DNA of 64,000 nucleotides, from the NCBI GenBank assembly GCA_963779615.1, contig CAVZZA010000003.1:960001-1024000 (forward strand), in the 5' to 3' direction. This document shows positions 1 through 64,000 of the stretch, one piece after another. A program made the position numbers and the translations under genes. Origin of the DNA: an uncultured Nitrososphaeraceae archaeon (GTDB lineage Archaea > Thermoproteota > Nitrososphaeria > Nitrososphaerales > Nitrososphaeraceae). Numbering within the stretch: position 1 is the first letter of the stretch; every line of letters starts with the position of its first letter. The notes beneath the pieces were generated by a model. It saw nothing but the letters and a program-made list of their open reading frames with translations, ran no database searches and had not been told where the DNA came from.

Positions 1-131
1 GAATGATAAGGTGCTCCACATTTCGGACACATGGCATGTTCACTAAGACATTCTTTACAGTAATCGCTATGTTCTTCAAATTCGGTTTTATCTCCTGTAT
101 ACACACATTCCTCGCATATTATATTTACCAT
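1..131 (-). CDS. Small Cys-rich zinc-ribbon protein, 3' end runs off the window
   Basis: Manual translation from ATG at 131: MVNIICEECVYTGDKTEFEEHSDYCKECLSEHAMCPKCGAPYH, three CxxC pairs; not in ORF track. Confidence 0.7.
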   Translation of the reverse strand, partial: MVNIICEECVYTGDKTEFEEHSDYCKECLSEHAMCPKCGAPYH

Positions 132-745
132 AATTATAAAGCGGTCAGTATAACTTAATAGTCGATATATAAATTTTTATCCTAAATAAGAGGTTTTTTA
201 TTCTTTCTGAAGATTTTTCAACTTAGTTTTCACCTAAAGTATTTTAAATCCTCATAGTTCTTCTATTTGTTTACATAATGCATTTTAACAATAGAGTTTT
301 ATCCAATTCCACAACCCCCCTCGACTTGGATTTTGCAACGGTTAATGCATCTAAAGATATGTTCATGACATGAACCCATGGTTAACAGGAGTTCATTAAA
401 AAAAACGGAGGAATAGCATATTAATCACTGTCATCATTAAGCTATGAGATAACAGGAATCTCAGAATCCCAATTATAGATATAGATATGATAGCTTTGCT
501 TGTTCCTGTTTTTGATTTGTATTTGTTTTGTCCATATTTTCCAGATACTAAAAAAATTATTTGATCTGCCATCTATCTGCAATATTTTAGTATTCGGATA
601 GTTTTGAATATTCAAAATAAAATTTAATTATTTCATCAAACTTATTCTGTAATGGATTAATAAATTAAAAGTGGGAATAAAACCACACATATCAATCGAA
701 TTTGTTTTAGGTGTAGCAATTTGGTTTTTCTTTTACCAATACAAT

Positions 746-1267
746 TTAATAAATAGGAAAATAGGGATTCATCACTGTAACACCGAATACCTTACTTCCC
801 ATTATTTCTAAAATCATATGGTGACTTGATGCAGTTCCACCACTTGTCATGCTATTTATTATAAAAAAAGTGATCATAAAACCAACAATTATTGCAAGTA
901 AAATAAAAAACCTGGATTTCCTGCTTGAAAACATACCACCACCGCCACCACCTTTTTTAATGGTTGGTTCTTTCTTGTCTTGAAACACCTTATTCTCCCT
1001 CTCGGCGTGCTTTGAGTTAAGTACAGGCATCGTTTTCAATATTTTCCCATTGGAAATAGATTTTTGTACTTCATACAAAATAGTATTTTTCCCTTCTTTG
1101 GCTTTTTCATTGAAGATTTTTAAGGCGTCCAAGTAATTGGTTTTTTCTTCGCTAGAGGTTCTTTGAAATTTATTATTCCAATCTACTACCCACACTTTTT
1201 CAATATCAGAATTATCATCTGGATAAAAATTTATATCATCATTGTCCTTGTCATTACCTTCAGACAT
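746..1267 (-). CDS. Hypothetical protein with one C-terminal transmembrane helix
   Basis: 173 aa ORF, acidic N-terminus, poly-Gly linker, hydrophobic FFILLAIIVGFMITFFII. Confidence 0.7.
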   Translation of the reverse strand: MSEGNDKDNDDINFYPDDNSDIEKVWVVDWNNKFQRTSSEEKTNYLDALKIFNEKAKEGKNTILYEVQKSISNGKILKTMPVLNSKHAERENKVFQDKKEPTIKKGGGGGGMFSSRKSRFFILLAIIVGFMITFFIINSMTSGGTASSHHMILEIMGSKVFGVTVMNPYFPIY

Positions 1268-1578
1268 TATCTTTTATCTAACCCCATATTAATATGGATA
1301 TCAAACATTATATATCTCACAAAGAATTGACATGAGGGAAATTAATATAGTTTAGGAAAATATGAAGGATAACTTTTCAGGTACATTTTTCTAAACAATT
1401 AATTTCCTAAAAAGCCCTTATTTTTAATGGTAATCCCATTTTCATGAAATGAATGCATGATGGTTAAAATCGAATCTGCAAAGAAAATATGAACAAGGGG
1501 TTTTGCAACAAAACATAACAAACATCAATGCAAACTAAATTACCCCATTAAATATACACATCAAAAGATATTATACAA

Positions 1579-1960
1579 GGTGTTGATAAAAACAACAATA
1601 CTAATTATTTTGATATTGTTACTATTAACTTACTTCTTTATCCATATAACTCTATAACCTTTTCACAAGTGGAAGGCAGTAATGTGATCAAAACAAATAA
1701 TGGGAAACGCAGGCAAAACAATTTGAATATTACCATGAACCTTCAGCCAAAATTCCAGTAGTTGATCAGCATACCCATATTCCATTTGAAACAAAAAACT
1801 AAATAATTCTAAATTTTTAGAAAAATTAATTTGAGTTACCATAACCGATCACGATGGAAGGCCGTTTAAATCGGACAGTCAACCCGTTTCTAATGGAATA
1901 CCTTCTGTTGGATACATTAATCAGAAACCTTTTCCAACAGTATCAAAACTTGATTAGCAT
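1579..1960 (+). pseudogene. Degraded secreted-protein gene
   Basis: Signal-like start followed by frameshifted protein-like pieces (KIPVVDQHTHIPFE; VTITDHDGRPFKSDSQPVSNG). Confidence 0.35.
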
Positions 1961-2216
1961 TGTTTAAAATCAGATAAATATCTTTTTACTATCTTTTTTA
2001 GGTATTGCCGATATTAATAAGGATTTTAGCAGGCAAAATTTAATACAAAAGTGTAGTTTGATCGACAACAAAAAACAGGATTGCATGAATAATTTCAAAG
2101 TCAACAAATATGAAAATCCATCTTCAGATAACTTTTCACCTATTTAAATAATTAATAACATTATTCTATGAAATGTTACTAAATTGTTTATTATAATAAA
2201 GTAATATAAACTACTT

Positions 2217-2930
2217 ATGAAAACATCATTGGAATTACTGATTATTTCATCCTTAATTTTGTTAACATTTGTTCTCTTGTATGATAAGGATACAGTTTTT
2301 GCAAAAAATCATGGGGATGACACTGAAGACAATGATGACAGCAAAGACAATGATGACAGCAAAGACAATGATGACAGCAAAGACAATGATGACAGCGAAT
2401 TCATGGACAACAATGCCATCCAGATATGCTGTACTTGGGGTCAAGAGTTAGCAGACGGTGTCCTTACATACTCATTTGAGGACAAGGACAAAAAGGTAGA
2501 AGCATCAATTATAAAGGCAGCGAATTCATGGAATGAGGTGCTAAATGGCGTTCAGCTCAAGAAAACCAAAGGTGATGGTGAGGTTTTAATCTCTTTTAGA
2601 GACGATGGCAAAAAGGTTGCAGGAGAAACAATAAACTATTTTGATGGCGATGGATTTATCAGAAAATCGCACATAACAATATCAAAAGAAGCCTATAACA
2701 ATGCATTTACCCCAGCACAATTAGAACAAATTGTCAAACATGAACTTGGACACGTATTGGGTATGGGTCACGCAAATTTTGTCGGAAACCTAATGTCAAC
2801 TCGCGTTGAAACCGGAAGCGGAACTATAGCACCCTGTGAAATCGAGGCGGTAAACACCGCAAATGCCTGGAAAACAAGAGAGAGTGGATTGTCTATACAC
2901 GCCCCAACAGAAAAGTTTGTCAATTGTTAG
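2217..2930 (+). CDS. Secreted matrixin/M10-like zinc metalloprotease
   Basis: Signal peptide; metzincin motif HELGHVLGMGH followed by Met-turn (NLMS). Confidence 0.9.
   Translation: MKTSLELLIISSLILLTFVLLYDKDTVFAKNHGDDTEDNDDSKDNDDSKDNDDSKDNDDSEFMDNNAIQICCTWGQELADGVLTYSFEDKDKKVEASIIKAANSWNEVLNGVQLKKTKGDGEVLISFRDDGKKVAGETINYFDGDGFIRKSHITISKEAYNNAFTPAQLEQIVKHELGHVLGMGHANFVGNLMSTRVETGSGTIAPCEIEAVNTANAWKTRESGLSIHAPTEKFVNC
2328..2399 (+). repeat. 18-bp tandem repeat x4 (GACAATGATGACAGCAAA) encoding DNDDSK
   Basis: Three exact units plus one with a single change, in frame. Confidence 0.95.
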
Positions 2931-3139
2931 AAATGCAGGAGCAGAATATAATTGATAATCTTGTAAGGTTCCTGATGGAAAAGGTTGACGGCTTTTCCAA
3001 TAATTTTTGCATAGTTAGTTTTATTTTGCCGCCTAAGGTTTTTTGATAAATGGCACTTAAATACTTGTTTCAAATTATTCATGTTTTTTATTGTTTTTTT
3101 TTTGATATAAAGTTAAAAATGGTTGCGATCTAATTCCTT

Positions 3140-3394
3140 TATTTTTATTATTTGTTTGCCTTCAGTTGCTTGCTTGCAGATCTCATCTCTTTATTAGCTG
3201 TCATCATCAACTAAGGGCTGACTAGCATTTTCTGATTGCATATCTTTTAGAATACCATGTTTAAGATCAGAAACAATCTTATGTTTTTGTTGGTCGCTAC
3301 CTCCCGCGTGCGATTGCATAGGGATTATGCTTGTCCCTATTATTAATAACGATGTTATGGCTGCCACCAGTAATAAATTTTTTGTATTGTTCAT
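3140..3394 (-). pseudogene. Truncated paralog of the MNNT(K/R)NLLLVA secreted family (cf. 42198, 43693)
   Basis: Same signal peptide (..GTSIIPMQS.A); after two in-frame TAA the frame continues RDEICKQATEGKQII, matching RGDDCEQANQGQQIV of 42198. Confidence 0.8.
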
Positions 3395-3589
3395 ATCTGA
3401 AATTAAGATACATTTATTGATATAATTGAGGTTTGTGATTGTTGATGCGTAAAGTTTTTTGGAAATTTATTAACCTGAAAAGAATAATGCGATATCTATA
3501 TTAATAATGTAAAGATGAATATTTAGTATAAGATCATATTGTATTTTCTATAATCAATTAATACCTTTAATGGTAATAATAGATACTAT

Positions 3590-3933
3590 GATAACTTGTA
3601 CTTTTTTTTATGGTGATGGAAATATATCATCAATTTGTACGTATATTCACCACTAACTGCAAACCATGGGTCACCCATAGGATCGTGTAAACCTGCAAAT
3701 ACATCGGACATCTTTGCTGGCCACTTCCGTTAAAGCATGAGAATAAAGTCTTTGAATTTCTTTTGCAATCCCAATGGAGGCCCATTTCGTCTTGTGTTTT
3801 TAAGCAAGGTGTTTTCACTCAAATATTATTGCAAACCATTCTTTCCGGCCATCTTTCCCACTTTCATGGTGCCATTAAATAGTTTGACAAAATAATTCTC
3901 CTCTTTTTTACCGGGATCATAATCAAGGTCCAT
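3590..3933 (-). pseudogene. Hypothetical gene with two premature stops
   Basis: MDLDYDPGKK..GLQ*YLSENTLL..ILML*RKWPAKMSDVFAGLHDPMGDPWFAV reads as one frame. Confidence 0.35.
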
Positions 3934-3961
3934 CGTTTTTTTTCGTACAACAATTGAAATA

Positions 3962-4282
3962 CTAGGTAATTTGCTCTATAATCCAATCTCTAAATTTCCT
4001 TATAGCAAACTCTTCGGATTGCTTAATGAAATGAGTGTCTTTTAATTTCCATTCTGCCTCAGGAATAGAATCAAAAAACTCTTGCATGCACAGTATAAAC
4101 CGAAAACGCAGATTTCTGTTATTCTCATCTATTCCATAACGAAACAAAATTTTTGAAATGGTTTCAAAAACCTTATCATAGTCTCGCTTAAAGGCAGGAA
4201 TCTCAAATGTTTCATATAGAATAGTGGTTATTTTGCCCAGGTCTCGTTGAATGGTGGGAAAGCAATAATTGTCGTTATTCAA
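3962..4282 (-). CDS. Hypothetical protein
   Basis: 106 aa ORF, 2 bp from the upstream ORF (operon-like). Confidence 0.55.
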   Translation of the reverse strand: MNNDNYCFPTIQRDLGKITTILYETFEIPAFKRDYDKVFETISKILFRYGIDENNRNLRFRFILCMQEFFDSIPEAEWKLKDTHFIKQSEEFAIRKFRDWIIEQIT

Positions 4283-4284
4283 TT

Positions 4285-4614
4285 TTATTTTTTTTCCATA
4301 TTAATGATCTTTTGATACAATTGACGGATAAACTCTAGTAAGATCTCATGCGATTCCTGATCGTTTTTTCTCATAAAGTAACAAAGATCTTCTGCGGATG
4401 CATGATGGTCTCCTCCCATATTTTTTGCTGTCTCTAGTGGGATCATGGAAACAAGTAATTTCCGTAAAGCAATATCTGACCCATAGTTTATACTGTCTGA
4501 ATGTGACTCAGAGAGGGTATTTTTAAAATTGGAGTATATGCATTTGTCCTTTGCTTTCCTATTTTCAATTGCAAATACAGTTCCCATCATTCTTTTCATG
4601 CATATATACTCCAC
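4285..4614 (-). CDS. Hypothetical protein
   Basis: 109 aa ORF, same strand and tightly linked to 3962-4282. Confidence 0.5.
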   Translation of the reverse strand: MEYICMKRMMGTVFAIENRKAKDKCIYSNFKNTLSESHSDSINYGSDIALRKLLVSMIPLETAKNMGGDHHASAEDLCYFMRKNDQESHEILLEFIRQLYQKIINMEKK

Positions 4615-5562
4615 ATAGCAATAAAAGAATCATCTTAATCAGGATCTGCAAACAAGACTTTTGATATTAAATCTTGATGCATCTTGTTCGCTTATTCCCA
4701 TTTCTTTAGATAAAGTAGATAACACGTGCGAGACTGCACACCCATTTTCTTTTACTTCCAGAGGGTTTTCCTGCGCATCAATGATATGCTTTAGAAATTA
4801 TTTTTTGGGCAACTTCTTTGCTCTTCCCAAATGGCATTTTTAGTACATTGTTTAAAAAATAAGCCATTGCATTAATCCCAATTCAGATAAAGAATTCGTA
4901 TTTTGGACCAGAAAGATTCTGGCCCAAATTAAACTTAAATAATCTCATTTTGCAAAAATCAAGAAATATGTATTTCAGTATTGATGCAATCACAATCAAC
5001 CTTCTTTAATTGTAGGTTCAAGTTTATCAATTCGGATTTGACATGCAATCAGAAATTGGTGATGGTGGTGATGAGGTCGCTTTATTGGTAAACTATTTAC
5101 CAAAGGTAATTGGTAAAGAGATAAGAATAGGCATTCAAGGCATTAAGCAATTGCATCTGTTGGTCATCCAACATACAGAAAAGGCAATGGATGGCTGTGG
5201 AATACTTGATTGTCCATTGGAAGAATATCCTGTGGTGAAAATTAAAATGCACTAGCCATATGTCATATTGATGCATATTCAAAAGGCCTAGTCTTGTATT
5301 TGGGTAGGACCATAGCGAAGGCAGGATTGCAGTAATTTTTAAGGACTAAAGCCAAAGTTATGGACAAAAGGAGAATAATGTTCTCTTTTATGAATAAGTA
5401 TTAAGAAGATGTAAATGACTAGGACATGGTATTGGATCAGGCCCTTGAAGATAACGCATGTTTTATGCATTTAGTAATTCATCATCTTACAGATATCAAA
5501 ACCAATGATTTTTGAAAAAAATACAAAATTACTTATTTAGAAAAATTATAGTGTGCCCACAT

Positions 5563-5622
5563 TAACCATATGCTTAAGGATAACCATATGCTTAAGGATA
5601 ACCATATGCTTAAGGATAACCA
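5563..5622. repeat. 18-bp non-coding tandem repeat x3.3 (TAACCATATGCTTAAGGA)
   Basis: Three exact units plus TAACCA, just upstream of ORF 5642. Confidence 0.95.
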
Positions 5623-5641
5623 GCAAGAGAATAACCTTTAG

Positions 5642-5902
5642 ATGAAATACTGCTGCAATAAACTTGGTATGGTATTTACATCAGTTATGAAACCTTTCCA
5701 TATCAAAAGAGGAATATGCATACTTGAAGCAAAGATTATTGATCCTGATTTTAGTGAACGCCATGCCTTTAAAAGAAAAGATGGAAATATTGTAAAAAGA
5801 ACAGATAAGGAGTTAAGATTGACAATAACTCATTGTCCTTATTGTGGAACTCCTTTGAGGTTCCTATTTCAAGATCACGTTGAAAGTAATGAAGTAAGTT
5901 GA
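5642..5902 (+). CDS. Small Cys-containing protein (N-terminal CC, C-terminal CPYCG), probable Zn binder
   Basis: MKYCCNKL...THCPYCGTPL. Confidence 0.7.
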   Translation: MKYCCNKLGMVFTSVMKPFHIKRGICILEAKIIDPDFSERHAFKRKDGNIVKRTDKELRLTITHCPYCGTPLRFLFQDHVESNEVS

Positions 5903-5936
5903 TTGCCGGGAAATTTGTATACGGGCACTTTTTATC

Positions 5937-6244
5937 ATTAGTAGGATTTTAAGAATCCTGATGATGCACGGTTTTGAAGTCCATGCCATATCCTATTGAA
6001 GAACCTTTTTTTTGATATCCTATGGAGTAATTTGAAAAATGGATTCAATAGTTAACATGCTATTACCCTCATATGGCGACCAAATAGGTGAAGCACGGAA
6101 GACAAACCTTGGTTGTTGTTGGGTTTTTCCAATGACCCCATCTGCGATAATGGTATGATTAAGCACGTAGAACAATGCTATGCTGATAACAAATTAAAAT
6201 TCAGGTAAGCAAAAGATACCCCATAACAGTAGAAACTTGGTCAT
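5937..6244 (-). pseudogene. Degraded secreted-protein gene
   Basis: MTKFLLLWGIFCLPEF*FVISIALFYVLNH.. with several stops. Confidence 0.3.
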
Positions 6245-7210
6245 TTTGGTCAATAAAACGGTCAATACGGTCAAATAATCAGCCATATTTAAGGCGCTTA
6301 GGGAGTAGGAGATAATTGTGATTCTATAGGCAATGGGCAAAAGCGGCAGCAAATGTCTGAGCTGAGATTATTTAAACCTGCAAGGCTCCAAAGGTTTTGC
6401 GAGTTGTGTAGTTGTGTGATGATAGTCCGAATGTAAAGCACTTTATTGTCATGTTGCTTTCTTGAATGCTTTTGGAAGTCACAACACACAACTTTACAAA
6501 TTCACTAGGAGAGCCTCTAAAAAAGCGCTCGCGTGAACAGATTGTCAAACACATTATATGAGATCGGTCATGGACGAGGCCATTACGCTTCCATCTATAG
6601 CAGCGGGATTGGATAAAAATATGATTAAGGATAATGCAAAAATGGTTGGATGGATGGCGGGTCCAATAAAACCATTTGATATAGGCGTTAGTTCTGTGAA
6701 GGACGATTTAAAGAATGAAATACTCCTGAAATCAGGTATGATATTCCCTATAAAGATTTGATGGAAGACAATGTTGATTGGATAAAAAAATGCACCTGAA
6801 ATCTCCCAGGAATGCAAGTTAGTCAACTGGAATTCAAGTTATTCCATCAAATTCTTCTTGGAATTCTAACTGAACACGTGTTATTTCTGCATGGCAATTG
6901 TAATTTTGATTGCAATCCTGAACTTGACTTTTGTGGCAACGAATGGGGGATTTTCGTATTTAGTGCAATTGGATACGATATTGGGTATAACCTGATACGA
7001 ATAAAATGATGGTCTGCCAAGTTTATTCCCATGCAATTTTATGGAACCATTTTACACAATGCGATTCATCAATTGCAAACTCATGACCTATTAAGTTATT
7101 TTGCAATATGGGTATTCGAATACGGCCCATTGTTGACCTTTGATATGCGTAACGGTCATACTACTGACCCACTTTCATATCTTTATATTTTTCAAATTAT
7201 GTTGTTCATC

Positions 7211-7756
7211 ATGAATAAAGCAGGTTTGACGAACTCTGATGAAGGAAAACAACAGGGTGTGCAAAAAATAATCCCGTTTCTGTGGTTTGATAAACAGGCA
7301 GAAGAGGCAGCAAAGTTTTATGTCTCAATTTTTAAAAACGCAAGAATTGGAGAAGTAACCCTATATGGAAAAGAAGGATATGATGTTCACGGTATGAAAG
7401 AGGGAACTGTAATGACAGTGGATTTTGAGATCGAGGGGCAGAAGTTTGTGGCTCTCAATGGTGGTCCGGTATTCAAATTCAACGAAGCCATTTCATTCCA
7501 GGTGCTTTGTGAAACCCAGGAGGATGTGGACTACTACTGGGAGAAGCTTTCTGAGGGCGGTGACAGAAAGGCACAGCAGTGTGGTTGGCTAAAGGACAGA
7601 TACGGCGTGTCATGGCAAATCGTACCCCAGGTGTTGGTTAAGATGATACAGGATAAAGACACCAAAAAATCACAAAAGGCCGTAAAGGCAATGCTCCAAA
7701 TGCAAAAGATTGACATAAAGACATTGCTTCAAGCCTATGAGGAACATGACCATTAG
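7211..7756 (+). CDS. VOC/PhnB-family protein (3-demethylubiquinone-9 3-methyltransferase-like)
   Basis: KIIPFLWFDKQAEEAAKFY, ALNGGP.FKFNEAISF, CGWLKDRYGVSWQIVP; start moved to ATG 7211. Confidence 0.92.
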   Translation: MNKAGLTNSDEGKQQGVQKIIPFLWFDKQAEEAAKFYVSIFKNARIGEVTLYGKEGYDVHGMKEGTVMTVDFEIEGQKFVALNGGPVFKFNEAISFQVLCETQEDVDYYWEKLSEGGDRKAQQCGWLKDRYGVSWQIVPQVLVKMIQDKDTKKSQKAVKAMLQMQKIDIKTLLQAYEEHDH

Positions 7757-8256
7757 AGAAATAGTTACAACTCTATTTACACATTAATTGCCTTATGTAA
7801 TTCTGGTTGTTATCAGTGGGGATTGTTTCCTGTGGTGATGGGGTCCCGTTACAAAACCAGGCACTCATTAAGGGATTTTACTTCCCTATCAGTCCAATAC
7901 ATACAAGGATGCAGTCAAACCGCGATGTGGTTAGATCATAACAGCCTTAAATTTAAAATGCAAATAATCAATAAAAAAGGTTGAATGTATAACAAATATT
8001 GGCCATTTGCATGTTCCTTGTTCCCTAACTGATTGCTGTTGTAACAATCGGCTTGCTCATTTTTGCAGTCAATATTTGAGTTACTTGCTATAATGTGAAT
8101 CTTAAATATCTGAGTTTGCTAGGTTGACTCTGCTACATTATCCTGTTCAATTATTCGGCATCTGCCGTTTTTTATCGAGATCAGGAGACCAAATTGTCGA
8201 CTATCTTGTCATGTCGTTCTTAAAAACAACATTGAACCATTCCCGTCGTATAATTT

Positions 8257-8280
8257 ATGGACTGAGCGGGGATTGGATCC
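8257..8280 (-). other. Degenerate tRNA 3'-end remnant (att-like)
   Basis: Reverse complement GGATCCAATCCCCGCTCAGTCCA resembles T-loop/acceptor GGTTC.AATCCCGC....TCCA. Confidence 0.4.
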
Positions 8281-8616
8281 TTTACACTCAGAAATGATAT
8301 TGGATATGGGTAGTTACAATGAATCTTGCAATCAAATAATAAATGACAGATTCTGAATTCTCAATAACACATAGTTTGAAATAATTACATAACCATAAAA
8401 AATCCCACTATTAGTCATTTGAATAAATTCATGATTTAGCAGTTAAATCCATTTACTAAACTTCTATACAAAAAAACAATCATAATATTTCAACAATTGA
8501 GATAATCCATCCGGTAATGTTTTAGAACCGGAGAATGAATGCTTGTTACTTCCTGTCATATAGCTATTATTTTTTTTATGGAGATCCTTATAAATAACAA
8601 AAATATTTCACAAACA

Positions 8617-9567
8617 ATGACAAAAAAACTACATTTGATAGTAATGTCTTGTTTGTTTCTGCTAACCGGAGTTTCTGCAATAACTATCATTTCCGTTCCC
8701 ACCACAAACACATTTTCCCTAGTGCATGAAAACCAAAATAGCGATATGCCATTTACCAATAATGCAACCAAATCACAATTAAATGTTATTGCAAACTCTA
8801 CATTTTTAAAGCAACTAGGGCTTTATACTCTTTCTCAACATTTGAGCAATACGGTATCGAACCTTATGGCTATTGCAGAGGCATCAATGAACGGATCTAA
8901 TTCTTTTGGAAAATTGCCTCAGGTAAATGTTACAAGTGAAATGAAAATAAAGTATCATGGAATACCTAGTAACCAAGATCTAGAAAAGAGAATTGAAGCT
9001 AGAGATTTATTATCCAATAACAGGGCTTTGTTATATGTAGGTTTACTTCTACCAAATGGGGATCGCTATTTTGGTGAGCCATATTCCCCATATCAGACTA
9101 ATAGCTCTATAGCCAATTTTGCATATAGGGATCACTTTATTGGTGCACTAGAAACTAAACAGCCATACCTAAGTAATGTAATAAATGCGGTATCCACAGG
9201 TAAACCGCTTGCAATACTCGCTAACCCAATTTATTCAGATGCAAAAAACCATAACTCACTGATAGGATTACAAGTGTTGGGATTGGACTTTACCTACTTC
9301 AATGACTTGATAAAATCAACAATGCCAACAGAGGAGGGTGATAAGAGGGCAGTAATAGTAGACAATAACGGAACAGAAATAGCTGACTCCTCATCTGACA
9401 ACAATAATATGGAATCATTCAAGAAACTCCAAAGCTTTCAAAATGCGAGAAATGGTGAATCAGGGTTATTGACAGAGGAGGTAAATGGTAAAAACACGTC
9501 CATCTCTTATACCCCGATAAAGTTTGCTCAAACAAATTGGATAGTGTTGTTGTTGTCATCCAAGTAA
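8617..9567 (+). CDS. Membrane-anchored stand-alone Cache-domain protein
   Basis: N-terminal TM; NFAYRDHFIGALETKQPYLSNV..STGKP, IVDNNG, SYTPI..TNWIVLL Cache motifs; no cytoplasmic domain. Confidence 0.85.
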   Translation: MTKKLHLIVMSCLFLLTGVSAITIISVPTTNTFSLVHENQNSDMPFTNNATKSQLNVIANSTFLKQLGLYTLSQHLSNTVSNLMAIAEASMNGSNSFGKLPQVNVTSEMKIKYHGIPSNQDLEKRIEARDLLSNNRALLYVGLLLPNGDRYFGEPYSPYQTNSSIANFAYRDHFIGALETKQPYLSNVINAVSTGKPLAILANPIYSDAKNHNSLIGLQVLGLDFTYFNDLIKSTMPTEEGDKRAVIVDNNGTEIADSSSDNNNMESFKKLQSFQNARNGESGLLTEEVNGKNTSISYTPIKFAQTNWIVLLLSSK

Positions 9568-9767
9568 CCCATATTTATGACTATAATCAAACAAATCATT
9601 TTCACTATCAGCAAAATACCCGAAAAACAGAACTGCAAAATTCGGTCCCTTCAAAAAAAGACCTTTAGCGGTCCGGCTTTATACTGGCGTACATTAAACC
9701 CAATCATAGCGACAAAAAAATCACTTTGCTATGGCATCTCAAAAAGTTAAAGAAGCATGCAAAACTT

Positions 9768-9818
9768 ATGGTATGGGTCTTTTTAGGGCATAAATGCCAG
9801 TAACCTACAGTTTAAATA
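9768..9818 (+). repeat. att-like dispersed repeat, degenerate copy
   Basis: ATGGTATGGGTCTTTTTAGGGCATAAATGCCAGTAACCTACAGTTTAA aligns with the 20520 copy including the tail GTAACCT.CAGTTTAA. Confidence 0.55.
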
Positions 9819-10190
9819 ATAAAAAAATAGATAGATAATAACAAAAATATACAGTCAAAGCATCCTATATAAAATAAATTTAGTTTTATTTTGATAATCC
9901 CGGCATTTCTCCTTGAACTAAACTATAGCATTATTTATTGAGAGGCAATTAGATTTATTCAATAGGGATTGACAGTATGAAATGAATCAGTCATCTCATT
10001 CACAATGGGCAAGTATGACCCACGGGTGCTCAAGGCATTATGAATTTAATTCATATAATATTTAAGGTGATGTGTTCTATCACTACTTGGAGAGTATTCT
10101 TTTATTGACATGCATATAACAAAAAAAATTGAAGTGTTACCGTTATTTTTTATTATTTGTGTTTTCTTCACACAATAAAGATATTTGTTT

Positions 10191-11039
10191 TCAAGATGGT
10201 AATGAGGTGGAATTCACGGTATTGGATGATGTGGGTTTAGCTGTAAGGACAATTATATCGCCGAATGTCTGTCCATTATCTTGGCTAATTCTCATTAGAG
10301 GTGTATCTGACCCGCCTGTTCCTTTGTCCCACCATGTAACATATACACCATCCCCTAACGCCTCTATTTCGGTGCGCTCTGATGAAAATCCTTTTGACTC
10401 ACTTAGGTTGATATCTTTACCAAATGTTTTTCCACCATCGTTTGATGTCCTTATGAATACATCAGGCGTGTATGTTGTATCATTCAAATTACCTCCAGTT
10501 GCTACAACATATACTTTATCGCCCTGGGCTGCAACCTTGAGTTCATATGGCGATGTTTTATTCTTACCATACGACATGACTTCGGATGCGGGTGTTGCAA
10601 TAGCAGAGTTGGAATCATCAGTTAATTTTACTTCAGGCCCAAAGGTTTTTCCATTATCATTAGATACTCGAATGTAAGCATCAGCAATTCCTGTTTTATT
10701 GTCTGCATAGGTAACATATACGTTGTTACCTGATGCGGATATATCTGCCTCAACGGAGGTTCCATTTGTAGAGTTACTCAGGTTGATCTTGTCACCAAAA
10801 TTCTGTCCATTATCATTGGAGGCTTTGAACATCACCTCATAATTTCCAGTTTTATTTCCCCACCATGCAACATATACATTGTTACCCGATGTGGCGATGG
10901 GGGCTTTTCCATCACTCCTGTCAAGATGCGGCCAAGAAAATGCATACGATGATTGAACAGGCATTAGCGTTGTAGCAGAAGTTAGTATTGTCAGAAAGCA
11001 TAGAGATAAAATTATTTCTACCTTGAGTTTAATTTTCAT
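10191..11039 (-). CDS. Secreted Asp-box (BNR)/sialidase-like beta-propeller protein
   Basis: Signal peptide; four S.D.G.(T/N)FG Asp-boxes; SGNNVYV repeats. Confidence 0.88.
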   Translation of the reverse strand: MKIKLKVEIILSLCFLTILTSATTLMPVQSSYAFSWPHLDRSDGKAPIATSGNNVYVAWWGNKTGNYEVMFKASNDNGQNFGDKINLSNSTNGTSVEADISASGNNVYVTYADNKTGIADAYIRVSNDNGKTFGPEVKLTDDSNSAIATPASEVMSYGKNKTSPYELKVAAQGDKVYVVATGGNLNDTTYTPDVFIRTSNDGGKTFGKDINLSESKGFSSERTEIEALGDGVYVTWWDKGTGGSDTPLMRISQDNGQTFGDIIVLTAKPTSSNTVNSTSLPS

Positions 11040-11350
11040 TGATAATTCTATAAATCGGTATTATAAAAACAAATATTGATAAAAATACAATTTAAAATTC
11101 AATTTTTTTATATAAATCAAGATACAAATTGGCTTTATATTTGGAATGTCAAATACGTCTTTATCATACTCTTCAATTAAAGCCTAATTTCAGTACATTA
11201 TAAACCAGAGTTTGAAAACATTATAATAACTTTAAATTCCCTAATTGATGACTTTTTTATAGTTTTATGAGACACAATACATATTATCGAAAAGTTTGTA
11301 ATAATTTTATAAATTAATAACAATAATAATAATAATTGTAATTTTTATAC

Positions 11351-11397
11351 TGGCCGGGTCGTTTGAAGGCCATTTATGCCTCTAATCCATATTCAAT
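11351..11397 (+). repeat. att-like dispersed repeat
   Basis: TGGCCGGGTCGTTTGAAGGCCATTTATGCCTCTAATCC; GGCCGGGTCG matches the tRNA-Val 3' end (reverse complement). Confidence 0.7.
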
Positions 11398-11479
11398 CTA
11401 TACAAACATTACAGGATTTGGATTTACTTAATCAAATGTGTTTTTGATCGGAAAAAAATTAAAGTTATTGGTAACTGAA

Positions 11480-12460
11480 ATAGTATTGCATTTGACTGCA
11501 TCTGGATGAAATAAAAAGTTGGAGTTATTGCATTCTACAACTGTCATCCCATCATGGTAAACTGTTCTAAGGAGTTGCGAGGTCGTTACTCCTTACAAAT
11601 TCTGCTTCATATACAATAATCCATCTTCGTCAAGTATTGCAAGCGGTTTACTTATGTCCAGAATTGTTGGACGTGCCCTTTGATTGTCTACAAATAATTC
11701 CATAAATCCTTTTTGCGGTTCTTTTGACCATTTGACATGCAACTGCATTTCGTGCCAGTGCCCCTTTAGCATAGGTGCAATCCATTTGATCGTGCAATCT
11801 ACAGCAGAGGAGAACAAATGTCAGGTTCATGATAATGAAAATGGCTTAATACACGGTGAGAAATTGGATTATTGTCACCGTAAATGCAACAGCAGGCGTA
11901 CAACCCTCATGCGGAGGGCCTGCAATCTGGAGGAATAAACAACACCATCTTGATCATGTTGATGCCACCGGATCCAAACGTAAAATCTACCAGAACTATC
12001 GTAATTTGAGGAAAACAGAGTAACCAATGGACCATACATCATCACCGTCCTTGAAATGGTGGTCTGTATGATCTTGAAGGGCTTTTGTAAGAACTACTTC
12101 GGATCTTACCACTTTTATCCCTCTTGTATTTGGATCTGGCTTATCAACTATGGTTGTTCCATCGGGATTTGTTGCAAATATCTCTTTTTTAACTGTACGT
12201 TTAAAGATTTAGTGTGGCAGGGCGGTTTGTATCCAGTTTAATCAAGATTCACGGTGAGTAGCCTGTATCAACAGATGAAGGCACCTGGCATCCCCAAGTG
12301 CGCAGGTTCTGAAAGGCAGACCATCATCTTCGTTCTCTTTTTAAGAAAAGCATCATTGAGAGGGCTATTCAATACTCGAAGGATAGCAGCAGAACTGAAA
12401 GATTTGATGACTGTTTTGAATGTTTTCCATGCAAAAAGAAGAAATGCAGACTAGAGCATG
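11480..12460 (-). pseudogene. Polysaccharide-lyase-family pseudogene
   Basis: Frameshifted fragments VRSEV, FKDGDDVW, WIRWHQH, GHWHEMQLHVKWS..GFMELFVD, YMKQ, TVYHDG in the expected order. Confidence 0.7.
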
Positions 12461-12793
12461 TCACAAATTGGTTGCATTTTTTTTCTAGACTATCATAACA
12501 GGGAATTGAAAACGCTTAGGCGAACAGAGCCTATATTCCCAACTTTTAACACAGTAGATTCTGTTTTTGATACAACGGAAATTAATTTGTTAGTGATTTT
12601 GTTTTTATCATATTGCTATGAGCCTACTAAGATGGGCCGCCTATTGTAATCATTATGCATAAGTATGTGGTAACAAGTGGCGGAATATAGAACTTAGACA
12701 CAATACGACCATCGATATGGATAAGGATGAAATTATAATTGTTATAGACAATAATAGAAATAGTATTAAATATTATCAAAAAAATAACATGTA

Positions 12794-13735
12794 TTGGATA
12801 ATAAAGATAAAGAATCCACAAACAACATGCCAAATCTTAAAGATAGTACATCATCTCCTGAAAAATCAGAGTATGGTTTAATGTTAAACAAATTGTGCAA
12901 TATTGAAGATTGGGATAATGCAGAAATTAAAAAACTAATAAAAAAATTACAAACTACAACTGTAGAATCATATCTTTGTCAAAAAGACTGGTCAATAATT
13001 AAAGGTAATATTTTTCTTCCTCGAAAACTTGGAGTTATCCACCGAAAAGATTGGGAATGGTCTATGGGAATACTAGCTATGCAAAGACTAAATAAATTAA
13101 ACAAAAACAATACTGCCTTAGGAATAGGAGTAGGACGGGAAGAAATTTTATTTCATTTAGCAAACAAATTGAAACATGTCTACGCTACTGATCTTTATGA
13201 TGGAAAACAGTGGGAAAACTTTGCACCATCTGACTTCCCAGAAAATCCCAAAAAATACTCCCCAATTGCATACTCAGAAAATTCTTTGACCGTGTTACGA
13301 ATGGATGGTACCCGTATAAATTTTCCCCCTCAAAGCTTTGACATTGCATTTTCGTTCTCATCGATAGAACATTTTAATGGTGAAAATCATACGGGTGCCC
13401 TTAAATGTTTAAGAGAAATGGAAAGGGTATTAAAAAAAGGGGGAATCGCCATAATAACAACTGAATTTATAATTAATGATAAAGATCATCATGAGTATTT
13501 TAATAGAGATACAATACATTCTCACCTAATAAATAAGCTAGATTCATTAAATCTAGTAGAGCCTCTCGATTTACGAATAACCTCAAAAACAATGGCTACA
13601 ACTATGGACTATTCCGATTGTGTTTATTGGGATACTTCAAGTGATGATTATTTCAAGGCTATGAATCCTCTAATAGTCATTAAACTTGGAGAAATAGTCT
13701 ATACGTCAGTAATGCTTGTTTTTCAAAAAAAATAA
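12794..13735 (+). CDS. Class I SAM-dependent methyltransferase
   Basis: LGIGVG motif I, ATD, FDIAFSFSSIEH, RVLKKGG. Confidence 0.88.
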   Translation: MDNKDKESTNNMPNLKDSTSSPEKSEYGLMLNKLCNIEDWDNAEIKKLIKKLQTTTVESYLCQKDWSIIKGNIFLPRKLGVIHRKDWEWSMGILAMQRLNKLNKNNTALGIGVGREEILFHLANKLKHVYATDLYDGKQWENFAPSDFPENPKKYSPIAYSENSLTVLRMDGTRINFPPQSFDIAFSFSSIEHFNGENHTGALKCLREMERVLKKGGIAIITTEFIINDKDHHEYFNRDTIHSHLINKLDSLNLVEPLDLRITSKTMATTMDYSDCVYWDTSSDDYFKAMNPLIVIKLGEIVYTSVMLVFQKK

Positions 13736-14176
13736 CCCTTTCGAATGTTGTCCATCGGGAATACTTGAGGAATGCACATTCTGGCGTTTTTTGATTTTAT
13801 TAAATATTGTTTTATCATATGCATGAGACTAAAACATTTGAAATTATTCAATTTAGAATGCGCAAACTTGTCGTCCTTTAAGATTTTTAATGCTAATTAA
13901 TTAGGCTCTGAAGAAATATTTTATTTCGATTCAAAGATAGGTGAGTTAACGATGTAATAGGAGCTATCCAGAATTGCCTGTCATTTAAATTGAAAGGACA
14001 GAGTCAAAGAAATTTCCGTTAATATATCAAGACAAAACTTTCTATGCCCCAGATGATATTGCAAAGGGTATCAAGAGAAATGAGGATGAAAAGGATCCGC
14101 ATCCAGAAAATTTTCATGTTTAAAATGGGTTATTACCCCATGGTTATACAGCAATTGTTTTGCAATTTTGATATTT

Positions 14177-15355
14177 TTAATTAAATTCAACAATTTCAAT
14201 CCAGTTTGGGTCTTTACCTGACTCATACCTATTCAAGAGTTTTAATTCACCAGTTTCTTGATTGATTGCATGTACAGATACATGACCTGATTCCTGCCCT
14301 CCTGCAATCACAAAATTACCCCTAGGATCAACGTTAATACCACGTGGCGTCTTTTCAGTACCATAACTTTCAATGTATGTCAAATTCCCCGAGTGACGGT
14401 CAACAGCAAATGCAGCAATTGTACTAGTAGATCTTTCGCTTACGTATAGCCATTTGCCATCAGGCGTAATGTGAATATCTGCAACTCCAATAGCAGTAGA
14501 TTTCCCATCCCCCATTCCTGGCGCGGCATCTCCAGCCGCAGGAGTTGATGGTTCAAGGCCTATGTCAGGAGGCATTGCCGAAATTCTCTGGATTTCAGTT
14601 AAAATCCCTGTCTTGTTATCCATCTTGTAAGAATAAACCATACCATCCATTTCATTCGATACATAAACAAACCTGTTATTTGGCGAGAAATCAAAATGCC
14701 TTGGTCCAGAACCATCTTTAGTGTAAACAACAGATGGAGCGTTTGGTGTAAGAACTCCATTGGATTGATTAAACAAAAATTGTTTTATCTGTGCATTTCC
14801 CAAATGAGGCACATACACAAATCGATTTGACGGATCAACTAGAATTGAATGGGGATTATGACCTGTGGAAATTACCTGAACAGGTTCCGATTGAACAAAC
14901 CCCTCAAGGCCTATTGGATTCACAGCAATTTTGGCATTTGCGTCATTATTTGATACTGATAAAAGAAAGCGGCCCGTTTGATCCACTGAGATGTATACCA
15001 TGTTATCGGGTAATGATTCTTTAGAGAGCTGAGTCAGGTTACCTGTCTCTGAATTAATCAAATAGGTAATCACTGAAAAAGGTTCTGAACGAACAGAGGC
15101 ATAAAGGAATCGATGATCTGGGCTCAATGCCATATGCTTTACATTTGGTCCAGCAGGTACCTTTTCCACTATTTTCATATCACCGGTTTCAGGATTTAAC
15201 TTCATGACTACAATCTGTCCATCTTCGCCATTAGAAACATACACAAATGTTCCTTCTGAATAGGATTTATCTATTCCCATAAATAAAATTGGAATCATTA
15301 GCACTGCCACAAAGATTGGAATCCTAAAATCAAATCTAGTTTTCTTTTCCGTCAT
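14177..15355 (-). CDS. Lactonase family beta-propeller (6-phosphogluconolactonase Pgl-like) with N-terminal anchor
   Basis: PHSI, GSGPRHFDF, ADIHITPDGKWLYVSER, TPRG motifs; start at MTEKK. Confidence 0.9.
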   Translation of the reverse strand: MTEKKTRFDFRIPIFVAVLMIPILFMGIDKSYSEGTFVYVSNGEDGQIVVMKLNPETGDMKIVEKVPAGPNVKHMALSPDHRFLYASVRSEPFSVITYLINSETGNLTQLSKESLPDNMVYISVDQTGRFLLSVSNNDANAKIAVNPIGLEGFVQSEPVQVISTGHNPHSILVDPSNRFVYVPHLGNAQIKQFLFNQSNGVLTPNAPSVVYTKDGSGPRHFDFSPNNRFVYVSNEMDGMVYSYKMDNKTGILTEIQRISAMPPDIGLEPSTPAAGDAAPGMGDGKSTAIGVADIHITPDGKWLYVSERSTSTIAAFAVDRHSGNLTYIESYGTEKTPRGINVDPRGNFVIAGGQESGHVSVHAINQETGELKLLNRYESGKDPNWIEIVEFN

Positions 15356-15477
15356 CCATAAATCGCTATTGCATCTACAAGCAGTATAAATAAAATTCTT
15401 GCGTGAGCCAACAAAAATTCCAAATGGATGTATCAAAATCTGATTGATTTCATTTCACAGACGTGGGTGAAGGCTGG

Positions 15478-15678
15478 ATTGGCGGCAGGGTTGACATAAT
15501 CACCATCTCTGTAGATACGATCATTTTCTTTTTCTCCTTCTTCTTTGATATCCAATTTTCAATTCATGTCGTAGCCTGCATTTCAGACAATTCCTTAATA
15601 TTGTTGGCTCTGAGCCTATAAATATAATCAAATTTGTAATGGACCGGATTGTTTGCAGTTTCTTTATGCCTGTAACCC
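15478..15678 (-). repeat. Copy 1 of about 200-bp module: att-like site, TATA-like promoter and very short integrase start
   Basis: 15537-15589 identical to 20418-20470 (53 nt); att-like motif at 15639. Confidence 0.9.
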
Positions 15679-16009
15679 ATCAAGTAACAAAAATGGTGGA
15701 GATTCATCACAAAATGTTTTATGTTTTATTTTACCTCATACCATCATAAATAGAAGTTTTGTAGTATCGATCTATGCATAGTGTAACCTCAAAGATATCA
15801 AGAATATCGACCTTCATAATTCTATAGTGAACAGAGTTGAATATTTTTAATATACACAAAATTTAGTATTTTAAGATAAGATCATTCCAAATTGCTATCC
15901 TTTTCTTTATACATTTTTTTCCAATTACTTTTTCAATTAGATAAAATTGAAAATATAAAAGCGAGATAAATTAATAGCAGATAAATTTCCAAATATAAAA
16001 GATCTATTT

Positions 16010-16381
16010 CTAAACCTCTTCTTGTTTTGTCCCGCATCTTATGCAGAACTTGGATCTTAGGTTAAGTTTTGAGCCACACTCGATGCAAAATTTTGATTCT
16101 GTGGTGGCGGTTAGTTTATTTGGAGCAGTTATTTTTGGCTCCGTTATTGTACTGGACAGTTTAGGCAAAGTGGTCTGAGACAAATCCCTTCCACTTTCGG
16201 CACTCTCTTCTCCTTTAAGATAAAGCATTATCCTTGGAACCACCTCCTTTCCCTTGGGATCATATACCTGTTCACACAGCCATATAACAAATTCTTTTAG
16301 CGTTAAATCAGGTGTAGAAAAGCCAAGAGTATGAGCAGATATGTATTCCTCGACTGCAGATCTACCGTTGAATGCTTTCAT
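16010..16381 (-). CDS. Protein with C-terminal double zinc ribbon
   Basis: KFCIECG..SKFCIRCG. Confidence 0.8.
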   Translation of the reverse strand: MKAFNGRSAVEEYISAHTLGFSTPDLTLKEFVIWLCEQVYDPKGKEVVPRIMLYLKGEESAESGRDLSQTTLPKLSSTITEPKITAPNKLTATTESKFCIECGSKLNLRSKFCIRCGTKQEEV

Positions 16382-16781
16382 TCCCGAGTATATTATATAC
16401 CTAATCTGGTTGATAACCTTTAATTGAATCTAATGCCAGTATGAAAATGCAGGTTTTATTTTAAATTAGATTGTTTGAATTATTTGTTGATAATTGTAAC
16501 GATAGGCCAACATCTCAATTTTAGAGTCGTCAAGTTTTTTTTTGGAACAAATGAACTTGCTCATTATTATAGTCCCAATTCGAAAATTTATTTCCCATGC
16601 AACTAATTTTTCTTTTGATCCCTTTCCCCTAGACTTTTTGATACATTGTTGATAGAAAGTACTTGAGAGATCAGTTGAATGAACAAGATTAACCTTGTAT
16701 CTCATATTGGCCTATTCCTCCCCTGGGCCGTTGTGATAAAGCCAAATAGTAAAGATAAGAATTTAAGCGTAGGACATACTT

Positions 16782-17075
16782 ATGATCATGGACAAAACAT
16801 CCAATTCTGGGGATGACAATGGAGCCCGTCACAATGTTGAAGGTTTTGTATTAGGCAGACTATCATCCAAACATGACTCAGGAGGCGACCCTTTAGTCGG
16901 CATTGGAGATTTGATGGATTCCATAGACACTACAATGTCTCCCCTACTAGATCAAGCAATTGAGGACTTGGTCGCTCAAAGCCTGATCCAATCTCCGGAT
17001 GGCGAAAACTACCAAATTACTCAGGATGGGATTAATGAACTAGAAAATAGGAAGAGAGAGGCAATACCACTTTAG
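16782..17075 (+). CDS. Small protein, possible winged helix
   Basis: AIEDLVAQSLI..YQITQDGINELE pattern typical of a wHTH wing. Confidence 0.6.
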   Translation: MIMDKTSNSGDDNGARHNVEGFVLGRLSSKHDSGGDPLVGIGDLMDSIDTTMSPLLDQAIEDLVAQSLIQSPDGENYQITQDGINELENRKREAIPL

Positions 17076-17339
17076 TTACAAAAACTATTTTTATATAACC
17101 CAACTCAAAAGTTAAGACAAATTAGTAGAATATACAGATAGGAATTTTGGATATTGGAGATAAACAATAATTATTCTATTTTATTTTGGTGAACATTAAT
17201 GGAAACTTGCACTGTTTGTTTTAAAAAATGCGAATTAATCAAGATTAAAAACAAGCATCTGATCCCACAAAGCAGACACTATCCAAAATTTGTATTGATT
17301 GGCTAAACATATGCTTTGATGAAAACATCCTATAATTCT

Positions 17340-17684
17340 TTACACGGATTTCTTTAATTTATCGCTTGGAAATTTGATCATATTCTCCTTTTCGCGATTA
17401 AGATCGTCATCTGTCAAGTTGATTGCAGAAATTATTGTTGAATTATTCTCATCACTAAAGCCTTCGGTAAAAATGATCACATGTAATGAAGACTCTAAAA
17501 TGTCTAATATAGAATCATCAAATGGCGGTAATTTCAGCTCAAGATCTTTTCCTGGAATAACCGAACCCAAGTTATCGACATCAAGCAAAGTCACATTCAC
17601 TTTGTTCTTTTGCTCATTTATGCTGTTTACCTTTGCAAACATTAAGCCATCAGCATATGTATGGGCAATCAAACTAATAAACAA
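17340..17684 (-). CDS. Hypothetical protein
   Basis: 114 aa ORF with normal composition; antisense ORF looks like a shadow. Confidence 0.6.
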   Translation of the reverse strand: MFISLIAHTYADGLMFAKVNSINEQKNKVNVTLLDVDNLGSVIPGKDLELKLPPFDDSILDILESSLHVIIFTEGFSDENNSTIISAINLTDDDLNREKENMIKFPSDKLKKSV

Positions 17685-17874
17685 GATTCAATCTGTCGAC
17701 AGCTATACTCAATAACGATTATCAGATGGCAAACTTCGATGCCATAGAGGCCTATGGTTATTTCATAGATCTTGCTGGATAAAGTTACTCAATAAACGAC
17801 CATCAGTACTTTGCTCTATTTTGTGATTCCATCTTCTAGTTCTCTTTTGGCCTTACCTTTTCAACCAAACAAAG

Positions 17875-18333
17875 TCAACTGCTATGATAATAGTGATCAA
17901 TGGAATCAACTGTGGGCTGTATCTCACTTTCTTTTTTAACTACCTCCAGTATCTTGTTCCATATGTGCTTCTCAAACTCATATGCCACTATACCTCCAAC
18001 CGTAGCCCCTGCAGCAAGACCGATAGGTCCCCCAACCAAGAGTCCCACAGCACCTGTCCAAATAAGACTTCCAAACCATGCACCAGATGCCACCTCAATG
18101 GCATAATCATCCGGGTTGCCTGTCACGGATACATGAATCTCGCGCAAAGACCCTGCCCACACCTTAGGGGATTTATTTACGGCCACAATACTGCGTAAAG
18201 GGATAGAATTCATGGTTCCTTTGTATTCTGAAACAATCTCGATGTCCTTTTGAATTTGTATTTCTTGCTTTATGCTATCATATAGTTTGTCCAGGTTTGT
18301 GCTAAGACCACGATAATGCTGTACTTTTGCCAC
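17875..18333 (-). CDS. Conserved hypothetical protein with glycine-zipper hydrophobic segment
   Basis: GAVGLLVGGPIGLAAGATVGG; GTG start at 18333. Confidence 0.75.
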   Translation of the reverse strand: MAKVQHYRGLSTNLDKLYDSIKQEIQIQKDIEIVSEYKGTMNSIPLRSIVAVNKSPKVWAGSLREIHVSVTGNPDDYAIEVASGAWFGSLIWTGAVGLLVGGPIGLAAGATVGGIVAYEFEKHIWNKILEVVKKESEIQPTVDSIDHYYHSS

Positions 18334-18364
18334 AAAATTAAGTTTAAAAAGACACATTTAAAGC

Positions 18365-18700
18365 ATTAGAAAGGGTTTCGCTTTTTCTTCCGAAATCAGA
18401 TGCGCTTTACCTTGAATAATCACAAAAAACGAATTTGCTCCAATCCTCATCATATTCATCTATTAGTAATGCAGCATTTTGATTGGTATGAATGTTACCA
18501 ACTTTTTTAGCTTTTAAACTGTTTGTTCTTTTCTTTTACTATCTAATGGTATATAATAATGGTGCCCATCAAATGCAAAAACCACAGGTACTATAGGGGG
18601 CATTTGCTTATCATAATCAATCAAAGTCTAGCTACTCTTGCCCTGTTTACCATTACTTGAATAAAAACACAATTGTTCATACAATTACCTTGTAATCTCA
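18365..18700 (-). pseudogene. PPOX-class F420-dependent oxidoreductase (Rv0121-like) pseudogene
   Basis: Fragments RVARL, PIVPVVFAFDG..YIPLDSKRK, NIHTNQNAALLIDEYDEDWS, VIIQGKA with frameshifts. Confidence 0.75.
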
Positions 18701-18996
18701 CATTATTTACCGTATTATTATTTACTTATAGTGATTCACAATAATAGAAAGTAGGGCCATAAGTTGTCACATATAGAAATGATATCAATGAGTATTTTGA
18801 AGAATTTTGCATGTTATTTAGGGTATGTTTTTTAATCCTAAATGACAAAAATTGGTAAAAAACCTAAAAAGTTCCTTTTTATATGACTAATAAATTTCAA
18901 AACGATACTAACATAATAACAACGAAAGGGATTGGCGGACATACAAGAATAGAAGCATAAAAAAAAGTTAAATAATCATCCAGAAATGGAAATACC

Positions 18997-19758
18997 ATGT
19001 TAAAATCAAAGGCAAGTGTATTTCTTGTCATATTTTTATCTGTTGTGTTTCCCACTAGCTCATTGCTGGCAACCAAAGGAAATGAAACTTTTGTAGATCG
19101 AAATATGGTCAATATGAATTTCAATATTTCTGGTTTGGTATACGATTTGAATTCGACACCTTTCAATACATCATATGCGGACTGGACTGCAAAATGGTGG
19201 CAATGGACATATTCCATTCCATGGAATAAGAATCCCTCATACGATGACACTGGAAAATATTGTGGCGAAAATCAGCATGGACCGGTTTGGTTCCTAACAC
19301 TTGCTTTTGAACATCCAGTTGAACGCACTTGCCATATACCTCAAAATACGGCGTTGCTAATCACATTATTAAATTCCGAATGTTCGTATGTGGAGTACAA
19401 ACATCTAGAGACCGAAGAAGAATTAACAGATTGTGCTAAAAAAATGCAGGATGTTGTGAGTGGAGCAGAAGCATCACTTAATGATATTACTATACCTAAT
19501 GTAGCAAAACATCGTATTCAGACAAATTTATTTGACTTTACATTGCCCCAAGATAATATACTGAATTTAACTGCTCAAACAACACAAGCTGTAGCCGATG
19601 GAAACTGGCTTTTTCTAAAACCGCTCCCACCTGGCAAGTATGAGCTGAAGGTAAAAGGAGAAATAGACAGAGTCTCTTCAAATGAGTTGGGCGGTAACGA
19701 ATATAACGGACCAATTGGATGGAATCAAACTACCACATACATCTTATGGGTTAATTAG
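18997..19758 (+). CDS. Secreted conserved hypothetical protein (WWQW..GPVWFL family)
   Basis: Signal peptide; WTAKWWQW, GPVWFL, ADGNWLFLKPLPPG motifs. Confidence 0.85.
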   Translation: MLKSKASVFLVIFLSVVFPTSSLLATKGNETFVDRNMVNMNFNISGLVYDLNSTPFNTSYADWTAKWWQWTYSIPWNKNPSYDDTGKYCGENQHGPVWFLTLAFEHPVERTCHIPQNTALLITLLNSECSYVEYKHLETEEELTDCAKKMQDVVSGAEASLNDITIPNVAKHRIQTNLFDFTLPQDNILNLTAQTTQAVADGNWLFLKPLPPGKYELKVKGEIDRVSSNELGGNEYNGPIGWNQTTTYILWVN

Positions 19759-20229
19759 CATATTATTACGGTCATTTTTACCCCGGTTGTGCTCCATATT
19801 TTTTTGATCTGGACTAAAGAGTGAATATCGACTGTTTTTATAAAATCCTGATTATAAGGTAAGCACGAACTAGTCAGCATTGAAAAAGTAGCAAAACTTG
19901 CTTTCTATCTTTTTTTTCCTACATCTGCTCTATTTTACTATTCATATTTTACGTTATTATATTAAACTGAGACACACTAACCACCATTTTCAGCGAATAT
20001 GAAATATGATGATTGTCACCTAAATTGATATAATATTATAGATTGATATCCTATATTATATACCAGCCATACGAAAAGAATTGCAATATATAAGGTCGAT
20101 ATCGGTATTATCAAGATTTATTATTATGTTATTCTAATTTTTAAATTATTTTCTATAATTTTTTTTATTTAGTTTTTCTTTTTATTTCAAGTATTATATA
20201 TAATCACATATGAGATCTCATCAAAAAGA

Positions 20230-20436
20230 CTACATTTTAAATTTATATAACCAACACATTGTCTTCAAAGGTACCTCCAGACCCAGAAAATCATGGAAAA
20301 CATCCAATCTTTTAGGATATTGCCTATTTGTTTCAGAGGCCTTTAACACAATTAAAAAATTGGCAACAGGATCAGCATAATTATCTTCTCTGGTGATATC
20401 ATCATTTTCTTTTTCATCTTCTTCTTTGATATCCAA
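20230..20436 (-). pseudogene. N-terminal fragment of a Nitrososphaeraceae-type tyrosine integrase
   Basis: DPVANFLIVLKASETNRQYPKRL matches DPLQQFLYALRAPETKRQYPKRL at 47311-47652; catalytic domain absent. Confidence 0.75.
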
Positions 20437-20570
20437 TTTTCAATTCATGTCGTAGCCTGCATTTCAGACACTTTCTTACTATTGTTGGCTCTGAGCCTAT
20501 AAATATAACCAAATTTTCAATGGGCCGGATCGTTTGCGGGCCATTTGTGCCTGTAACCTGCAGTTTAACT
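20359..20570 (-). repeat. Copy 2 of about 200-bp att/promoter/integrase-start module
   Basis: Matches 15478-15678; att-like motif ATGGGCCGGATCGTTTGCGGGCCATTTGTGCCTGTAACC at 20520. Confidence 0.9.
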
Positions 20571-20583
20571 ACAATAACAATCC

Positions 20584-20960
20584 GGCTCTGTTCATTTAAG
20601 CACTTTCTCGTTGCCATGGTGATCTACAAACAGGTGGATCCGGTTTTTTGCATGCTTTAGTTTACAGTTCCTTGTCCACCATGGAAAATAATAATCGTTA
20701 AACCCCTTTTGGCCCTACCTTTGATGCATCAGTCATTCTCTCTATCAGGCTTTTCTCAAATTGAGAATGAATGCGATGATCTACTTATCACTACAGGCTT
20801 GGGCAGGATGCCCGCTAGCCATGGTCACCGTCATCCGTTGTTAAAACCGAATACTTGCCATACTTATTTGTCAACAAGAAGGGATAAAACGTTCCGCCAA
20901 AACCATACTTCTTTCAAAGACAAACATTAATCTGAAGAATTCATACAGGCTCTATCTAAA
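20584..20960 (-). mobile_element. Highly decayed IS6-family remnant (3' part and terminal IR)
   Basis: IR GGCTCTGTTCATTTAAG at 20584; fragments ERSMVLAERF, PQAC, IHSQFEKSLIER, FNDYYFP align with the 27.1-27.8 kb transposase. Confidence 0.8.
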
Positions 20961-21038
20961 TAGAATCCATCTTCGCAGGACAGGCATTTTGGGAGCCAAC
21001 CATAAGGAGTTTCCTTTTTTAGTAAAATATTTACAACA

Positions 21039-22517
21039 TCAATAACCAGGCAATGACCCTAGCCTTACCGCTTTAAATATCACATTACCATTTATGTTTA
21101 TTCCAAGCGTTAGCAGATCGCCAGGTTTTTTTGCCCCGACTTGTTTTGTGAGATCACTTGGTTTCCCTATTTCTTTTCCGTCTGCGGATATTATTACATC
21201 CCCTTTTCTTGTTAGATATCCATTGCTATCCACATCTAAAATAGCACCGTTTAATCCCACCCTCTCAGCTGGACTATTGGAAACAACAGATTGAATCAAT
21301 ATCCCTTTAGTGTGTTCAGGTAACCCCATTTCTTCTAATGTTGATGGCGACAAGTCAGTTACAGAAACACCCAGCCATGGAGTTGAAGATGCCAAATAGA
21401 CTCCTGAATTGTTACCCTCATGATTTTCACTTTTGCTTTTTTGACTTGACAGTATATATGGCGACAATTCGTGTGCGTTGGGTTGGGTTTCATCCTTTAA
21501 CTGCAGCTTTTCCATCAACGAAACAAATGACAGGAACTGTTTGTCGTTAATGTTAGACAAGTAATCGCGAATCACATGGCTGTTTGTGTTACGCCATATC
21601 ACTATCTCATCAATCCCTTTAGTTTTGTTTGCTATTGACAATGTGGCGAGGATCAATCGATCTGATGGTGGATCATATCCTTGTTCAGCAAAATTGGATG
21701 TTTTTGCAGTGTACAGTACAAACTTTAATGGCTTTTTATGGAACACTTTGGAAAACGTATCCAGATTATGCTGAAGATCAGCCACACTGTAATAGTTTGA
21801 GCTAGCCAAAACAATGCCATCAGAATAATCATAGAAATATTTTTTGACATCATTTGTACCCAGTCCCTCAAGGTAAACAACAGGAAAAAAATTCAAATCA
21901 TTTCTTTTGTGTTGTAGCGCCCTATCTAGTTTTGACTTTATCATAAATTTGACGTTTTCTTGTATCTTTTGCTTTCCATCAAGACCGTCATCTTTTTTAT
22001 CCTTGCCTTCACTGGGGCCAAACCAATTAAAGTCATCTATCACAAAACCATAAAGGGAAGGGTGACTTGACTTTAGCAAATTGAGATACTTTATCCACCC
22101 CTCCCAATCATAATCACCATTTTCTCCACCTTCGGAAGGGGGCAACAATATTGGAATCATCCTCAAAGTTGTATTGTCGGCGGCACCCAAAAGACTGGCA
22201 GTTTGAGATTGTTTTGATTTGGATTTGTAATCTTTGAGCACAAAATAATATTCTTTGTATCCCTGTTTTAACAGCAAATCCATCGCCATTATTTTGTCAT
22301 TGCGGTTTGGGAGAGACTCCAAGGGAAATTGATTTGATGTCCATGCACCAAAACTTGCAATTTTTGGTTGACTTATGGTTGAATTTGTTCCTAGTTTGAT
22401 ATTATCGGCAAGTCCATAAGCTTTCACACAAAAACAGGGTATTGATAGCCATGACATGGAATAAACAAGCCCTGCTGCAAAAATAACCAAAAAAACAAGA
22501 CAATAATCCAATTTCAT
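21039..22517 (-). CDS. Secreted protein: glycoside-hydrolase-like barrel fused to C-terminal PDZ domain
   Basis: N-terminal TM; GFVIDDF motif; HtrA-type PDZ (PWLGVSV..GILIQSV..SPAERVGL..GDVIISADG). Confidence 0.8.
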   Translation of the reverse strand: MKLDYCLVFLVIFAAGLVYSMSWLSIPCFCVKAYGLADNIKLGTNSTISQPKIASFGAWTSNQFPLESLPNRNDKIMAMDLLLKQGYKEYYFVLKDYKSKSKQSQTASLLGAADNTTLRMIPILLPPSEGGENGDYDWEGWIKYLNLLKSSHPSLYGFVIDDFNWFGPSEGKDKKDDGLDGKQKIQENVKFMIKSKLDRALQHKRNDLNFFPVVYLEGLGTNDVKKYFYDYSDGIVLASSNYYSVADLQHNLDTFSKVFHKKPLKFVLYTAKTSNFAEQGYDPPSDRLILATLSIANKTKGIDEIVIWRNTNSHVIRDYLSNINDKQFLSFVSLMEKLQLKDETQPNAHELSPYILSSQKSKSENHEGNNSGVYLASSTPWLGVSVTDLSPSTLEEMGLPEHTKGILIQSVVSNSPAERVGLNGAILDVDSNGYLTRKGDVIISADGKEIGKPSDLTKQVGAKKPGDLLTLGININGNVIFKAVRLGSLPGY

Positions 22518-22897
22518 TTTTAAAGAAATTATTCTTCCAATACACAGGAATCAGAAAATGACCAATTTATTTTTAACTGGCATTTTATCGCGTATACCTC
22601 TGAGAATTTGAGGTTTTCCGACTTTGGAGGTCCCGAAAACAAATTGATTTTTTCTAATTTCAACTCACCATTATCACTTGTTATAATGGGCTTAATTCTC
22701 AAACAACATCTTGATTCCATTAAGGAAATCATATTCTTAATGTCATAATAATAACTATAAGACATGACTTTTAGAACAGTGGTTTTAATAGCACGCCATA
22801 ATCAAATGAATGATCTTCAAAAAAGAGATTATTGCTGTTGGGTGCGATCTTTTTAGTAATTACAACTTTAATTTATGAATGCTGCAATTGTTTTTTT

Positions 22898-22947
22898 CGG
22901 GTGGTTTGCAAGCCATTTATATGCCTTTAATCCAAAATTTGATTAAT
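22898..22947 (+). repeat. att-like dispersed repeat
   Basis: CGGGTGGTTTGCAAGCCATTTATATGCCTTTAATCC. Confidence 0.65.
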
Positions 22948-23062
22948 GAAAAGAATAATACGATTTTTTTAAGTGTAGTCCAGATTCATATTGTTAACGG
23001 ACAACTTTGAGTTTTAATTAATCATCAACGAAAAAACAGTTAAATGTTAAAATAGTTCAAAA

Positions 23063-23080
23063 ATGGGTCTAGTGGGATTG
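23063..23080 (-). other. Possible tRNA 3'-end remnant
   Basis: Reverse complement CAATCCCACTAGACCCAT resembles AATCCCAC....CCCA. Confidence 0.3.
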
Positions 23081-23713
23081 GTGATGATACGGGTTCTTAA
23101 AAAGGAATCTATTGTTTTATTAGGTGAATGGTAATTTTAAAGTTTATCAATTTTAATATGCTTTTTCTATGTCAATTTGTTAATTATTAAAAAGTCTTTA
23201 AAAGGTGCAAAGTCTTGCCATTAGGGGAGAGACTGCACCACCGGACAATGGGGGCAGAAACAGGGAGATAAACAGGGCAAGGTCGCCGTAGGAGCCTAAA
23301 GACCACGCTGACCTTGATTTAGGTGCTGGAGAGTCAGAGGAAGAACCGCTGTCGCTCAATGAGGATTAACAAAGTAGTACTGCTCATAACCTGTAGCATT
23401 TGCAGGCATGCTCAATTTATTGCATGGTTGCGAATGTTGCGTCTACCGCAACTGCAAGAGGGATCCTTGGTTTGCATACACCAATAAAGAATCTGGTAAA
23501 GTCTTGACCCGGGAGTGATCTGCTGTGCCGGATTCATCATTGCCTCATAGGGATAAAGACGTGTTTAAATGCGGCTGCCAAGGGCAATTATGATCGTAAA
23601 ATAGCAAACAAAGTCATCCTGTTTGCCAAAAAAATAGGTTTGTATTGGCTGACAGGCGGTGGCTACTGTTTGCCGGCCTTCTATAACGTGTTCCCGGTTT
23701 GGCAAGTGGCAGG

Positions 23714-23935
23714 TCAGGGGTTCAGGAAAAACACTTGGATACTGTTGTTGCCAGAATCAGCTACATACACGTTGCTTGTTGCGGGATTAACGGTCACTTC
23801 TACGGGAAACATAAACTGGCCGTTGCCGGTACCAAAGGATCTCCATTTCGCTAAGAAGTTGCCAGTGATGTCAAACACCTAGATGCGGTTGTTGCTGGTA
23901 TCTGCCACATACACGTTGCCTGTTGACAGTTCACG
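23714..23935 (-). pseudogene. NHL-repeat gene fragment
   Basis: TGNVYVADTSNNRI*VFD..FGTGNGQF..NVYVADSGNNSIQVF; homologous to the 43693 C-terminus; internal TAG. Confidence 0.85.
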
Positions 23936-24044
23936 GTCCCTTGGTGATAGTTGGCAACTGCCATGTGGTGAAGCAGCTGCAGCTGCTGCACCCAAGGCTT
24001 TGACTGCAACGCTTATGCATAACCATCAGCTACAACTCCCGTTT

Positions 24045-24689
24045 TCACCCGGGAGATTGGTGTTTCACATTGTCGCCCCACTCTGGCTTTGCATTGCCCA
24101 AAATCGAGTTTCTAACAAGGCTGCTTGCCACAGGCTTGGGTATGTTGCAATAGGACGAAATGCAGTCCACAACCCTGTTTGAGCATGATATGCTCTTGCA
24201 CAGGGACAGGCTTTCCCTAAAGGACTTGACTGGATCTTGAGACGCAAAGGCCTCCAACATCACCATTCCGCGTATGTTCCCCTTCGCGTCGGGGAAGTGG
24301 TCAGACAGCAGGGCATCCAGCTCATCCAATGGCAAACCAAGCTCCCCCATACGGCCATAGTAAACCTCATCCTCACCCTTGCCGTCAACGGCACCGCCTT
24401 CCCCCCCGATAGCAGGCTGGGGGCCAAGCATCACACCATCATTGCCTGGGCTCCCTTCCGCACCCTGAAGGCTGCCGCCATTAAGCAGGGGTCTCTTATC
24501 CAACCAAAACGGCACAGCAGCCTTGGCTGTAGTGTCCACAAGATTGTATGACCTGTCGTATAGCACCCCCTTGTTGCCGTGTATGGACTGAAGGTGTCGC
24601 AGGGCATTAGACCTTCTTCCCATCTTTGTATCACAGGCCGGGCAGTAGTATGGCGATTTTCTCAACTCTATCACCCATCCATATGCCAA
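24045..24689 (-). CDS. C2H2-type zinc-finger protein
   Basis: YYCPACDTKMGRRSNALRHLQSIH. Confidence 0.75.
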   Translation of the reverse strand: MAYGWVIELRKSPYYCPACDTKMGRRSNALRHLQSIHGNKGVLYDRSYNLVDTTAKAAVPFWLDKRPLLNGGSLQGAEGSPGNDGVMLGPQPAIGGEGGAVDGKGEDEVYYGRMGELGLPLDELDALLSDHFPDAKGNIRGMVMLEAFASQDPVKSFRESLSLCKSISCSNRVVDCISSYCNIPKPVASSLVRNSILGNAKPEWGDNVKHQSPG

Positions 24690-25332
24690 ACTGCTTAGAT
24701 AACATCACCAAATAAACTATATAGACTATATATACATTCTAGGGCGCATGTGAAGCCACATGAGAGGTTAACCGAACATGCGCCATAGATTGGTGCAACG
24801 CGGCAGGGACACCAGGGTCGAGGGAAACAGAAGGTTTACAGGGTAGCAAATGAGTTACTCTGAGGCACTCTTCATGGCACAGGCGTTTCACTCCTTGACT
24901 GGCTGGCCGGAATAGCGGTCAATCCCTAGACTCAGGACACGCTCGCCTTCAGCATGATTTCTGGTGAGGTTCATGGATGAGGCATTTTCCCTGGAGCGTG
25001 CAGCAGCACAAGCCTACGCTCTAATGTTGAGTGGCAGGGCACGGTTTAGGGCTGTCCTTGCAGCAGGGCATTAACTACAACAACTCAAAACCCTTAAAGA
25101 CTCTAGGACGTTGTCGCCCTTAAAGCAGCCTGAGAGTAGCTTTTGTTCAATGGCAGGGCTCCTAGCAACCGGTGAAGTGGCTGCCTGGCCTCCACCACAA
25201 GACTGTTCACATCAAGGCCAGATGAAAGTGCGGAACCAAAGAATGTATGTGACCCGAGTCTTGGTTACAAGTTTGACTGAAAAATAAGGGCTTATGGACT
25301 TGCCTGTGAGAGTATGGCAATGAGAAAATAGG

Positions 25333-25680
25333 CTAGGCAGGCCTTCCACAGGCGTTGGTTACTGTACATGTTGCGTTCTGGCCCGGATTGCCTATTGTGC
25401 AGTTGCACCCATCCGAAAATGTGGTTGTGAGTGGAGCTATCGCAGAGGCGGTGTTGCAACCAAAGTTTGGCACGTACAAAAACCCGTTGTCTTCGTTAAA
25501 GGCAATGCCACGTGGAGCGGTGACCACGGTATGGGGTACCCACAACGGTGTTTGTTACCGGGTTTATCACTAATACGGCATTGCTATCGATGTTCACCAT
25601 AAACATAAAGCCGTTGCTGGGGCGGAAGGCAATGTCAATTGGATCTATTCCGACGGGTATGGAGTCCACAACGGTGATTA
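25333..25680 (-). pseudogene. YncE/YVTN beta-propeller secreted-protein fragment
   Basis: DSIPVG..PIDIAF, PRGIAFNEDNGFLYV, then FSDGCNCTI..TCTVTN module like FSAGCSGTI..CNVTN in 43693; frameshifted, no 5' end. Confidence 0.75.
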
Positions 25681-25723
25681 TTCAAATAATTACAATAAAT
25701 TGATGATAAACTGCAATTTGTAT

Positions 25724-25772
25724 ATAGACCGGGTTGTATATGGGTCAAATATGCCCTTAATCTAGACTGTAA
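25724..25772 (+). repeat. att-like dispersed repeat, degenerate
   Basis: ATAGACCGGGTTGTATATGGGTCAAATATGCCCTTAATC at the right edge of the GC-rich block. Confidence 0.55.
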
Positions 25773-25929
25773 GTAAAATAACAAAATAGAGAAATAAATC
25801 AAGAATAAATGCTTAACTTTTGAATTCTATTAATCATCTATCTCATCCAGAGTGGACTTCTAATAAATTATTCAATATCGATAGTATAGGATATAAATAA
25901 TAATAATAAATTCAAAAATATAATTTGAG

Positions 25930-26865
25930 TTGACGTTGTTGAAAATAGGCTATCCTTGCATAAATTTAACTTTAAAAAACCCTTATTCTTCAACATTTAG
26001 ATTAAAATCATTTTCCGAAAAAAGGTTTAATGAAACTGTAAAAAACAACCTTAACCATCTATCAAAGATATTAAAATTTAATTTAAACAATAATATTTTG
26101 TTTTTTAGATTAAGTTCAGGCATAATACCTTTTGCATCTCACCCAGTATGCAACATTAATTGGGATTACATATTTAAAACAGAATTAAACGAAATTGGCG
26201 AATTCATAAAGAAAAATAACATGCGAATATCAATGCATCCAGATCAATTTGTCATTCTCAATTCAAAAAATGAAAAAATAATTGAAAATAGTGTTAGAGA
26301 ATTACAATATCATTCTAAAGTATTGGAGAGCATGAATTTAACACACAATGCAAAAATTCAAATTCATATTGGAGGAGTTTATGAAGATAAAATAACATCA
26401 AAGGAACGATTCATAAAAACCTTTATGAAATTGGAAGAGAACTTGAAAAAGAGAATCATAATTGAAAATGACGACAGATCATATGCTTTAAAAGATTGTT
26501 TGGATATTAGCTATGAGACAGGCATTCCAATTGTTTTTGACACTCTCCATCATGAGTGTCTAAACAACAACGAGACCGTACAAGAAGCACTAACATCCGC
26601 AACCAACACATGGAAATATGTTTTGGATGGCAATCCTATCATGGACTACAGTAGCCAAAGCATAGGTGAAAGAAAAGGGAAACATACAAAAACTATTGAC
26701 AAAAATCATTTTATTTCCTATTATAAAGAATTAGTTAAATCTTCCAACAATAAACCCATGGCTGCAGCAGACATAATGTTGGAGATAAAAGACAAAGAAA
26801 ACAGTGCATTGTTGGCTTTGGATTTGATAAAGAATAACAACAACAATCAATGCCAAGAAATTTAG
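25930..26865 (+). CDS. uvsE: UV DNA damage endonuclease
   Basis: IGYPCIN, FRLSS.IIPFASHP, RISMHPDQF, IENDD, FDTLHH, DIMLEIKDKE. Confidence 0.95.
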   Translation: MTLLKIGYPCINLTLKNPYSSTFRLKSFSEKRFNETVKNNLNHLSKILKFNLNNNILFFRLSSGIIPFASHPVCNINWDYIFKTELNEIGEFIKKNNMRISMHPDQFVILNSKNEKIIENSVRELQYHSKVLESMNLTHNAKIQIHIGGVYEDKITSKERFIKTFMKLEENLKKRIIIENDDRSYALKDCLDISYETGIPIVFDTLHHECLNNNETVQEALTSATNTWKYVLDGNPIMDYSSQSIGERKGKHTKTIDKNHFISYYKELVKSSNNKPMAAADIMLEIKDKENSALLALDLIKNNNNNQCQEI

Positions 26866-27130
26866 AATATTCTATATTTATTTGATAACACTTGAGCAAG
26901 CAAGATACAATTTCTTTACACGTGTTTTTTAAAACTAACAAAAAAAACAAAATAACAAATAACATTACACAAAAATTATATTATTATATTACTATGCTGT
27001 CATGTTCCTACCAAAAGATAAAGATAAACAATAATGAAAACACAAAAGGGAGTTTTAGTTTAAAAGACAGGGATATCCACTACCCTATTTTCTTCATCAT
27101 CAGTCATGCTCTTGTCAACATATAAGGAAC

Positions 27131-27801
27131 GGCTCTGTTAACTTAACGGCTTAACTCATTATTATGATATTCAACAAATAGATTCATCCAATTTGGCACA
27201 TGCTTTAGTTTGCATTTTATTGTTCTACAGGGAAAGTAGTCGTCGAAACACTCTGTTCTGTCCTTGATATACTGCATTGTCCTTTCAATCAGGCTTTTCT
27301 CAAATGAAGAATGTATGTGATGAGCTAGTTTTAGGAATCTACAAGCTTGAGGATACCATGTACCGCCATCTGTGGAAACTGTGTTTTCCATAGTCTCTGA
27401 CAATGTTTGACAGAAAACGTTCTGTGACAAACATGTTTCTCTCCTTGGATATGGTTAGTGCGAGAATTTGATGGTTTTTTGACTCGATGGCAACCCAGAG
27501 CCATACTAACTCTGAACCTACTTTAATCAAAGTCTCATCAACAATGTATTCCGCAATCTTCTTTCTTTTTGACGACATTCTCTGAGGATGATATTTCTGA
27601 ATCCACTTCCAGATCGAAACATGACTTCTCTTAACCTTATGTAAAAAGAACATTGCTTTGGCAACACCTCTAGTTGACAGACCCAGAAAATACAAATACA
27701 ATGCGTGACCAATATCTGATGAAGGTGTTCTGTTTCTCGTATTGGACATACCAGAAATAGGGCATCTTTAAGCTATATCATTTTCTTAAGTTAACAGAGC
27801 C
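27131..27801 (-). mobile_element. IS6-family element, 671 bp, transposase frameshifted
   Basis: 16-bp perfect terminal IRs GGCTCTGTTAACTTAA; transposase (VDET, STDGG, SLIER) split at about 27380 into ORFs 27339-27749 and 27143-27430. Confidence 0.92.
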
Positions 27802-27814
27802 TTATTATCTATGA

Positions 27815-28200
27815 TCATTTTTTGTTCCATTGAAAACAAACATTTGTCATGTCCCATATTTTTCCGATAAATGCTGTTCCATTACCATCAGCATCGTTGA
27901 ATATTCTCATGAGAAATGCATAATCGCAATCAAAAATTCGCACCGCACAGTGAAACTTTAGAAAACGTTTTACCAGTATCATATATTTCATCCCACTACA
28001 AGATATTTTTTTATCGGTCGTCAAAGAGGCATTTCTTCTAAATAGATCTTTTTATTCTAAATGGTATAAACTGTATATGATCTGTATCAAGCTTGAGTGC
28101 AATCAATCTATCTGGAATGATTCATCCATTTGTTATTCCTAGCATTCCATCATATCTTTTGTTTGAACTTTGTATTTTAGCTGCAACAATCTGTGTTAGA
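27815..28200 (-). pseudogene. Phosphoribosyltransferase pseudogene
   Basis: YDGMLGITNG*IIP..., KYLVV..IYDTGKTF PRPP loop with frameshifts. Confidence 0.65.
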
Positions 28201-28379
28201 TCCTACTTCCCCCAATTGTAATACTCTTTATGGTATTATTTTTTATTCACTTCTTCTTTTTTGAACTTCAAATTACTATTAATACTGTTTACTATAACAA
28301 CAACATCAATATTAACGATCAGAATTTTGTATCTATGGTTCTATTATTAATAGTGCCCGGCATTTCCCTTATTTAGATA

Positions 28380-28690
28380 AGATAAAACTTCAAATGGCCT
28401 TGTCAACCTAACGATAAACTATAGCTCGAAGCTACTCTTTTTCTCAAATGTTCAATACAAGAATAGAAGACCATTTGTAATTGTTTTTATAAAAGATAAT
28501 GATATAGGGATTGATAAGGAGTCGATCTCAAGGCTTTTTACAAAATTTGCTTCAAGGTCATTCCAAGGAACAGGATTGGGTTTATATCTTTCAAAGAATA
28601 TGATTAAGGCTCATGGTGGAATATCTGGTGTGGTAACAATAAGCATGGTCAAGGCGCCACGTTTAGTTTTAGTTATTTTTAGATTAAGAG
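28380..28690 (+). pseudogene. Histidine kinase HATPase C-terminal fragment
   Basis: PFVIVFIKDNDIGID..LFTKFASRSFQGTGLGLYLSKNMIKAHGG, paralogous to the end of 31082-33289. Confidence 0.8.
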
Positions 28691-28736
28691 TTCAGAATAT
28701 CACTTATCCATTTGCCCTTGCAGAGTGTAAAATTAT

Positions 28737-30434
28737 TTACACATTTCTTAAATATTGATGAATTAACTGGATAGCAGTTGCCCCTTCTCCCACTGCAGAA
28801 GCGATTCTTTTAATCGAATTATGACGAACATCTCCTGCTGCAAATATACCAGGAATATTCGTTTCTAATAAAAGAGGGTGATGGTCCATTATCATATTTT
28901 GTGGATGTTTATTTTTATACAAATCCGATCCGGTAAGAATAAAGCCATGATTATCTCGTAGCACTATTCCATTAAGCCATTCTGTATTGGGTAATGCACC
29001 AATATATATGAAGAGTCCTGCAGCAGGAACAATTTGTTGTTCCTTTGTTTTAGTATTCATAACAGTAATATATTCCAGTTTGCTTTCACCACTAATTTCA
29101 ATAACTACTGTATTTAACCGTACTTTGATATTCCTGGTTTCATTTATTTGATGGATGAGATATTGCGACATTTTTTCGGCAAGTGTGTTCGAACGCACTA
29201 GTAACGTTACCTCTCTAGCATATTTTGAAAAATGAATTGCGGCCTGTCCTGCAGAATTGGCTCCTCCAACAATATATATGTCCTGTCCTTGATAATGTAA
29301 GGCCTCCACCATAGAAGATCCATAATATACACCAGCGCCTGTCAATTTTTCAATATTCCTAACATCATTTAGTTTACGATATGTAACTCCGCATGCAATT
29401 AGCATCACATGGCATCTTATTTCATTTCCATCCGCGAATGTAGCTAATCGGTATTGACCATCAACTTTTATCCCCATAACATTTTGAGAGTTTAAAATTT
29501 CTGCCCCAAATTTTACGGCTTGTACCACAGCACGTCGGGTTAAATTATAGCCAGTCAAGCCTGACGGAAACCCAAGATAGTTTTCTATATTAGAACTTGC
29601 AGCAGCTTGGCCTCCAACTGCCTGTCCTTCTATTAATATCGTATGCAGACCTTCAGACGCACCGTATACTGCTGCAGCCAATCCAGCCGGACCTCCTCCT
29701 ATTATCAGCAAGTCATAAAATGCCATATTTGGATGTGTTTTAAGACCAATTTTTTCGGCTATTTGTGAATTGGTTGGCTCAATAATGTATGAACCATCAG
29801 AAAATAAAATGATAGGGAAATGCAGAGAATTGTGATCTATCGGATGTTTTGAATCGGTTAAATTGATAGAAGAAAGTAATCTACGAGCTTCATCGCTTTC
29901 TATATCAAACCATTGATAAGATATCCCATTTCTAGCCAGAAATTCTTTTATTTCGTGCGATCTCGGAGACCATACTATCCCTATAACTTTAATGCCTTCA
30001 AATGGTGGGTTATAGGAGGACATCCAATCCTCAAGAATATCATTTAAAGCTGGATAAAGATGTATTTCCGGAGGTTCGCAAGGCTTGGTTAGATAATAAT
30101 CAATTTTTACTTCATTGACTGACTGCATTATTGAATCTGTATCCCGATAATCGGTGAGCAACACCCGTTTTGCATCAGGAAATACATCCATAGCTTTCTT
30201 CAAGAATTCAACACCAGTCATTTGAGGCATCCTCTGGTCGACTATAAATAATGCAACAACATCATTGCGTGCCTTTAACTGCGTTATTATTTCAAGGCCT
30301 TGGTGACCAGATTCTGCTAATAATATCTGAAAGAGATTACCATATTGATGATCTAAAAAACGTTCCATAGATTTTAACATTTGTGGATTATCAACCACTA
30401 GCAGGACTGCTGGTTTCGTATCAAATACCTCCAA
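28737..30434 (-). CDS. Receiver domain fused to thioredoxin-reductase-like FAD oxidoreductase
   Basis: REC (VDQRMP, LLT, KP); IIGGGPAGL, VGGANSAG, GIFAAGDVR; TTG start inferred. Confidence 0.9.
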   Translation of the reverse strand: MEVFDTKPAVLLVVDNPQMLKSMERFLDHQYGNLFQILLAESGHQGLEIITQLKARNDVVALFIVDQRMPQMTGVEFLKKAMDVFPDAKRVLLTDYRDTDSIMQSVNEVKIDYYLTKPCEPPEIHLYPALNDILEDWMSSYNPPFEGIKVIGIVWSPRSHEIKEFLARNGISYQWFDIESDEARRLLSSINLTDSKHPIDHNSLHFPIILFSDGSYIIEPTNSQIAEKIGLKTHPNMAFYDLLIIGGGPAGLAAAVYGASEGLHTILIEGQAVGGQAAASSNIENYLGFPSGLTGYNLTRRAVVQAVKFGAEILNSQNVMGIKVDGQYRLATFADGNEIRCHVMLIACGVTYRKLNDVRNIEKLTGAGVYYGSSMVEALHYQGQDIYIVGGANSAGQAAIHFSKYAREVTLLVRSNTLAEKMSQYLIHQINETRNIKVRLNTVVIEISGESKLEYITVMNTKTKEQQIVPAAGLFIYIGALPNTEWLNGIVLRDNHGFILTGSDLYKNKHPQNMIMDHHPLLLETNIPGIFAAGDVRHNSIKRIASAVGEGATAIQLIHQYLRNV

Positions 30435-30841
30435 TAGAATGTACACGGAAGTATTAATAAGAATATTTATACAAAAATTTTCATGCAGGCAAAATGACAT
30501 AGTCAAGGGTGATCAAGGAAAAATGTCTTACTACTATTTCTGACTTGAATCATATAGTTCGACGTCTCGGTCTAAAACGTAGAGCCTAATTTCCAGAAAA
30601 TCATATAGTAATTTTTGAATCTTAATTACGCTGATGTTGATACAACAATGGAGTTCATAGACAATAACTCCATACTTTTTAGTAAGTTGTAATTAATAAA
30701 TCATGTTTTTAACCTATCATTTACACAATTTGTCTAGAGATGGATGCAGAGCATTAAACCAGCCAAAAAATACCATTGTCAAATCCTATGGCACATATTC
30801 CTAAAATAATGTTTTTTACAAAAGGTAGAAGCACCTGATTT

Positions 30842-31000
30842 GGCGTCTAACTCAATCTATTCAGTTTAGATTTGACTATCCATATCCATGATTGACTGGC
30901 CTTCTTATAACCGCTCATTAGTTAGACGTAGCGAGATCCTCTTCTCTTATAATTTTCTTGATACTGGAGGTTATGAAATAGATAGGATGAATGAAGGTTA
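30842..31000 (+). mobile_element. IS5-family left-end remnant with transposase N-terminus
   Basis: MIDWPSYNRSLVRR.EILFSY.FLD resembles the W..YN.SLV.RG start of IS903-like transposases; truncated. Confidence 0.7.
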
Positions 31001-31081
31001 CTCGGGCTTAGACGTAGCCTGTTTCACCGATCTATACTTTTATAAAATTGTAATCGTATTATATTCTATTAAGAATAATTA

Positions 31082-33289
31082 TTGACCGATACTGGTTTTA
31101 AATCTGAAAATACAAAGATCCTACATGGTATTGAAAATACAATTTCATATGGTGTAAGACTTCTTCAGAATGCCAAAGAAAAGCTTGACCTCTGTGCAGA
31201 TAAAAACGGGCCGTCTATTGTTATTGAATTGAATGTTTACAAAGATAATTATATTAAAGCAAGAACTAGAGGAGTGAAAATTAGATTTATTACAGAGATA
31301 ACAAGAGATAATATTCATTATTGCAAAGAACTCAGACAATATGTTGATGAGTTAAGACATATTGATGGCCTAAAAGGAGCAATCGCTGTGAGTGAATCAG
31401 AATTTGTTGGAACATCCATACTCAGAGAAAAACAATATTTAACACAGTTACTATGTAGCCAAGAAAAAGAGATAGTCGAACAACAACAATACATTTTTGA
31501 TACTTTCTGGAAAAATTCGATATCTGCAGATCTTAAAATAAGAGATATAGAGGAAGGGATAGAACCAGTAAAAACTGGAGTATTAGAAAATCCAGAAGAT
31601 ATTTTAAAAAAAACAATAGAAATTTGCAATCAGTCTTCATTTCTTTGTATTTGTACAAATATTGATGGTATGCGATTGGGCTATAATGATTTGATCGGAT
31701 TTTATAGAGAAATCTTAAAGAGACCCAAAAATGGAAAGCAAGAGGGGATAAAGTGGATTACTTCAATAAATAATAAAGAGGATATAGGAATTGTCAAATT
31801 GTTAATTCAGGAAGGGATACAAGTAAGACATGTATTTGATATGCTTGTTGTTTCCTTTATACTAAGTAATAGACACCTCGCTTCCACAATAGAAAAACCG
31901 GGGATAACTAAAGACCTTTCCAGTGTTTTAATCAGTAACGATCCCTTATACCTTGATTATTATCATAAAATTTTTGATAAATTGTGGAACAATGGAATAG
32001 ATTCCAAATCTAGGATAGAAGATTTAGTAAAGGGTAGTCAGGTTAACATGAAAATAATACCTAGTCCAGAGGAAGCACTTACATTAACTAACGAATTATT
32101 TAGTCATGCAAAAAATGAGTTACTGATAATACTTCATTCTATAAATGGAGTTATGCGTACAGAAAGAGCATGGGGATTTAGATTTTTAGACGAACTAGGA
32201 TCAAAATCAGTAAAGGTAAAAGTTTTAACCGCATTGGATTACACTAATCGTCACACAATTGACAACTTGAAGTTAAATTATCCTCGTATTGAATTTAGAA
32301 GTTTAAAATTTTCTCTTCCAATATTTAATAGAGTGACAATAGTCGATAGAGCAAAAACTATGATATGGGAAATAAAAGACGATAACAAAGATAATTTTAT
32401 TGAAGCGTTAGGTATGGCAATATATATTGAAAGTGAACAAACCGCCTTGTCTTATGTATCCATTTTTAATAATTTGTGGAAACAATCAGAAATTTACGAG
32501 AAATTACAAGAGGCATACGAACATCTTACTCTCCATGATAAGATGCAAAAAGAGTTTATAGAATTAGTTGCGCATGAATTACGCACTCCTATAACACCCA
32601 TAATAGGTTTTACAGAACATGTAAGAGATCAATTAACTGATAACAACCAAATAGAATTGCTTGATGTCGTGATTAACAATTCAAAGAAATTACAAATTCT
32701 TACTGAAAAAATTTTAGATGTAACCCGAATTGAGGGCAAATTATTTAAACTTCAAAAGGAGAAATTTAGTCTCAATCAATTAATATTAGATATAGTCAAG
32801 GGCTTTGAAGACAATTTTAAAGACAATGATAAAAGCAATCAATTAGAATTTGAATATGATAATAGATTTAAAAAAGAAAATTATTGGATAACTGCGGATA
32901 AAACTAAAATAGGACAAGTAGTTTCTAACTTAATTGAAAATTCTATCAAATTCATATCAAATGAAGGTATGGACAAAGAGAGGAGAGGAATCATATCATT
33001 AACTATTGAAAAGAAAGAAATTGTTTCTGATATAAATAGTTATGATACTAAAGAGCCATTTGTTATTGTTTCTATAAAAGATAATGGTAAAGGTATAGAC
33101 CCGGAGATACTTCCCAAACTATTTACTAAATTTGCTTCTAAATCCTACCAAGGGACAGGGTTGGGATTATATTTATCAAAGAACACTATTGAAGCACATG
33201 GTGGCAAAATTTGGGGTGATAATAATAAGGATAGCAGAGGTGCCATCTTTAGTCTTAGTTTACCCTTATCTAATTATATTGCAAAATAA
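31082..33289 (+). CDS. Cytoplasmic sensor histidine kinase (Nitrososphaeraceae type)
   Basis: H-box AHELRTP, N-box NLIENSIKF, DNGKG, GTGLGL; repeated N-terminal domains ending F..LW. Confidence 0.93.
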   Translation: MTDTGFKSENTKILHGIENTISYGVRLLQNAKEKLDLCADKNGPSIVIELNVYKDNYIKARTRGVKIRFITEITRDNIHYCKELRQYVDELRHIDGLKGAIAVSESEFVGTSILREKQYLTQLLCSQEKEIVEQQQYIFDTFWKNSISADLKIRDIEEGIEPVKTGVLENPEDILKKTIEICNQSSFLCICTNIDGMRLGYNDLIGFYREILKRPKNGKQEGIKWITSINNKEDIGIVKLLIQEGIQVRHVFDMLVVSFILSNRHLASTIEKPGITKDLSSVLISNDPLYLDYYHKIFDKLWNNGIDSKSRIEDLVKGSQVNMKIIPSPEEALTLTNELFSHAKNELLIILHSINGVMRTERAWGFRFLDELGSKSVKVKVLTALDYTNRHTIDNLKLNYPRIEFRSLKFSLPIFNRVTIVDRAKTMIWEIKDDNKDNFIEALGMAIYIESEQTALSYVSIFNNLWKQSEIYEKLQEAYEHLTLHDKMQKEFIELVAHELRTPITPIIGFTEHVRDQLTDNNQIELLDVVINNSKKLQILTEKILDVTRIEGKLFKLQKEKFSLNQLILDIVKGFEDNFKDNDKSNQLEFEYDNRFKKENYWITADKTKIGQVVSNLIENSIKFISNEGMDKERRGIISLTIEKKEIVSDINSYDTKEPFVIVSIKDNGKGIDPEILPKLFTKFASKSYQGTGLGLYLSKNTIEAHGGKIWGDNNKDSRGAIFSLSLPLSNYIAK

Positions 33290-33754
33290 AAATGTAATAA
33301 ATTCTGCTGACGACTAGCTGTAAAACGGTAATCCTACCGTCAAGGCAAGGGGTAAGAAATCTAAATCAACATTTGCATACAGTAGAATTAAACACAATAA
33401 AGATGGTTATTGTGTTCAACTTTGGAGTCAATTATTTGCGATCCTTGAAGCCGAATAGTCTATACTTTTGCTATATATCTAGAGATAGAGGGTAAAAATA
33501 CACTGAAAAGGTTTTGTCAAGATGAGAGTGGATATAGCAATAAAATTGAGGGAAATATCACCTTGTCAATCTTACTTCCGATTGTTACCAAAATAGTTAA
33601 CTGGTCCGGTAGTTGAGTCATAGATATATTACGATCCAAAAATCATGTAGTTTAATATATTTTTGTTCGAATGGAATGGGATTTATTTACATGTCAGATA
33701 GTCATGGTTTCTTACTTCAACGAGCTGAAATCTTTTCTATCGAGATTCAATCTT

Positions 33755-34215
33755 GAAGGTTTATTTTTATATCTCTTTGCTCTGGAGTTCTTGCTGGAAT
33801 AATTTTAGCTGGTGTCAATTATTTTGTTGCCGAACCATTTATAGAACAAGCCACAGGAATTGAATCAGAAAATAGTATCGTTGCTGGAGAAGTAGTCGAT
33901 TATGAAGAATTGAACGCCTATAGAATTTGGTAAAAGAAAGGTACATTTGCAGCTGGATCTTTTCTTGGTTTAACTTATGGTGCCATTTTGGGAATAGTCT
34001 ATATAGTGTCAAGAAAGTATATGCCTTCGTCCATATACAGAAAGAAGGCGATTGCTTTAGCAGCCATAACGTGCTTATCACCATACGTCGTTCCTCTCAC
34101 TAAATATCCTACAAATCCTCCTGCGGTAGGAGACCACGAGACAATTGGTCTAAAAGATAGTTTGTATACTGGCTTATACTTTCAGGGCTATCTAGTTCTA
34201 AATTCTGTATGCTGA
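33755..34215 (+). pseudogene. CbtA-family (putative cobalt transporter) pseudogene
   Basis: LSGVLAGIILAG..AEPFIEQA..YRIW*KKG..KYPTNPPAVGD.ETIG; internal TAA and truncated 3' end. Confidence 0.8.
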
Positions 34216-34379
34216 ATTCTATTTAATATGAATGAACTATTATATTGCATTTCAGAACCAGTGATTTCTTATCATGATGTGTTGAAGATATCTACAGATT
34301 TTTTTAATGTCCGTTTAAGAAATTCTTGTACTTTACCTTCTTTACCAATTTTGAGTTCGCTGTAATATACAGTTCTAAT

Positions 34380-34835
34380 TCAACCAATGGTATCACTCCT
34401 TTTACTATTGACAATATTTCTTAATTTTTCAGTAAAAATCTCGATATCCCATGAGTCATCGTACCGTATCCCATTAATATAAAAACAAGGAGTTCCATTA
34501 ACACCGCTACGAACTCCACTTAGAAAGTCTTCCTTTACTCTAGGAAGGTAAATATGTTCAGACATATCTTGGTTAAATTTATTTAAGTCCAATCTTAACT
34601 CTAGCATATTTTTCTAAATGTATACCATCAAGTGCTTGTTGGTGTTCATACAAATAATCGTGCATTTCCCAAAACTTATTCTGACTTCCCGCACTCTCAG
34701 CTGCTTCTGCAGCATTCTGAGCATGAGGATGACTTTGAGTAATTGGAAAATGACGGAATGCAAATCGCAGGTCCTCATCAAAACTGTTCTGAATTTGTTT
34801 GATAATTGGATATGCTTGTCCACAATATGGACAGG
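34380..34835 (-). pseudogene. DsbA-family oxidoreductase pseudogene
   Basis: FPITQSHPHAQNAAEAAE..FWEMHD and GVRSGVNGTPCFYING in different frames; CxxC-bearing N-terminus missing. Confidence 0.8.
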
Positions 34836-34874
34836 AATTTAGATTGAGGATATTAAAACATTACAGTGTGTTTT

Positions 34875-35204
34875 TTAATTGCTACTTACCATAAGTTTAT
34901 AGCTTTTTATTGATTCCAAATTGCTAACATCACTAAGACCGACAGCCATTTTAAATGGAGCATATTCTGATGGTTGAATTGTTGTGGGGTCAGTAAATGT
35001 ATAGGACATTCCTGTGAAATAATTAGGTACGCTTGTAATGTTTAACACAGGATTTGAAGTTGAAATAATGCTTTTGATTTCGTTATTTGTATTTGTAGAT
35101 TCACTTTGTGCTTTTATATATTGGGGCCCTGTTGCTATAAGAACCACTGCTAACAAAATCGCTCCAATGATCACAATACTTAATCCAAGTTTTGATTGAT
35201 TCAT
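34875..35204 (-). CDS. Small secreted hypothetical protein, possibly internally deleted
   Basis: Signal peptide; TIQPSEYAPFKM resembles the end of an FxLYD-type domain. Confidence 0.55.
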   Translation of the reverse strand: MNQSKLGLSIVIIGAILLAVVLIATGPQYIKAQSESTNTNNEIKSIISTSNPVLNITSVPNYFTGMSYTFTDPTTIQPSEYAPFKMAVGLSDVSNLESIKSYKLMVSSN

Positions 35205-35559
35205 GTTTACAGAGATTTATTTTACCATTTCTATATAAGGATACAAAATTAAAAATAAAAACAGGACAAGTTAATTCAACACGTATTATACGCACCATAT
35301 CTATAAAAATACTAAAGAATATTTAAGAAATGGTATAAAAAAAGCATTAAGAAAAACCACCCTCTACTAATTCTACTTTTTTCCACATATTATTAACTTT
35401 CTTGACATCTAAGGGTTAATTTTTCCTTACCCTCTGGACATATTCAAAATATATTGACATGCCAAATTCAAGTTCTATCTGCAAGGAAAGTCGATGAGTT
35501 GCAAAAGAAGTTGATTATTAATATATTTTTAATATAATTGATAAGATATTGCATAAAGC

Positions 35560-35985
35560 GGCTCTGTTCACTTAAGGAAAAGTTATAGCTTGAGGATGCT
35601 TTGTCTCAATTATGATTATTAGAAACAGAACACCCTCAAATTATATTGGTCATGGATTGTATTTGTACTTTTCAGGCCTGTCATTTAGAAGAACATCTGA
35701 GCGGCTTTTATGTTTTGTTAAGCGAAACCATGTTTCAGTCTGGAATTGGATTCAGAAATACCATCCCCAAAAGATATCGTCTTAGGGAAAGAAGGTGGCT
35801 GAATTTATTGTGGATGAAACGACAATTAAGGCAGGTTCTGAATATGTCTGGCTTTGGGTTGCCATGGAGCCTAAAAATAAGCAAATTCTCACACTGTCCA
35901 TATACCGGGAAAGAAACATATTTGTTGCCGAGCGCTTTTTACTAGCCATTGTCAAAGATTATGGAAAACGCCCCGTACCAACAGA
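35560..35985 (+). mobile_element. Truncated IS6-family element (left IR and 5' two-thirds of transposase)
   Basis: IR GGCTCTGTTCACTTAAG; ATG 35612 MIIRNRTPS..; in-frame TAG; homology stops at YGKRPVPTD. Confidence 0.88.
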
Positions 35986-36218
35986 CTTTGCTGAATCCAG
36001 GCAGCGTTCACCATATACATTCTTAAAAGTAATAATTGGAGATGCATATTTGCCACCATCTGATGCGGCAACACATATCCCTTTGTTAGTAAAAAATTCA
36101 TAAACGAATTCTACTGCAGAATCACTGTCACCTAGGACAGTTCTTCCGGCTTCACCCTTGACTTTTAAAAACGGGTTTCCATGAGAATTTATCCCGAAAC
36201 TTGTTATCTTAAAGGACC
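35986..36218 (-). pseudogene. Internal fragment of a secreted-protein gene
   Basis: Open frame SFKITSFGINSHGNPFLKVKGEAGRTV.. with no start of its own. Confidence 0.4.
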
Positions 36219-36220
36219 AG

Positions 36221-37492
36221 TCAAGAAGTTGGAACTATTCGGTATATTGAACCTGCAAATGTAAGAACGTAGAGGTAGCCATCATCAGGTCCAACCTGTA
36301 AGTCCGTAATTCCGCCATCAAATCCACTGGCGAATATTAATGGTTGACTGTCCTGCGGTGTATTGGATATCTTGTTAGCTAGTGTTCCGTTAAGAGCTAG
36401 CCCTGTTCTAGCTTGGTCTAGCTTGAAGTGATAAAGATCGCCATTTTTGTAGTCCCCTACAAACATATCATTTTGGTATTGTTTGCCAAGTTTTACAGAA
36501 TCAAGGAACTTTAGCGCTGTAGGAGCTACCGGCTTCAGCCATGTGAATTCAGGAGGTCTGTATTTGCCTTTTCCTGCAAAGTCTACCAAGTTGGATGATG
36601 GATTAGAAATGACTTGTCCAGCAGTCTCTTTTCCTATTGTCCCTTCCGGAGCCCATGTTCCCATTACCTGTGCCCATCCACTGTTAAATCCAGGTTCAAC
36701 AAGATTGATCTCATCCCCATATTTAGGACCGTTTTCGGTATCCCATAGATTGTTGGTCACAGGATCAAAGCCAATCCCAAAACTGTTGCGTACCCCATAT
36801 GCATAATACAGATTTAGAGGAGCCGTAGCTTGCCCAAGTGGAGGGTCTGGTACGGGCTGACCGTCCTGTGTAACCCTTAGTATACCTCCGGTGCTATCTG
36901 CAGGCGGTCCATTGACTACATTCTCAGTTTGGGTTCTGTGGGTTTTGAGATCACCAATAACAGCATATACGTTATTGTCAGGACCAACAACTACCTTGCC
37001 ACCATTATGGTTAGTGCCGGGAAGTGCAGGGAGACTTAGCAGAAGCTTGGGATTGACTAACTGTTGGTTGTTGTTTACTAATTCATATCTATAAAGAACA
37101 TTTGCAAGTGATTGTGCACCACCACCAGGTGCTGTATAGTACAGGAAGACGTATGTAGGACCATTATTGTGCTTTGCAATAGCAATACCAAGCATACCTC
37201 TTTCATTTGTTGGTGAAACAGGAACTTGAAGTAGGGGTTGCGAAAGCACTTTACCATCTGTAATTCTCTGTACTGTGCCAGTTTCTTTCTCTAATGCTAA
37301 AATGTCGTTTGGTCCCAAGAATGCCATGCTTGTAGAAGGTTGTAATCCCTGAGCTACTAACTCCACCTTTAGGTTAGGATCTTTTAATACTGCTGGTTGA
37401 GCTATGACCGAGTTAAATGGATGTGTTAATCCAATTGAGACCGTAACGGCCAATACTAAGGCCAATAGACCTTGAATTTGAGATTTAGTCAT
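36221..37492 (-). CDS. PQQ-dependent sugar (glucose/sorbosone) dehydrogenase, secreted
   Basis: NERGMLGIA, NHNGG, YAYGVRNSFG..FDP, ENGP..DEIN, GFNSGW. Confidence 0.93.
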   Translation of the reverse strand: MTKSQIQGLLALVLAVTVSIGLTHPFNSVIAQPAVLKDPNLKVELVAQGLQPSTSMAFLGPNDILALEKETGTVQRITDGKVLSQPLLQVPVSPTNERGMLGIAIAKHNNGPTYVFLYYTAPGGGAQSLANVLYRYELVNNNQQLVNPKLLLSLPALPGTNHNGGKVVVGPDNNVYAVIGDLKTHRTQTENVVNGPPADSTGGILRVTQDGQPVPDPPLGQATAPLNLYYAYGVRNSFGIGFDPVTNNLWDTENGPKYGDEINLVEPGFNSGWAQVMGTWAPEGTIGKETAGQVISNPSSNLVDFAGKGKYRPPEFTWLKPVAPTALKFLDSVKLGKQYQNDMFVGDYKNGDLYHFKLDQARTGLALNGTLANKISNTPQDSQPLIFASGFDGGITDLQVGPDDGYLYVLTFAGSIYRIVPTS

Positions 37493-38144
37493 CTAAATTG
37501 ACATCTTATCGCATGCAACGGATTTATATTTATCCATATGTCCTTGCATGTCATTCATTTACTAAATATCTGGCCACAGGGAAGAACTTGTTGGTATGTG
37601 TCTTGAAACAAGATCTGTTAACGTTTCTGTAATAGCTATACCATTTAGGGTAAGTTATTAAACATCTCTTAGTGAATAGTTTCTCATATCCAGATTGAAC
37701 CGTTTTATTCTGAAATATCCAGATAGTTTATTCTCAAATTCCAGTCAACTTTGCTTATACATCATTTTAAGAATTAATAACATGAAGAAAAGATATATGT
37801 TTGTGCATTTGTGCTAATTGGTATAGTTAGTATAGTAGAGGGTGTTAACCAGTCCTAATTATGCAAGATCTAGTATTTTAAAAAATTATATTACCTAACT
37901 AAAAATATTATTCCTGTCAATATTTTTTCTATACCCAATTCGTCTCTAATGTTCATTGATGCACTAGCAGATGTAGATGGTTTATACCTCTTAGGAACAC
38001 AAGAAACCACAAATGTCAACATTATAACATTAATTAAATTTTCAAAATCAACAATTTTGCTATCATCGTCTCATAGAAGAGACAATGATATACACCTCTC
38101 AAACTGTTTATTATTAATGTATTCTATACTGAAGCAATATCGAA

Positions 38145-38927
38145 ATGGTTGAAATAACAAAGCAAGCACATTCAATAGATGGATTTACCCATCCTTATCC
38201 TGGTGGAAAGGTTGTTCCTTATTTATTTATAGAAGATGTAGATGCAGATGATTTAACCTTAATTGATCCTTCATTTCTTCCACAACTGCCAATACTAGAG
38301 GATTATATACATGATTTAGGCTACAACATGAAGGATATAAAACGTGTTATTTTGACTCACTTACATATTGATCATGCGCAAGCAGCTAATGAGATAAGAA
38401 ATAGAACAGGTGCTAAAATTTATTCTCATTGGATCGAGGCAGGATATTTAGCCCATAATCCGCCATATCCTGGTCCTCCAACTGCTCAAGCAATACAAAA
38501 TATACTCAAAGAGTCTGGACTTTCGCAAGAAGAGTTAACAAAGAAATTTGGAAGTATGGAATTAGAGCCTATAATCGTAGATAATCAAGTGTCTGATGGA
38601 GACATGATTGGTAGTCTTAAGGTCATTCATACGCCAGGACACACACCAGGCCACATATCACTTTATTATGGTGAAGATAGAACTATTTTTGGAGCAGACA
38701 GCATCTACAAGAATGTATTTGGTGCAGACCATATGTATATTGCTCCAGCTGTTGTATCAATAGATCCAGTAACTGCGGTGATCTCTGCACAAAGGCTTTC
38801 TAAGATAAAGTTTGATAAATTATTGATGTCTCATCAAGATTCACCTTTAGTTGAAAGGGCAAGAGAAACTGTAGAACAACTTGTCTCAAACACTATTGAG
38901 CAAATAAGACCTCAAAACAACGGATAA
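38145..38927 (+). CDS. MBL-fold metallo-hydrolase
   Basis: THLHIDH, HTPGHTPGH, GAD, SH. Confidence 0.92.
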   Translation: MVEITKQAHSIDGFTHPYPGGKVVPYLFIEDVDADDLTLIDPSFLPQLPILEDYIHDLGYNMKDIKRVILTHLHIDHAQAANEIRNRTGAKIYSHWIEAGYLAHNPPYPGPPTAQAIQNILKESGLSQEELTKKFGSMELEPIIVDNQVSDGDMIGSLKVIHTPGHTPGHISLYYGEDRTIFGADSIYKNVFGADHMYIAPAVVSIDPVTAVISAQRLSKIKFDKLLMSHQDSPLVERARETVEQLVSNTIEQIRPQNNG

Positions 38928-38969
38928 AAAAAGTGATAATATCAGGGCAACTAACTAAGATACATTCAT

Positions 38970-39375
38970 GTTTACAGGGATGCCCTATGATATTTTAATT
39001 TCTTCATCATCATCACACCATCTTTCATACTAACTGTCATATTGTGTTCAGCATTACTCATTTGCTTCATCGTTGCAGGCATACAAACCATCATATTCAT
39101 AGCTTTTTGAAATTCATTCCCCGTCATATTTTTGTCAATACCTACTTGTGCCGTCGCTAATCCATCTATCTCTTGGATTGTACTATACCGGCAATAGCAT
39201 TGCCACTCGCTGTACTTACTGCCCCTTTGATTATACCACTAGGCGTAGTACACATGATTGGCATGGCCATAACTCCCATCTTAAATGGGATGAACGAATA
39301 ATTGCTTGATGTAATCATCTTCATATCTATCGGGTCAATTGGATCAAATAAGGGAGGAACGAATTGCCCATTCAC
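38970..39375 (-). pseudogene. Met-rich protein fragment
   Basis: GVMAMPIMCTT.. continuing after a break into KAMNMMVCMPATMKQM..GVMMM. Confidence 0.45.
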
Positions 39376-39764
39376 TGCTCTCCTGCTCCTCCGCCTTCTT
39401 GAGGTATTCTAGGCAGGACCACTATCCATATCTTTGTCTTGGTTGTTATATACTGCTGTGTACCCTTTAAGGTAAAGCCCTTAATAATCACCTCCATGTA
39501 GTTTAGCCTAACCAACTCTTTCTCTGTCCTTCTCAACTGCCTTAATGACTTTACTTTCTTTAGTATTATTAAATTATCACTAAATTCAAAATCGTTTCCA
39601 TAATTAAAATTATTAGAATTTTTATCCGTAAATGCCAAGATTATATTCATAAACATGCTGTAATGGCATAAGGCTTTTTTTGTTACTTGAGCAGAGTCCA
39701 CTTTTCTTATAATACAAATATCTAAATGAAACGAAAATATTATCAAGGAATTTAACTATTATTT

Positions 39765-39848
39765 AGAGCCTATCCCAAAATTGTCTTTCTACAGATTATG
39801 ATACTGCAAAACATTTGCACCAAGCCAAGCCAATTCTCGACCTTTTAA
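39765..39848 (-). mobile_element. IS5-family right-end remnant
   Basis: KVENWLGLVQMFCSIIICRKTILG* resembles IS5 transposase C-termini and ends in GATAGGCTCT. Confidence 0.55.
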
Positions 39849-40428
39849 GTGTGTTAAATTTTTGCAGGAACAGGTCAACATTGTGGCCTCAGCCACATGA
39901 CATACATGCTGTTTCAATGTAATCTTTACTACATCGCATTTATCAAATGAACTGAATTGAGAGTAAAATGATAGAATAATTATATTTCATTTTTATTGAT
40001 CATATAACATTAAATGTCGTTGACATAAGCAGGGTCGGACATGTATCAAATTTGTATGTAATCGAGTTTATAAGATTAACTTTTTTTATATAAATAAATA
40101 GGAAGATTTGATAATTATTTCATTAAAATAAACTTTACAAATTCAATAACAAAATAAACCTAGATATGGACTGGACTATTTAGTTCTGCCGGGGTTCATA
40201 TTTCAATTTTTACGAAGAAAATCTTGTTGATTTTATTAGTGTGACTTATTAGTTTTATAATGAGATTGTGTAAAGTAAATAGCCTACATCGGGCCAGTGG
40301 GGATAAAGATTCAGATTTGAATGTAATCTTTTTTACTATTTTGCAACGACTTGAATTCTTATTATAATAATCATGATAATGACCTTAACGATTTAGTTAA
40401 GATAATTGAATCTTGCAATGTCATTGGT

Positions 40429-40470
40429 ATGGGCCAGGTGGTTTGCACGATATTTTTGCCTTTGATATGA
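40429..40470 (+). repeat. att-like dispersed repeat
   Basis: ATGGGCCAGGTGGTTTGCACGATATTTTTGCCTTTGAT. Confidence 0.65.
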
Positions 40471-40706
40471 ATATGACAAATTCTAAGGAAGAAATAAAAA
40501 TGATCGATACATGTTCATTTCAAATATTATTTTTCCAACTAAAATATAATGGATTTTAAAATGATTATGAAGATGAAGTTTTATTGAATCTTGACTCTAA
40601 AGTATTTTATTATTACAACTTGAATAAAACTTTTTTTCTTTGAATATAGACTGCAGATAGTTGCAAAAGGCTACTGCTTTTTAACTATTAACATTCAATA
40701 TATGAC

Positions 40707-41021
40707 ATGGCCTTTTATTTAGTAAAAGCCAAACCCAAAGACAATATTGCCGATATCCGTTATGACATAGACCATTGAATCATTCATACTTTAATCCCAT
40801 TTGGAAAATCACTGCAATATGGTCTAGAAAATGCAAGATTAAATGATCATGGCGAGTATGCAGTATGGATTGAAGAAGATTATTGCTTGCCACCTTTAGC
40901 AATGGAAAAAGAAACGGTATTGGACAGATATTTTGATAATATCAGAGTGGAATTTGTTCCATCAAAAGAGGAAGGATGGAATAAAATTAAAGATAAACAG
41001 CTATTTTGGAGGGCAGAATGA
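40707..41021 (+). pseudogene. Conserved small protein (EEDYC.PPLA family) with one in-frame TGA
   Basis: MAFYLVKAKPK..DH*IIHTLIPFG..WIEEDYCLPPLAMEKETVLDRYF..EEGW; TGA at 40776-40778. Confidence 0.8.
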
Positions 41022-41485
41022 GCCTGTAATTTCTGATGAGTAAAAGAGAGGGGTTTTAATGAATGCATAATTTAATTCGTCATAACGAACTCTGCTTTTC
41101 GCTATTTTGTGCTTAATCATATTTCCTATATTTGTTGCAACTAAGCAATAATTATTTTAAATGTATTAATTGTATTATTCTTATTCTTCATTGCCAAAAC
41201 AATTTTACTTGGTTGAAAGTGTCTTAGCACACCATTTGAAACCTTCGGTATGGTCAGGGAAGCGGAGATTAGCAACAAATTCGACTATTTATCTGGCCCA
41301 TGTGCATATTTTCAATAACAATGACATTTGACTAATAACTGGAGCAGGGCTGAACCAATGATTGTCGAAAAAGCCCAAGTTTATTGAATCAACAGTAATA
41401 AATCCAAATAAATATGATAATCGGAAGGACTGAATAAAGAATTACTAATCATTTTTATTGGATACATCTATAATAAAAAAATATA

Positions 41486-41725
41486 ATGAATGATTTTGAT
41501 AAATTCGAAAAATCAGTACAAAGATATGATGACTTCGTTAAGCGATTAGAACAAAAGAAAACCGTTGATCATAATTCATTCCGAAATAAGTTTAAAATAC
41601 ATGCCAATCAGGCCTTAAATGATCAGCTCGACTTAGCTGGCAAGGCTTTGGAAAATAATGACACAGGCAAAGCAGAACTACATACTGCCTATGCTTCATT
41701 TTATAAGAGGATGTTAGAAATATAA
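41486..41725 (+). CDS. Small helical hypothetical protein
   Basis: 79 aa ATG ORF after an AT-rich promoter-like stretch. Confidence 0.6.
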   Translation: MNDFDKFEKSVQRYDDFVKRLEQKKTVDHNSFRNKFKIHANQALNDQLDLAGKALENNDTGKAELHTAYASFYKRMLEI

Positions 41726-41850
41726 TGACAAATCATGTTAGGGTTTATAGAAATAGGAACGACTGATAGTGCAAAATCCTTAAAAATAAACAGAGGGAAT
41801 ATTAAAGGAAATTAAAACAGATAGTATTCTCTATTTAATATTATTAAAAA

Positions 41851-41874
41851 CCTGGTTCGAATCCGGTGGGGCTA
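41851..41874 (+). other. tRNA T-arm/3' remnant
   Basis: CCTGGTTCGAATCCGGTGGGGCTA, canonical GGTTCGAATCC with no upstream tRNA body. Confidence 0.45.
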
Positions 41875-42197
41875 ATGCCGATATCGGTTCTTTAAAGTGG
41901 ATTCTAATTCTGTTGGAACTGTCAAGGATATGAAGTTTTCAATTCATAAAAAATACATTATCCTTTTTTTGTCAGTGTATAAAAAATCATGCAAGTTATT
42001 GTAGTGTCTTTTGTTGCTATTAAGGACATGTATGAAAAACATTCCTAAATTACAAGATAAAGTTATGTTAAACATTCCTCGTTTCATTCACAGTGTTAAT
42101 GTATCACTATTCTTTTTAGGTGGATTATATTAAAATTAACATAGGGAATCAAGAGACCCATTTTAAATATACTATAATCTTCACATGAATTCCAATT

Positions 42198-42776
42198 ATG
42201 AATAACACAAGAAATTTGTTATTGGTAGCCATAATCGCAGCAACACTGGTCATGGGGACAAGCATTATCCCAATGCAGTCATATGCAGACAGAGACAAAG
42301 ACTTTAAATCTTCAATAATTGCAAACTATGAATCAGGCAAAAAGAGCGCAAGCCAACACCAGGACCAGGACAACTTCTGCTACAGGGGCGACGATTGTGA
42401 GCAAGCCAACCAGGGACAACAGATAGTAGGAAAGGACAATGACGCAAAAGGGTTCAATGACCAAAGCGACAACCTCGCGCTATCCGCATTAGAAAACGAA
42501 ACTGGTAATGGCAATGGAACAGGCAATGGCAATGGCGGAACAACACCCCAACAAAAATGTGAACTTTGTCTACTAAATGTGAATCTAGCAGAATTCTTCG
42601 GCAATCCCGGGATTATTGATTTAGGAATTGATACCAATGCAGAGCTTTGCGCAGCACTCGTAAGTGGCTCACTTCCAGCAAAGGCATTAGTTTTCTTATT
42701 GACGTTTCTAACAGATGCTACAGAACAATGTTTGGTAGCTGCAGGCATTAATCTGACAATACGAGCTATTCCATAA
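42198..42776 (+). CDS. Secreted protein with QDN.CY..C.QAN..GFNDQS module and Cys-containing helical C-terminus
   Basis: Signal peptide, shared module, GN-rich linker. Confidence 0.85.
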   Translation: MNNTRNLLLVAIIAATLVMGTSIIPMQSYADRDKDFKSSIIANYESGKKSASQHQDQDNFCYRGDDCEQANQGQQIVGKDNDAKGFNDQSDNLALSALENETGNGNGTGNGNGGTTPQQKCELCLLNVNLAEFFGNPGIIDLGIDTNAELCAALVSGSLPAKALVFLLTFLTDATEQCLVAAGINLTIRAIP

Positions 42777-43230
42777 TCTTAGAAAAGAATTACAGAATAA
42801 CGAAAAAGACACCTAAAGTAGGTGTTAAATCCTTTTTTTATTTTTATTAAGGTTCTTCGCATGTATAGAAAAGAATTTTTATTTACCATGGATTCTAGAA
42901 TTGACTAATCGTCAAATATTTCCTTTAGTCTTTTAATGCCTTCTAAATGTTCCTTGGAAATTCCATTATCTCCATAGTTCAGTTGGGTCTGCATTGTTTC
43001 AGTGATTTTGTCGTCAACCTGCTTAGATTTATTGGGTGACTCGCAGACATTGTCTTCCGGTCCACTATCTTCTTTTGCTTCTTCTTTGATAATATTACAT
43101 CCAAAAGGATTATCTGATTTTTTATGCTTATCAAAAACTTTTCTTCCGATTGGATTCCTATCAGTGTCTCATCGTTCTTATTTGAGTATTGCTCTAGACA
43201 TAGACTGATCGCGTATTTTATATTTATGAG

Positions 43231-43494
43231 GTGGATGATATCTATTTGCTATACTATCTTTACAACCAAATAGAATTGGAAGGTCTTGTCACCGAAAAGG
43301 ACATTCACAGGATTATAGAGCAGGCAGGTGAACTTGGGAACCTTGACCAAACCCTTATTGAGACTGCCAGTGATATCAGCAGGCTAAACTTCTTCAAGTC
43401 AAACCTTGAAAATGATGTTGACGAACTGACAAGAAAGATAGACGAGTATGATGCCACACTTTTGGAAAGGAGTCAGCAAGCAAGGCAGTTCTAA
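43231..43494 (+). CDS. Coiled-coil hypothetical protein, probably a 3' gene fragment
   Basis: 87 aa ORF with GTG start at the edge of a GC-richer block. Confidence 0.45.
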   Translation: MDDIYLLYYLYNQIELEGLVTEKDIHRIIEQAGELGNLDQTLIETASDISRLNFFKSNLENDVDELTRKIDEYDATLLERSQQARQF

Positions 43495-43692
43495 TGGTTG
43501 AGTCAAGGGTTGATGTTGTCAAGGATGGCTAATTATGGGATTGTCTGGAACTGAAGAGATGCCGTAAATACTCCCCCTGATTTGTTTAGTGTCAGCGTTA
43601 TGCTGTTTTTTGTAGGATAATAAACACAAAATGAAATTGCAATGTCAAATGCCCTATTTCATATAAACTGAAAACTTGACAACCTTTTATAT

Positions 43693-44778
<1,086 letters not shown>

Positions 44779-45072
44779 CACCCAACCATGATCTTGTTTG
44801 GGACTGTGCAACGGGAAACGGCCAGGCTGCAATTGGTTTGTGCAAACACTTTAAAAAAATAATAGCAAGTGACGCAAGCAAAAGCCAAATTGATAACAAA
44901 TTTGAAAGGGAAAACATAACCTAAGTATTTCCGGCTGAAAAAACAAGCTTGCCTAACAATTGCTTTGGTTTGCTGTTAAAAGGGGATAGTTTTAAAAAAA
45001 ATTCTTGATTCTGTTGCCCAATACATTCTCACCACCACCACTACCACCTTTCTGCACAGTAACATCCTGTTT

Positions 45073-47298
45073 CTAGCAGGAGGTGCTAGTTTCGACATGG
45101 CATTGTTTTGCTGTTTTAGAACTGTGTTCTCCTTCCCATTCGTAACTTTGGGTATTGTTATTTTTTCTGACAACCCAAAAATCATAGTTTCCGCCGTCAC
45201 GGTCCCCTGCGCTGTTGAGTTTTATTTTGCCTGTTAGGCCATCAAATGACTCTGCGGTTTCAAAAACAATCTCCTTAAATGGCTTGGTTACGTTTCCAAT
45301 GTTGTTATTGTTCAAGGTATCATTTTTATAGAGGCTCAGCGAGGCTACCCAATATGAGTCATAGGCTGTTGCCGGATATGATATCGAACCTGCCTCATGT
45401 AACTCCTTGTCCAGTGCTTTTTTTAGGTCCAGTGTTTTTCCTGACTCACTATCTATCGAGTACAGGGGATTAGTAAAATTGGTTTGCATCGCAAAAAGTG
45501 CCGAATCACCATTCTTTGTTACGTGGGGGTTTTGTGCTATTTTATCGGCGCCATACCATCTCACCTTTCCCAATGTCTCATAAAGGGGCGCTTGGATCAA
45601 AATGGGTGTTATCTCGTCATAGGACACCGCATATACCCCCACAGATTTGGGCCCATATTTTTTTACCGAGTCAGAGACAATGGCATCTAATTTTTTTATT
45701 TCCTGGTTCCACATCAGGAAATTGATTCGGTGCAAGCTGGTGGCAAAATTCCCTGTATGGGGTTTATAGTTGACACCCGGTTCTACCTTCCCTCCCAGTT
45801 TCTCAAATTCGGACTTGGTGGCCTCATAAAGCCCATTTCCATAGATATCTCCCCTCCAAAACGGAACAATGACCTTTATGCCGTCCTGAATCATCCTTTC
45901 GGCAATTATTTTTCCCTGGTGTGTGTCGTCTGGAACCAGTCGAAAAAGGTTGTCTCCCTCTATGGAAAGTGATGGCGAAGTGCTGGCATAGCTGATTAGT
46001 ATGATGTTGTTTCTGTCAGCATACTCCTTTACTGCTGCTACCGCAGTACTTGTTGCCGGACCTATGATGATTTTTGCGCCATTCTCATGCAGTTTTTTTA
46101 TCGCCGTCAAACTTCCTTCCGCACTTGTCTTTGAATCAGCCATAAGGAGATTAAAACGGAATGAGGAATTGGCGATGTCCTGAAAATGCTTGTTCACGTC
46201 ATATTCAGCTTTTTCTAATGCCACCTTGATGGATTTGCCTATCGAGGAAAAGGAGCCGGTATAAGTAAAGATGGCGCCAACAACAAATTCCTTTGCTCCT
46301 TCACCATTGTTTGGAGATGATGGGGAAGATGGTGACGATGAGGATGAGGAGGGGTTTTGAATGCTGGATGCCTTTTTACTGATGAAATACTTGTCATCGC
46401 TGTTGGTGAAGGCATTTGTGGAGTACAGGCCAGCAACTATCAAAAGGGATGCCATGATAAAGGAATAAAGCAACATCCTTTTGGAGGCTCGATTTCTCAT
46501 GATTGACACAATCCTGTAAACAAGGTCCTTTGACTGCCATTTGATGTGGTGCCGCAGGTAATACACAATGCCTCCCGCAATCAGCAGGTAATGCGCGGAC
46601 AACAACAGCGCGGAGATCCATAACTGCTCAACAAAGGCAGTCAGGACAACAACCGCAAACCAGCTGTCTCCCACAACTACCGACAAAAGACCAACCAGTT
46701 CGCATACCCATGGGATAAAGTGGTGCCTTTCCTTCTTTATTTCAAGGAGGATCATCAAAGCCAGAACCGTCAAAACAGAATTTAGCGCGGGGTATGCTAT
46801 TGTGACAACAAAGAGCATAAGGCCCCTGAAGCTTGACGTTTCGTTCAGGGATACAGTCAGGTACAGTATGTATGCCAAAAACAGGCCTGAGCCCAAAATC
46901 AACAGGGAAATGACTTTCTTGTCTGTGATGTGGTCCAGACTTCTGTATGTTACCACTAGCCTGTATATCAGAAACCCGTATGCGGACAGCAGGAATATAT
47001 CCGCCAGGGAAGGGACGGGGGATACGACATCAAGCGCTATCTCATAATATCCCCAGACTATGTTCGCCAGAAACCACAAGACAAGGCCAAATGTCAGGAA
47101 AATTAGTGTTTTGTCCCTTTTGATGCTGACCCTGTCCTTAAGGAGAAGAATTACGGAAAGCCCTGCCGCAACAAGGGAGTTTATTATCAGCATCCAACTT
47201 GAATAGATGATTTTGCGGCTGGGTTCAGCGGAAACAATGATAAAATTTGCCGTGATGATCGCAATAATCACCGCCAAGAAAAAATACAGGGCCTTCAA
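45073..47298 (-). CDS. Multi-TM membrane domain fused to LivJ-type (branched-chain amino acid) substrate-binding domain
   Basis: About 9 hydrophobic segments then IIIGPATS, LISYASTSPSLS, NLFRLVPDD, YGNGL, AYDS, GLTG.IKLNSAGDR. Confidence 0.88.
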   Translation of the reverse strand: MKALYFFLAVIIAIITANFIIVSAEPSRKIIYSSWMLIINSLVAAGLSVILLLKDRVSIKRDKTLIFLTFGLVLWFLANIVWGYYEIALDVVSPVPSLADIFLLSAYGFLIYRLVVTYRSLDHITDKKVISLLILGSGLFLAYILYLTVSLNETSSFRGLMLFVVTIAYPALNSVLTVLALMILLEIKKERHHFIPWVCELVGLLSVVVGDSWFAVVVLTAFVEQLWISALLLSAHYLLIAGGIVYYLRHHIKWQSKDLVYRIVSIMRNRASKRMLLYSFIMASLLIVAGLYSTNAFTNSDDKYFISKKASSIQNPSSSSSSPSSPSSPNNGEGAKEFVVGAIFTYTGSFSSIGKSIKVALEKAEYDVNKHFQDIANSSFRFNLLMADSKTSAEGSLTAIKKLHENGAKIIIGPATSTAVAAVKEYADRNNIILISYASTSPSLSIEGDNLFRLVPDDTHQGKIIAERMIQDGIKVIVPFWRGDIYGNGLYEATKSEFEKLGGKVEPGVNYKPHTGNFATSLHRINFLMWNQEIKKLDAIVSDSVKKYGPKSVGVYAVSYDEITPILIQAPLYETLGKVRWYGADKIAQNPHVTKNGDSALFAMQTNFTNPLYSIDSESGKTLDLKKALDKELHEAGSISYPATAYDSYWVASLSLYKNDTLNNNNIGNVTKPFKEIVFETAESFDGLTGKIKLNSAGDRDGGNYDFWVVRKNNNTQSYEWEGEHSSKTAKQCHVETSTSC

Positions 47299-47310
47299 TA
47301 GTTCTCTTTT

Positions 47311-47652
47311 TCAATGACTATTAATATGTCTTGTAAATTTTTTTGTAAATGTTATCATATGGCATGACAGAGAATGTTGTTTGCAGGGCACCTTGAGCCA
47401 TTCGGGATCTTTCTGAATTTTCTCTTTTAGTGTTTTTGCCTGCTGCTTTAGGTCTTCCCCATTGACATTTGCAAACTCCATGAACATCTGTAGCCTTTTG
47501 GGATACTGCCTCTTTGTTTCAGGCGCCCTCAGAGCGTAGAGAAATTGCTGCAGCGGGTCGTCATGCTCATATGCGTTACTGTTTTCCCGATACGGTGAAA
47601 AAACTCTTTCGCTGTTGTTCAATCCTGATGTTTTTGTTGTGTGGCGGGCCAA
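47311..47652 (-). pseudogene. Tyrosine integrase N-terminal fragment immediately downstream of tRNA-Val
   Basis: DPLQQFLYALRAPETKRQYPKRLQMFMEF; truncated at about 47390. Confidence 0.8.
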
Positions 47653-47673
47653 ATTTGAGAACTATTAACAATA

Positions 47674-47748
47674 TGGGCCGGGTCGGATTCGGACCAACGA
47701 CCCCCGCCACGTCAAGGCGGTATCTTAACCAGGCTAGACCACCGGCCC
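47674..47748 (-). tRNA. tRNA-Val(GAC), intronless, CCA not encoded
   Basis: Acceptor GGGCCGG/CCGGCCC, anticodon stem CCGCC/GGCGG with loop TTGACGT, T stem GTTGG/CCGAC; upstream TTTTATATAA box. Confidence 0.93.
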
Positions 47749-48403
47749 CCTGCTATCTTCATATTTGTTCTCAAAGATCTTTATATAAAATTTGTGATTA
47801 CTAGTTTATTTTTCCTCACGATACATGAAAGTGCAGTGGTCTCCATAGCAAGTAGACTATAAGGTCGTTTTCAGCCTCCCCAATTCACAAAAAACATCTT
47901 TTGCCGAGACGGTTTATGTCTAGATCATTTGGAAAATTGATTGGCTCACAATCACAAAATAGTTAGGCCCAAAAGCATGGAGACCCGTTTTATAAAGTAC
48001 GGCAGGCATGTTCCAACACAGGGGCATTTGAAGATTACGGAAAATATTTGAAAGACAGTGTGATCAAGTTTTAACCATTGGATACCATTACCTTGAATAA
48101 TAACATATGTATCTCCCCTCAGGTACCGCAAAAGACAATGCTGTAAAATTTTAACTTGTAATTATCTGGATCCCTAATCTGGTGCACCCTTTTAACATGT
48201 GCATGGGTTCGGCCTGGGGGTGAACAGATGTAGCAGCATTTCTGTATTTGTACATTGCTGCCATATCACAACGAATGCATTTTTAACCTGGTTTTTACAG
48301 AGTGAAAAAGATGGACATGTTACTAAAACATCAACACAATAGGTCCTAGGTCTTTGCTCAAGCACACACACATGTTTGACTAAATAATGGGATGGTTACT
48401 GCT

Positions 48404-48427
48404 AAAAGCCACTTATGATTGGCTTTT
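48404..48427. terminator. Hairpin with T tract downstream of nurA
   Basis: AAAAGCCA-8 nt-TGGCTTTT, 20 bp after the nurA stop. Confidence 0.45.
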
Positions 48428-48447
48428 GAACCCTGCACCCACATGGT

Positions 48448-49329
48448 TTATTCATTTAGCGAATCCCTAGCACCGAACTCATTCTTTAGCCCATACACAC
48501 TTGCGATTCTTTTTACATCCACATTGGTAATTTTGCATGACTTGTGGGCCAGTTTCAAACAATAAGGATACCCGTTTATGCAATGGTAACAAAGCATATC
48601 CATTATGTTTTTCACATCATTTTCAGACAATGAGGGATTATTGACAATTTCAATCTTTATCAAAGGAACAAAAGGTGCTAGCCTGGCATAGATTTCCACA
48701 ACGTCCAAAACCCCCGAAAGATTGGAGTTGGTGTTGATGTTAGGCAAGCTAAACCCCGGATCAGAACCCAGCTTGTTAAAGTAATATATGTCAGCGGCTT
48801 TTGAGCCACATCCCTTGAATTGATTTTTGGTATTTGAATTTTTTGAGATAAACAAAATCAAAGAATCACCATTGTTTTTATCAAACAGATTTTGGATTTT
48901 ATTTGAGTAACGGGAGCTTTTGTTATGCAGCACATTGGATATGACTGACCCATCAATGCACAAGATATCCGGCTTTTTTTCCATACCGACAACCGAACTT
49001 GACAAATCAATTTCCATAGCCATTGCTTCTGAACTAAGCGAATCTCCGCTTATTGTGTTAACCCCATAATTCCATCCGGTAGACAAAACATGGTTAAAGG
49101 AGGTGATCGCAACACAATCTATCACAAAAAGATCGATACCCTGATATGATTTCTTGTTCCAGCTGCTGTCAACACCGACTGAAAACGTTTCCGTTTTTTC
49201 TGGCGAATATTCAACCCATTGGCTAGAGGCAATTTTTAAAACATCAGGAAACGAATCATCATGTATCAAGGATAATTTTTTTTCTTTGTTTTTGATGGCG
49301 TCAAGGTAAAGATCCGACAGCAACAGCAT
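48448..49329 (-). CDS. nurA: DNA double-strand break repair nuclease NurA
   Basis: GVDSS, CIDGS, FISKNS, GYPYCLKLAH..CKIT. Confidence 0.9.
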   Translation of the reverse strand: MLLLSDLYLDAIKNKEKKLSLIHDDSFPDVLKIASSQWVEYSPEKTETFSVGVDSSWNKKSYQGIDLFVIDCVAITSFNHVLSTGWNYGVNTISGDSLSSEAMAMEIDLSSSVVGMEKKPDILCIDGSVISNVLHNKSSRYSNKIQNLFDKNNGDSLILFISKNSNTKNQFKGCGSKAADIYYFNKLGSDPGFSLPNINTNSNLSGVLDVVEIYARLAPFVPLIKIEIVNNPSLSENDVKNIMDMLCYHCINGYPYCLKLAHKSCKITNVDVKRIASVYGLKNEFGARDSLNE

Positions 49330-49857
49330 TTAGACGACCCTTCAAACTTATTTATTTATCCATCTACTTGAACACCATCACCATCATATTCGGTGGGCCT
49401 GCAGCAAATAATTCCGCATTGTTTCAATCTTTTTTTGTTGAGTTGAATCTTATCCTTGCATGCAAAAAATGATGTTCGTTTTGTTGATGTGCTCTTTATT
49501 TTGTATATGTTACAGATCATGTCTGAAACACCATGGTTTTATCTATAAACCACATGTCCCAAAGAGACACTTCATCATTGTAGAGTTTTGGGACCGTTTT
49601 TTATCCGGTGTATCCAAGGCGCTGTTTAGGTGCACCGATACAACCTGCACCACAATCACAAAATATAACAAAACTACCAAAAGAATCTGATAGCTATACT
49701 CTTTCTTAAATCAGCCAGTTTATAGTCAGATTAGTTGGTTTTTTCGTGCATCCCTTAAGGAGAAAAAACACTGTTGTTGTATCTTGGCAGACAACAAACT
49801 GTTTATCATTTTTAACAAAAAAAGCGTGAAAAACAATAGTAAGTGTGAGAAAGAAGG

Positions 49858-50595
49858 CTATTTTAATGGAAAATTCAAACTAAACGGGGTGTCAGATGCC
49901 TGGGATTGTGTTCCCCGATGCAAAGAGGTTGAAACTGTTCCATTTACAACATATGATTTTGGCACAGTTTTGCCTGCGGACACACTGGAATTGGAAGGGG
50001 AATTGGTTGTGGAATTTTGGGTCAGGGTACCATTTGAATTAAGCAAAGAACTTCCGTCCTCAGACAGTGTCTGGCTATCTTTCAAGGTTATTGTTTGATT
50101 ACCTATGATTGGATAAACGGAACCGAGGGAGTCGATAAACCCTTCAGGCTTTGTGCCTATATCACCAGACGCTAATCTCACATTATCAAAATAAACACCA
50201 TAGGTCAGGGTTTCCAGAATCGCAGCACCCCTATTGGGGTTATATACATCAAATGAAAGCTGCAGTTTTGAAACATTTTTTACCGGTACAATGTCAACAG
50301 ACTTTAGCCCCACTACCAGATTGTCATAATTGGTTGAGGCTTTTTTTTGTTGTGGTTGTTGGTTTTGGTTTGGACTGTTTTTATTGGTTTCCTGGCCTGA
50401 AACGGCAATGTTTGAATTGGATGAAGGTGAAGGCTGTTTAACAGTATTGACTTTAGCACCAGTTTCGCTGTTGTTTACAGGAGAAACAGAATTTTCTGAA
50501 GGAAAAAAGCCAGAGTTAATAAAATAAAATGCGATTCCAATAATTAATATCACGATTCCAGCAGCATAGACAACCTTAGTGTTCATAAATATCAA
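49858..50595 (-). CDS. Membrane-anchored LEA type 2-like protein
   Basis: N-terminal TM; FDVYNPN..LETLTYGVYFDNVRLASG. Confidence 0.75.
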   Translation of the reverse strand: MIFMNTKVVYAAGIVILIIGIAFYFINSGFFPSENSVSPVNNSETGAKVNTVKQPSPSSNSNIAVSGQETNKNSPNQNQQPQQKKASTNYDNLVVGLKSVDIVPVKNVSKLQLSFDVYNPNRGAAILETLTYGVYFDNVRLASGDIGTKPEGFIDSLGSVYPIIGNQTITLKDSQTLSEDGSSLLNSNGTLTQNSTTNSPSNSSVSAGKTVPKSYVVNGTVSTSLHRGTQSQASDTPFSLNFPLK

Positions 50596-50674
50596 TTATT
50601 GTGACACGAGCCTATAAAATGGTTTAGAATAATCATTTTAAGATACAAACGGTAATCACCCTTGGGGGTACATT

Positions 50675-51493
50675 GTGGAACTGAACAGTGAGAACAACAA
50701 CTGGGATGCAGAGAACTACCACAGAGTTTCAACTGTCCAGGAATCATGGGCCACAGAGCTTTTGGAAAAAAGAAAAATTGGAGAGTATGAAGTGGTAATG
50801 GATGCCGGATGCGGAACTGGCAGGGTTACAGGAACAATAGCAAATGCCGTTAAAAAAGGCATGGTGTATGCGGTAGACATAGATGTCAACATGATAACAA
50901 AAGCTAAAGAAAACCTTAAGGATTTTTCAAACATCACATTCATTAAATCAGACATATCAGAAGTCAGGCTTCCTGAAAAAATAGATTTAGTATTCTCTAA
51001 CGCAGCAATACACTGGGTTTTAGATCACAAAAAGCTGTTTTCCAATTTCTGGGAATTGCTAAAACCAAATGGGGAGTTGTTGATTCAATGTGGGGGTAAG
51101 GGAAATTTAGAATTGGTTCGTACCATATTGGAAAAACTCAGGAAAAGCAACACATTTAAACACTTTTTTGCAGATTGGAAAAGCCCATGGAATTTTGCAT
51201 CCCCTGCAGACGTAAAAAAGACACTGAATGACACAGGATTTAACGATACTCAAGCACAGTTAAAAAAAAAGACAGCAAAGTTTGAAAACCATGAGGAATT
51301 TATGCTGTTCATGAAAACAGTTGTTATGAAACCCTATTTGGCGTATCTACCAGCAAACAACAACAACGAAACCTGGAATTCATTTATAGAGGAGTTTGTA
51401 AATGAGCTAACAAAAAACCAAAACACAGACAAGAAAGCGGATGTTGATTTAAAGTTACAGTATGTCAGATTGGATATAACTGGAAGGAAATGA
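50675..51493 (+). CDS. Class I SAM methyltransferase (trans-aconitate methyltransferase-like)
   Basis: WDAENY, DAGCGTG, DLVFSNAAIHWV. Confidence 0.88.
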   Translation: MELNSENNNWDAENYHRVSTVQESWATELLEKRKIGEYEVVMDAGCGTGRVTGTIANAVKKGMVYAVDIDVNMITKAKENLKDFSNITFIKSDISEVRLPEKIDLVFSNAAIHWVLDHKKLFSNFWELLKPNGELLIQCGGKGNLELVRTILEKLRKSNTFKHFFADWKSPWNFASPADVKKTLNDTGFNDTQAQLKKKTAKFENHEEFMLFMKTVVMKPYLAYLPANNNNETWNSFIEEFVNELTKNQNTDKKADVDLKLQYVRLDITGRK

Positions 51494-51592
51494 CGAAATC
51501 AATGATGAGAAAGAAAAACCACGGTTAACAATGGATCATCTTTTTTATCAACCCTCAACAGACAGAAAAAAAACTATTGGGAACCTAAAAAA

Positions 51593-52717
51593 TCAAAGCA
51601 TAGAGTCAGGCAATTTGTTATTCAGGTAATCTCTGACCGGGGAAATTATTTCGTTAAGGTACCGGGAGGTCGTCAGTTTGAGATCTTTGGGATGGATTTT
51701 GTTTTGCTCATAGTCTTTTTCAATTTCCATATAGGAGCGATAGGACACATTACCGCCATATTTTGATGGCCGCTCCACGATAAACTCATCATACTGATGA
51801 AAAATTATGTATTTAATTATTTCAAGAATCGGGTTATCCTTGGAAGTTCCCAACGGGCAATAAGATTTGTTTATTTTATGGCAAATATCTTGTTCGCTGT
51901 CATGGACCAAAATGCTGCTCGAGGGATTGCTCTTGCTCATTTTGCTAAAAACTTTCGAGTCATCAAAGTTCCCTTCGGTATTTGAAATATTAGTTAATGA
52001 CACATCCATGACTCCTGCTGATGACGAGGGTGGTGGTGATGGTGGTGGTAGAGCCGATATCGGGGCAGCAGGCTCAGAGAGTCCAGGCAGGAGATGGTGG
52101 TGCACAGAAACAGGAGTTTTCCAATTGAGTTTTGGGAACACCTCCCTGACCAGCATGTGAATTTTCCTTTGATCGGTTCCCGCGTGCACAATGTCTAAAT
52201 CAAGTGCTTTAATGTCCACAGATTGCATGGAGGGGTAAAGAAGTTGGGAAAAATCCAAGGCGTCTTTTTCGGTTCTTCCCATGATAGTCAAAGACCGCAG
52301 TGTTCTTGCAAGGGTAATCTGTTTTGAGAAAAGGACAAAATTTTTCCAATAGTCATCTGTTTCCGCATAAAGGCTGGTTCCAAAAATTACATTAACACCA
52401 GGGCAAAAAAAGGCAAAAGCCTTTTCATAGTATCTTGAAATTTCCGATATCAGGTCCCAGTCGTTATTTAATTTATTGTTAATATAAGTATGCCAATCGG
52501 CCAAAAAAACATGTGATTTGATGCCGGCTTTTATAAAGTCATTGATTTTAAAGCCGGTAAGGATCAAGCTTCCTAAATGCAACTTGCCGGAGATTTCCAA
52601 TCCTATATAGTGTTTAGGCGAAGATTTGGTTTCAAACAAGGTTCTCAATTCATTCATGGTAACCACCTCTTCTGTAGGGGGTCTTTGAACCAGAGATATT
52701 TTTTCCTCAACATCCAT
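51593..52717 (-). CDS. tyrS: Tyrosine--tRNA ligase (archaeal type)
   Basis: YIGLEISGKLHLGS, YPSMQSVD, GTDQRKIHM, KMSKS. Confidence 0.96.
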   Translation of the reverse strand: MDVEEKISLVQRPPTEEVVTMNELRTLFETKSSPKHYIGLEISGKLHLGSLILTGFKINDFIKAGIKSHVFLADWHTYINNKLNNDWDLISEISRYYEKAFAFFCPGVNVIFGTSLYAETDDYWKNFVLFSKQITLARTLRSLTIMGRTEKDALDFSQLLYPSMQSVDIKALDLDIVHAGTDQRKIHMLVREVFPKLNWKTPVSVHHHLLPGLSEPAAPISALPPPSPPPSSSAGVMDVSLTNISNTEGNFDDSKVFSKMSKSNPSSSILVHDSEQDICHKINKSYCPLGTSKDNPILEIIKYIIFHQYDEFIVERPSKYGGNVSYRSYMEIEKDYEQNKIHPKDLKLTTSRYLNEIISPVRDYLNNKLPDSML

Positions 52718-52776
52718 GATAAAAAAACTAATTGTTAACTGTCATTATAAATCATTTAATTTAGCATTTCAACATC

Positions 52777-53976
52777 TTACTTTATTTTCATTTTGCTTTG
52801 CTTATTCTTTGGACCAGTGATTTTTTTTGAAAAATTCTTGATCTGCTCCTCTAAAGAAAAGGACTCAGGATGCCCTGTACCGAATCTAGAAAAATCATCC
52901 AAATTGCCAGAATATGCAATGGAAGACAGTTCATCATAATTTAATCCAATAAATTTTTTCCTCAACCGATATTTTTTATCCATAGACAAATAAAGATAAT
53001 TTTCCAAAATTCCCTCTCTGAGACCAGAAGGACAGACAAGCAAATCATCAAAACCCAATTTTTCCATCAATATTTTAACCACACAACTGCCTGTAGTAAT
53101 TATTTTAGATCGTTCAGGGTCAATCAATTTTATTTGTGACAATTCTTCTTGAGAAAGTCTTTTAAAAACATCATTTGAAATATCCACCATTTTTTTAGTC
53201 ATTGTAACATGGTTATAAGAGAATGATCGGGAATTGTGAAAAATTCCGGATATAAATTTATAGATTGTCCTAACTGTTCCCCCTATTCCAACCAACTTTG
53301 TGTCTACTGGCTTATCAATACCAAAGTGGTCAGGAGTTGGAAGGTTTTTGTAAACATAATCTTCTAGCTGCCTATATCCTGTTTCTTCATCTAGTTTTTC
53401 GTTGAATTTTACAAACTTTTCAAATAGCCTCAATGCGCCAAGGTTAAGGCATATAATTTTTTTTATCTTGTAATCTTGAACATAAATTACCTCAATGCTC
53501 CCTCCACCCAAATCAAAAAATACTCCATCTGGAACATGCATGACAGATTGAGCACCAAGATATGAGAAAAAGCCTTCTTCAAATCCCGACAATACATTAA
53601 ACGCAAATCCAGAATTTTTTTTGATGGTTTGAACCACGTCCTTTTGGTTATACGCATCCCTTACCGCACTAGTGGCAATTGGAACAACAGTGTTGATTTT
53701 CATTTGTTTTGATTCGTTTTTGATCTTGTTGAGAAACTTCACAGTTCTCTCAATGTTTTGATCCTGAATTACATTTTTGTTTTTAAACAGATTATTACCA
53801 ATTTGAACATATCCTTGCTGTTGACCCTGTTTTTTATAATGACCGTTCTTGTAAATACCATAGTTAGAAACCTTGATAGAATTGTATCCGAGATCTATGA
53901 TGGAAAGACCCTCTTTCTTTTTTTTTACGCTTTTTAGATCATTATTCAATCCCGGCTCCAAATCTATAATACACAA
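52777..53976 (-). CDS. ppx: Ppx/GppA family exopolyphosphatase
   Basis: IIDLGYNSIK, ATSAVRDA, EEG, DLGGGS.E, GIGGT, GLREG. Confidence 0.9.
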   Translation of the reverse strand: MCIIDLEPGLNNDLKSVKKKKEGLSIIDLGYNSIKVSNYGIYKNGHYKKQGQQQGYVQIGNNLFKNKNVIQDQNIERTVKFLNKIKNESKQMKINTVVPIATSAVRDAYNQKDVVQTIKKNSGFAFNVLSGFEEGFFSYLGAQSVMHVPDGVFFDLGGGSIEVIYVQDYKIKKIICLNLGALRLFEKFVKFNEKLDEETGYRQLEDYVYKNLPTPDHFGIDKPVDTKLVGIGGTVRTIYKFISGIFHNSRSFSYNHVTMTKKMVDISNDVFKRLSQEELSQIKLIDPERSKIITTGSCVVKILMEKLGFDDLLVCPSGLREGILENYLYLSMDKKYRLRKKFIGLNYDELSSIAYSGNLDDFSRFGTGHPESFSLEEQIKNFSKKITGPKNKQSKMKIK

Positions 53977-54090
53977 AAAAACATCGATTTATTTAATTAT
54001 TTAACATAGATCATATAGAATCCACGCAATATTGCGAGTTGGTTGGTTGGTTGGTAAAGCAATAAAAAAAGGAGAGGAAAGGAAAAGAAA

Positions 54091-56268
54091 TTAACGGTAT
54101 TGTGAAAGAGTTACTTTTTCTCCCGGTTTCATTTCTCTTTGAGTTTTTATCTTTTTAACAGCATCTTCAAAATGCTTCATTGTAATATGGGCCTCTGATG
54201 CGTGCTTAGTGGCCTCCTCAGGACTGCTATATTTTTGAAGATACTCATGAAGTACCAAAGAAATAGCAGTATTAGCAACTGCAGACATGTCAGCACCACT
54301 GAAACCATCGGTAAGTTCGGCGATTCTTTGAAGGTTGACCTCAGAGGTAATTGGTTTTTCTTTTGCGTATATTTCTAAAATTTTCAATCGGGTATTGAGA
54401 TCAGGTTTAGGAACAAAAACGATTTTATCAAATCTTCCGGGTCTCAACAGGGCAGTATCAATCATATCGAGCCTATTGGTAGCAGCAATGACAACCACAC
54501 CTGTTAATTCCTGAATACCATCCATTTCTGTTAACAATTGTGAAACCATTCTTTCTGTTCCTGCATTGACACCTTCCATACCCCTAATCGGTGCGATGGA
54601 ATCAACTTCATCAAAGAAAACTACACAAGGGGCTGCTTGTCTTGCACGTCTAAATATCTCCCTGACACCACGTTCAGATTCACCAATCCATTTGGAAAGT
54701 AGCTCCGGACCTTTCACACTGATAAAGTTAGCTTCTGATTCTGTTGCAACTGCTTTAGCAAGCATAGTTTTTCCGGTTCCAGAGGGCCCATGCATAAGGA
54801 TTCCTTTAGGTATCGAATGTCCTAATTTTGTGTAAAGATCAGGATACCTTAATGGCCATTCTACGGCCTCTTGCAATTCTCTCTTAACCTCATCTAGGCC
54901 ACCAATGTCACCCCACTCTACATCCGGAGATTCCAGATATACCTCCCTCATGGCAGAGGGCATTACTTCCTTTATAGCATTATCAAAATCGGACTTGGTA
55001 ATAATTAATTTTTCAAGTGTTTCTGGAGGAATTTTTTCATCCTCCAGGTTAAGTTCTGGCAACAATCGACGCAGGCATTTCATGGCTGCCTCTTTACACA
55101 GATATTCAAGGTCTGCACCAACAAACCCATGAGTAACTGATGCAATTTTTTCCTGATTGACATCTGGATCTAACGGCATATTCCTTGTATGGATTTGAAG
55201 AATTTCCAGTCTGCCGCGCTTGTCAGGCACTTTAATTTCTATTTCCCTGTCAAACCTGCCAGGTCTCCTAAGAGCAGGATCAATGGCATTTTGTCTGTTG
55301 GTGGCGGCAATTACAATGACTTTACCCCTGGCCTCAAGGCCATCCATCAATGATAATAACTGGGATACCACCCTTCGCTCAACCTCTCCTGTCACTTCTT
55401 CTCTTTTTGGCGTTATTGAATCAATTTCATCGATAAATATGATTGAAGGGGCTTTTTCTTTGGTTTCCTTGAATATCTCACGAAGTCTTGCTTCCGACTC
55501 ACCGTAGAACTTGCTCATAATCTCAGGACCAGAGATGCTTATAAAGTGTGCATTACTCTCATTGGCTACTGCCTTGGCAAGCAGTGTTTTACCTGTGCCT
55601 GGAGGACCGTATAATAACACACCCTTTGGCGCCTCTATGCCCAGTTTTTCAAATATCTCAGGATGGCGTAAAGGCAATTCAATCATTTCACGCACTTTTT
55701 GAATTTCGTCTTTTAACCCTCCAATGTCTTCATAGGTAACCTGAGGCACACCACGCAGTGTTTCACCGCGTTCGGCAATATGGAAAACTGTTTTTTGTGT
55801 GACTAGAACGGCATCAACACCAGGTCCCGGCGTAACCCCTATAACTTGAAAGGTAAGTCTACCGCCAAAATATGGCACCATAACATTATCGCCTTTAATC
55901 AATGGAACGCTTTCAAGAGCATCAGCTAGATACCTTTCATCTATTGGGGGAATAGCCTCCAATGGCGCAACAATGACTTTTTCTGCAGGAACAGCTTTGA
56001 TCTTCCTAACCATTACAGTATCTCCAATAGCTATACCCGCGTTGTTTCTAACAAGCCCATCTACCCTGATTATGCCTTTTCCTTCATCTGATGGATAGAG
56101 TGGCAGGCATTTTGCAACAGTCTTACGCTTTCCTTTTATTTCCACTACATCTCCTGTAGATGCACTCAATGAATCCATAGAATCATAATCAATTCTAGCA
56201 ACTCCACGGCCGACATCTCGGGTATAAGCTTCAAGCACCTTTAGAGAAAGGTTATTACTCTGAGACAT
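54091..56268 (-). CDS. cdc48: CDC48/VCP-family AAA ATPase
   Basis: Two AAA modules ([16 protein letters not shown]), N-domain, ALRRPGRFD. Confidence 0.97.
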
Positions 56269-56477
56269 GATTACTACAGAATCATTTGATAACTTACTAC
56301 TTATACACTTTTGTAATACAATCGGAGATACTCCAAACCAGCATGACTACAGATAAGCAATAAAAAATGAAATAATTTTTTATCCAAATAACCGATCTAA
56401 TGCTTTATTCAACATCAAAAAATATGCGTCACCATGGTACTACTATTACGACGACCACTGCACCTGCACCACTATTT

Positions 56478-57413
56478 CTAGCCAGATCGGACTAACCCAA
56501 CTAATGGAATATCTTTAAACTCGTCAAATAGATTAGAGTTTTTATCAAAATTAATGAATAAAACGCTACTATCCATTATAGAGATAGAAACACTTGTTTT
56601 TTTATAGATTTTTGTTTGGTCAGGTTTTTTTAAGTCATTTGAATGCACAACTTGAGCCACATCCATATAGCCACTATAGGTTTTATCTGAATTTTGTTGC
56701 TGAACAGAATAAACATTGAAATTAGAAAGAGAATAAGAAGTTGTATTGGAATATTGGTTTTTTGTTTTATCTGATTGAGAGCCAGCAGATACAATGGTAT
56801 TATTGGATATTCCTGGCGAAACAACACCACCATTAAAAGTTTTTGGAGAAGAGACATCGTTATAACCATAAATAATTGGTCGTAAAGTGAATGAAGATTT
56901 AAAATCTATAGAATGGTCATCTTTTGATATCAAGGACCAGTTTCCAAAGACACTGTTTGCGATAACACCATCCTTTTGATTATATTCAGAACTCACTATT
57001 GTTCCCCGCATGGTTAGATTATCACGGTTATCGGATAGGATGCCATTGCTCCTGCTGCTGCTCAAAGTAGATCCATCACTACAGGTATTTTTGGTGGTAG
57101 TTTCAGATTTTCCATTACTGCTTGATTGAGCCTGAATTGAGAAATTGCTTCCGCAGTTATCACTGATGGTTCCTGATTGAGATTGCATAGCAAAGTTATT
57201 AACAGAGCTATATGCATTTGCCAAGTAAAAATATGGGTCATAAACAGAGATAAACGTAATTAACAGTAAAGATGCAAATAACAGCACAAGTGGCTTTTTT
57301 TTGTTCTTAAATGGAATTGATAATGTTGTAGACCAAATTACATTAAAAAAACATGCTTTTCCAACAGCCATAACTAATCCAAAATATAACAAATAAAAAT
57401 CCAATTTATGCAT
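56478..57413 (-). CDS. Secreted Ser-rich hypothetical protein (true start probably downstream)
   Basis: KKKPLVLLFASLLLITF signal-like segment; IPLVG C-terminus. Confidence 0.7.
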   Translation of the reverse strand: MHKLDFYLLYFGLVMAVGKACFFNVIWSTTLSIPFKNKKKPLVLLFASLLLITFISVYDPYFYLANAYSSVNNFAMQSQSGTISDNCGSNFSIQAQSSSNGKSETTTKNTCSDGSTLSSSRSNGILSDNRDNLTMRGTIVSSEYNQKDGVIANSVFGNWSLISKDDHSIDFKSSFTLRPIIYGYNDVSSPKTFNGGVVSPGISNNTIVSAGSQSDKTKNQYSNTTSYSLSNFNVYSVQQQNSDKTYSGYMDVAQVVHSNDLKKPDQTKIYKKTSVSISIMDSSVLFINFDKNSNLFDEFKDIPLVGLVRSG

Positions 57414-57522
57414 TACGAATTCAACAAAAAGTTTAGATAAAGTTGTCCATGGCCCTATATAAAAATTTTCAAAATAACGTATAAGTACCTAAATTGTTAC
57501 AATTAATAAAACGATTTGTTCA

Positions 57523-58803
57523 ATGAAAAAAACATCCCCGGAAATAGATAGGCTTGCTGGAATAGAATATTATTCAACAAGGTTTAATGGAATAGGTGGA
57601 AACATAAAAAATGATGACGATGATTTTAATGTCAAAGAAATACTAAATCCAAGTTTTTTAAAAGAATTGACTACTCAAAAAAGCGATATCAATGTTTTTC
57701 CAGTGTATGAAATAGAGAAAAAAGGAATGGACTCCAATCATGCCGTAATAACATTAAAAAAAAAACTGGGAATAAACCTAAAAATAGTTGGCATAAAGGA
57801 TGCCAAAGCAACTACCTCACAGTATGCTAGTACAAATAACAGCAAAAGAATAATAAAAGATTGCAAAATCGACAAAATATCTTTAAAATTGGTAGGGTTT
57901 TCAAAAAAGCCTATTGAAAAATCAATGTTGATTGGAAATAAATTTAATATAAAAATTGCAAACCCAAGAGACAACACCCACAACAATCTGTCAAGTTTTT
58001 TGTCAGAAATTAACAGTGTGGGCAATTTTTACGGCTTGCAAAGGTTTGGAAGTGAAAGACTGGTAACACATCTGGCAGGGAAAGCAATTTTAAGTAGAAA
58101 ATTCAACGAGGCGGTAAACATACTGTTAACACACACAACAAAGTTCGATTCAACATTTAGTATAGAGATAAGGGAAAAATTAAAGGATCTAAAAAATAAC
58201 AAAAACATTGTTAAAACAATTCCAAAAGGGATGGATATTGAAAAAAAGATGGCAGAGGAGATTATAAAAGGAAAAGAACCCATTTCGGTATTAAGATCTA
58301 TTCCAATAAACATTAGAAGGCTATTTGTGCAGGCATTTCAGGCATTTATGTTCAATAAAACCCTCAGTTACGCAATAGGAAATGACCTGCCCATAACAAA
58401 CTGTGAAAAAGACGACATATGCTTTGAAGTCATTGACAAAATAGTTTTTGGAAAAATTCGAAAATTCGAGAATTCTGACCCAAATAACAAATACGATACA
58501 GTCCCCATAATTAGATTGCCAGGCTATTCATTTCAGCCTGGAAAAAAAAACAGGTTTGATAAAATCATTAAAGAGATGCTACATGATGAAGGCATCACTG
58601 CTAAGGATTTTTTCATAAAAGAAATGCAGGAGCTGAGTGAGGCAGGAGGATTTAGGCAAACTGTTCTGATTTCAAAAGATTTTAAATATGCCACATCGTC
58701 AAATTCGACATCTGTTGAATTTGCTGTGCCTAAAGGAACATACGCAACCACACTGCTAAGAGAAATTGTCAAGCCATCTGATCCAATAAGCGCAGGCTTT
58801 TAG
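57523..58803 (+). CDS. truD: tRNA pseudouridine(13) synthase
   Basis: GIKDAKATTSQ, GNKF, NFYGLQRFG, KGTYATTLLRE. Confidence 0.95.
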   Translation: MKKTSPEIDRLAGIEYYSTRFNGIGGNIKNDDDDFNVKEILNPSFLKELTTQKSDINVFPVYEIEKKGMDSNHAVITLKKKLGINLKIVGIKDAKATTSQYASTNNSKRIIKDCKIDKISLKLVGFSKKPIEKSMLIGNKFNIKIANPRDNTHNNLSSFLSEINSVGNFYGLQRFGSERLVTHLAGKAILSRKFNEAVNILLTHTTKFDSTFSIEIREKLKDLKNNKNIVKTIPKGMDIEKKMAEEIIKGKEPISVLRSIPINIRRLFVQAFQAFMFNKTLSYAIGNDLPITNCEKDDICFEVIDKIVFGKIRKFENSDPNNKYDTVPIIRLPGYSFQPGKKNRFDKIIKEMLHDEGITAKDFFIKEMQELSEAGGFRQTVLISKDFKYATSSNSTSVEFAVPKGTYATTLLREIVKPSDPISAGF

Positions 58804-58912
58804 TCACAACTTTGACGTGTTTTGCGATAAGAAAAAACATATAGATATAATTATTATCATCACCACTAATAATTACTGGTGAAATAAAATATCAACTGAT
58901 AAAGAACTGTCA

Positions 58913-59164
58913 TTGTTTAAGGTATTTTTTAGAGTGGGAATCATAGTTATAATCGCGGGGGTATTTTTTATAACTATAGATTTGCTGGTGCATTCATTCA
59001 CAGAAGGCCTAAAATCACTAGGCGCAAGATTTATAATAGCTGGAACAATTTCAATCGCAATAGCTTATCTATACAAATATCATAAAATTATAGGGTTTTT
59101 AGTCAGCCAGGTAAAAAATAAAATCAAGAAACAAGACAGGTTTTCGCAATGGGACAAACCATAA
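58913..59164 (+). CDS. Small two-TM membrane protein
   Basis: Two hydrophobic segments. Confidence 0.6.
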   Translation: MFKVFFRVGIIVIIAGVFFITIDLLVHSFTEGLKSLGARFIIAGTISIAIAYLYKYHKIIGFLVSQVKNKIKKQDRFSQWDKP

Positions 59165-59306
59165 TTAAGCAGGTTACCTAAACAATGTCATTAAATTCCA
59201 CAACACCTTGAGAAATTAACAGGCGGTAAAATAGAGCAATGAAGACATGAATTTATAATTGATTATACTATGATCAACAGAAAATAAGAAATCCAAGGTG
59301 CATTAA

Positions 59307-60074
59307 TTGACAATAGAAGAAATAAGATACGATTTTACAGAACATGCAGAGCATTTTCGAAATTTTTTTTCCAAAATTTTAAAACTAATGATAATTTCAA
59401 AGTTAAATTGTCAAGAGTCAAATAAAACATCTGTGAGTTATTTCAATAGAATAGTCAGCAGCATAGACCACTGTAAAACTCACAGAGTGAAATATGGCAA
59501 ATCAATGATTTTTACAAAATTTTTTCATTATGAGTTTACTTACCAAACAATTAAAGTAACAATAAAAGTAACAGGCAAACATATTATCGACATTCAACTT
59601 GAATCAATAATTTCGGATTTTGTAAAATTTTTTGATGAACTTAGCAGCGATACAAAAGCAATAAAATGGAGCAGTGCCATCACATGCGATAATGTACTTC
59701 AGGAAAGAACAATAACTGAAAGGGATGAAAATTCAAATAATGATTCGCTAATCATACAACAACAGTCTGAGGAAAAAATTCAGCATGAGATAAAAACGTT
59801 TTTCTGCCTACTGGAAGCATTCATAGAAACACTGCATGATTTAATATCAGCATCACCCAATGAAAATAATGACAGTCTAATTGGAAAAACGATCGAAATT
59901 AAAGACGTTTGTGTAATAAGGAAAAGCCTAATTATCGAAATTGTTATTGACGAAAAAATGATAATTATAAGCCTATCACCAAAAAAAAACAGGCATGTCT
60001 CAATAATTCTCGATAATGAAGATAAAACAGGAAATACAATAAAAGAGTTGATTCTTCAAAATAAAAAACTTTGA
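59307..60074 (+). CDS. Hypothetical protein
   Basis: 255 aa ORF. Confidence 0.7.
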   Translation: MTIEEIRYDFTEHAEHFRNFFSKILKLMIISKLNCQESNKTSVSYFNRIVSSIDHCKTHRVKYGKSMIFTKFFHYEFTYQTIKVTIKVTGKHIIDIQLESIISDFVKFFDELSSDTKAIKWSSAITCDNVLQERTITERDENSNNDSLIIQQQSEEKIQHEIKTFFCLLEAFIETLHDLISASPNENNDSLIGKTIEIKDVCVIRKSLIIEIVIDEKMIIISLSPKKNRHVSIILDNEDKTGNTIKELILQNKKL

Positions 60075-60093
60075 TGCATCCTTATCAAATTAA

Positions 60094-60603
60094 TCAAGAA
60101 AATCTTATATCACCGCCAGAATTTAAAAGAGCGGCCAAAAATAAAATACCTATTGACAAACCCACAGTTAAACGACCCAGTACAATTATTTTGTTTCTCA
60201 GTGCCTTAAAATACGAATCAGGGACCTGATTTTGCAAAATCTTGGTTTCTGTTTTTTTATTAAGTATTACAATATGGACAGTATAAACTAAAATGGTTAT
60301 ACAAACTAAAATGATTTTAGAAAACAAGATATATCCGTAAATTGACTCAAAAAGCAGAGAAGGCTGAGATAAAAGAAATCGCCCATTATAAACTCCCGTA
60401 ATAACAAGAATCATTAAAGATGATCCGGCGATAAAATTGAAACGACGACCAACAGTAACCATAAATGAGATTCGTTTATTCATATCAGGCATAGTTTTTT
60501 TAAGTAGAGGAGCCAATACAACCCCTAAAAAAATTGAACCACCTACCCAAATTGAAGAAAAAATCAAATGAATCAAAAAAATAAAGGAATCATAAATCAA
60601 CAT
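60094..60603 (-). CDS. CopD-family membrane protein
   Basis: IHLIFSSIWVGG, TGVYN, YGYILFSKI. Confidence 0.85.
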   Translation of the reverse strand: MLIYDSFIFLIHLIFSSIWVGGSIFLGVVLAPLLKKTMPDMNKRISFMVTVGRRFNFIAGSSLMILVITGVYNGRFLLSQPSLLFESIYGYILFSKIILVCITILVYTVHIVILNKKTETKILQNQVPDSYFKALRNKIIVLGRLTVGLSIGILFLAALLNSGGDIRFS

Positions 60604-60690
60604 CAGATAGTAATTTTTGATTGTTCCATAATATATTACTATAAAAAAAGTTTTTAATACCATCAATTTACAGATAAAATCGACAACAAA

Positions 60691-61194
60691 ATGTTCTTAA
60701 GCAGACGCAGATTGGTTTTAATAGGCACCGTAGCAATAATTGGGGGTGTTATAATATTACTTCCATTGATATTAACAATAACACTACCTGACTTAAATAA
60801 AGTAAGTATAACAACTAACAAAATAGAATTCAAGGGATTGATAGAAAAAAACAACACAGTTTTGCTAAACTTATTTTTCAATATCAACAACCCTACAAGT
60901 CAAGCATTGACTACCTCTAAAATAGACTACAAATTATTTGCAAATGGACAGTCTCTTGGGGACCATACAATTCAATATCTAGACACTCCAGTCAATGGGC
61001 GACCTCAGTTATTAGCCAATAGAGATGCGACCATACAACAAGAAATAAAGGTGCCTATAACAGATGAAAAATTAGTTACAGATTTAAGAAACAACAATAA
61101 AACATTACAAAACATTGATTGGAAAGTTCAAGGATCGGCGATAATCGAATCCGGATTCAGTTCTGCTATCAAAAATTTCACCACATCATGGTAA
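60691..61194 (+). CDS. Membrane-anchored LEA type 2-like protein
   Basis: TM then FNINNP..IDYKLFANG. Confidence 0.75.
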   Translation: MFLSRRRLVLIGTVAIIGGVIILLPLILTITLPDLNKVSITTNKIEFKGLIEKNNTVLLNLFFNINNPTSQALTTSKIDYKLFANGQSLGDHTIQYLDTPVNGRPQLLANRDATIQQEIKVPITDEKLVTDLRNNNKTLQNIDWKVQGSAIIESGFSSAIKNFTTSW

Positions 61195-61288
61195 TTTATA
61201 TCAAAAAACGACATGAAGCAATAATTTCAATGGTTTTTGAAAATTTAAAAGGTAAAATAAAAAAATTGGTTTTGACAGATGTCTTTTG

Positions 61289-61735
61289 TTATTCTGTTTG
61301 TGGAATCATCATAAATTTATTAAAGGATGTTGTAACCCATTCTTCAATAATTTGGCATTTTGCAGGACTGATTGAATTTGACTCGTCATCTATTGAACAC
61401 AGATGCTGAAATGTACAACATATGCACGGAGCTCCTTCAATTGTAGTTAAATCAATAGGTTTTTGTTCAACATTGGCGACTGGAATAGTTTTTTTAACTA
61501 TTAGCTTGTATGTCCATCTACCATTATATAGAGCTTTTTCACGCGTAATTAGAGATTGTTTTTCCAGGTTTCCCACAAGTCGTGAACCATCACGACTATC
61601 TAGAGAAAATAACTTACATAATTCTGTTTGAAAGACTCCTTCTTCGCCACTTGTTGTAATAGCATTGAATACCTTATCAATAAGATCACTTTTAGAACGA
61701 ACGGATAATTTGGAGCTAGAAATTTCAGATGACAA
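61289..61735 (-). CDS. Winged-helix plus Cys-cluster protein, archaeal RPC34 homolog (TFE-beta-like)
   Basis: GVFQTELCK..SRLV..LEK wHTH; PCICC...LC....SPAKC..IEEW. Confidence 0.8.
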   Translation of the reverse strand: MSSEISSSKLSVRSKSDLIDKVFNAITTSGEEGVFQTELCKLFSLDSRDGSRLVGNLEKQSLITREKALYNGRWTYKLIVKKTIPVANVEQKPIDLTTIEGAPCICCTFQHLCSIDDESNSISPAKCQIIEEWVTTSFNKFMMIPQTE

Positions 61736-62481
61736 AACATAGTACCTACAACGAAATAATATAAATGTCTTTAAATTTAGGATTGTACTTTTTAATGTAT
61801 GTTACAAATAAACTGAATATTATAAGCATCTATTAACTTAAGGGCATCTAAATGCATTATTCAAGGTTGATGCTTGATACATCAAATAAAATCAATTTAA
61901 AATTCAACGATGCTCCAAATAATGCTGGTGTTAGAGTTAATGCGGAATTATCGATATATTTAACTGATATGACCAATTCATCCAGCTATATTTTAGTCTT
62001 TAATAGGGTAGTAATCGTCGCCTTATAAGATAAAACAAAAAAAGCAAGGCAATCAGTAAACTTTTATCCATTATTCAGATAAACTTTAGTTTTTTGGCAA
62101 CATTATTACTAATCATTCCACAATTGATAAAAACACAAAACAATGAATCATTATGCAAGGTACAATTTTTCTACCCTAAATGCAATATCGATAAAAAGTG
62201 TTGTTTTTTCTATAAAAAGATGGATTGAGCAACATTCTTTCGGCATTAAAGGCCAAATGAATTGGCGTGTCGTATAACCAAATAAAAAAGGAAAAAGATT
62301 GAAAGACATTTGGAGAACATAATGATTAACTATACATGTTATATAACACAAGAAAAAGAAAATGTTGTATTTTTGTATGTCATATCACTGTTTGTGATAT
62401 TCAGAATTAGCAGATAAACCCGAAGTAAGCATTCACAGACCTATATAAATAAAAAATATAAATCAATAATTGTACGCATTG

Positions 62482-62967
62482 ATGGGAATACTTATTGACG
62501 GAATAATTGCAGGTTTAGTTTCTACATGTATTATGACAATATATGAAATACCATTTTGGAGAATATGGGGAATTAAAGGAATTCTTGAATGGCATGAGAA
62601 CCAAATATTAACGTCAAAATTAATAAAGAAATTTTCAAAGACCAAATCTGACACGGGCATCTATGCAGGAATACTGCTATTGCATATTATTAATGGTACA
62701 CTGGCTGGAATAACTTTTCCATTTATTTATTTATTTTTTATACCATTATTTTTCTCACACTCATTCCAATGGTCCACCACCCTTGGAATAATATTTGGGA
62801 TTTTACTCTGGTTATTAACTCTGCTCCCAATTCACAAACCCATTACAGGATTACCTGTATGGAATCACCCTCTTGGAAAAGGACCGGCAATAATCAGTTT
62901 TTGTGGACATGTATTATATGGCTTTACTTTGGGAACTGTTACCAACACTCTGTTACTCTATAGATAA
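62482..62967 (+). CDS. Four-TM membrane protein
   Basis: GIIAGLVST..MT, LHIING, GHVLYG motifs. Confidence 0.75.
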   Translation: MGILIDGIIAGLVSTCIMTIYEIPFWRIWGIKGILEWHENQILTSKLIKKFSKTKSDTGIYAGILLLHIINGTLAGITFPFIYLFFIPLFFSHSFQWSTTLGIIFGILLWLLTLLPIHKPITGLPVWNHPLGKGPAIISFCGHVLYGFTLGTVTNTLLLYR

Positions 62968-63322
62968 ATACACTGATATCAATAGCACTGGAATGAAATT
63001 AATAAAACCATTAAAAAATAATATATATATTTCTTGCCATATGCATTACATCTTAACAAATCATTATCACATTAATTTTACATCATTAAAAGATAAAGCC
63101 CATTTATTTAGCAATATTGTCATAACAATAAATTGAAAGACAGAAGATATTTTGCATGATTAGACATAAAAATTTGCAATTAGAGATAGTTTTGCATAAA
63201 ATTGATTCTTAACTTGAGATGTTCGGCATTATGTGTGTAGATTCCCATGTTTTTTAATTGATGCCAATTATGCTAGAGATTCGAGTCAAGTTTATCCGAT
63301 CTGCTACAGAGAGTTAATTGAT

Positions 63323-63703
63323 TTATTTTGTTTCTGTTTCGCTATCTATCTGTTTGATTATTTTTTTGTATGAATCAATGAAACCTTTTGCATAGATATT
63401 AGCATGTTTTTCTGAACCTCTATGAGTGCCACTAGTTGTCCTTATGTGATGATAAAATTCATGCAACACTATAAACGGATTATAAAAAATATCAGAATTT
63501 ATGCAATAAATTTTACACTCTTTTTGAACATATACAGCATATACAGTATGTCTTTTCCCCTTTATAGTGCCAACAACAATTTTGGGCGGATTAACTTTAT
63601 AAAACCTTCCTAAACTCTCTAAAGCCTGTTCTGTTTTTTTGTCAAAAATCATTTGTACTACCTTAGCCTTGGCTAGATCGTCAAGTTTGATAATAAAAAC
63701 CAT
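63323..63703 (-). CDS. Small HExxH (zincin-like) protein
   Basis: IVLHEFYHH..GSEKHAN. Confidence 0.75.
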   Translation of the reverse strand: MVFIIKLDDLAKAKVVQMIFDKKTEQALESLGRFYKVNPPKIVVGTIKGKRHTVYAVYVQKECKIYCINSDIFYNPFIVLHEFYHHIRTTSGTHRGSEKHANIYAKGFIDSYKKIIKQIDSETETK

Positions 63704-64000
63704 TGATATGACTAACTTGAATAATATGCAAAAGTCAGATATTTAAAATGAGTGCATGATACGCATTTTATGATATCTAGAAAAAACAGCCGAACTGAAT
63801 ATAGAGGCCGAATTTCCATTTTGGGTTTCCAATCAAAATATGTATCTTCTTTTTGAGTTGCATAAATAATTTCATTATTTTAATGACGTTTATTTTGATC
63901 TTGATAGAGTTTTAGTGGTCAAATGAAATGTTCACAAAATGGAACAATGAAAAATGATGGTTTGAGGAGAAGAATGTGCCTTAATTCATTTTGGATTCAG

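Follow-up and report, generated by a model that had tools for sequence, protein, structure and literature searches.

A tRNA-Val-anchored genomic island in a Nitrososphaeraceae archaeon, probably built by tandem accretion of related elements and later eroded

The 38-kb region between 9.8 and 47.7 kb of the window (the whole stretch of 64,000 nucleotides analysed here, from an uncultured Nitrososphaeraceae archaeon) is most probably a genomic island anchored at a tRNA-Val gene, formed by repeated site-specific integration of related elements (tandem accretion) and afterwards eroded. The host is an ammonia-oxidising archaeon, in which AmoA was found. Tandem accretion of one tRNA-Val-targeting family is proposed because integrase fragments lie at two of the internal junctions, named C and D below, and at the tRNA, and because G011, a genome of the same genus, contains an intact integrase together with a direct repeat that has a motif-like inner flank. 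An intact element would encode, beside its own attachment site, a tyrosine integrase with a length of about 420 aa. This integrase would recombine a 13-19-bp core, which spans the final nucleotides of tRNA-Val(GAC) plus a few bases past its end, with the identical sequence in the chromosome. After insertion, the tRNA would be regenerated with the integrase gene just behind it, and a core copy and the other arm of the element would stand at the far end. Each newcomer would insert at the intact tRNA and displace older elements outward; an internal junction would then read newer element's arm, core, and older element's arm with its integrase start, and would correspond to the motif of 45-60 nt. 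During decay, deletions and insertions of IS and MITE elements would have stripped the catalytic parts of the integrases and most backbone genes, and accessory genes between fossil att sites would be left over. The anatomy of the sites, the integrase fragments, the intact relative, the confinement to one genus and the polar arrays are direct observations; we infer the order of events and the position of the crossover.

The tRNA-Val target and the att-like junctions

The integration target (attL side) is an intact tRNA-Val(GAC) gene at 47674..47748 on the - strand (ARAGORN; Rfam RF00005, 55.2 bits). All motif copies lie at coordinates below this gene, and the array is therefore on its 3' side. 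The left end of the motif had been noted to resemble the tRNA-Val 3' end, and the match corresponds to the reverse complement of the last 13 nt, ATGGGCCGGGTCG at 47673-47685. This core (47673..47685, + strand) contains the last 12 nt of the tRNA-Val and 1 nt downstream; a direct repeat of identical sequence closes off a 56.8-kb interval in G011. The tRNA 3' end recurs in seven directly repeated copies on the + strand, which are co-oriented with the tRNA and share the 13-nt core; alignment places all seven at the coordinates and on the strand given in the initial annotation. Junction A, the most distal copy, is at 9767..9824 (nhmmer E 1.8e-8; four core mismatches to the tRNA core, counted, like the others, from the sequences), junction B at 11345..11407 (E 4.9e-13; two mismatches) and junction C at 15635..15694 (E 2.1e-11; three mismatches). 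Junction D, at 20516..20578, is the best-preserved copy (E 1.1e-14; one mismatch), and junction E, at 22891..22953, shows a largely destroyed core (E 9.9e-9; six mismatches). Junctions F and G are at 25721..25782 (E 3.2e-11; three mismatches) and 40426..40487 (E 8.6e-10; two mismatches), respectively. All seven cores have diverged from that of the tRNA. The left flank of junction C also holds an integrase promoter-like TATA stretch.

A whole-genome scan with an nhmmer profile built from the seven copies, which the initial annotation had suggested, found the motif clustered and co-oriented, with no scatter. The window hits are at 9767, 11345, 15635, 20516, 22898, 25721 and 40426 (E = 1e-14 to 2e-8), and the 3.17-Mb genome shows only 14 significant copies: seven in the window, all on the + strand, six on contig C2, all on the - strand, and one at C3:187541. 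A 19-nt sub-pattern has four matches, against 0.06 expected, and four were reached in 0 of 100 shuffles. The motif is short, intergenic and repeated, with a weak GGCC...GGCC inverted repeat inside, and on these features it could be taken for a MITE, a REP-like repeat, or a structured RNA or regulatory element. However, 13 of the 14 profile hits fall within two polar clusters (14 of 15 copies in the wider count) rather than in the scattered, two-orientation pattern of a MITE or REP element. Rfam gives no match besides the tRNA, the consensus folds at only -0.73 kcal/mol with four pairs, and the placement relative to neighbouring genes is inconsistent. The distribution of the motif effectively refutes this identity, which we regard as hardly credible.

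Segmental duplication of a single att junction with its flank, without separate integrations, would account for other similarities. Among C, D, D' and the isolated C3:187541 copy, the left flanks are 84-94% identical over 64-220 bp (C against D, 88% over 157 bp), and contig C2 (30 kb) corresponds, in diverged form, to part of the window and duplicates 20 kb of the array at 90-98% identity. Nevertheless, the sequences between motif copies are unrelated to one another, the right arms belong to at least four subtypes, each also present in other species, which suggests interleaving of copies across species, and identity between the integrase fragment at D and that at the tRNA reaches only about 44%. 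Duplication as the origin of the copies is very improbable.

The motif profile finds hits in 15 of 24 other genomes of the same genus and in one of 16 genomes of other genera, the latter with a single, weak hit. Two relatives, G018 and G020, carry small arrays of co-oriented copies on the tRNA-Val side that is occupied in the window, and G012 has a core repeat 3.9 kb from tRNA-Val. The array units in relatives contain ordinary accessory genes and no integrase. No clean empty target site was found among the relatives examined.

Integrase fragments and an intact relative

Integrase starts had been claimed on the left of the tRNA and of two motif copies; the fragments at D and at the tRNA were confirmed, and a 41-aa remnant was found at C besides. 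The remnant at C (15433..15555, - strand) abuts the start of a lactonase gene and was recognised by tblastn (65% over 26 aa to the D fragment) and by reading of the frame. The fragment left of D (20230..20436, - strand) encodes 68 aa, is 49% identical to aa 6-52 of the G011 integrase (E 3e-13) and loses homology at about aa 55. The fragment left of the tRNA (47311..47652, - strand) is contained in a 113-aa frame and is 41% identical to aa 5-73 of the same integrase (E 4e-16); its homology stops at about aa 87, with unrelated sequence beyond, and it is 61% identical to a fragment beside an att copy in G020. All three fragments read away from the core, which lies upstream of the integrase start, at a distance of about 22 nt for the tRNA copy and about 85 nt for D, and their truncation points differ (about aa 41, 55 and 87). 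That every integrase in the window is truncated holds: tblastn gives N-terminal fragments only, and PF00589 has no match among the 92 window frames of at least 75 aa. Integrase C-terminal fragments were found neither in the window, including the far ends of units, nor on C2, and genome-wide 12 partial copies retain the N-terminus and only two lack it. Since the core is upstream of the start and C-terminal halves are absent, the fragments are attributed to deletion and not to partition of the gene.

In G011, an intact integrase gene of 426 aa (PF00589, 27.8 bits against a cut-off of 27.1) is directly behind tRNA-Val. On contig C6 of this genome, the cores at 496493 and 553304 form a perfect 13-nt direct repeat 56.8 kb apart, and the inner flank of the distal repeat contains the conserved motif box ...TATAATCTACA. 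The only element found with an intact integrase lies inside this interval, of which about 26 kb were inspected and which may itself be composite. The integrase thus stands next to the att site, on its tRNA-near side, as fragments only in the window and as a full gene at the equivalent place in G011. The proposal that a single family of tyrosine integrases, inserting repeatedly at the 3' end of tRNA-Val, gave rise to the att-type junctions is supported by this intact cognate element in the same genus.

The window fragments are nearer to the G011 tRNA-Val integrase (45-49% identity) than to the intact paralogues of their own genome (25-33%, or no hit), which are at tRNA-Ala(TGC) and tRNA-Arg(GCG). 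The assembly (92.5% complete) has no intact cognate integrase, and the window sites are probably inactive at present.

Cargo units and where copies of the array differ

The description of the intervals as carrying one intact gene each holds only roughly: they range from 1.6 to 14.7 kb and show genes in both orientations, IS fragments and many short broken frames. Unit A-B contains a gene encoding a protein with a BNR/Asp-box repeat (10191..11039, - strand; Pfam PF02012, PF24316). Unit B-C contains a methyltransferase gene on the + strand and a 7-bladed lactonase gene on the - strand (12794..15436; Pfam). The lactonase is also near tRNA-Val in G020, G012 and G015 (blastn 87%, 68% and 71%, respectively). 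In G015, the lactonase unit is retained 2.8 kb from the tRNA, and no further core copy is found within 20 kb of tRNA-Val at up to three mismatches. In G020, the lactonase has its own unit, with 1.9 kb of extra sequence and a separate att copy; in the window, the integrase remnant at C is fused directly to the lactonase gene, and therefore deletions cross unit borders. Unit D-E contains a gene encoding a 492-aa protein with a PDZ domain (21039..22517, - strand; Pfam PF13180). Unit E-F is a block of 42-52% G+C (23000..25700), against a window background of about 35%, and shows a broken gene from which 907 bp are deleted when compared with contig C2. The unit nearest to the tRNA, with 41-51% G+C (43693..47298), encodes an NHL-repeat protein on the + strand and a 741-aa protein with a periplasmic-binding/ANF-receptor domain on the - strand (Pfam, composition). 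Units A-B, D-E, E-F and F-G show no integrase trace by Pfam on frames or tblastn, and units of this kind are the majority, both in the window and in relatives.

The initial annotation had also expected copies of the array to break at the motif, and the result is divided. The window and C2 diverge at 27130, 34833 and 41870, all away from motifs, and their differences are at IS or MITE insertions; the first breakpoint is a MITE insertion, with a MITE-like repeat and fragments of an IS240-type DDE transposase at 27131..27749 (- strand; Pfam PF13610). Metagenome contigs, on the other hand, differ exactly at motif D. A 701-nt contig from run X2 joins window position 20558 to 25839 with 71 other letters between, and units D-E and E-F are absent from it; two contigs from run X3 diverge exactly at 20520, the first base of the D core. 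These amount to one or two assembled contigs of low depth, compared at a likeness of at least 90%. The junction of D with the right side of F and the change at the D core indicate that recombination takes place, or once took place, at internal sites; a model of accretion only at the tRNA would not lead one to expect this. Such contigs would also be produced if repeats recombined homologously or if an old array had undergone lineage sorting.

These contigs bear on the suggestion that the units are integrase-less cargo modules bounded by att sites, similar to integron cassettes or CIMEs, on a working platform where the integrase of a visiting element would act in trans and would excise, insert or co-mobilise modules at any core copy. 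Besides the contigs, this suggestion would fit the three extra motif copies of C2 (X, Y and Z), which have perfect 16-nt cores, and the integrase-less units of 0.5 to 10 kb that recur in G012, G018, G020, G004 and G010. Left flanks of a second type also recur at units without an integrase trace (z 4-12 against shuffles), and this shared class might just as well be the signature of small elements that lacked an integrase from the start. Against these points, mutations affect each of the seven window cores, genes are found in mixed orientations, with more than one gene in several units, the breakpoints with C2 are off the motifs, the remnant fused to the lactonase gene records deletion across unit borders, and the contig support has the low depth and the other possible origins given above. 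Mobilisation of units in trans is possible, and a working platform of this kind is quite unlikely. Decay of larger accreted elements better explains the small size of the units, because there is no resident integrase, orientations are mixed, cores are mutated and truncations vary, and because of the lactonase fusion and the C2 breakpoints.

Comparison with known systems

The array shares with integrons the co-oriented recombination sites that part the cargo and the tyrosine recombinase chemistry. Nevertheless, the integron-like loading of cassettes that had been proposed is not supported, given the lack of a resident intact integrase, the mixed gene orientations, the mutated cores, the varied truncation points of the integrases and the C2 breakpoints at IS or MITE insertions. 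Neither an attI-like site nor a common promoter is resident in the window, the weak fold of the consensus is unlike the folded hairpin of attC, and, instead of one-gene cassettes of uniform orientation, units have several genes, on both strands, and IS fragments. CIMEs of streptococci are att-flanked, lack recombination and transfer genes, are thought to be deletion derivatives of larger elements, and occur in tandem with elements of the same site; their mobilisation in cis has been experimentally demonstrated. Units A-B, D-E, E-F and F-G are CIME-like in being att-flanked without recombination or transfer genes. They differ in their mutated cores.

SSV-type archaeal integrases, reportedly described by She and colleagues in 2001, have the att site inside the integrase gene. 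The island resembles this type in being archaeal and tRNA-targeting and in the integrase fragments left in the chromosome. A partitioning integrase of the SSV type was considered and rejected, on the core upstream of the integrase start and the lack of C-terminal halves at the far ends of units; these integrases are called "suicidal" (PMC7253208).

According to a survey of Thaumarchaeota mobile elements (Krupovic et al. 2019, PMC6563490), these have short att sites (median 17 bp), integrate at tRNA 3' ends, form arrays of tyrosine-recombinase elements through re-use of the site, and are mostly "cryptic", with accessory cargo. The island agrees with them in its ammonia-oxidising host, its tRNA 3' end target and its core of 13-19 bp. 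The survey lists single elements or pairs with recognisable integrases, whereas here eight att copies (seven junctions and the tRNA) delimit seven mostly integrase-less remnants (PMC6563490).

Prochlorococcus tycheposon islands show adjacent elements parted only by a partial tRNA copy, newcomers that displace older elements deeper into the island, and fragmented integrases and partial tRNAs scattered throughout (bioRxiv 10.1101/2020.12.28.424599). Those islands are beside many different tRNAs, and in the present genome 11 of the 35 tRNAs are followed downstream by co-oriented repeats of their final 14 nt, 24 copies altogether; the controls (reversed core, upstream side, opposite orientation) gave 0 each. 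In contrast, the host of tycheposons is bacterial and their att is typically about 40 nt of true tRNA sequence (same preprint), whereas here 13-16 nt are identical to the tRNA and the remaining arm is an AT-rich, diverged look-alike; the likeness is one of organisation and not of compared integrases.

A stack of worn-down elements behind a tRNA is a known route by which genomes gather accessory genes. It is rather unlikely that the att-bounded units are exchangeable modules, with a visiting integrase recombining any surviving pair of cores and blocks being excised, re-inserted or carried along. As the same polar arrays follow 11 of the 35 tRNAs, the exchange system would then be genome-wide, and the genus would make use throughout of tRNA-anchored exchange of accessory genes, an archaeal counterpart of tycheposon islands or of CIME accretion.

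Junction copies and their tRNA-Val anchor

The array is anchored at tRNA-Val(GAC) (47674-47748, minus strand), and the core ATGGGCCGGGTCG at 47673-47685 is the reverse complement of the tRNA-Val end plus one base. Alignment recovers seven copies of the att-type junction motif, named A to G, at 9767, 11345, 15635, 20516, 22891, 25721 and 40426, all on the plus strand, as the initial annotation had placed them. The resemblance that it had drawn between the left end of the motif and the tRNA-Val 3' end is borne out as well, each copy carrying the 13-nt core with between 1 and 6 mismatches. The arm beyond the core is an AT-enriched, diverged look-alike of the tRNA T-arm region, and some copies on contig C2 of the same genome (F', X and Y) keep more of the tRNA-like letters.

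A 19-nt sub-pattern of the motif shows four matches versus 0.06 expected, a count reached in none of 100 shuffles. The nhmmer profile built from the seven copies, run on the whole genome (the proposed genome scan), gives 14 matches with E < 1e-6 and nothing further below E = 0.1: seven are in the window on the plus strand, six on the 29.8-kb contig C2, all on the minus strand, and one at C3:187541. The copies are therefore clustered and co-oriented both in the window and on C2. Later work added another copy on C2, whose right arm differs. A strict 18-nt degenerate pattern was too loose, its forward and reverse counts being near the control, and the profile was used instead. A reading of the motif as an RNA element was dropped: Rfam, at gathering thresholds, matched the tRNA alone, and the consensus fold of the seven copies is without structure.

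At C3:187490-187616, a lone attP-like stretch of roughly 130 bp contains an integrase-promoter flank, the core and the arm; it lies far from any tRNA and adjoins other repeats and an IS. The tRNA-Val T-loop (window 47690-47700) reads TCCGAAT in the source genome and in two genomes of the same genus (G018 and G011), and the usual TTCGAAT in three others (G020, G012 and G015). This difference is probably lineage variation. A second tRNA-Val difference is located in the anticodon loop.

Integrase remnants, cargo and probable decay of the units

Integrase starts lie beside two of the junctions as at the tRNA, in agreement with the initial annotation, and this arrangement is found at three sites, all on the minus strand and just past the core: a 113-aa frame at tRNA-Val (47652-47311), a fragment of 68 aa at D (20436-20230) and one of about 41 aa at C (15555-15433). 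Against an intact 426-aa protein of G011, the tRNA-Val fragment matches residues 5-73 (41% identity, E 4e-16) and the D fragment residues 6-52 (49% identity, E 3e-13). This G011 integrase scores 27.8 bits with Pfam Phage_integrase, barely over the 27.1 cut-off, and NCBIfam returned no name for it. The integrase homology ends at differing residues (about 41, 55 and 87), and a protein-homology search found no catalytic-domain remnant of the integrase in the window or on C2. Genome-wide, the source genome contains two full-length integrase paralogues, adjoining tRNA-Ala(TGC) and tRNA-Arg(GCG), and partial copies of which 12 retain the N-terminus and only two lack it. Such an N-terminal bias would be expected if deletions erode the elements from inside while the tRNA side is protected.

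Three co-oriented integrase remnants are also present within 7 kb at C3:820-827 kb. On C2, the reverse complement of 10306-11060 contains a frameshifted integrase fragment (aa 20-219), nearest to the tRNA-Ala(TGC) paralogue and adjoined by sequence resembling the 3' end of a different tRNA. Judged from these likenesses, it may be the remnant of an element with another specificity inside the array.

The units, defined as the intervals between neighbouring copies, are 1.6, 4.3, 4.9, 2.4, 2.8, 14.7 and 7.2 kb long in the window. Their genes lie on either strand, together with fragments of IS240-type transposases, a MITE-like repeat of 200 bp and numerous short frames. Unit B-C contains a lactonase gene 87% identical to its counterpart in G020, where the lactonase unit is bounded at either end by att copies of its own and holds another 1.9 kb of sequence. 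The window has the lactonase gene directly against the integrase remnant of C, which means that a deletion cut across the border of a unit. The gene is located near tRNA-Val in G020, G012 and G015, and was considered as a native chromosomal border; this was rejected, as G020 shows a further att-type copy beyond the lactonase (L002 position 4582), with three core mismatches and a clear arm. The gene is instead old cargo within the array.

Two blocks of the window, 23000-25700 and 43500-47500, have 41-52% G+C versus about 35% elsewhere, and carry members of an NHL-repeat gene family with relatives on C4 and at C3:1122-1123 kb. The NHL-repeat copy in the window lacks, at 23936/23937, 907 bp found on C2. 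The MITE-like repeat, of about 200 bp and beginning GGCTCTGTT, is located at about 20583-20800 and 27131-27349, and has many copies in the source genome and across the genus.

Comparison with contig C2, metagenome contigs and related genomes

Contig C2 (29,784 bp), either a second locus or a strain variant caught in the same assembly, aligns with window 20297-41870 at 90-98% identity and shows the same junction order, D-E-F...G. Two att copies absent from the window, X and Y, are between F' and G', the C2 counterparts of F and G, and a third extra copy, Z, is further along; the cores of X, Y and Z are perfect over 16 nt. The tRNA-proximal end of C2 differs from that of the window, and the contig begins with an IS copy whose identity to those on C5 and C3 is 99.8-99.9%. 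The initial annotation proposed comparing strains for breakpoints at the motif. Between the window and C2, a search for cassette-level differences gave breakpoints at 27130, 34833 and 41870; none of the three falls on a motif, and the first marks the end of a MITE.

Window 9001-29000 was also compared with assembled contigs of four metagenome runs. The best run shared 0.25 of words and none reached half, and all runs consist of assembled contigs. Gaps in cover and depth are uninformative. A 701-nt contig of run X2 passes from 20558 to 25839 across 71 letters of other sequence; it holds the left flank and motif of D, then the sequence to the right of F, and lacks units D-E and E-F. Two contigs of run X3 match from 20520 rightwards and differ leftwards, switching exactly at the first base of the D core. 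These few low-depth contigs, which belong to other strains and give neither the maker nor the timing of the changes, demonstrate that a difference between strains can stop at the motif. Two contigs of run X1 run past 27130 with letters as on C2. The joints 15473 to 25677 and 18964 to 26937 are weak, their sides being 21-23 letters long, and were left out of account.

Outside the source genome, the motif model has matches in 15 of 24 congeneric genomes and in one of 16 that belong to other genera within the order, where the match is weak (E 0.005). G011 shows an intact integrase directly behind tRNA-Val, and the 13-nt core recurs once, 56.8 kb off and in the same orientation, its inner side bearing a ...TATAATCTACA box as in the motif. 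About 26 of these 57 kb were inspected, and the part beside the integrase encodes several transposases and two large proteins that match no Pfam family. Small co-oriented arrays are found on the same tRNA-Val side in G018 and G020, G012 has one repeat 3.9 kb from tRNA-Val, and G015 has none within 20 kb of it. At least four right-arm subtypes can be told apart, and each occurs in more than one species. The units of the relatives are free of integrases; their cargo comprises lectin-like, deacetylase, ion-channel, methyltransferase, NHL-repeat and sensor genes. When unit D-E was used to search the genus, its PDZ gene was found elsewhere only once (G003, 67%), most other matches being the 200-bp repeat. 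The conserved junction motif is a practical marker that delimits such islands and units in fragmented metagenome assemblies of the genus.

Polar repeats behind other tRNAs and relation to known systems

The last 14 nt of each of the 35 tRNAs of the source genome were searched in the 80 kb downstream, with one mismatch allowed. In all, 24 same-orientation repeats lie behind 11 of the 35 tRNAs, and the controls (reversed core, upstream side and opposite orientation) gave zero repeats each. Ala(CGC) and Gly(CCC) show the most repeats, four each, and repeat flanks are conserved within each tRNA array. Examples are located at C3:523250 (tRNA-Ala CGC), C3:1138829 (tRNA-Gly CCC), C5:409726 (tRNA-Ser GGA) and C3:264819 (tRNA-Met). 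tRNA-Val(GAC) scores zero in this test because its copies match over 13 nt only and are mutated.

CIMEs and accretion are known in streptococci, and gene capture in Sulfolobus. For thaumarchaeal elements, Krupovic et al. (2019, PMC6563490) report short att sites (median 17 bp), tRNA genes as targets of 39 of 68 elements, nearly all at the 3' end, and arrays formed by site re-use among elements with tyrosine recombinases. Hackl et al. (bioRxiv 10.1101/2020.12.28.424599) describe elements parted only by a partial tRNA, and newcomers that drive older elements into the island, where fragmented integrases and partial tRNAs remain. In the Islander principle, the target is regenerated and the fragment displaced (PMC4383910). 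Of the features that define integrons, MITEs and SSV-type partitioned integrases, the array shows none of those tested. The initial annotation was right in reading tandem integration with att junctions, and overstated an integron-like loading system, the units looking decayed rather than cassette-like. The array fits a known kind, tRNA-anchored tandem integration. A literature search, partly under the presumed genus name, found no paper describing the tRNA-Val array. The mechanism is already established for bacteria and archaea, and the value of the array lies in cataloguing and evolutionary history. Its interest gains slightly from the number of units, the conservation of the motif across species and the pervasiveness of arrays in this genome; its value would be greater if mobilisation of the units in trans were shown.

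The source assembly (3.17 Mb, five contigs, 92.5% complete) encodes an archaeal AmoA, and several of its tRNA genes have introns. The window, with roughly 35% G+C, encodes NurA, CDC48 and TruD. From AmoA, these archaeal genes and the tRNA introns it follows that the host is an ammonia-oxidising archaeon. Genome size and G+C content may be reminiscent of Ca. Nitrosocosmicus. The array illustrates how such an ammonia oxidiser, a soil archaeon whose genome is unusually large, collects and retains accessory genes by stacking them behind tRNA genes; those seen here are of lectin-like, PDZ, lactonase, sensor-kinase and UV-endonuclease type.
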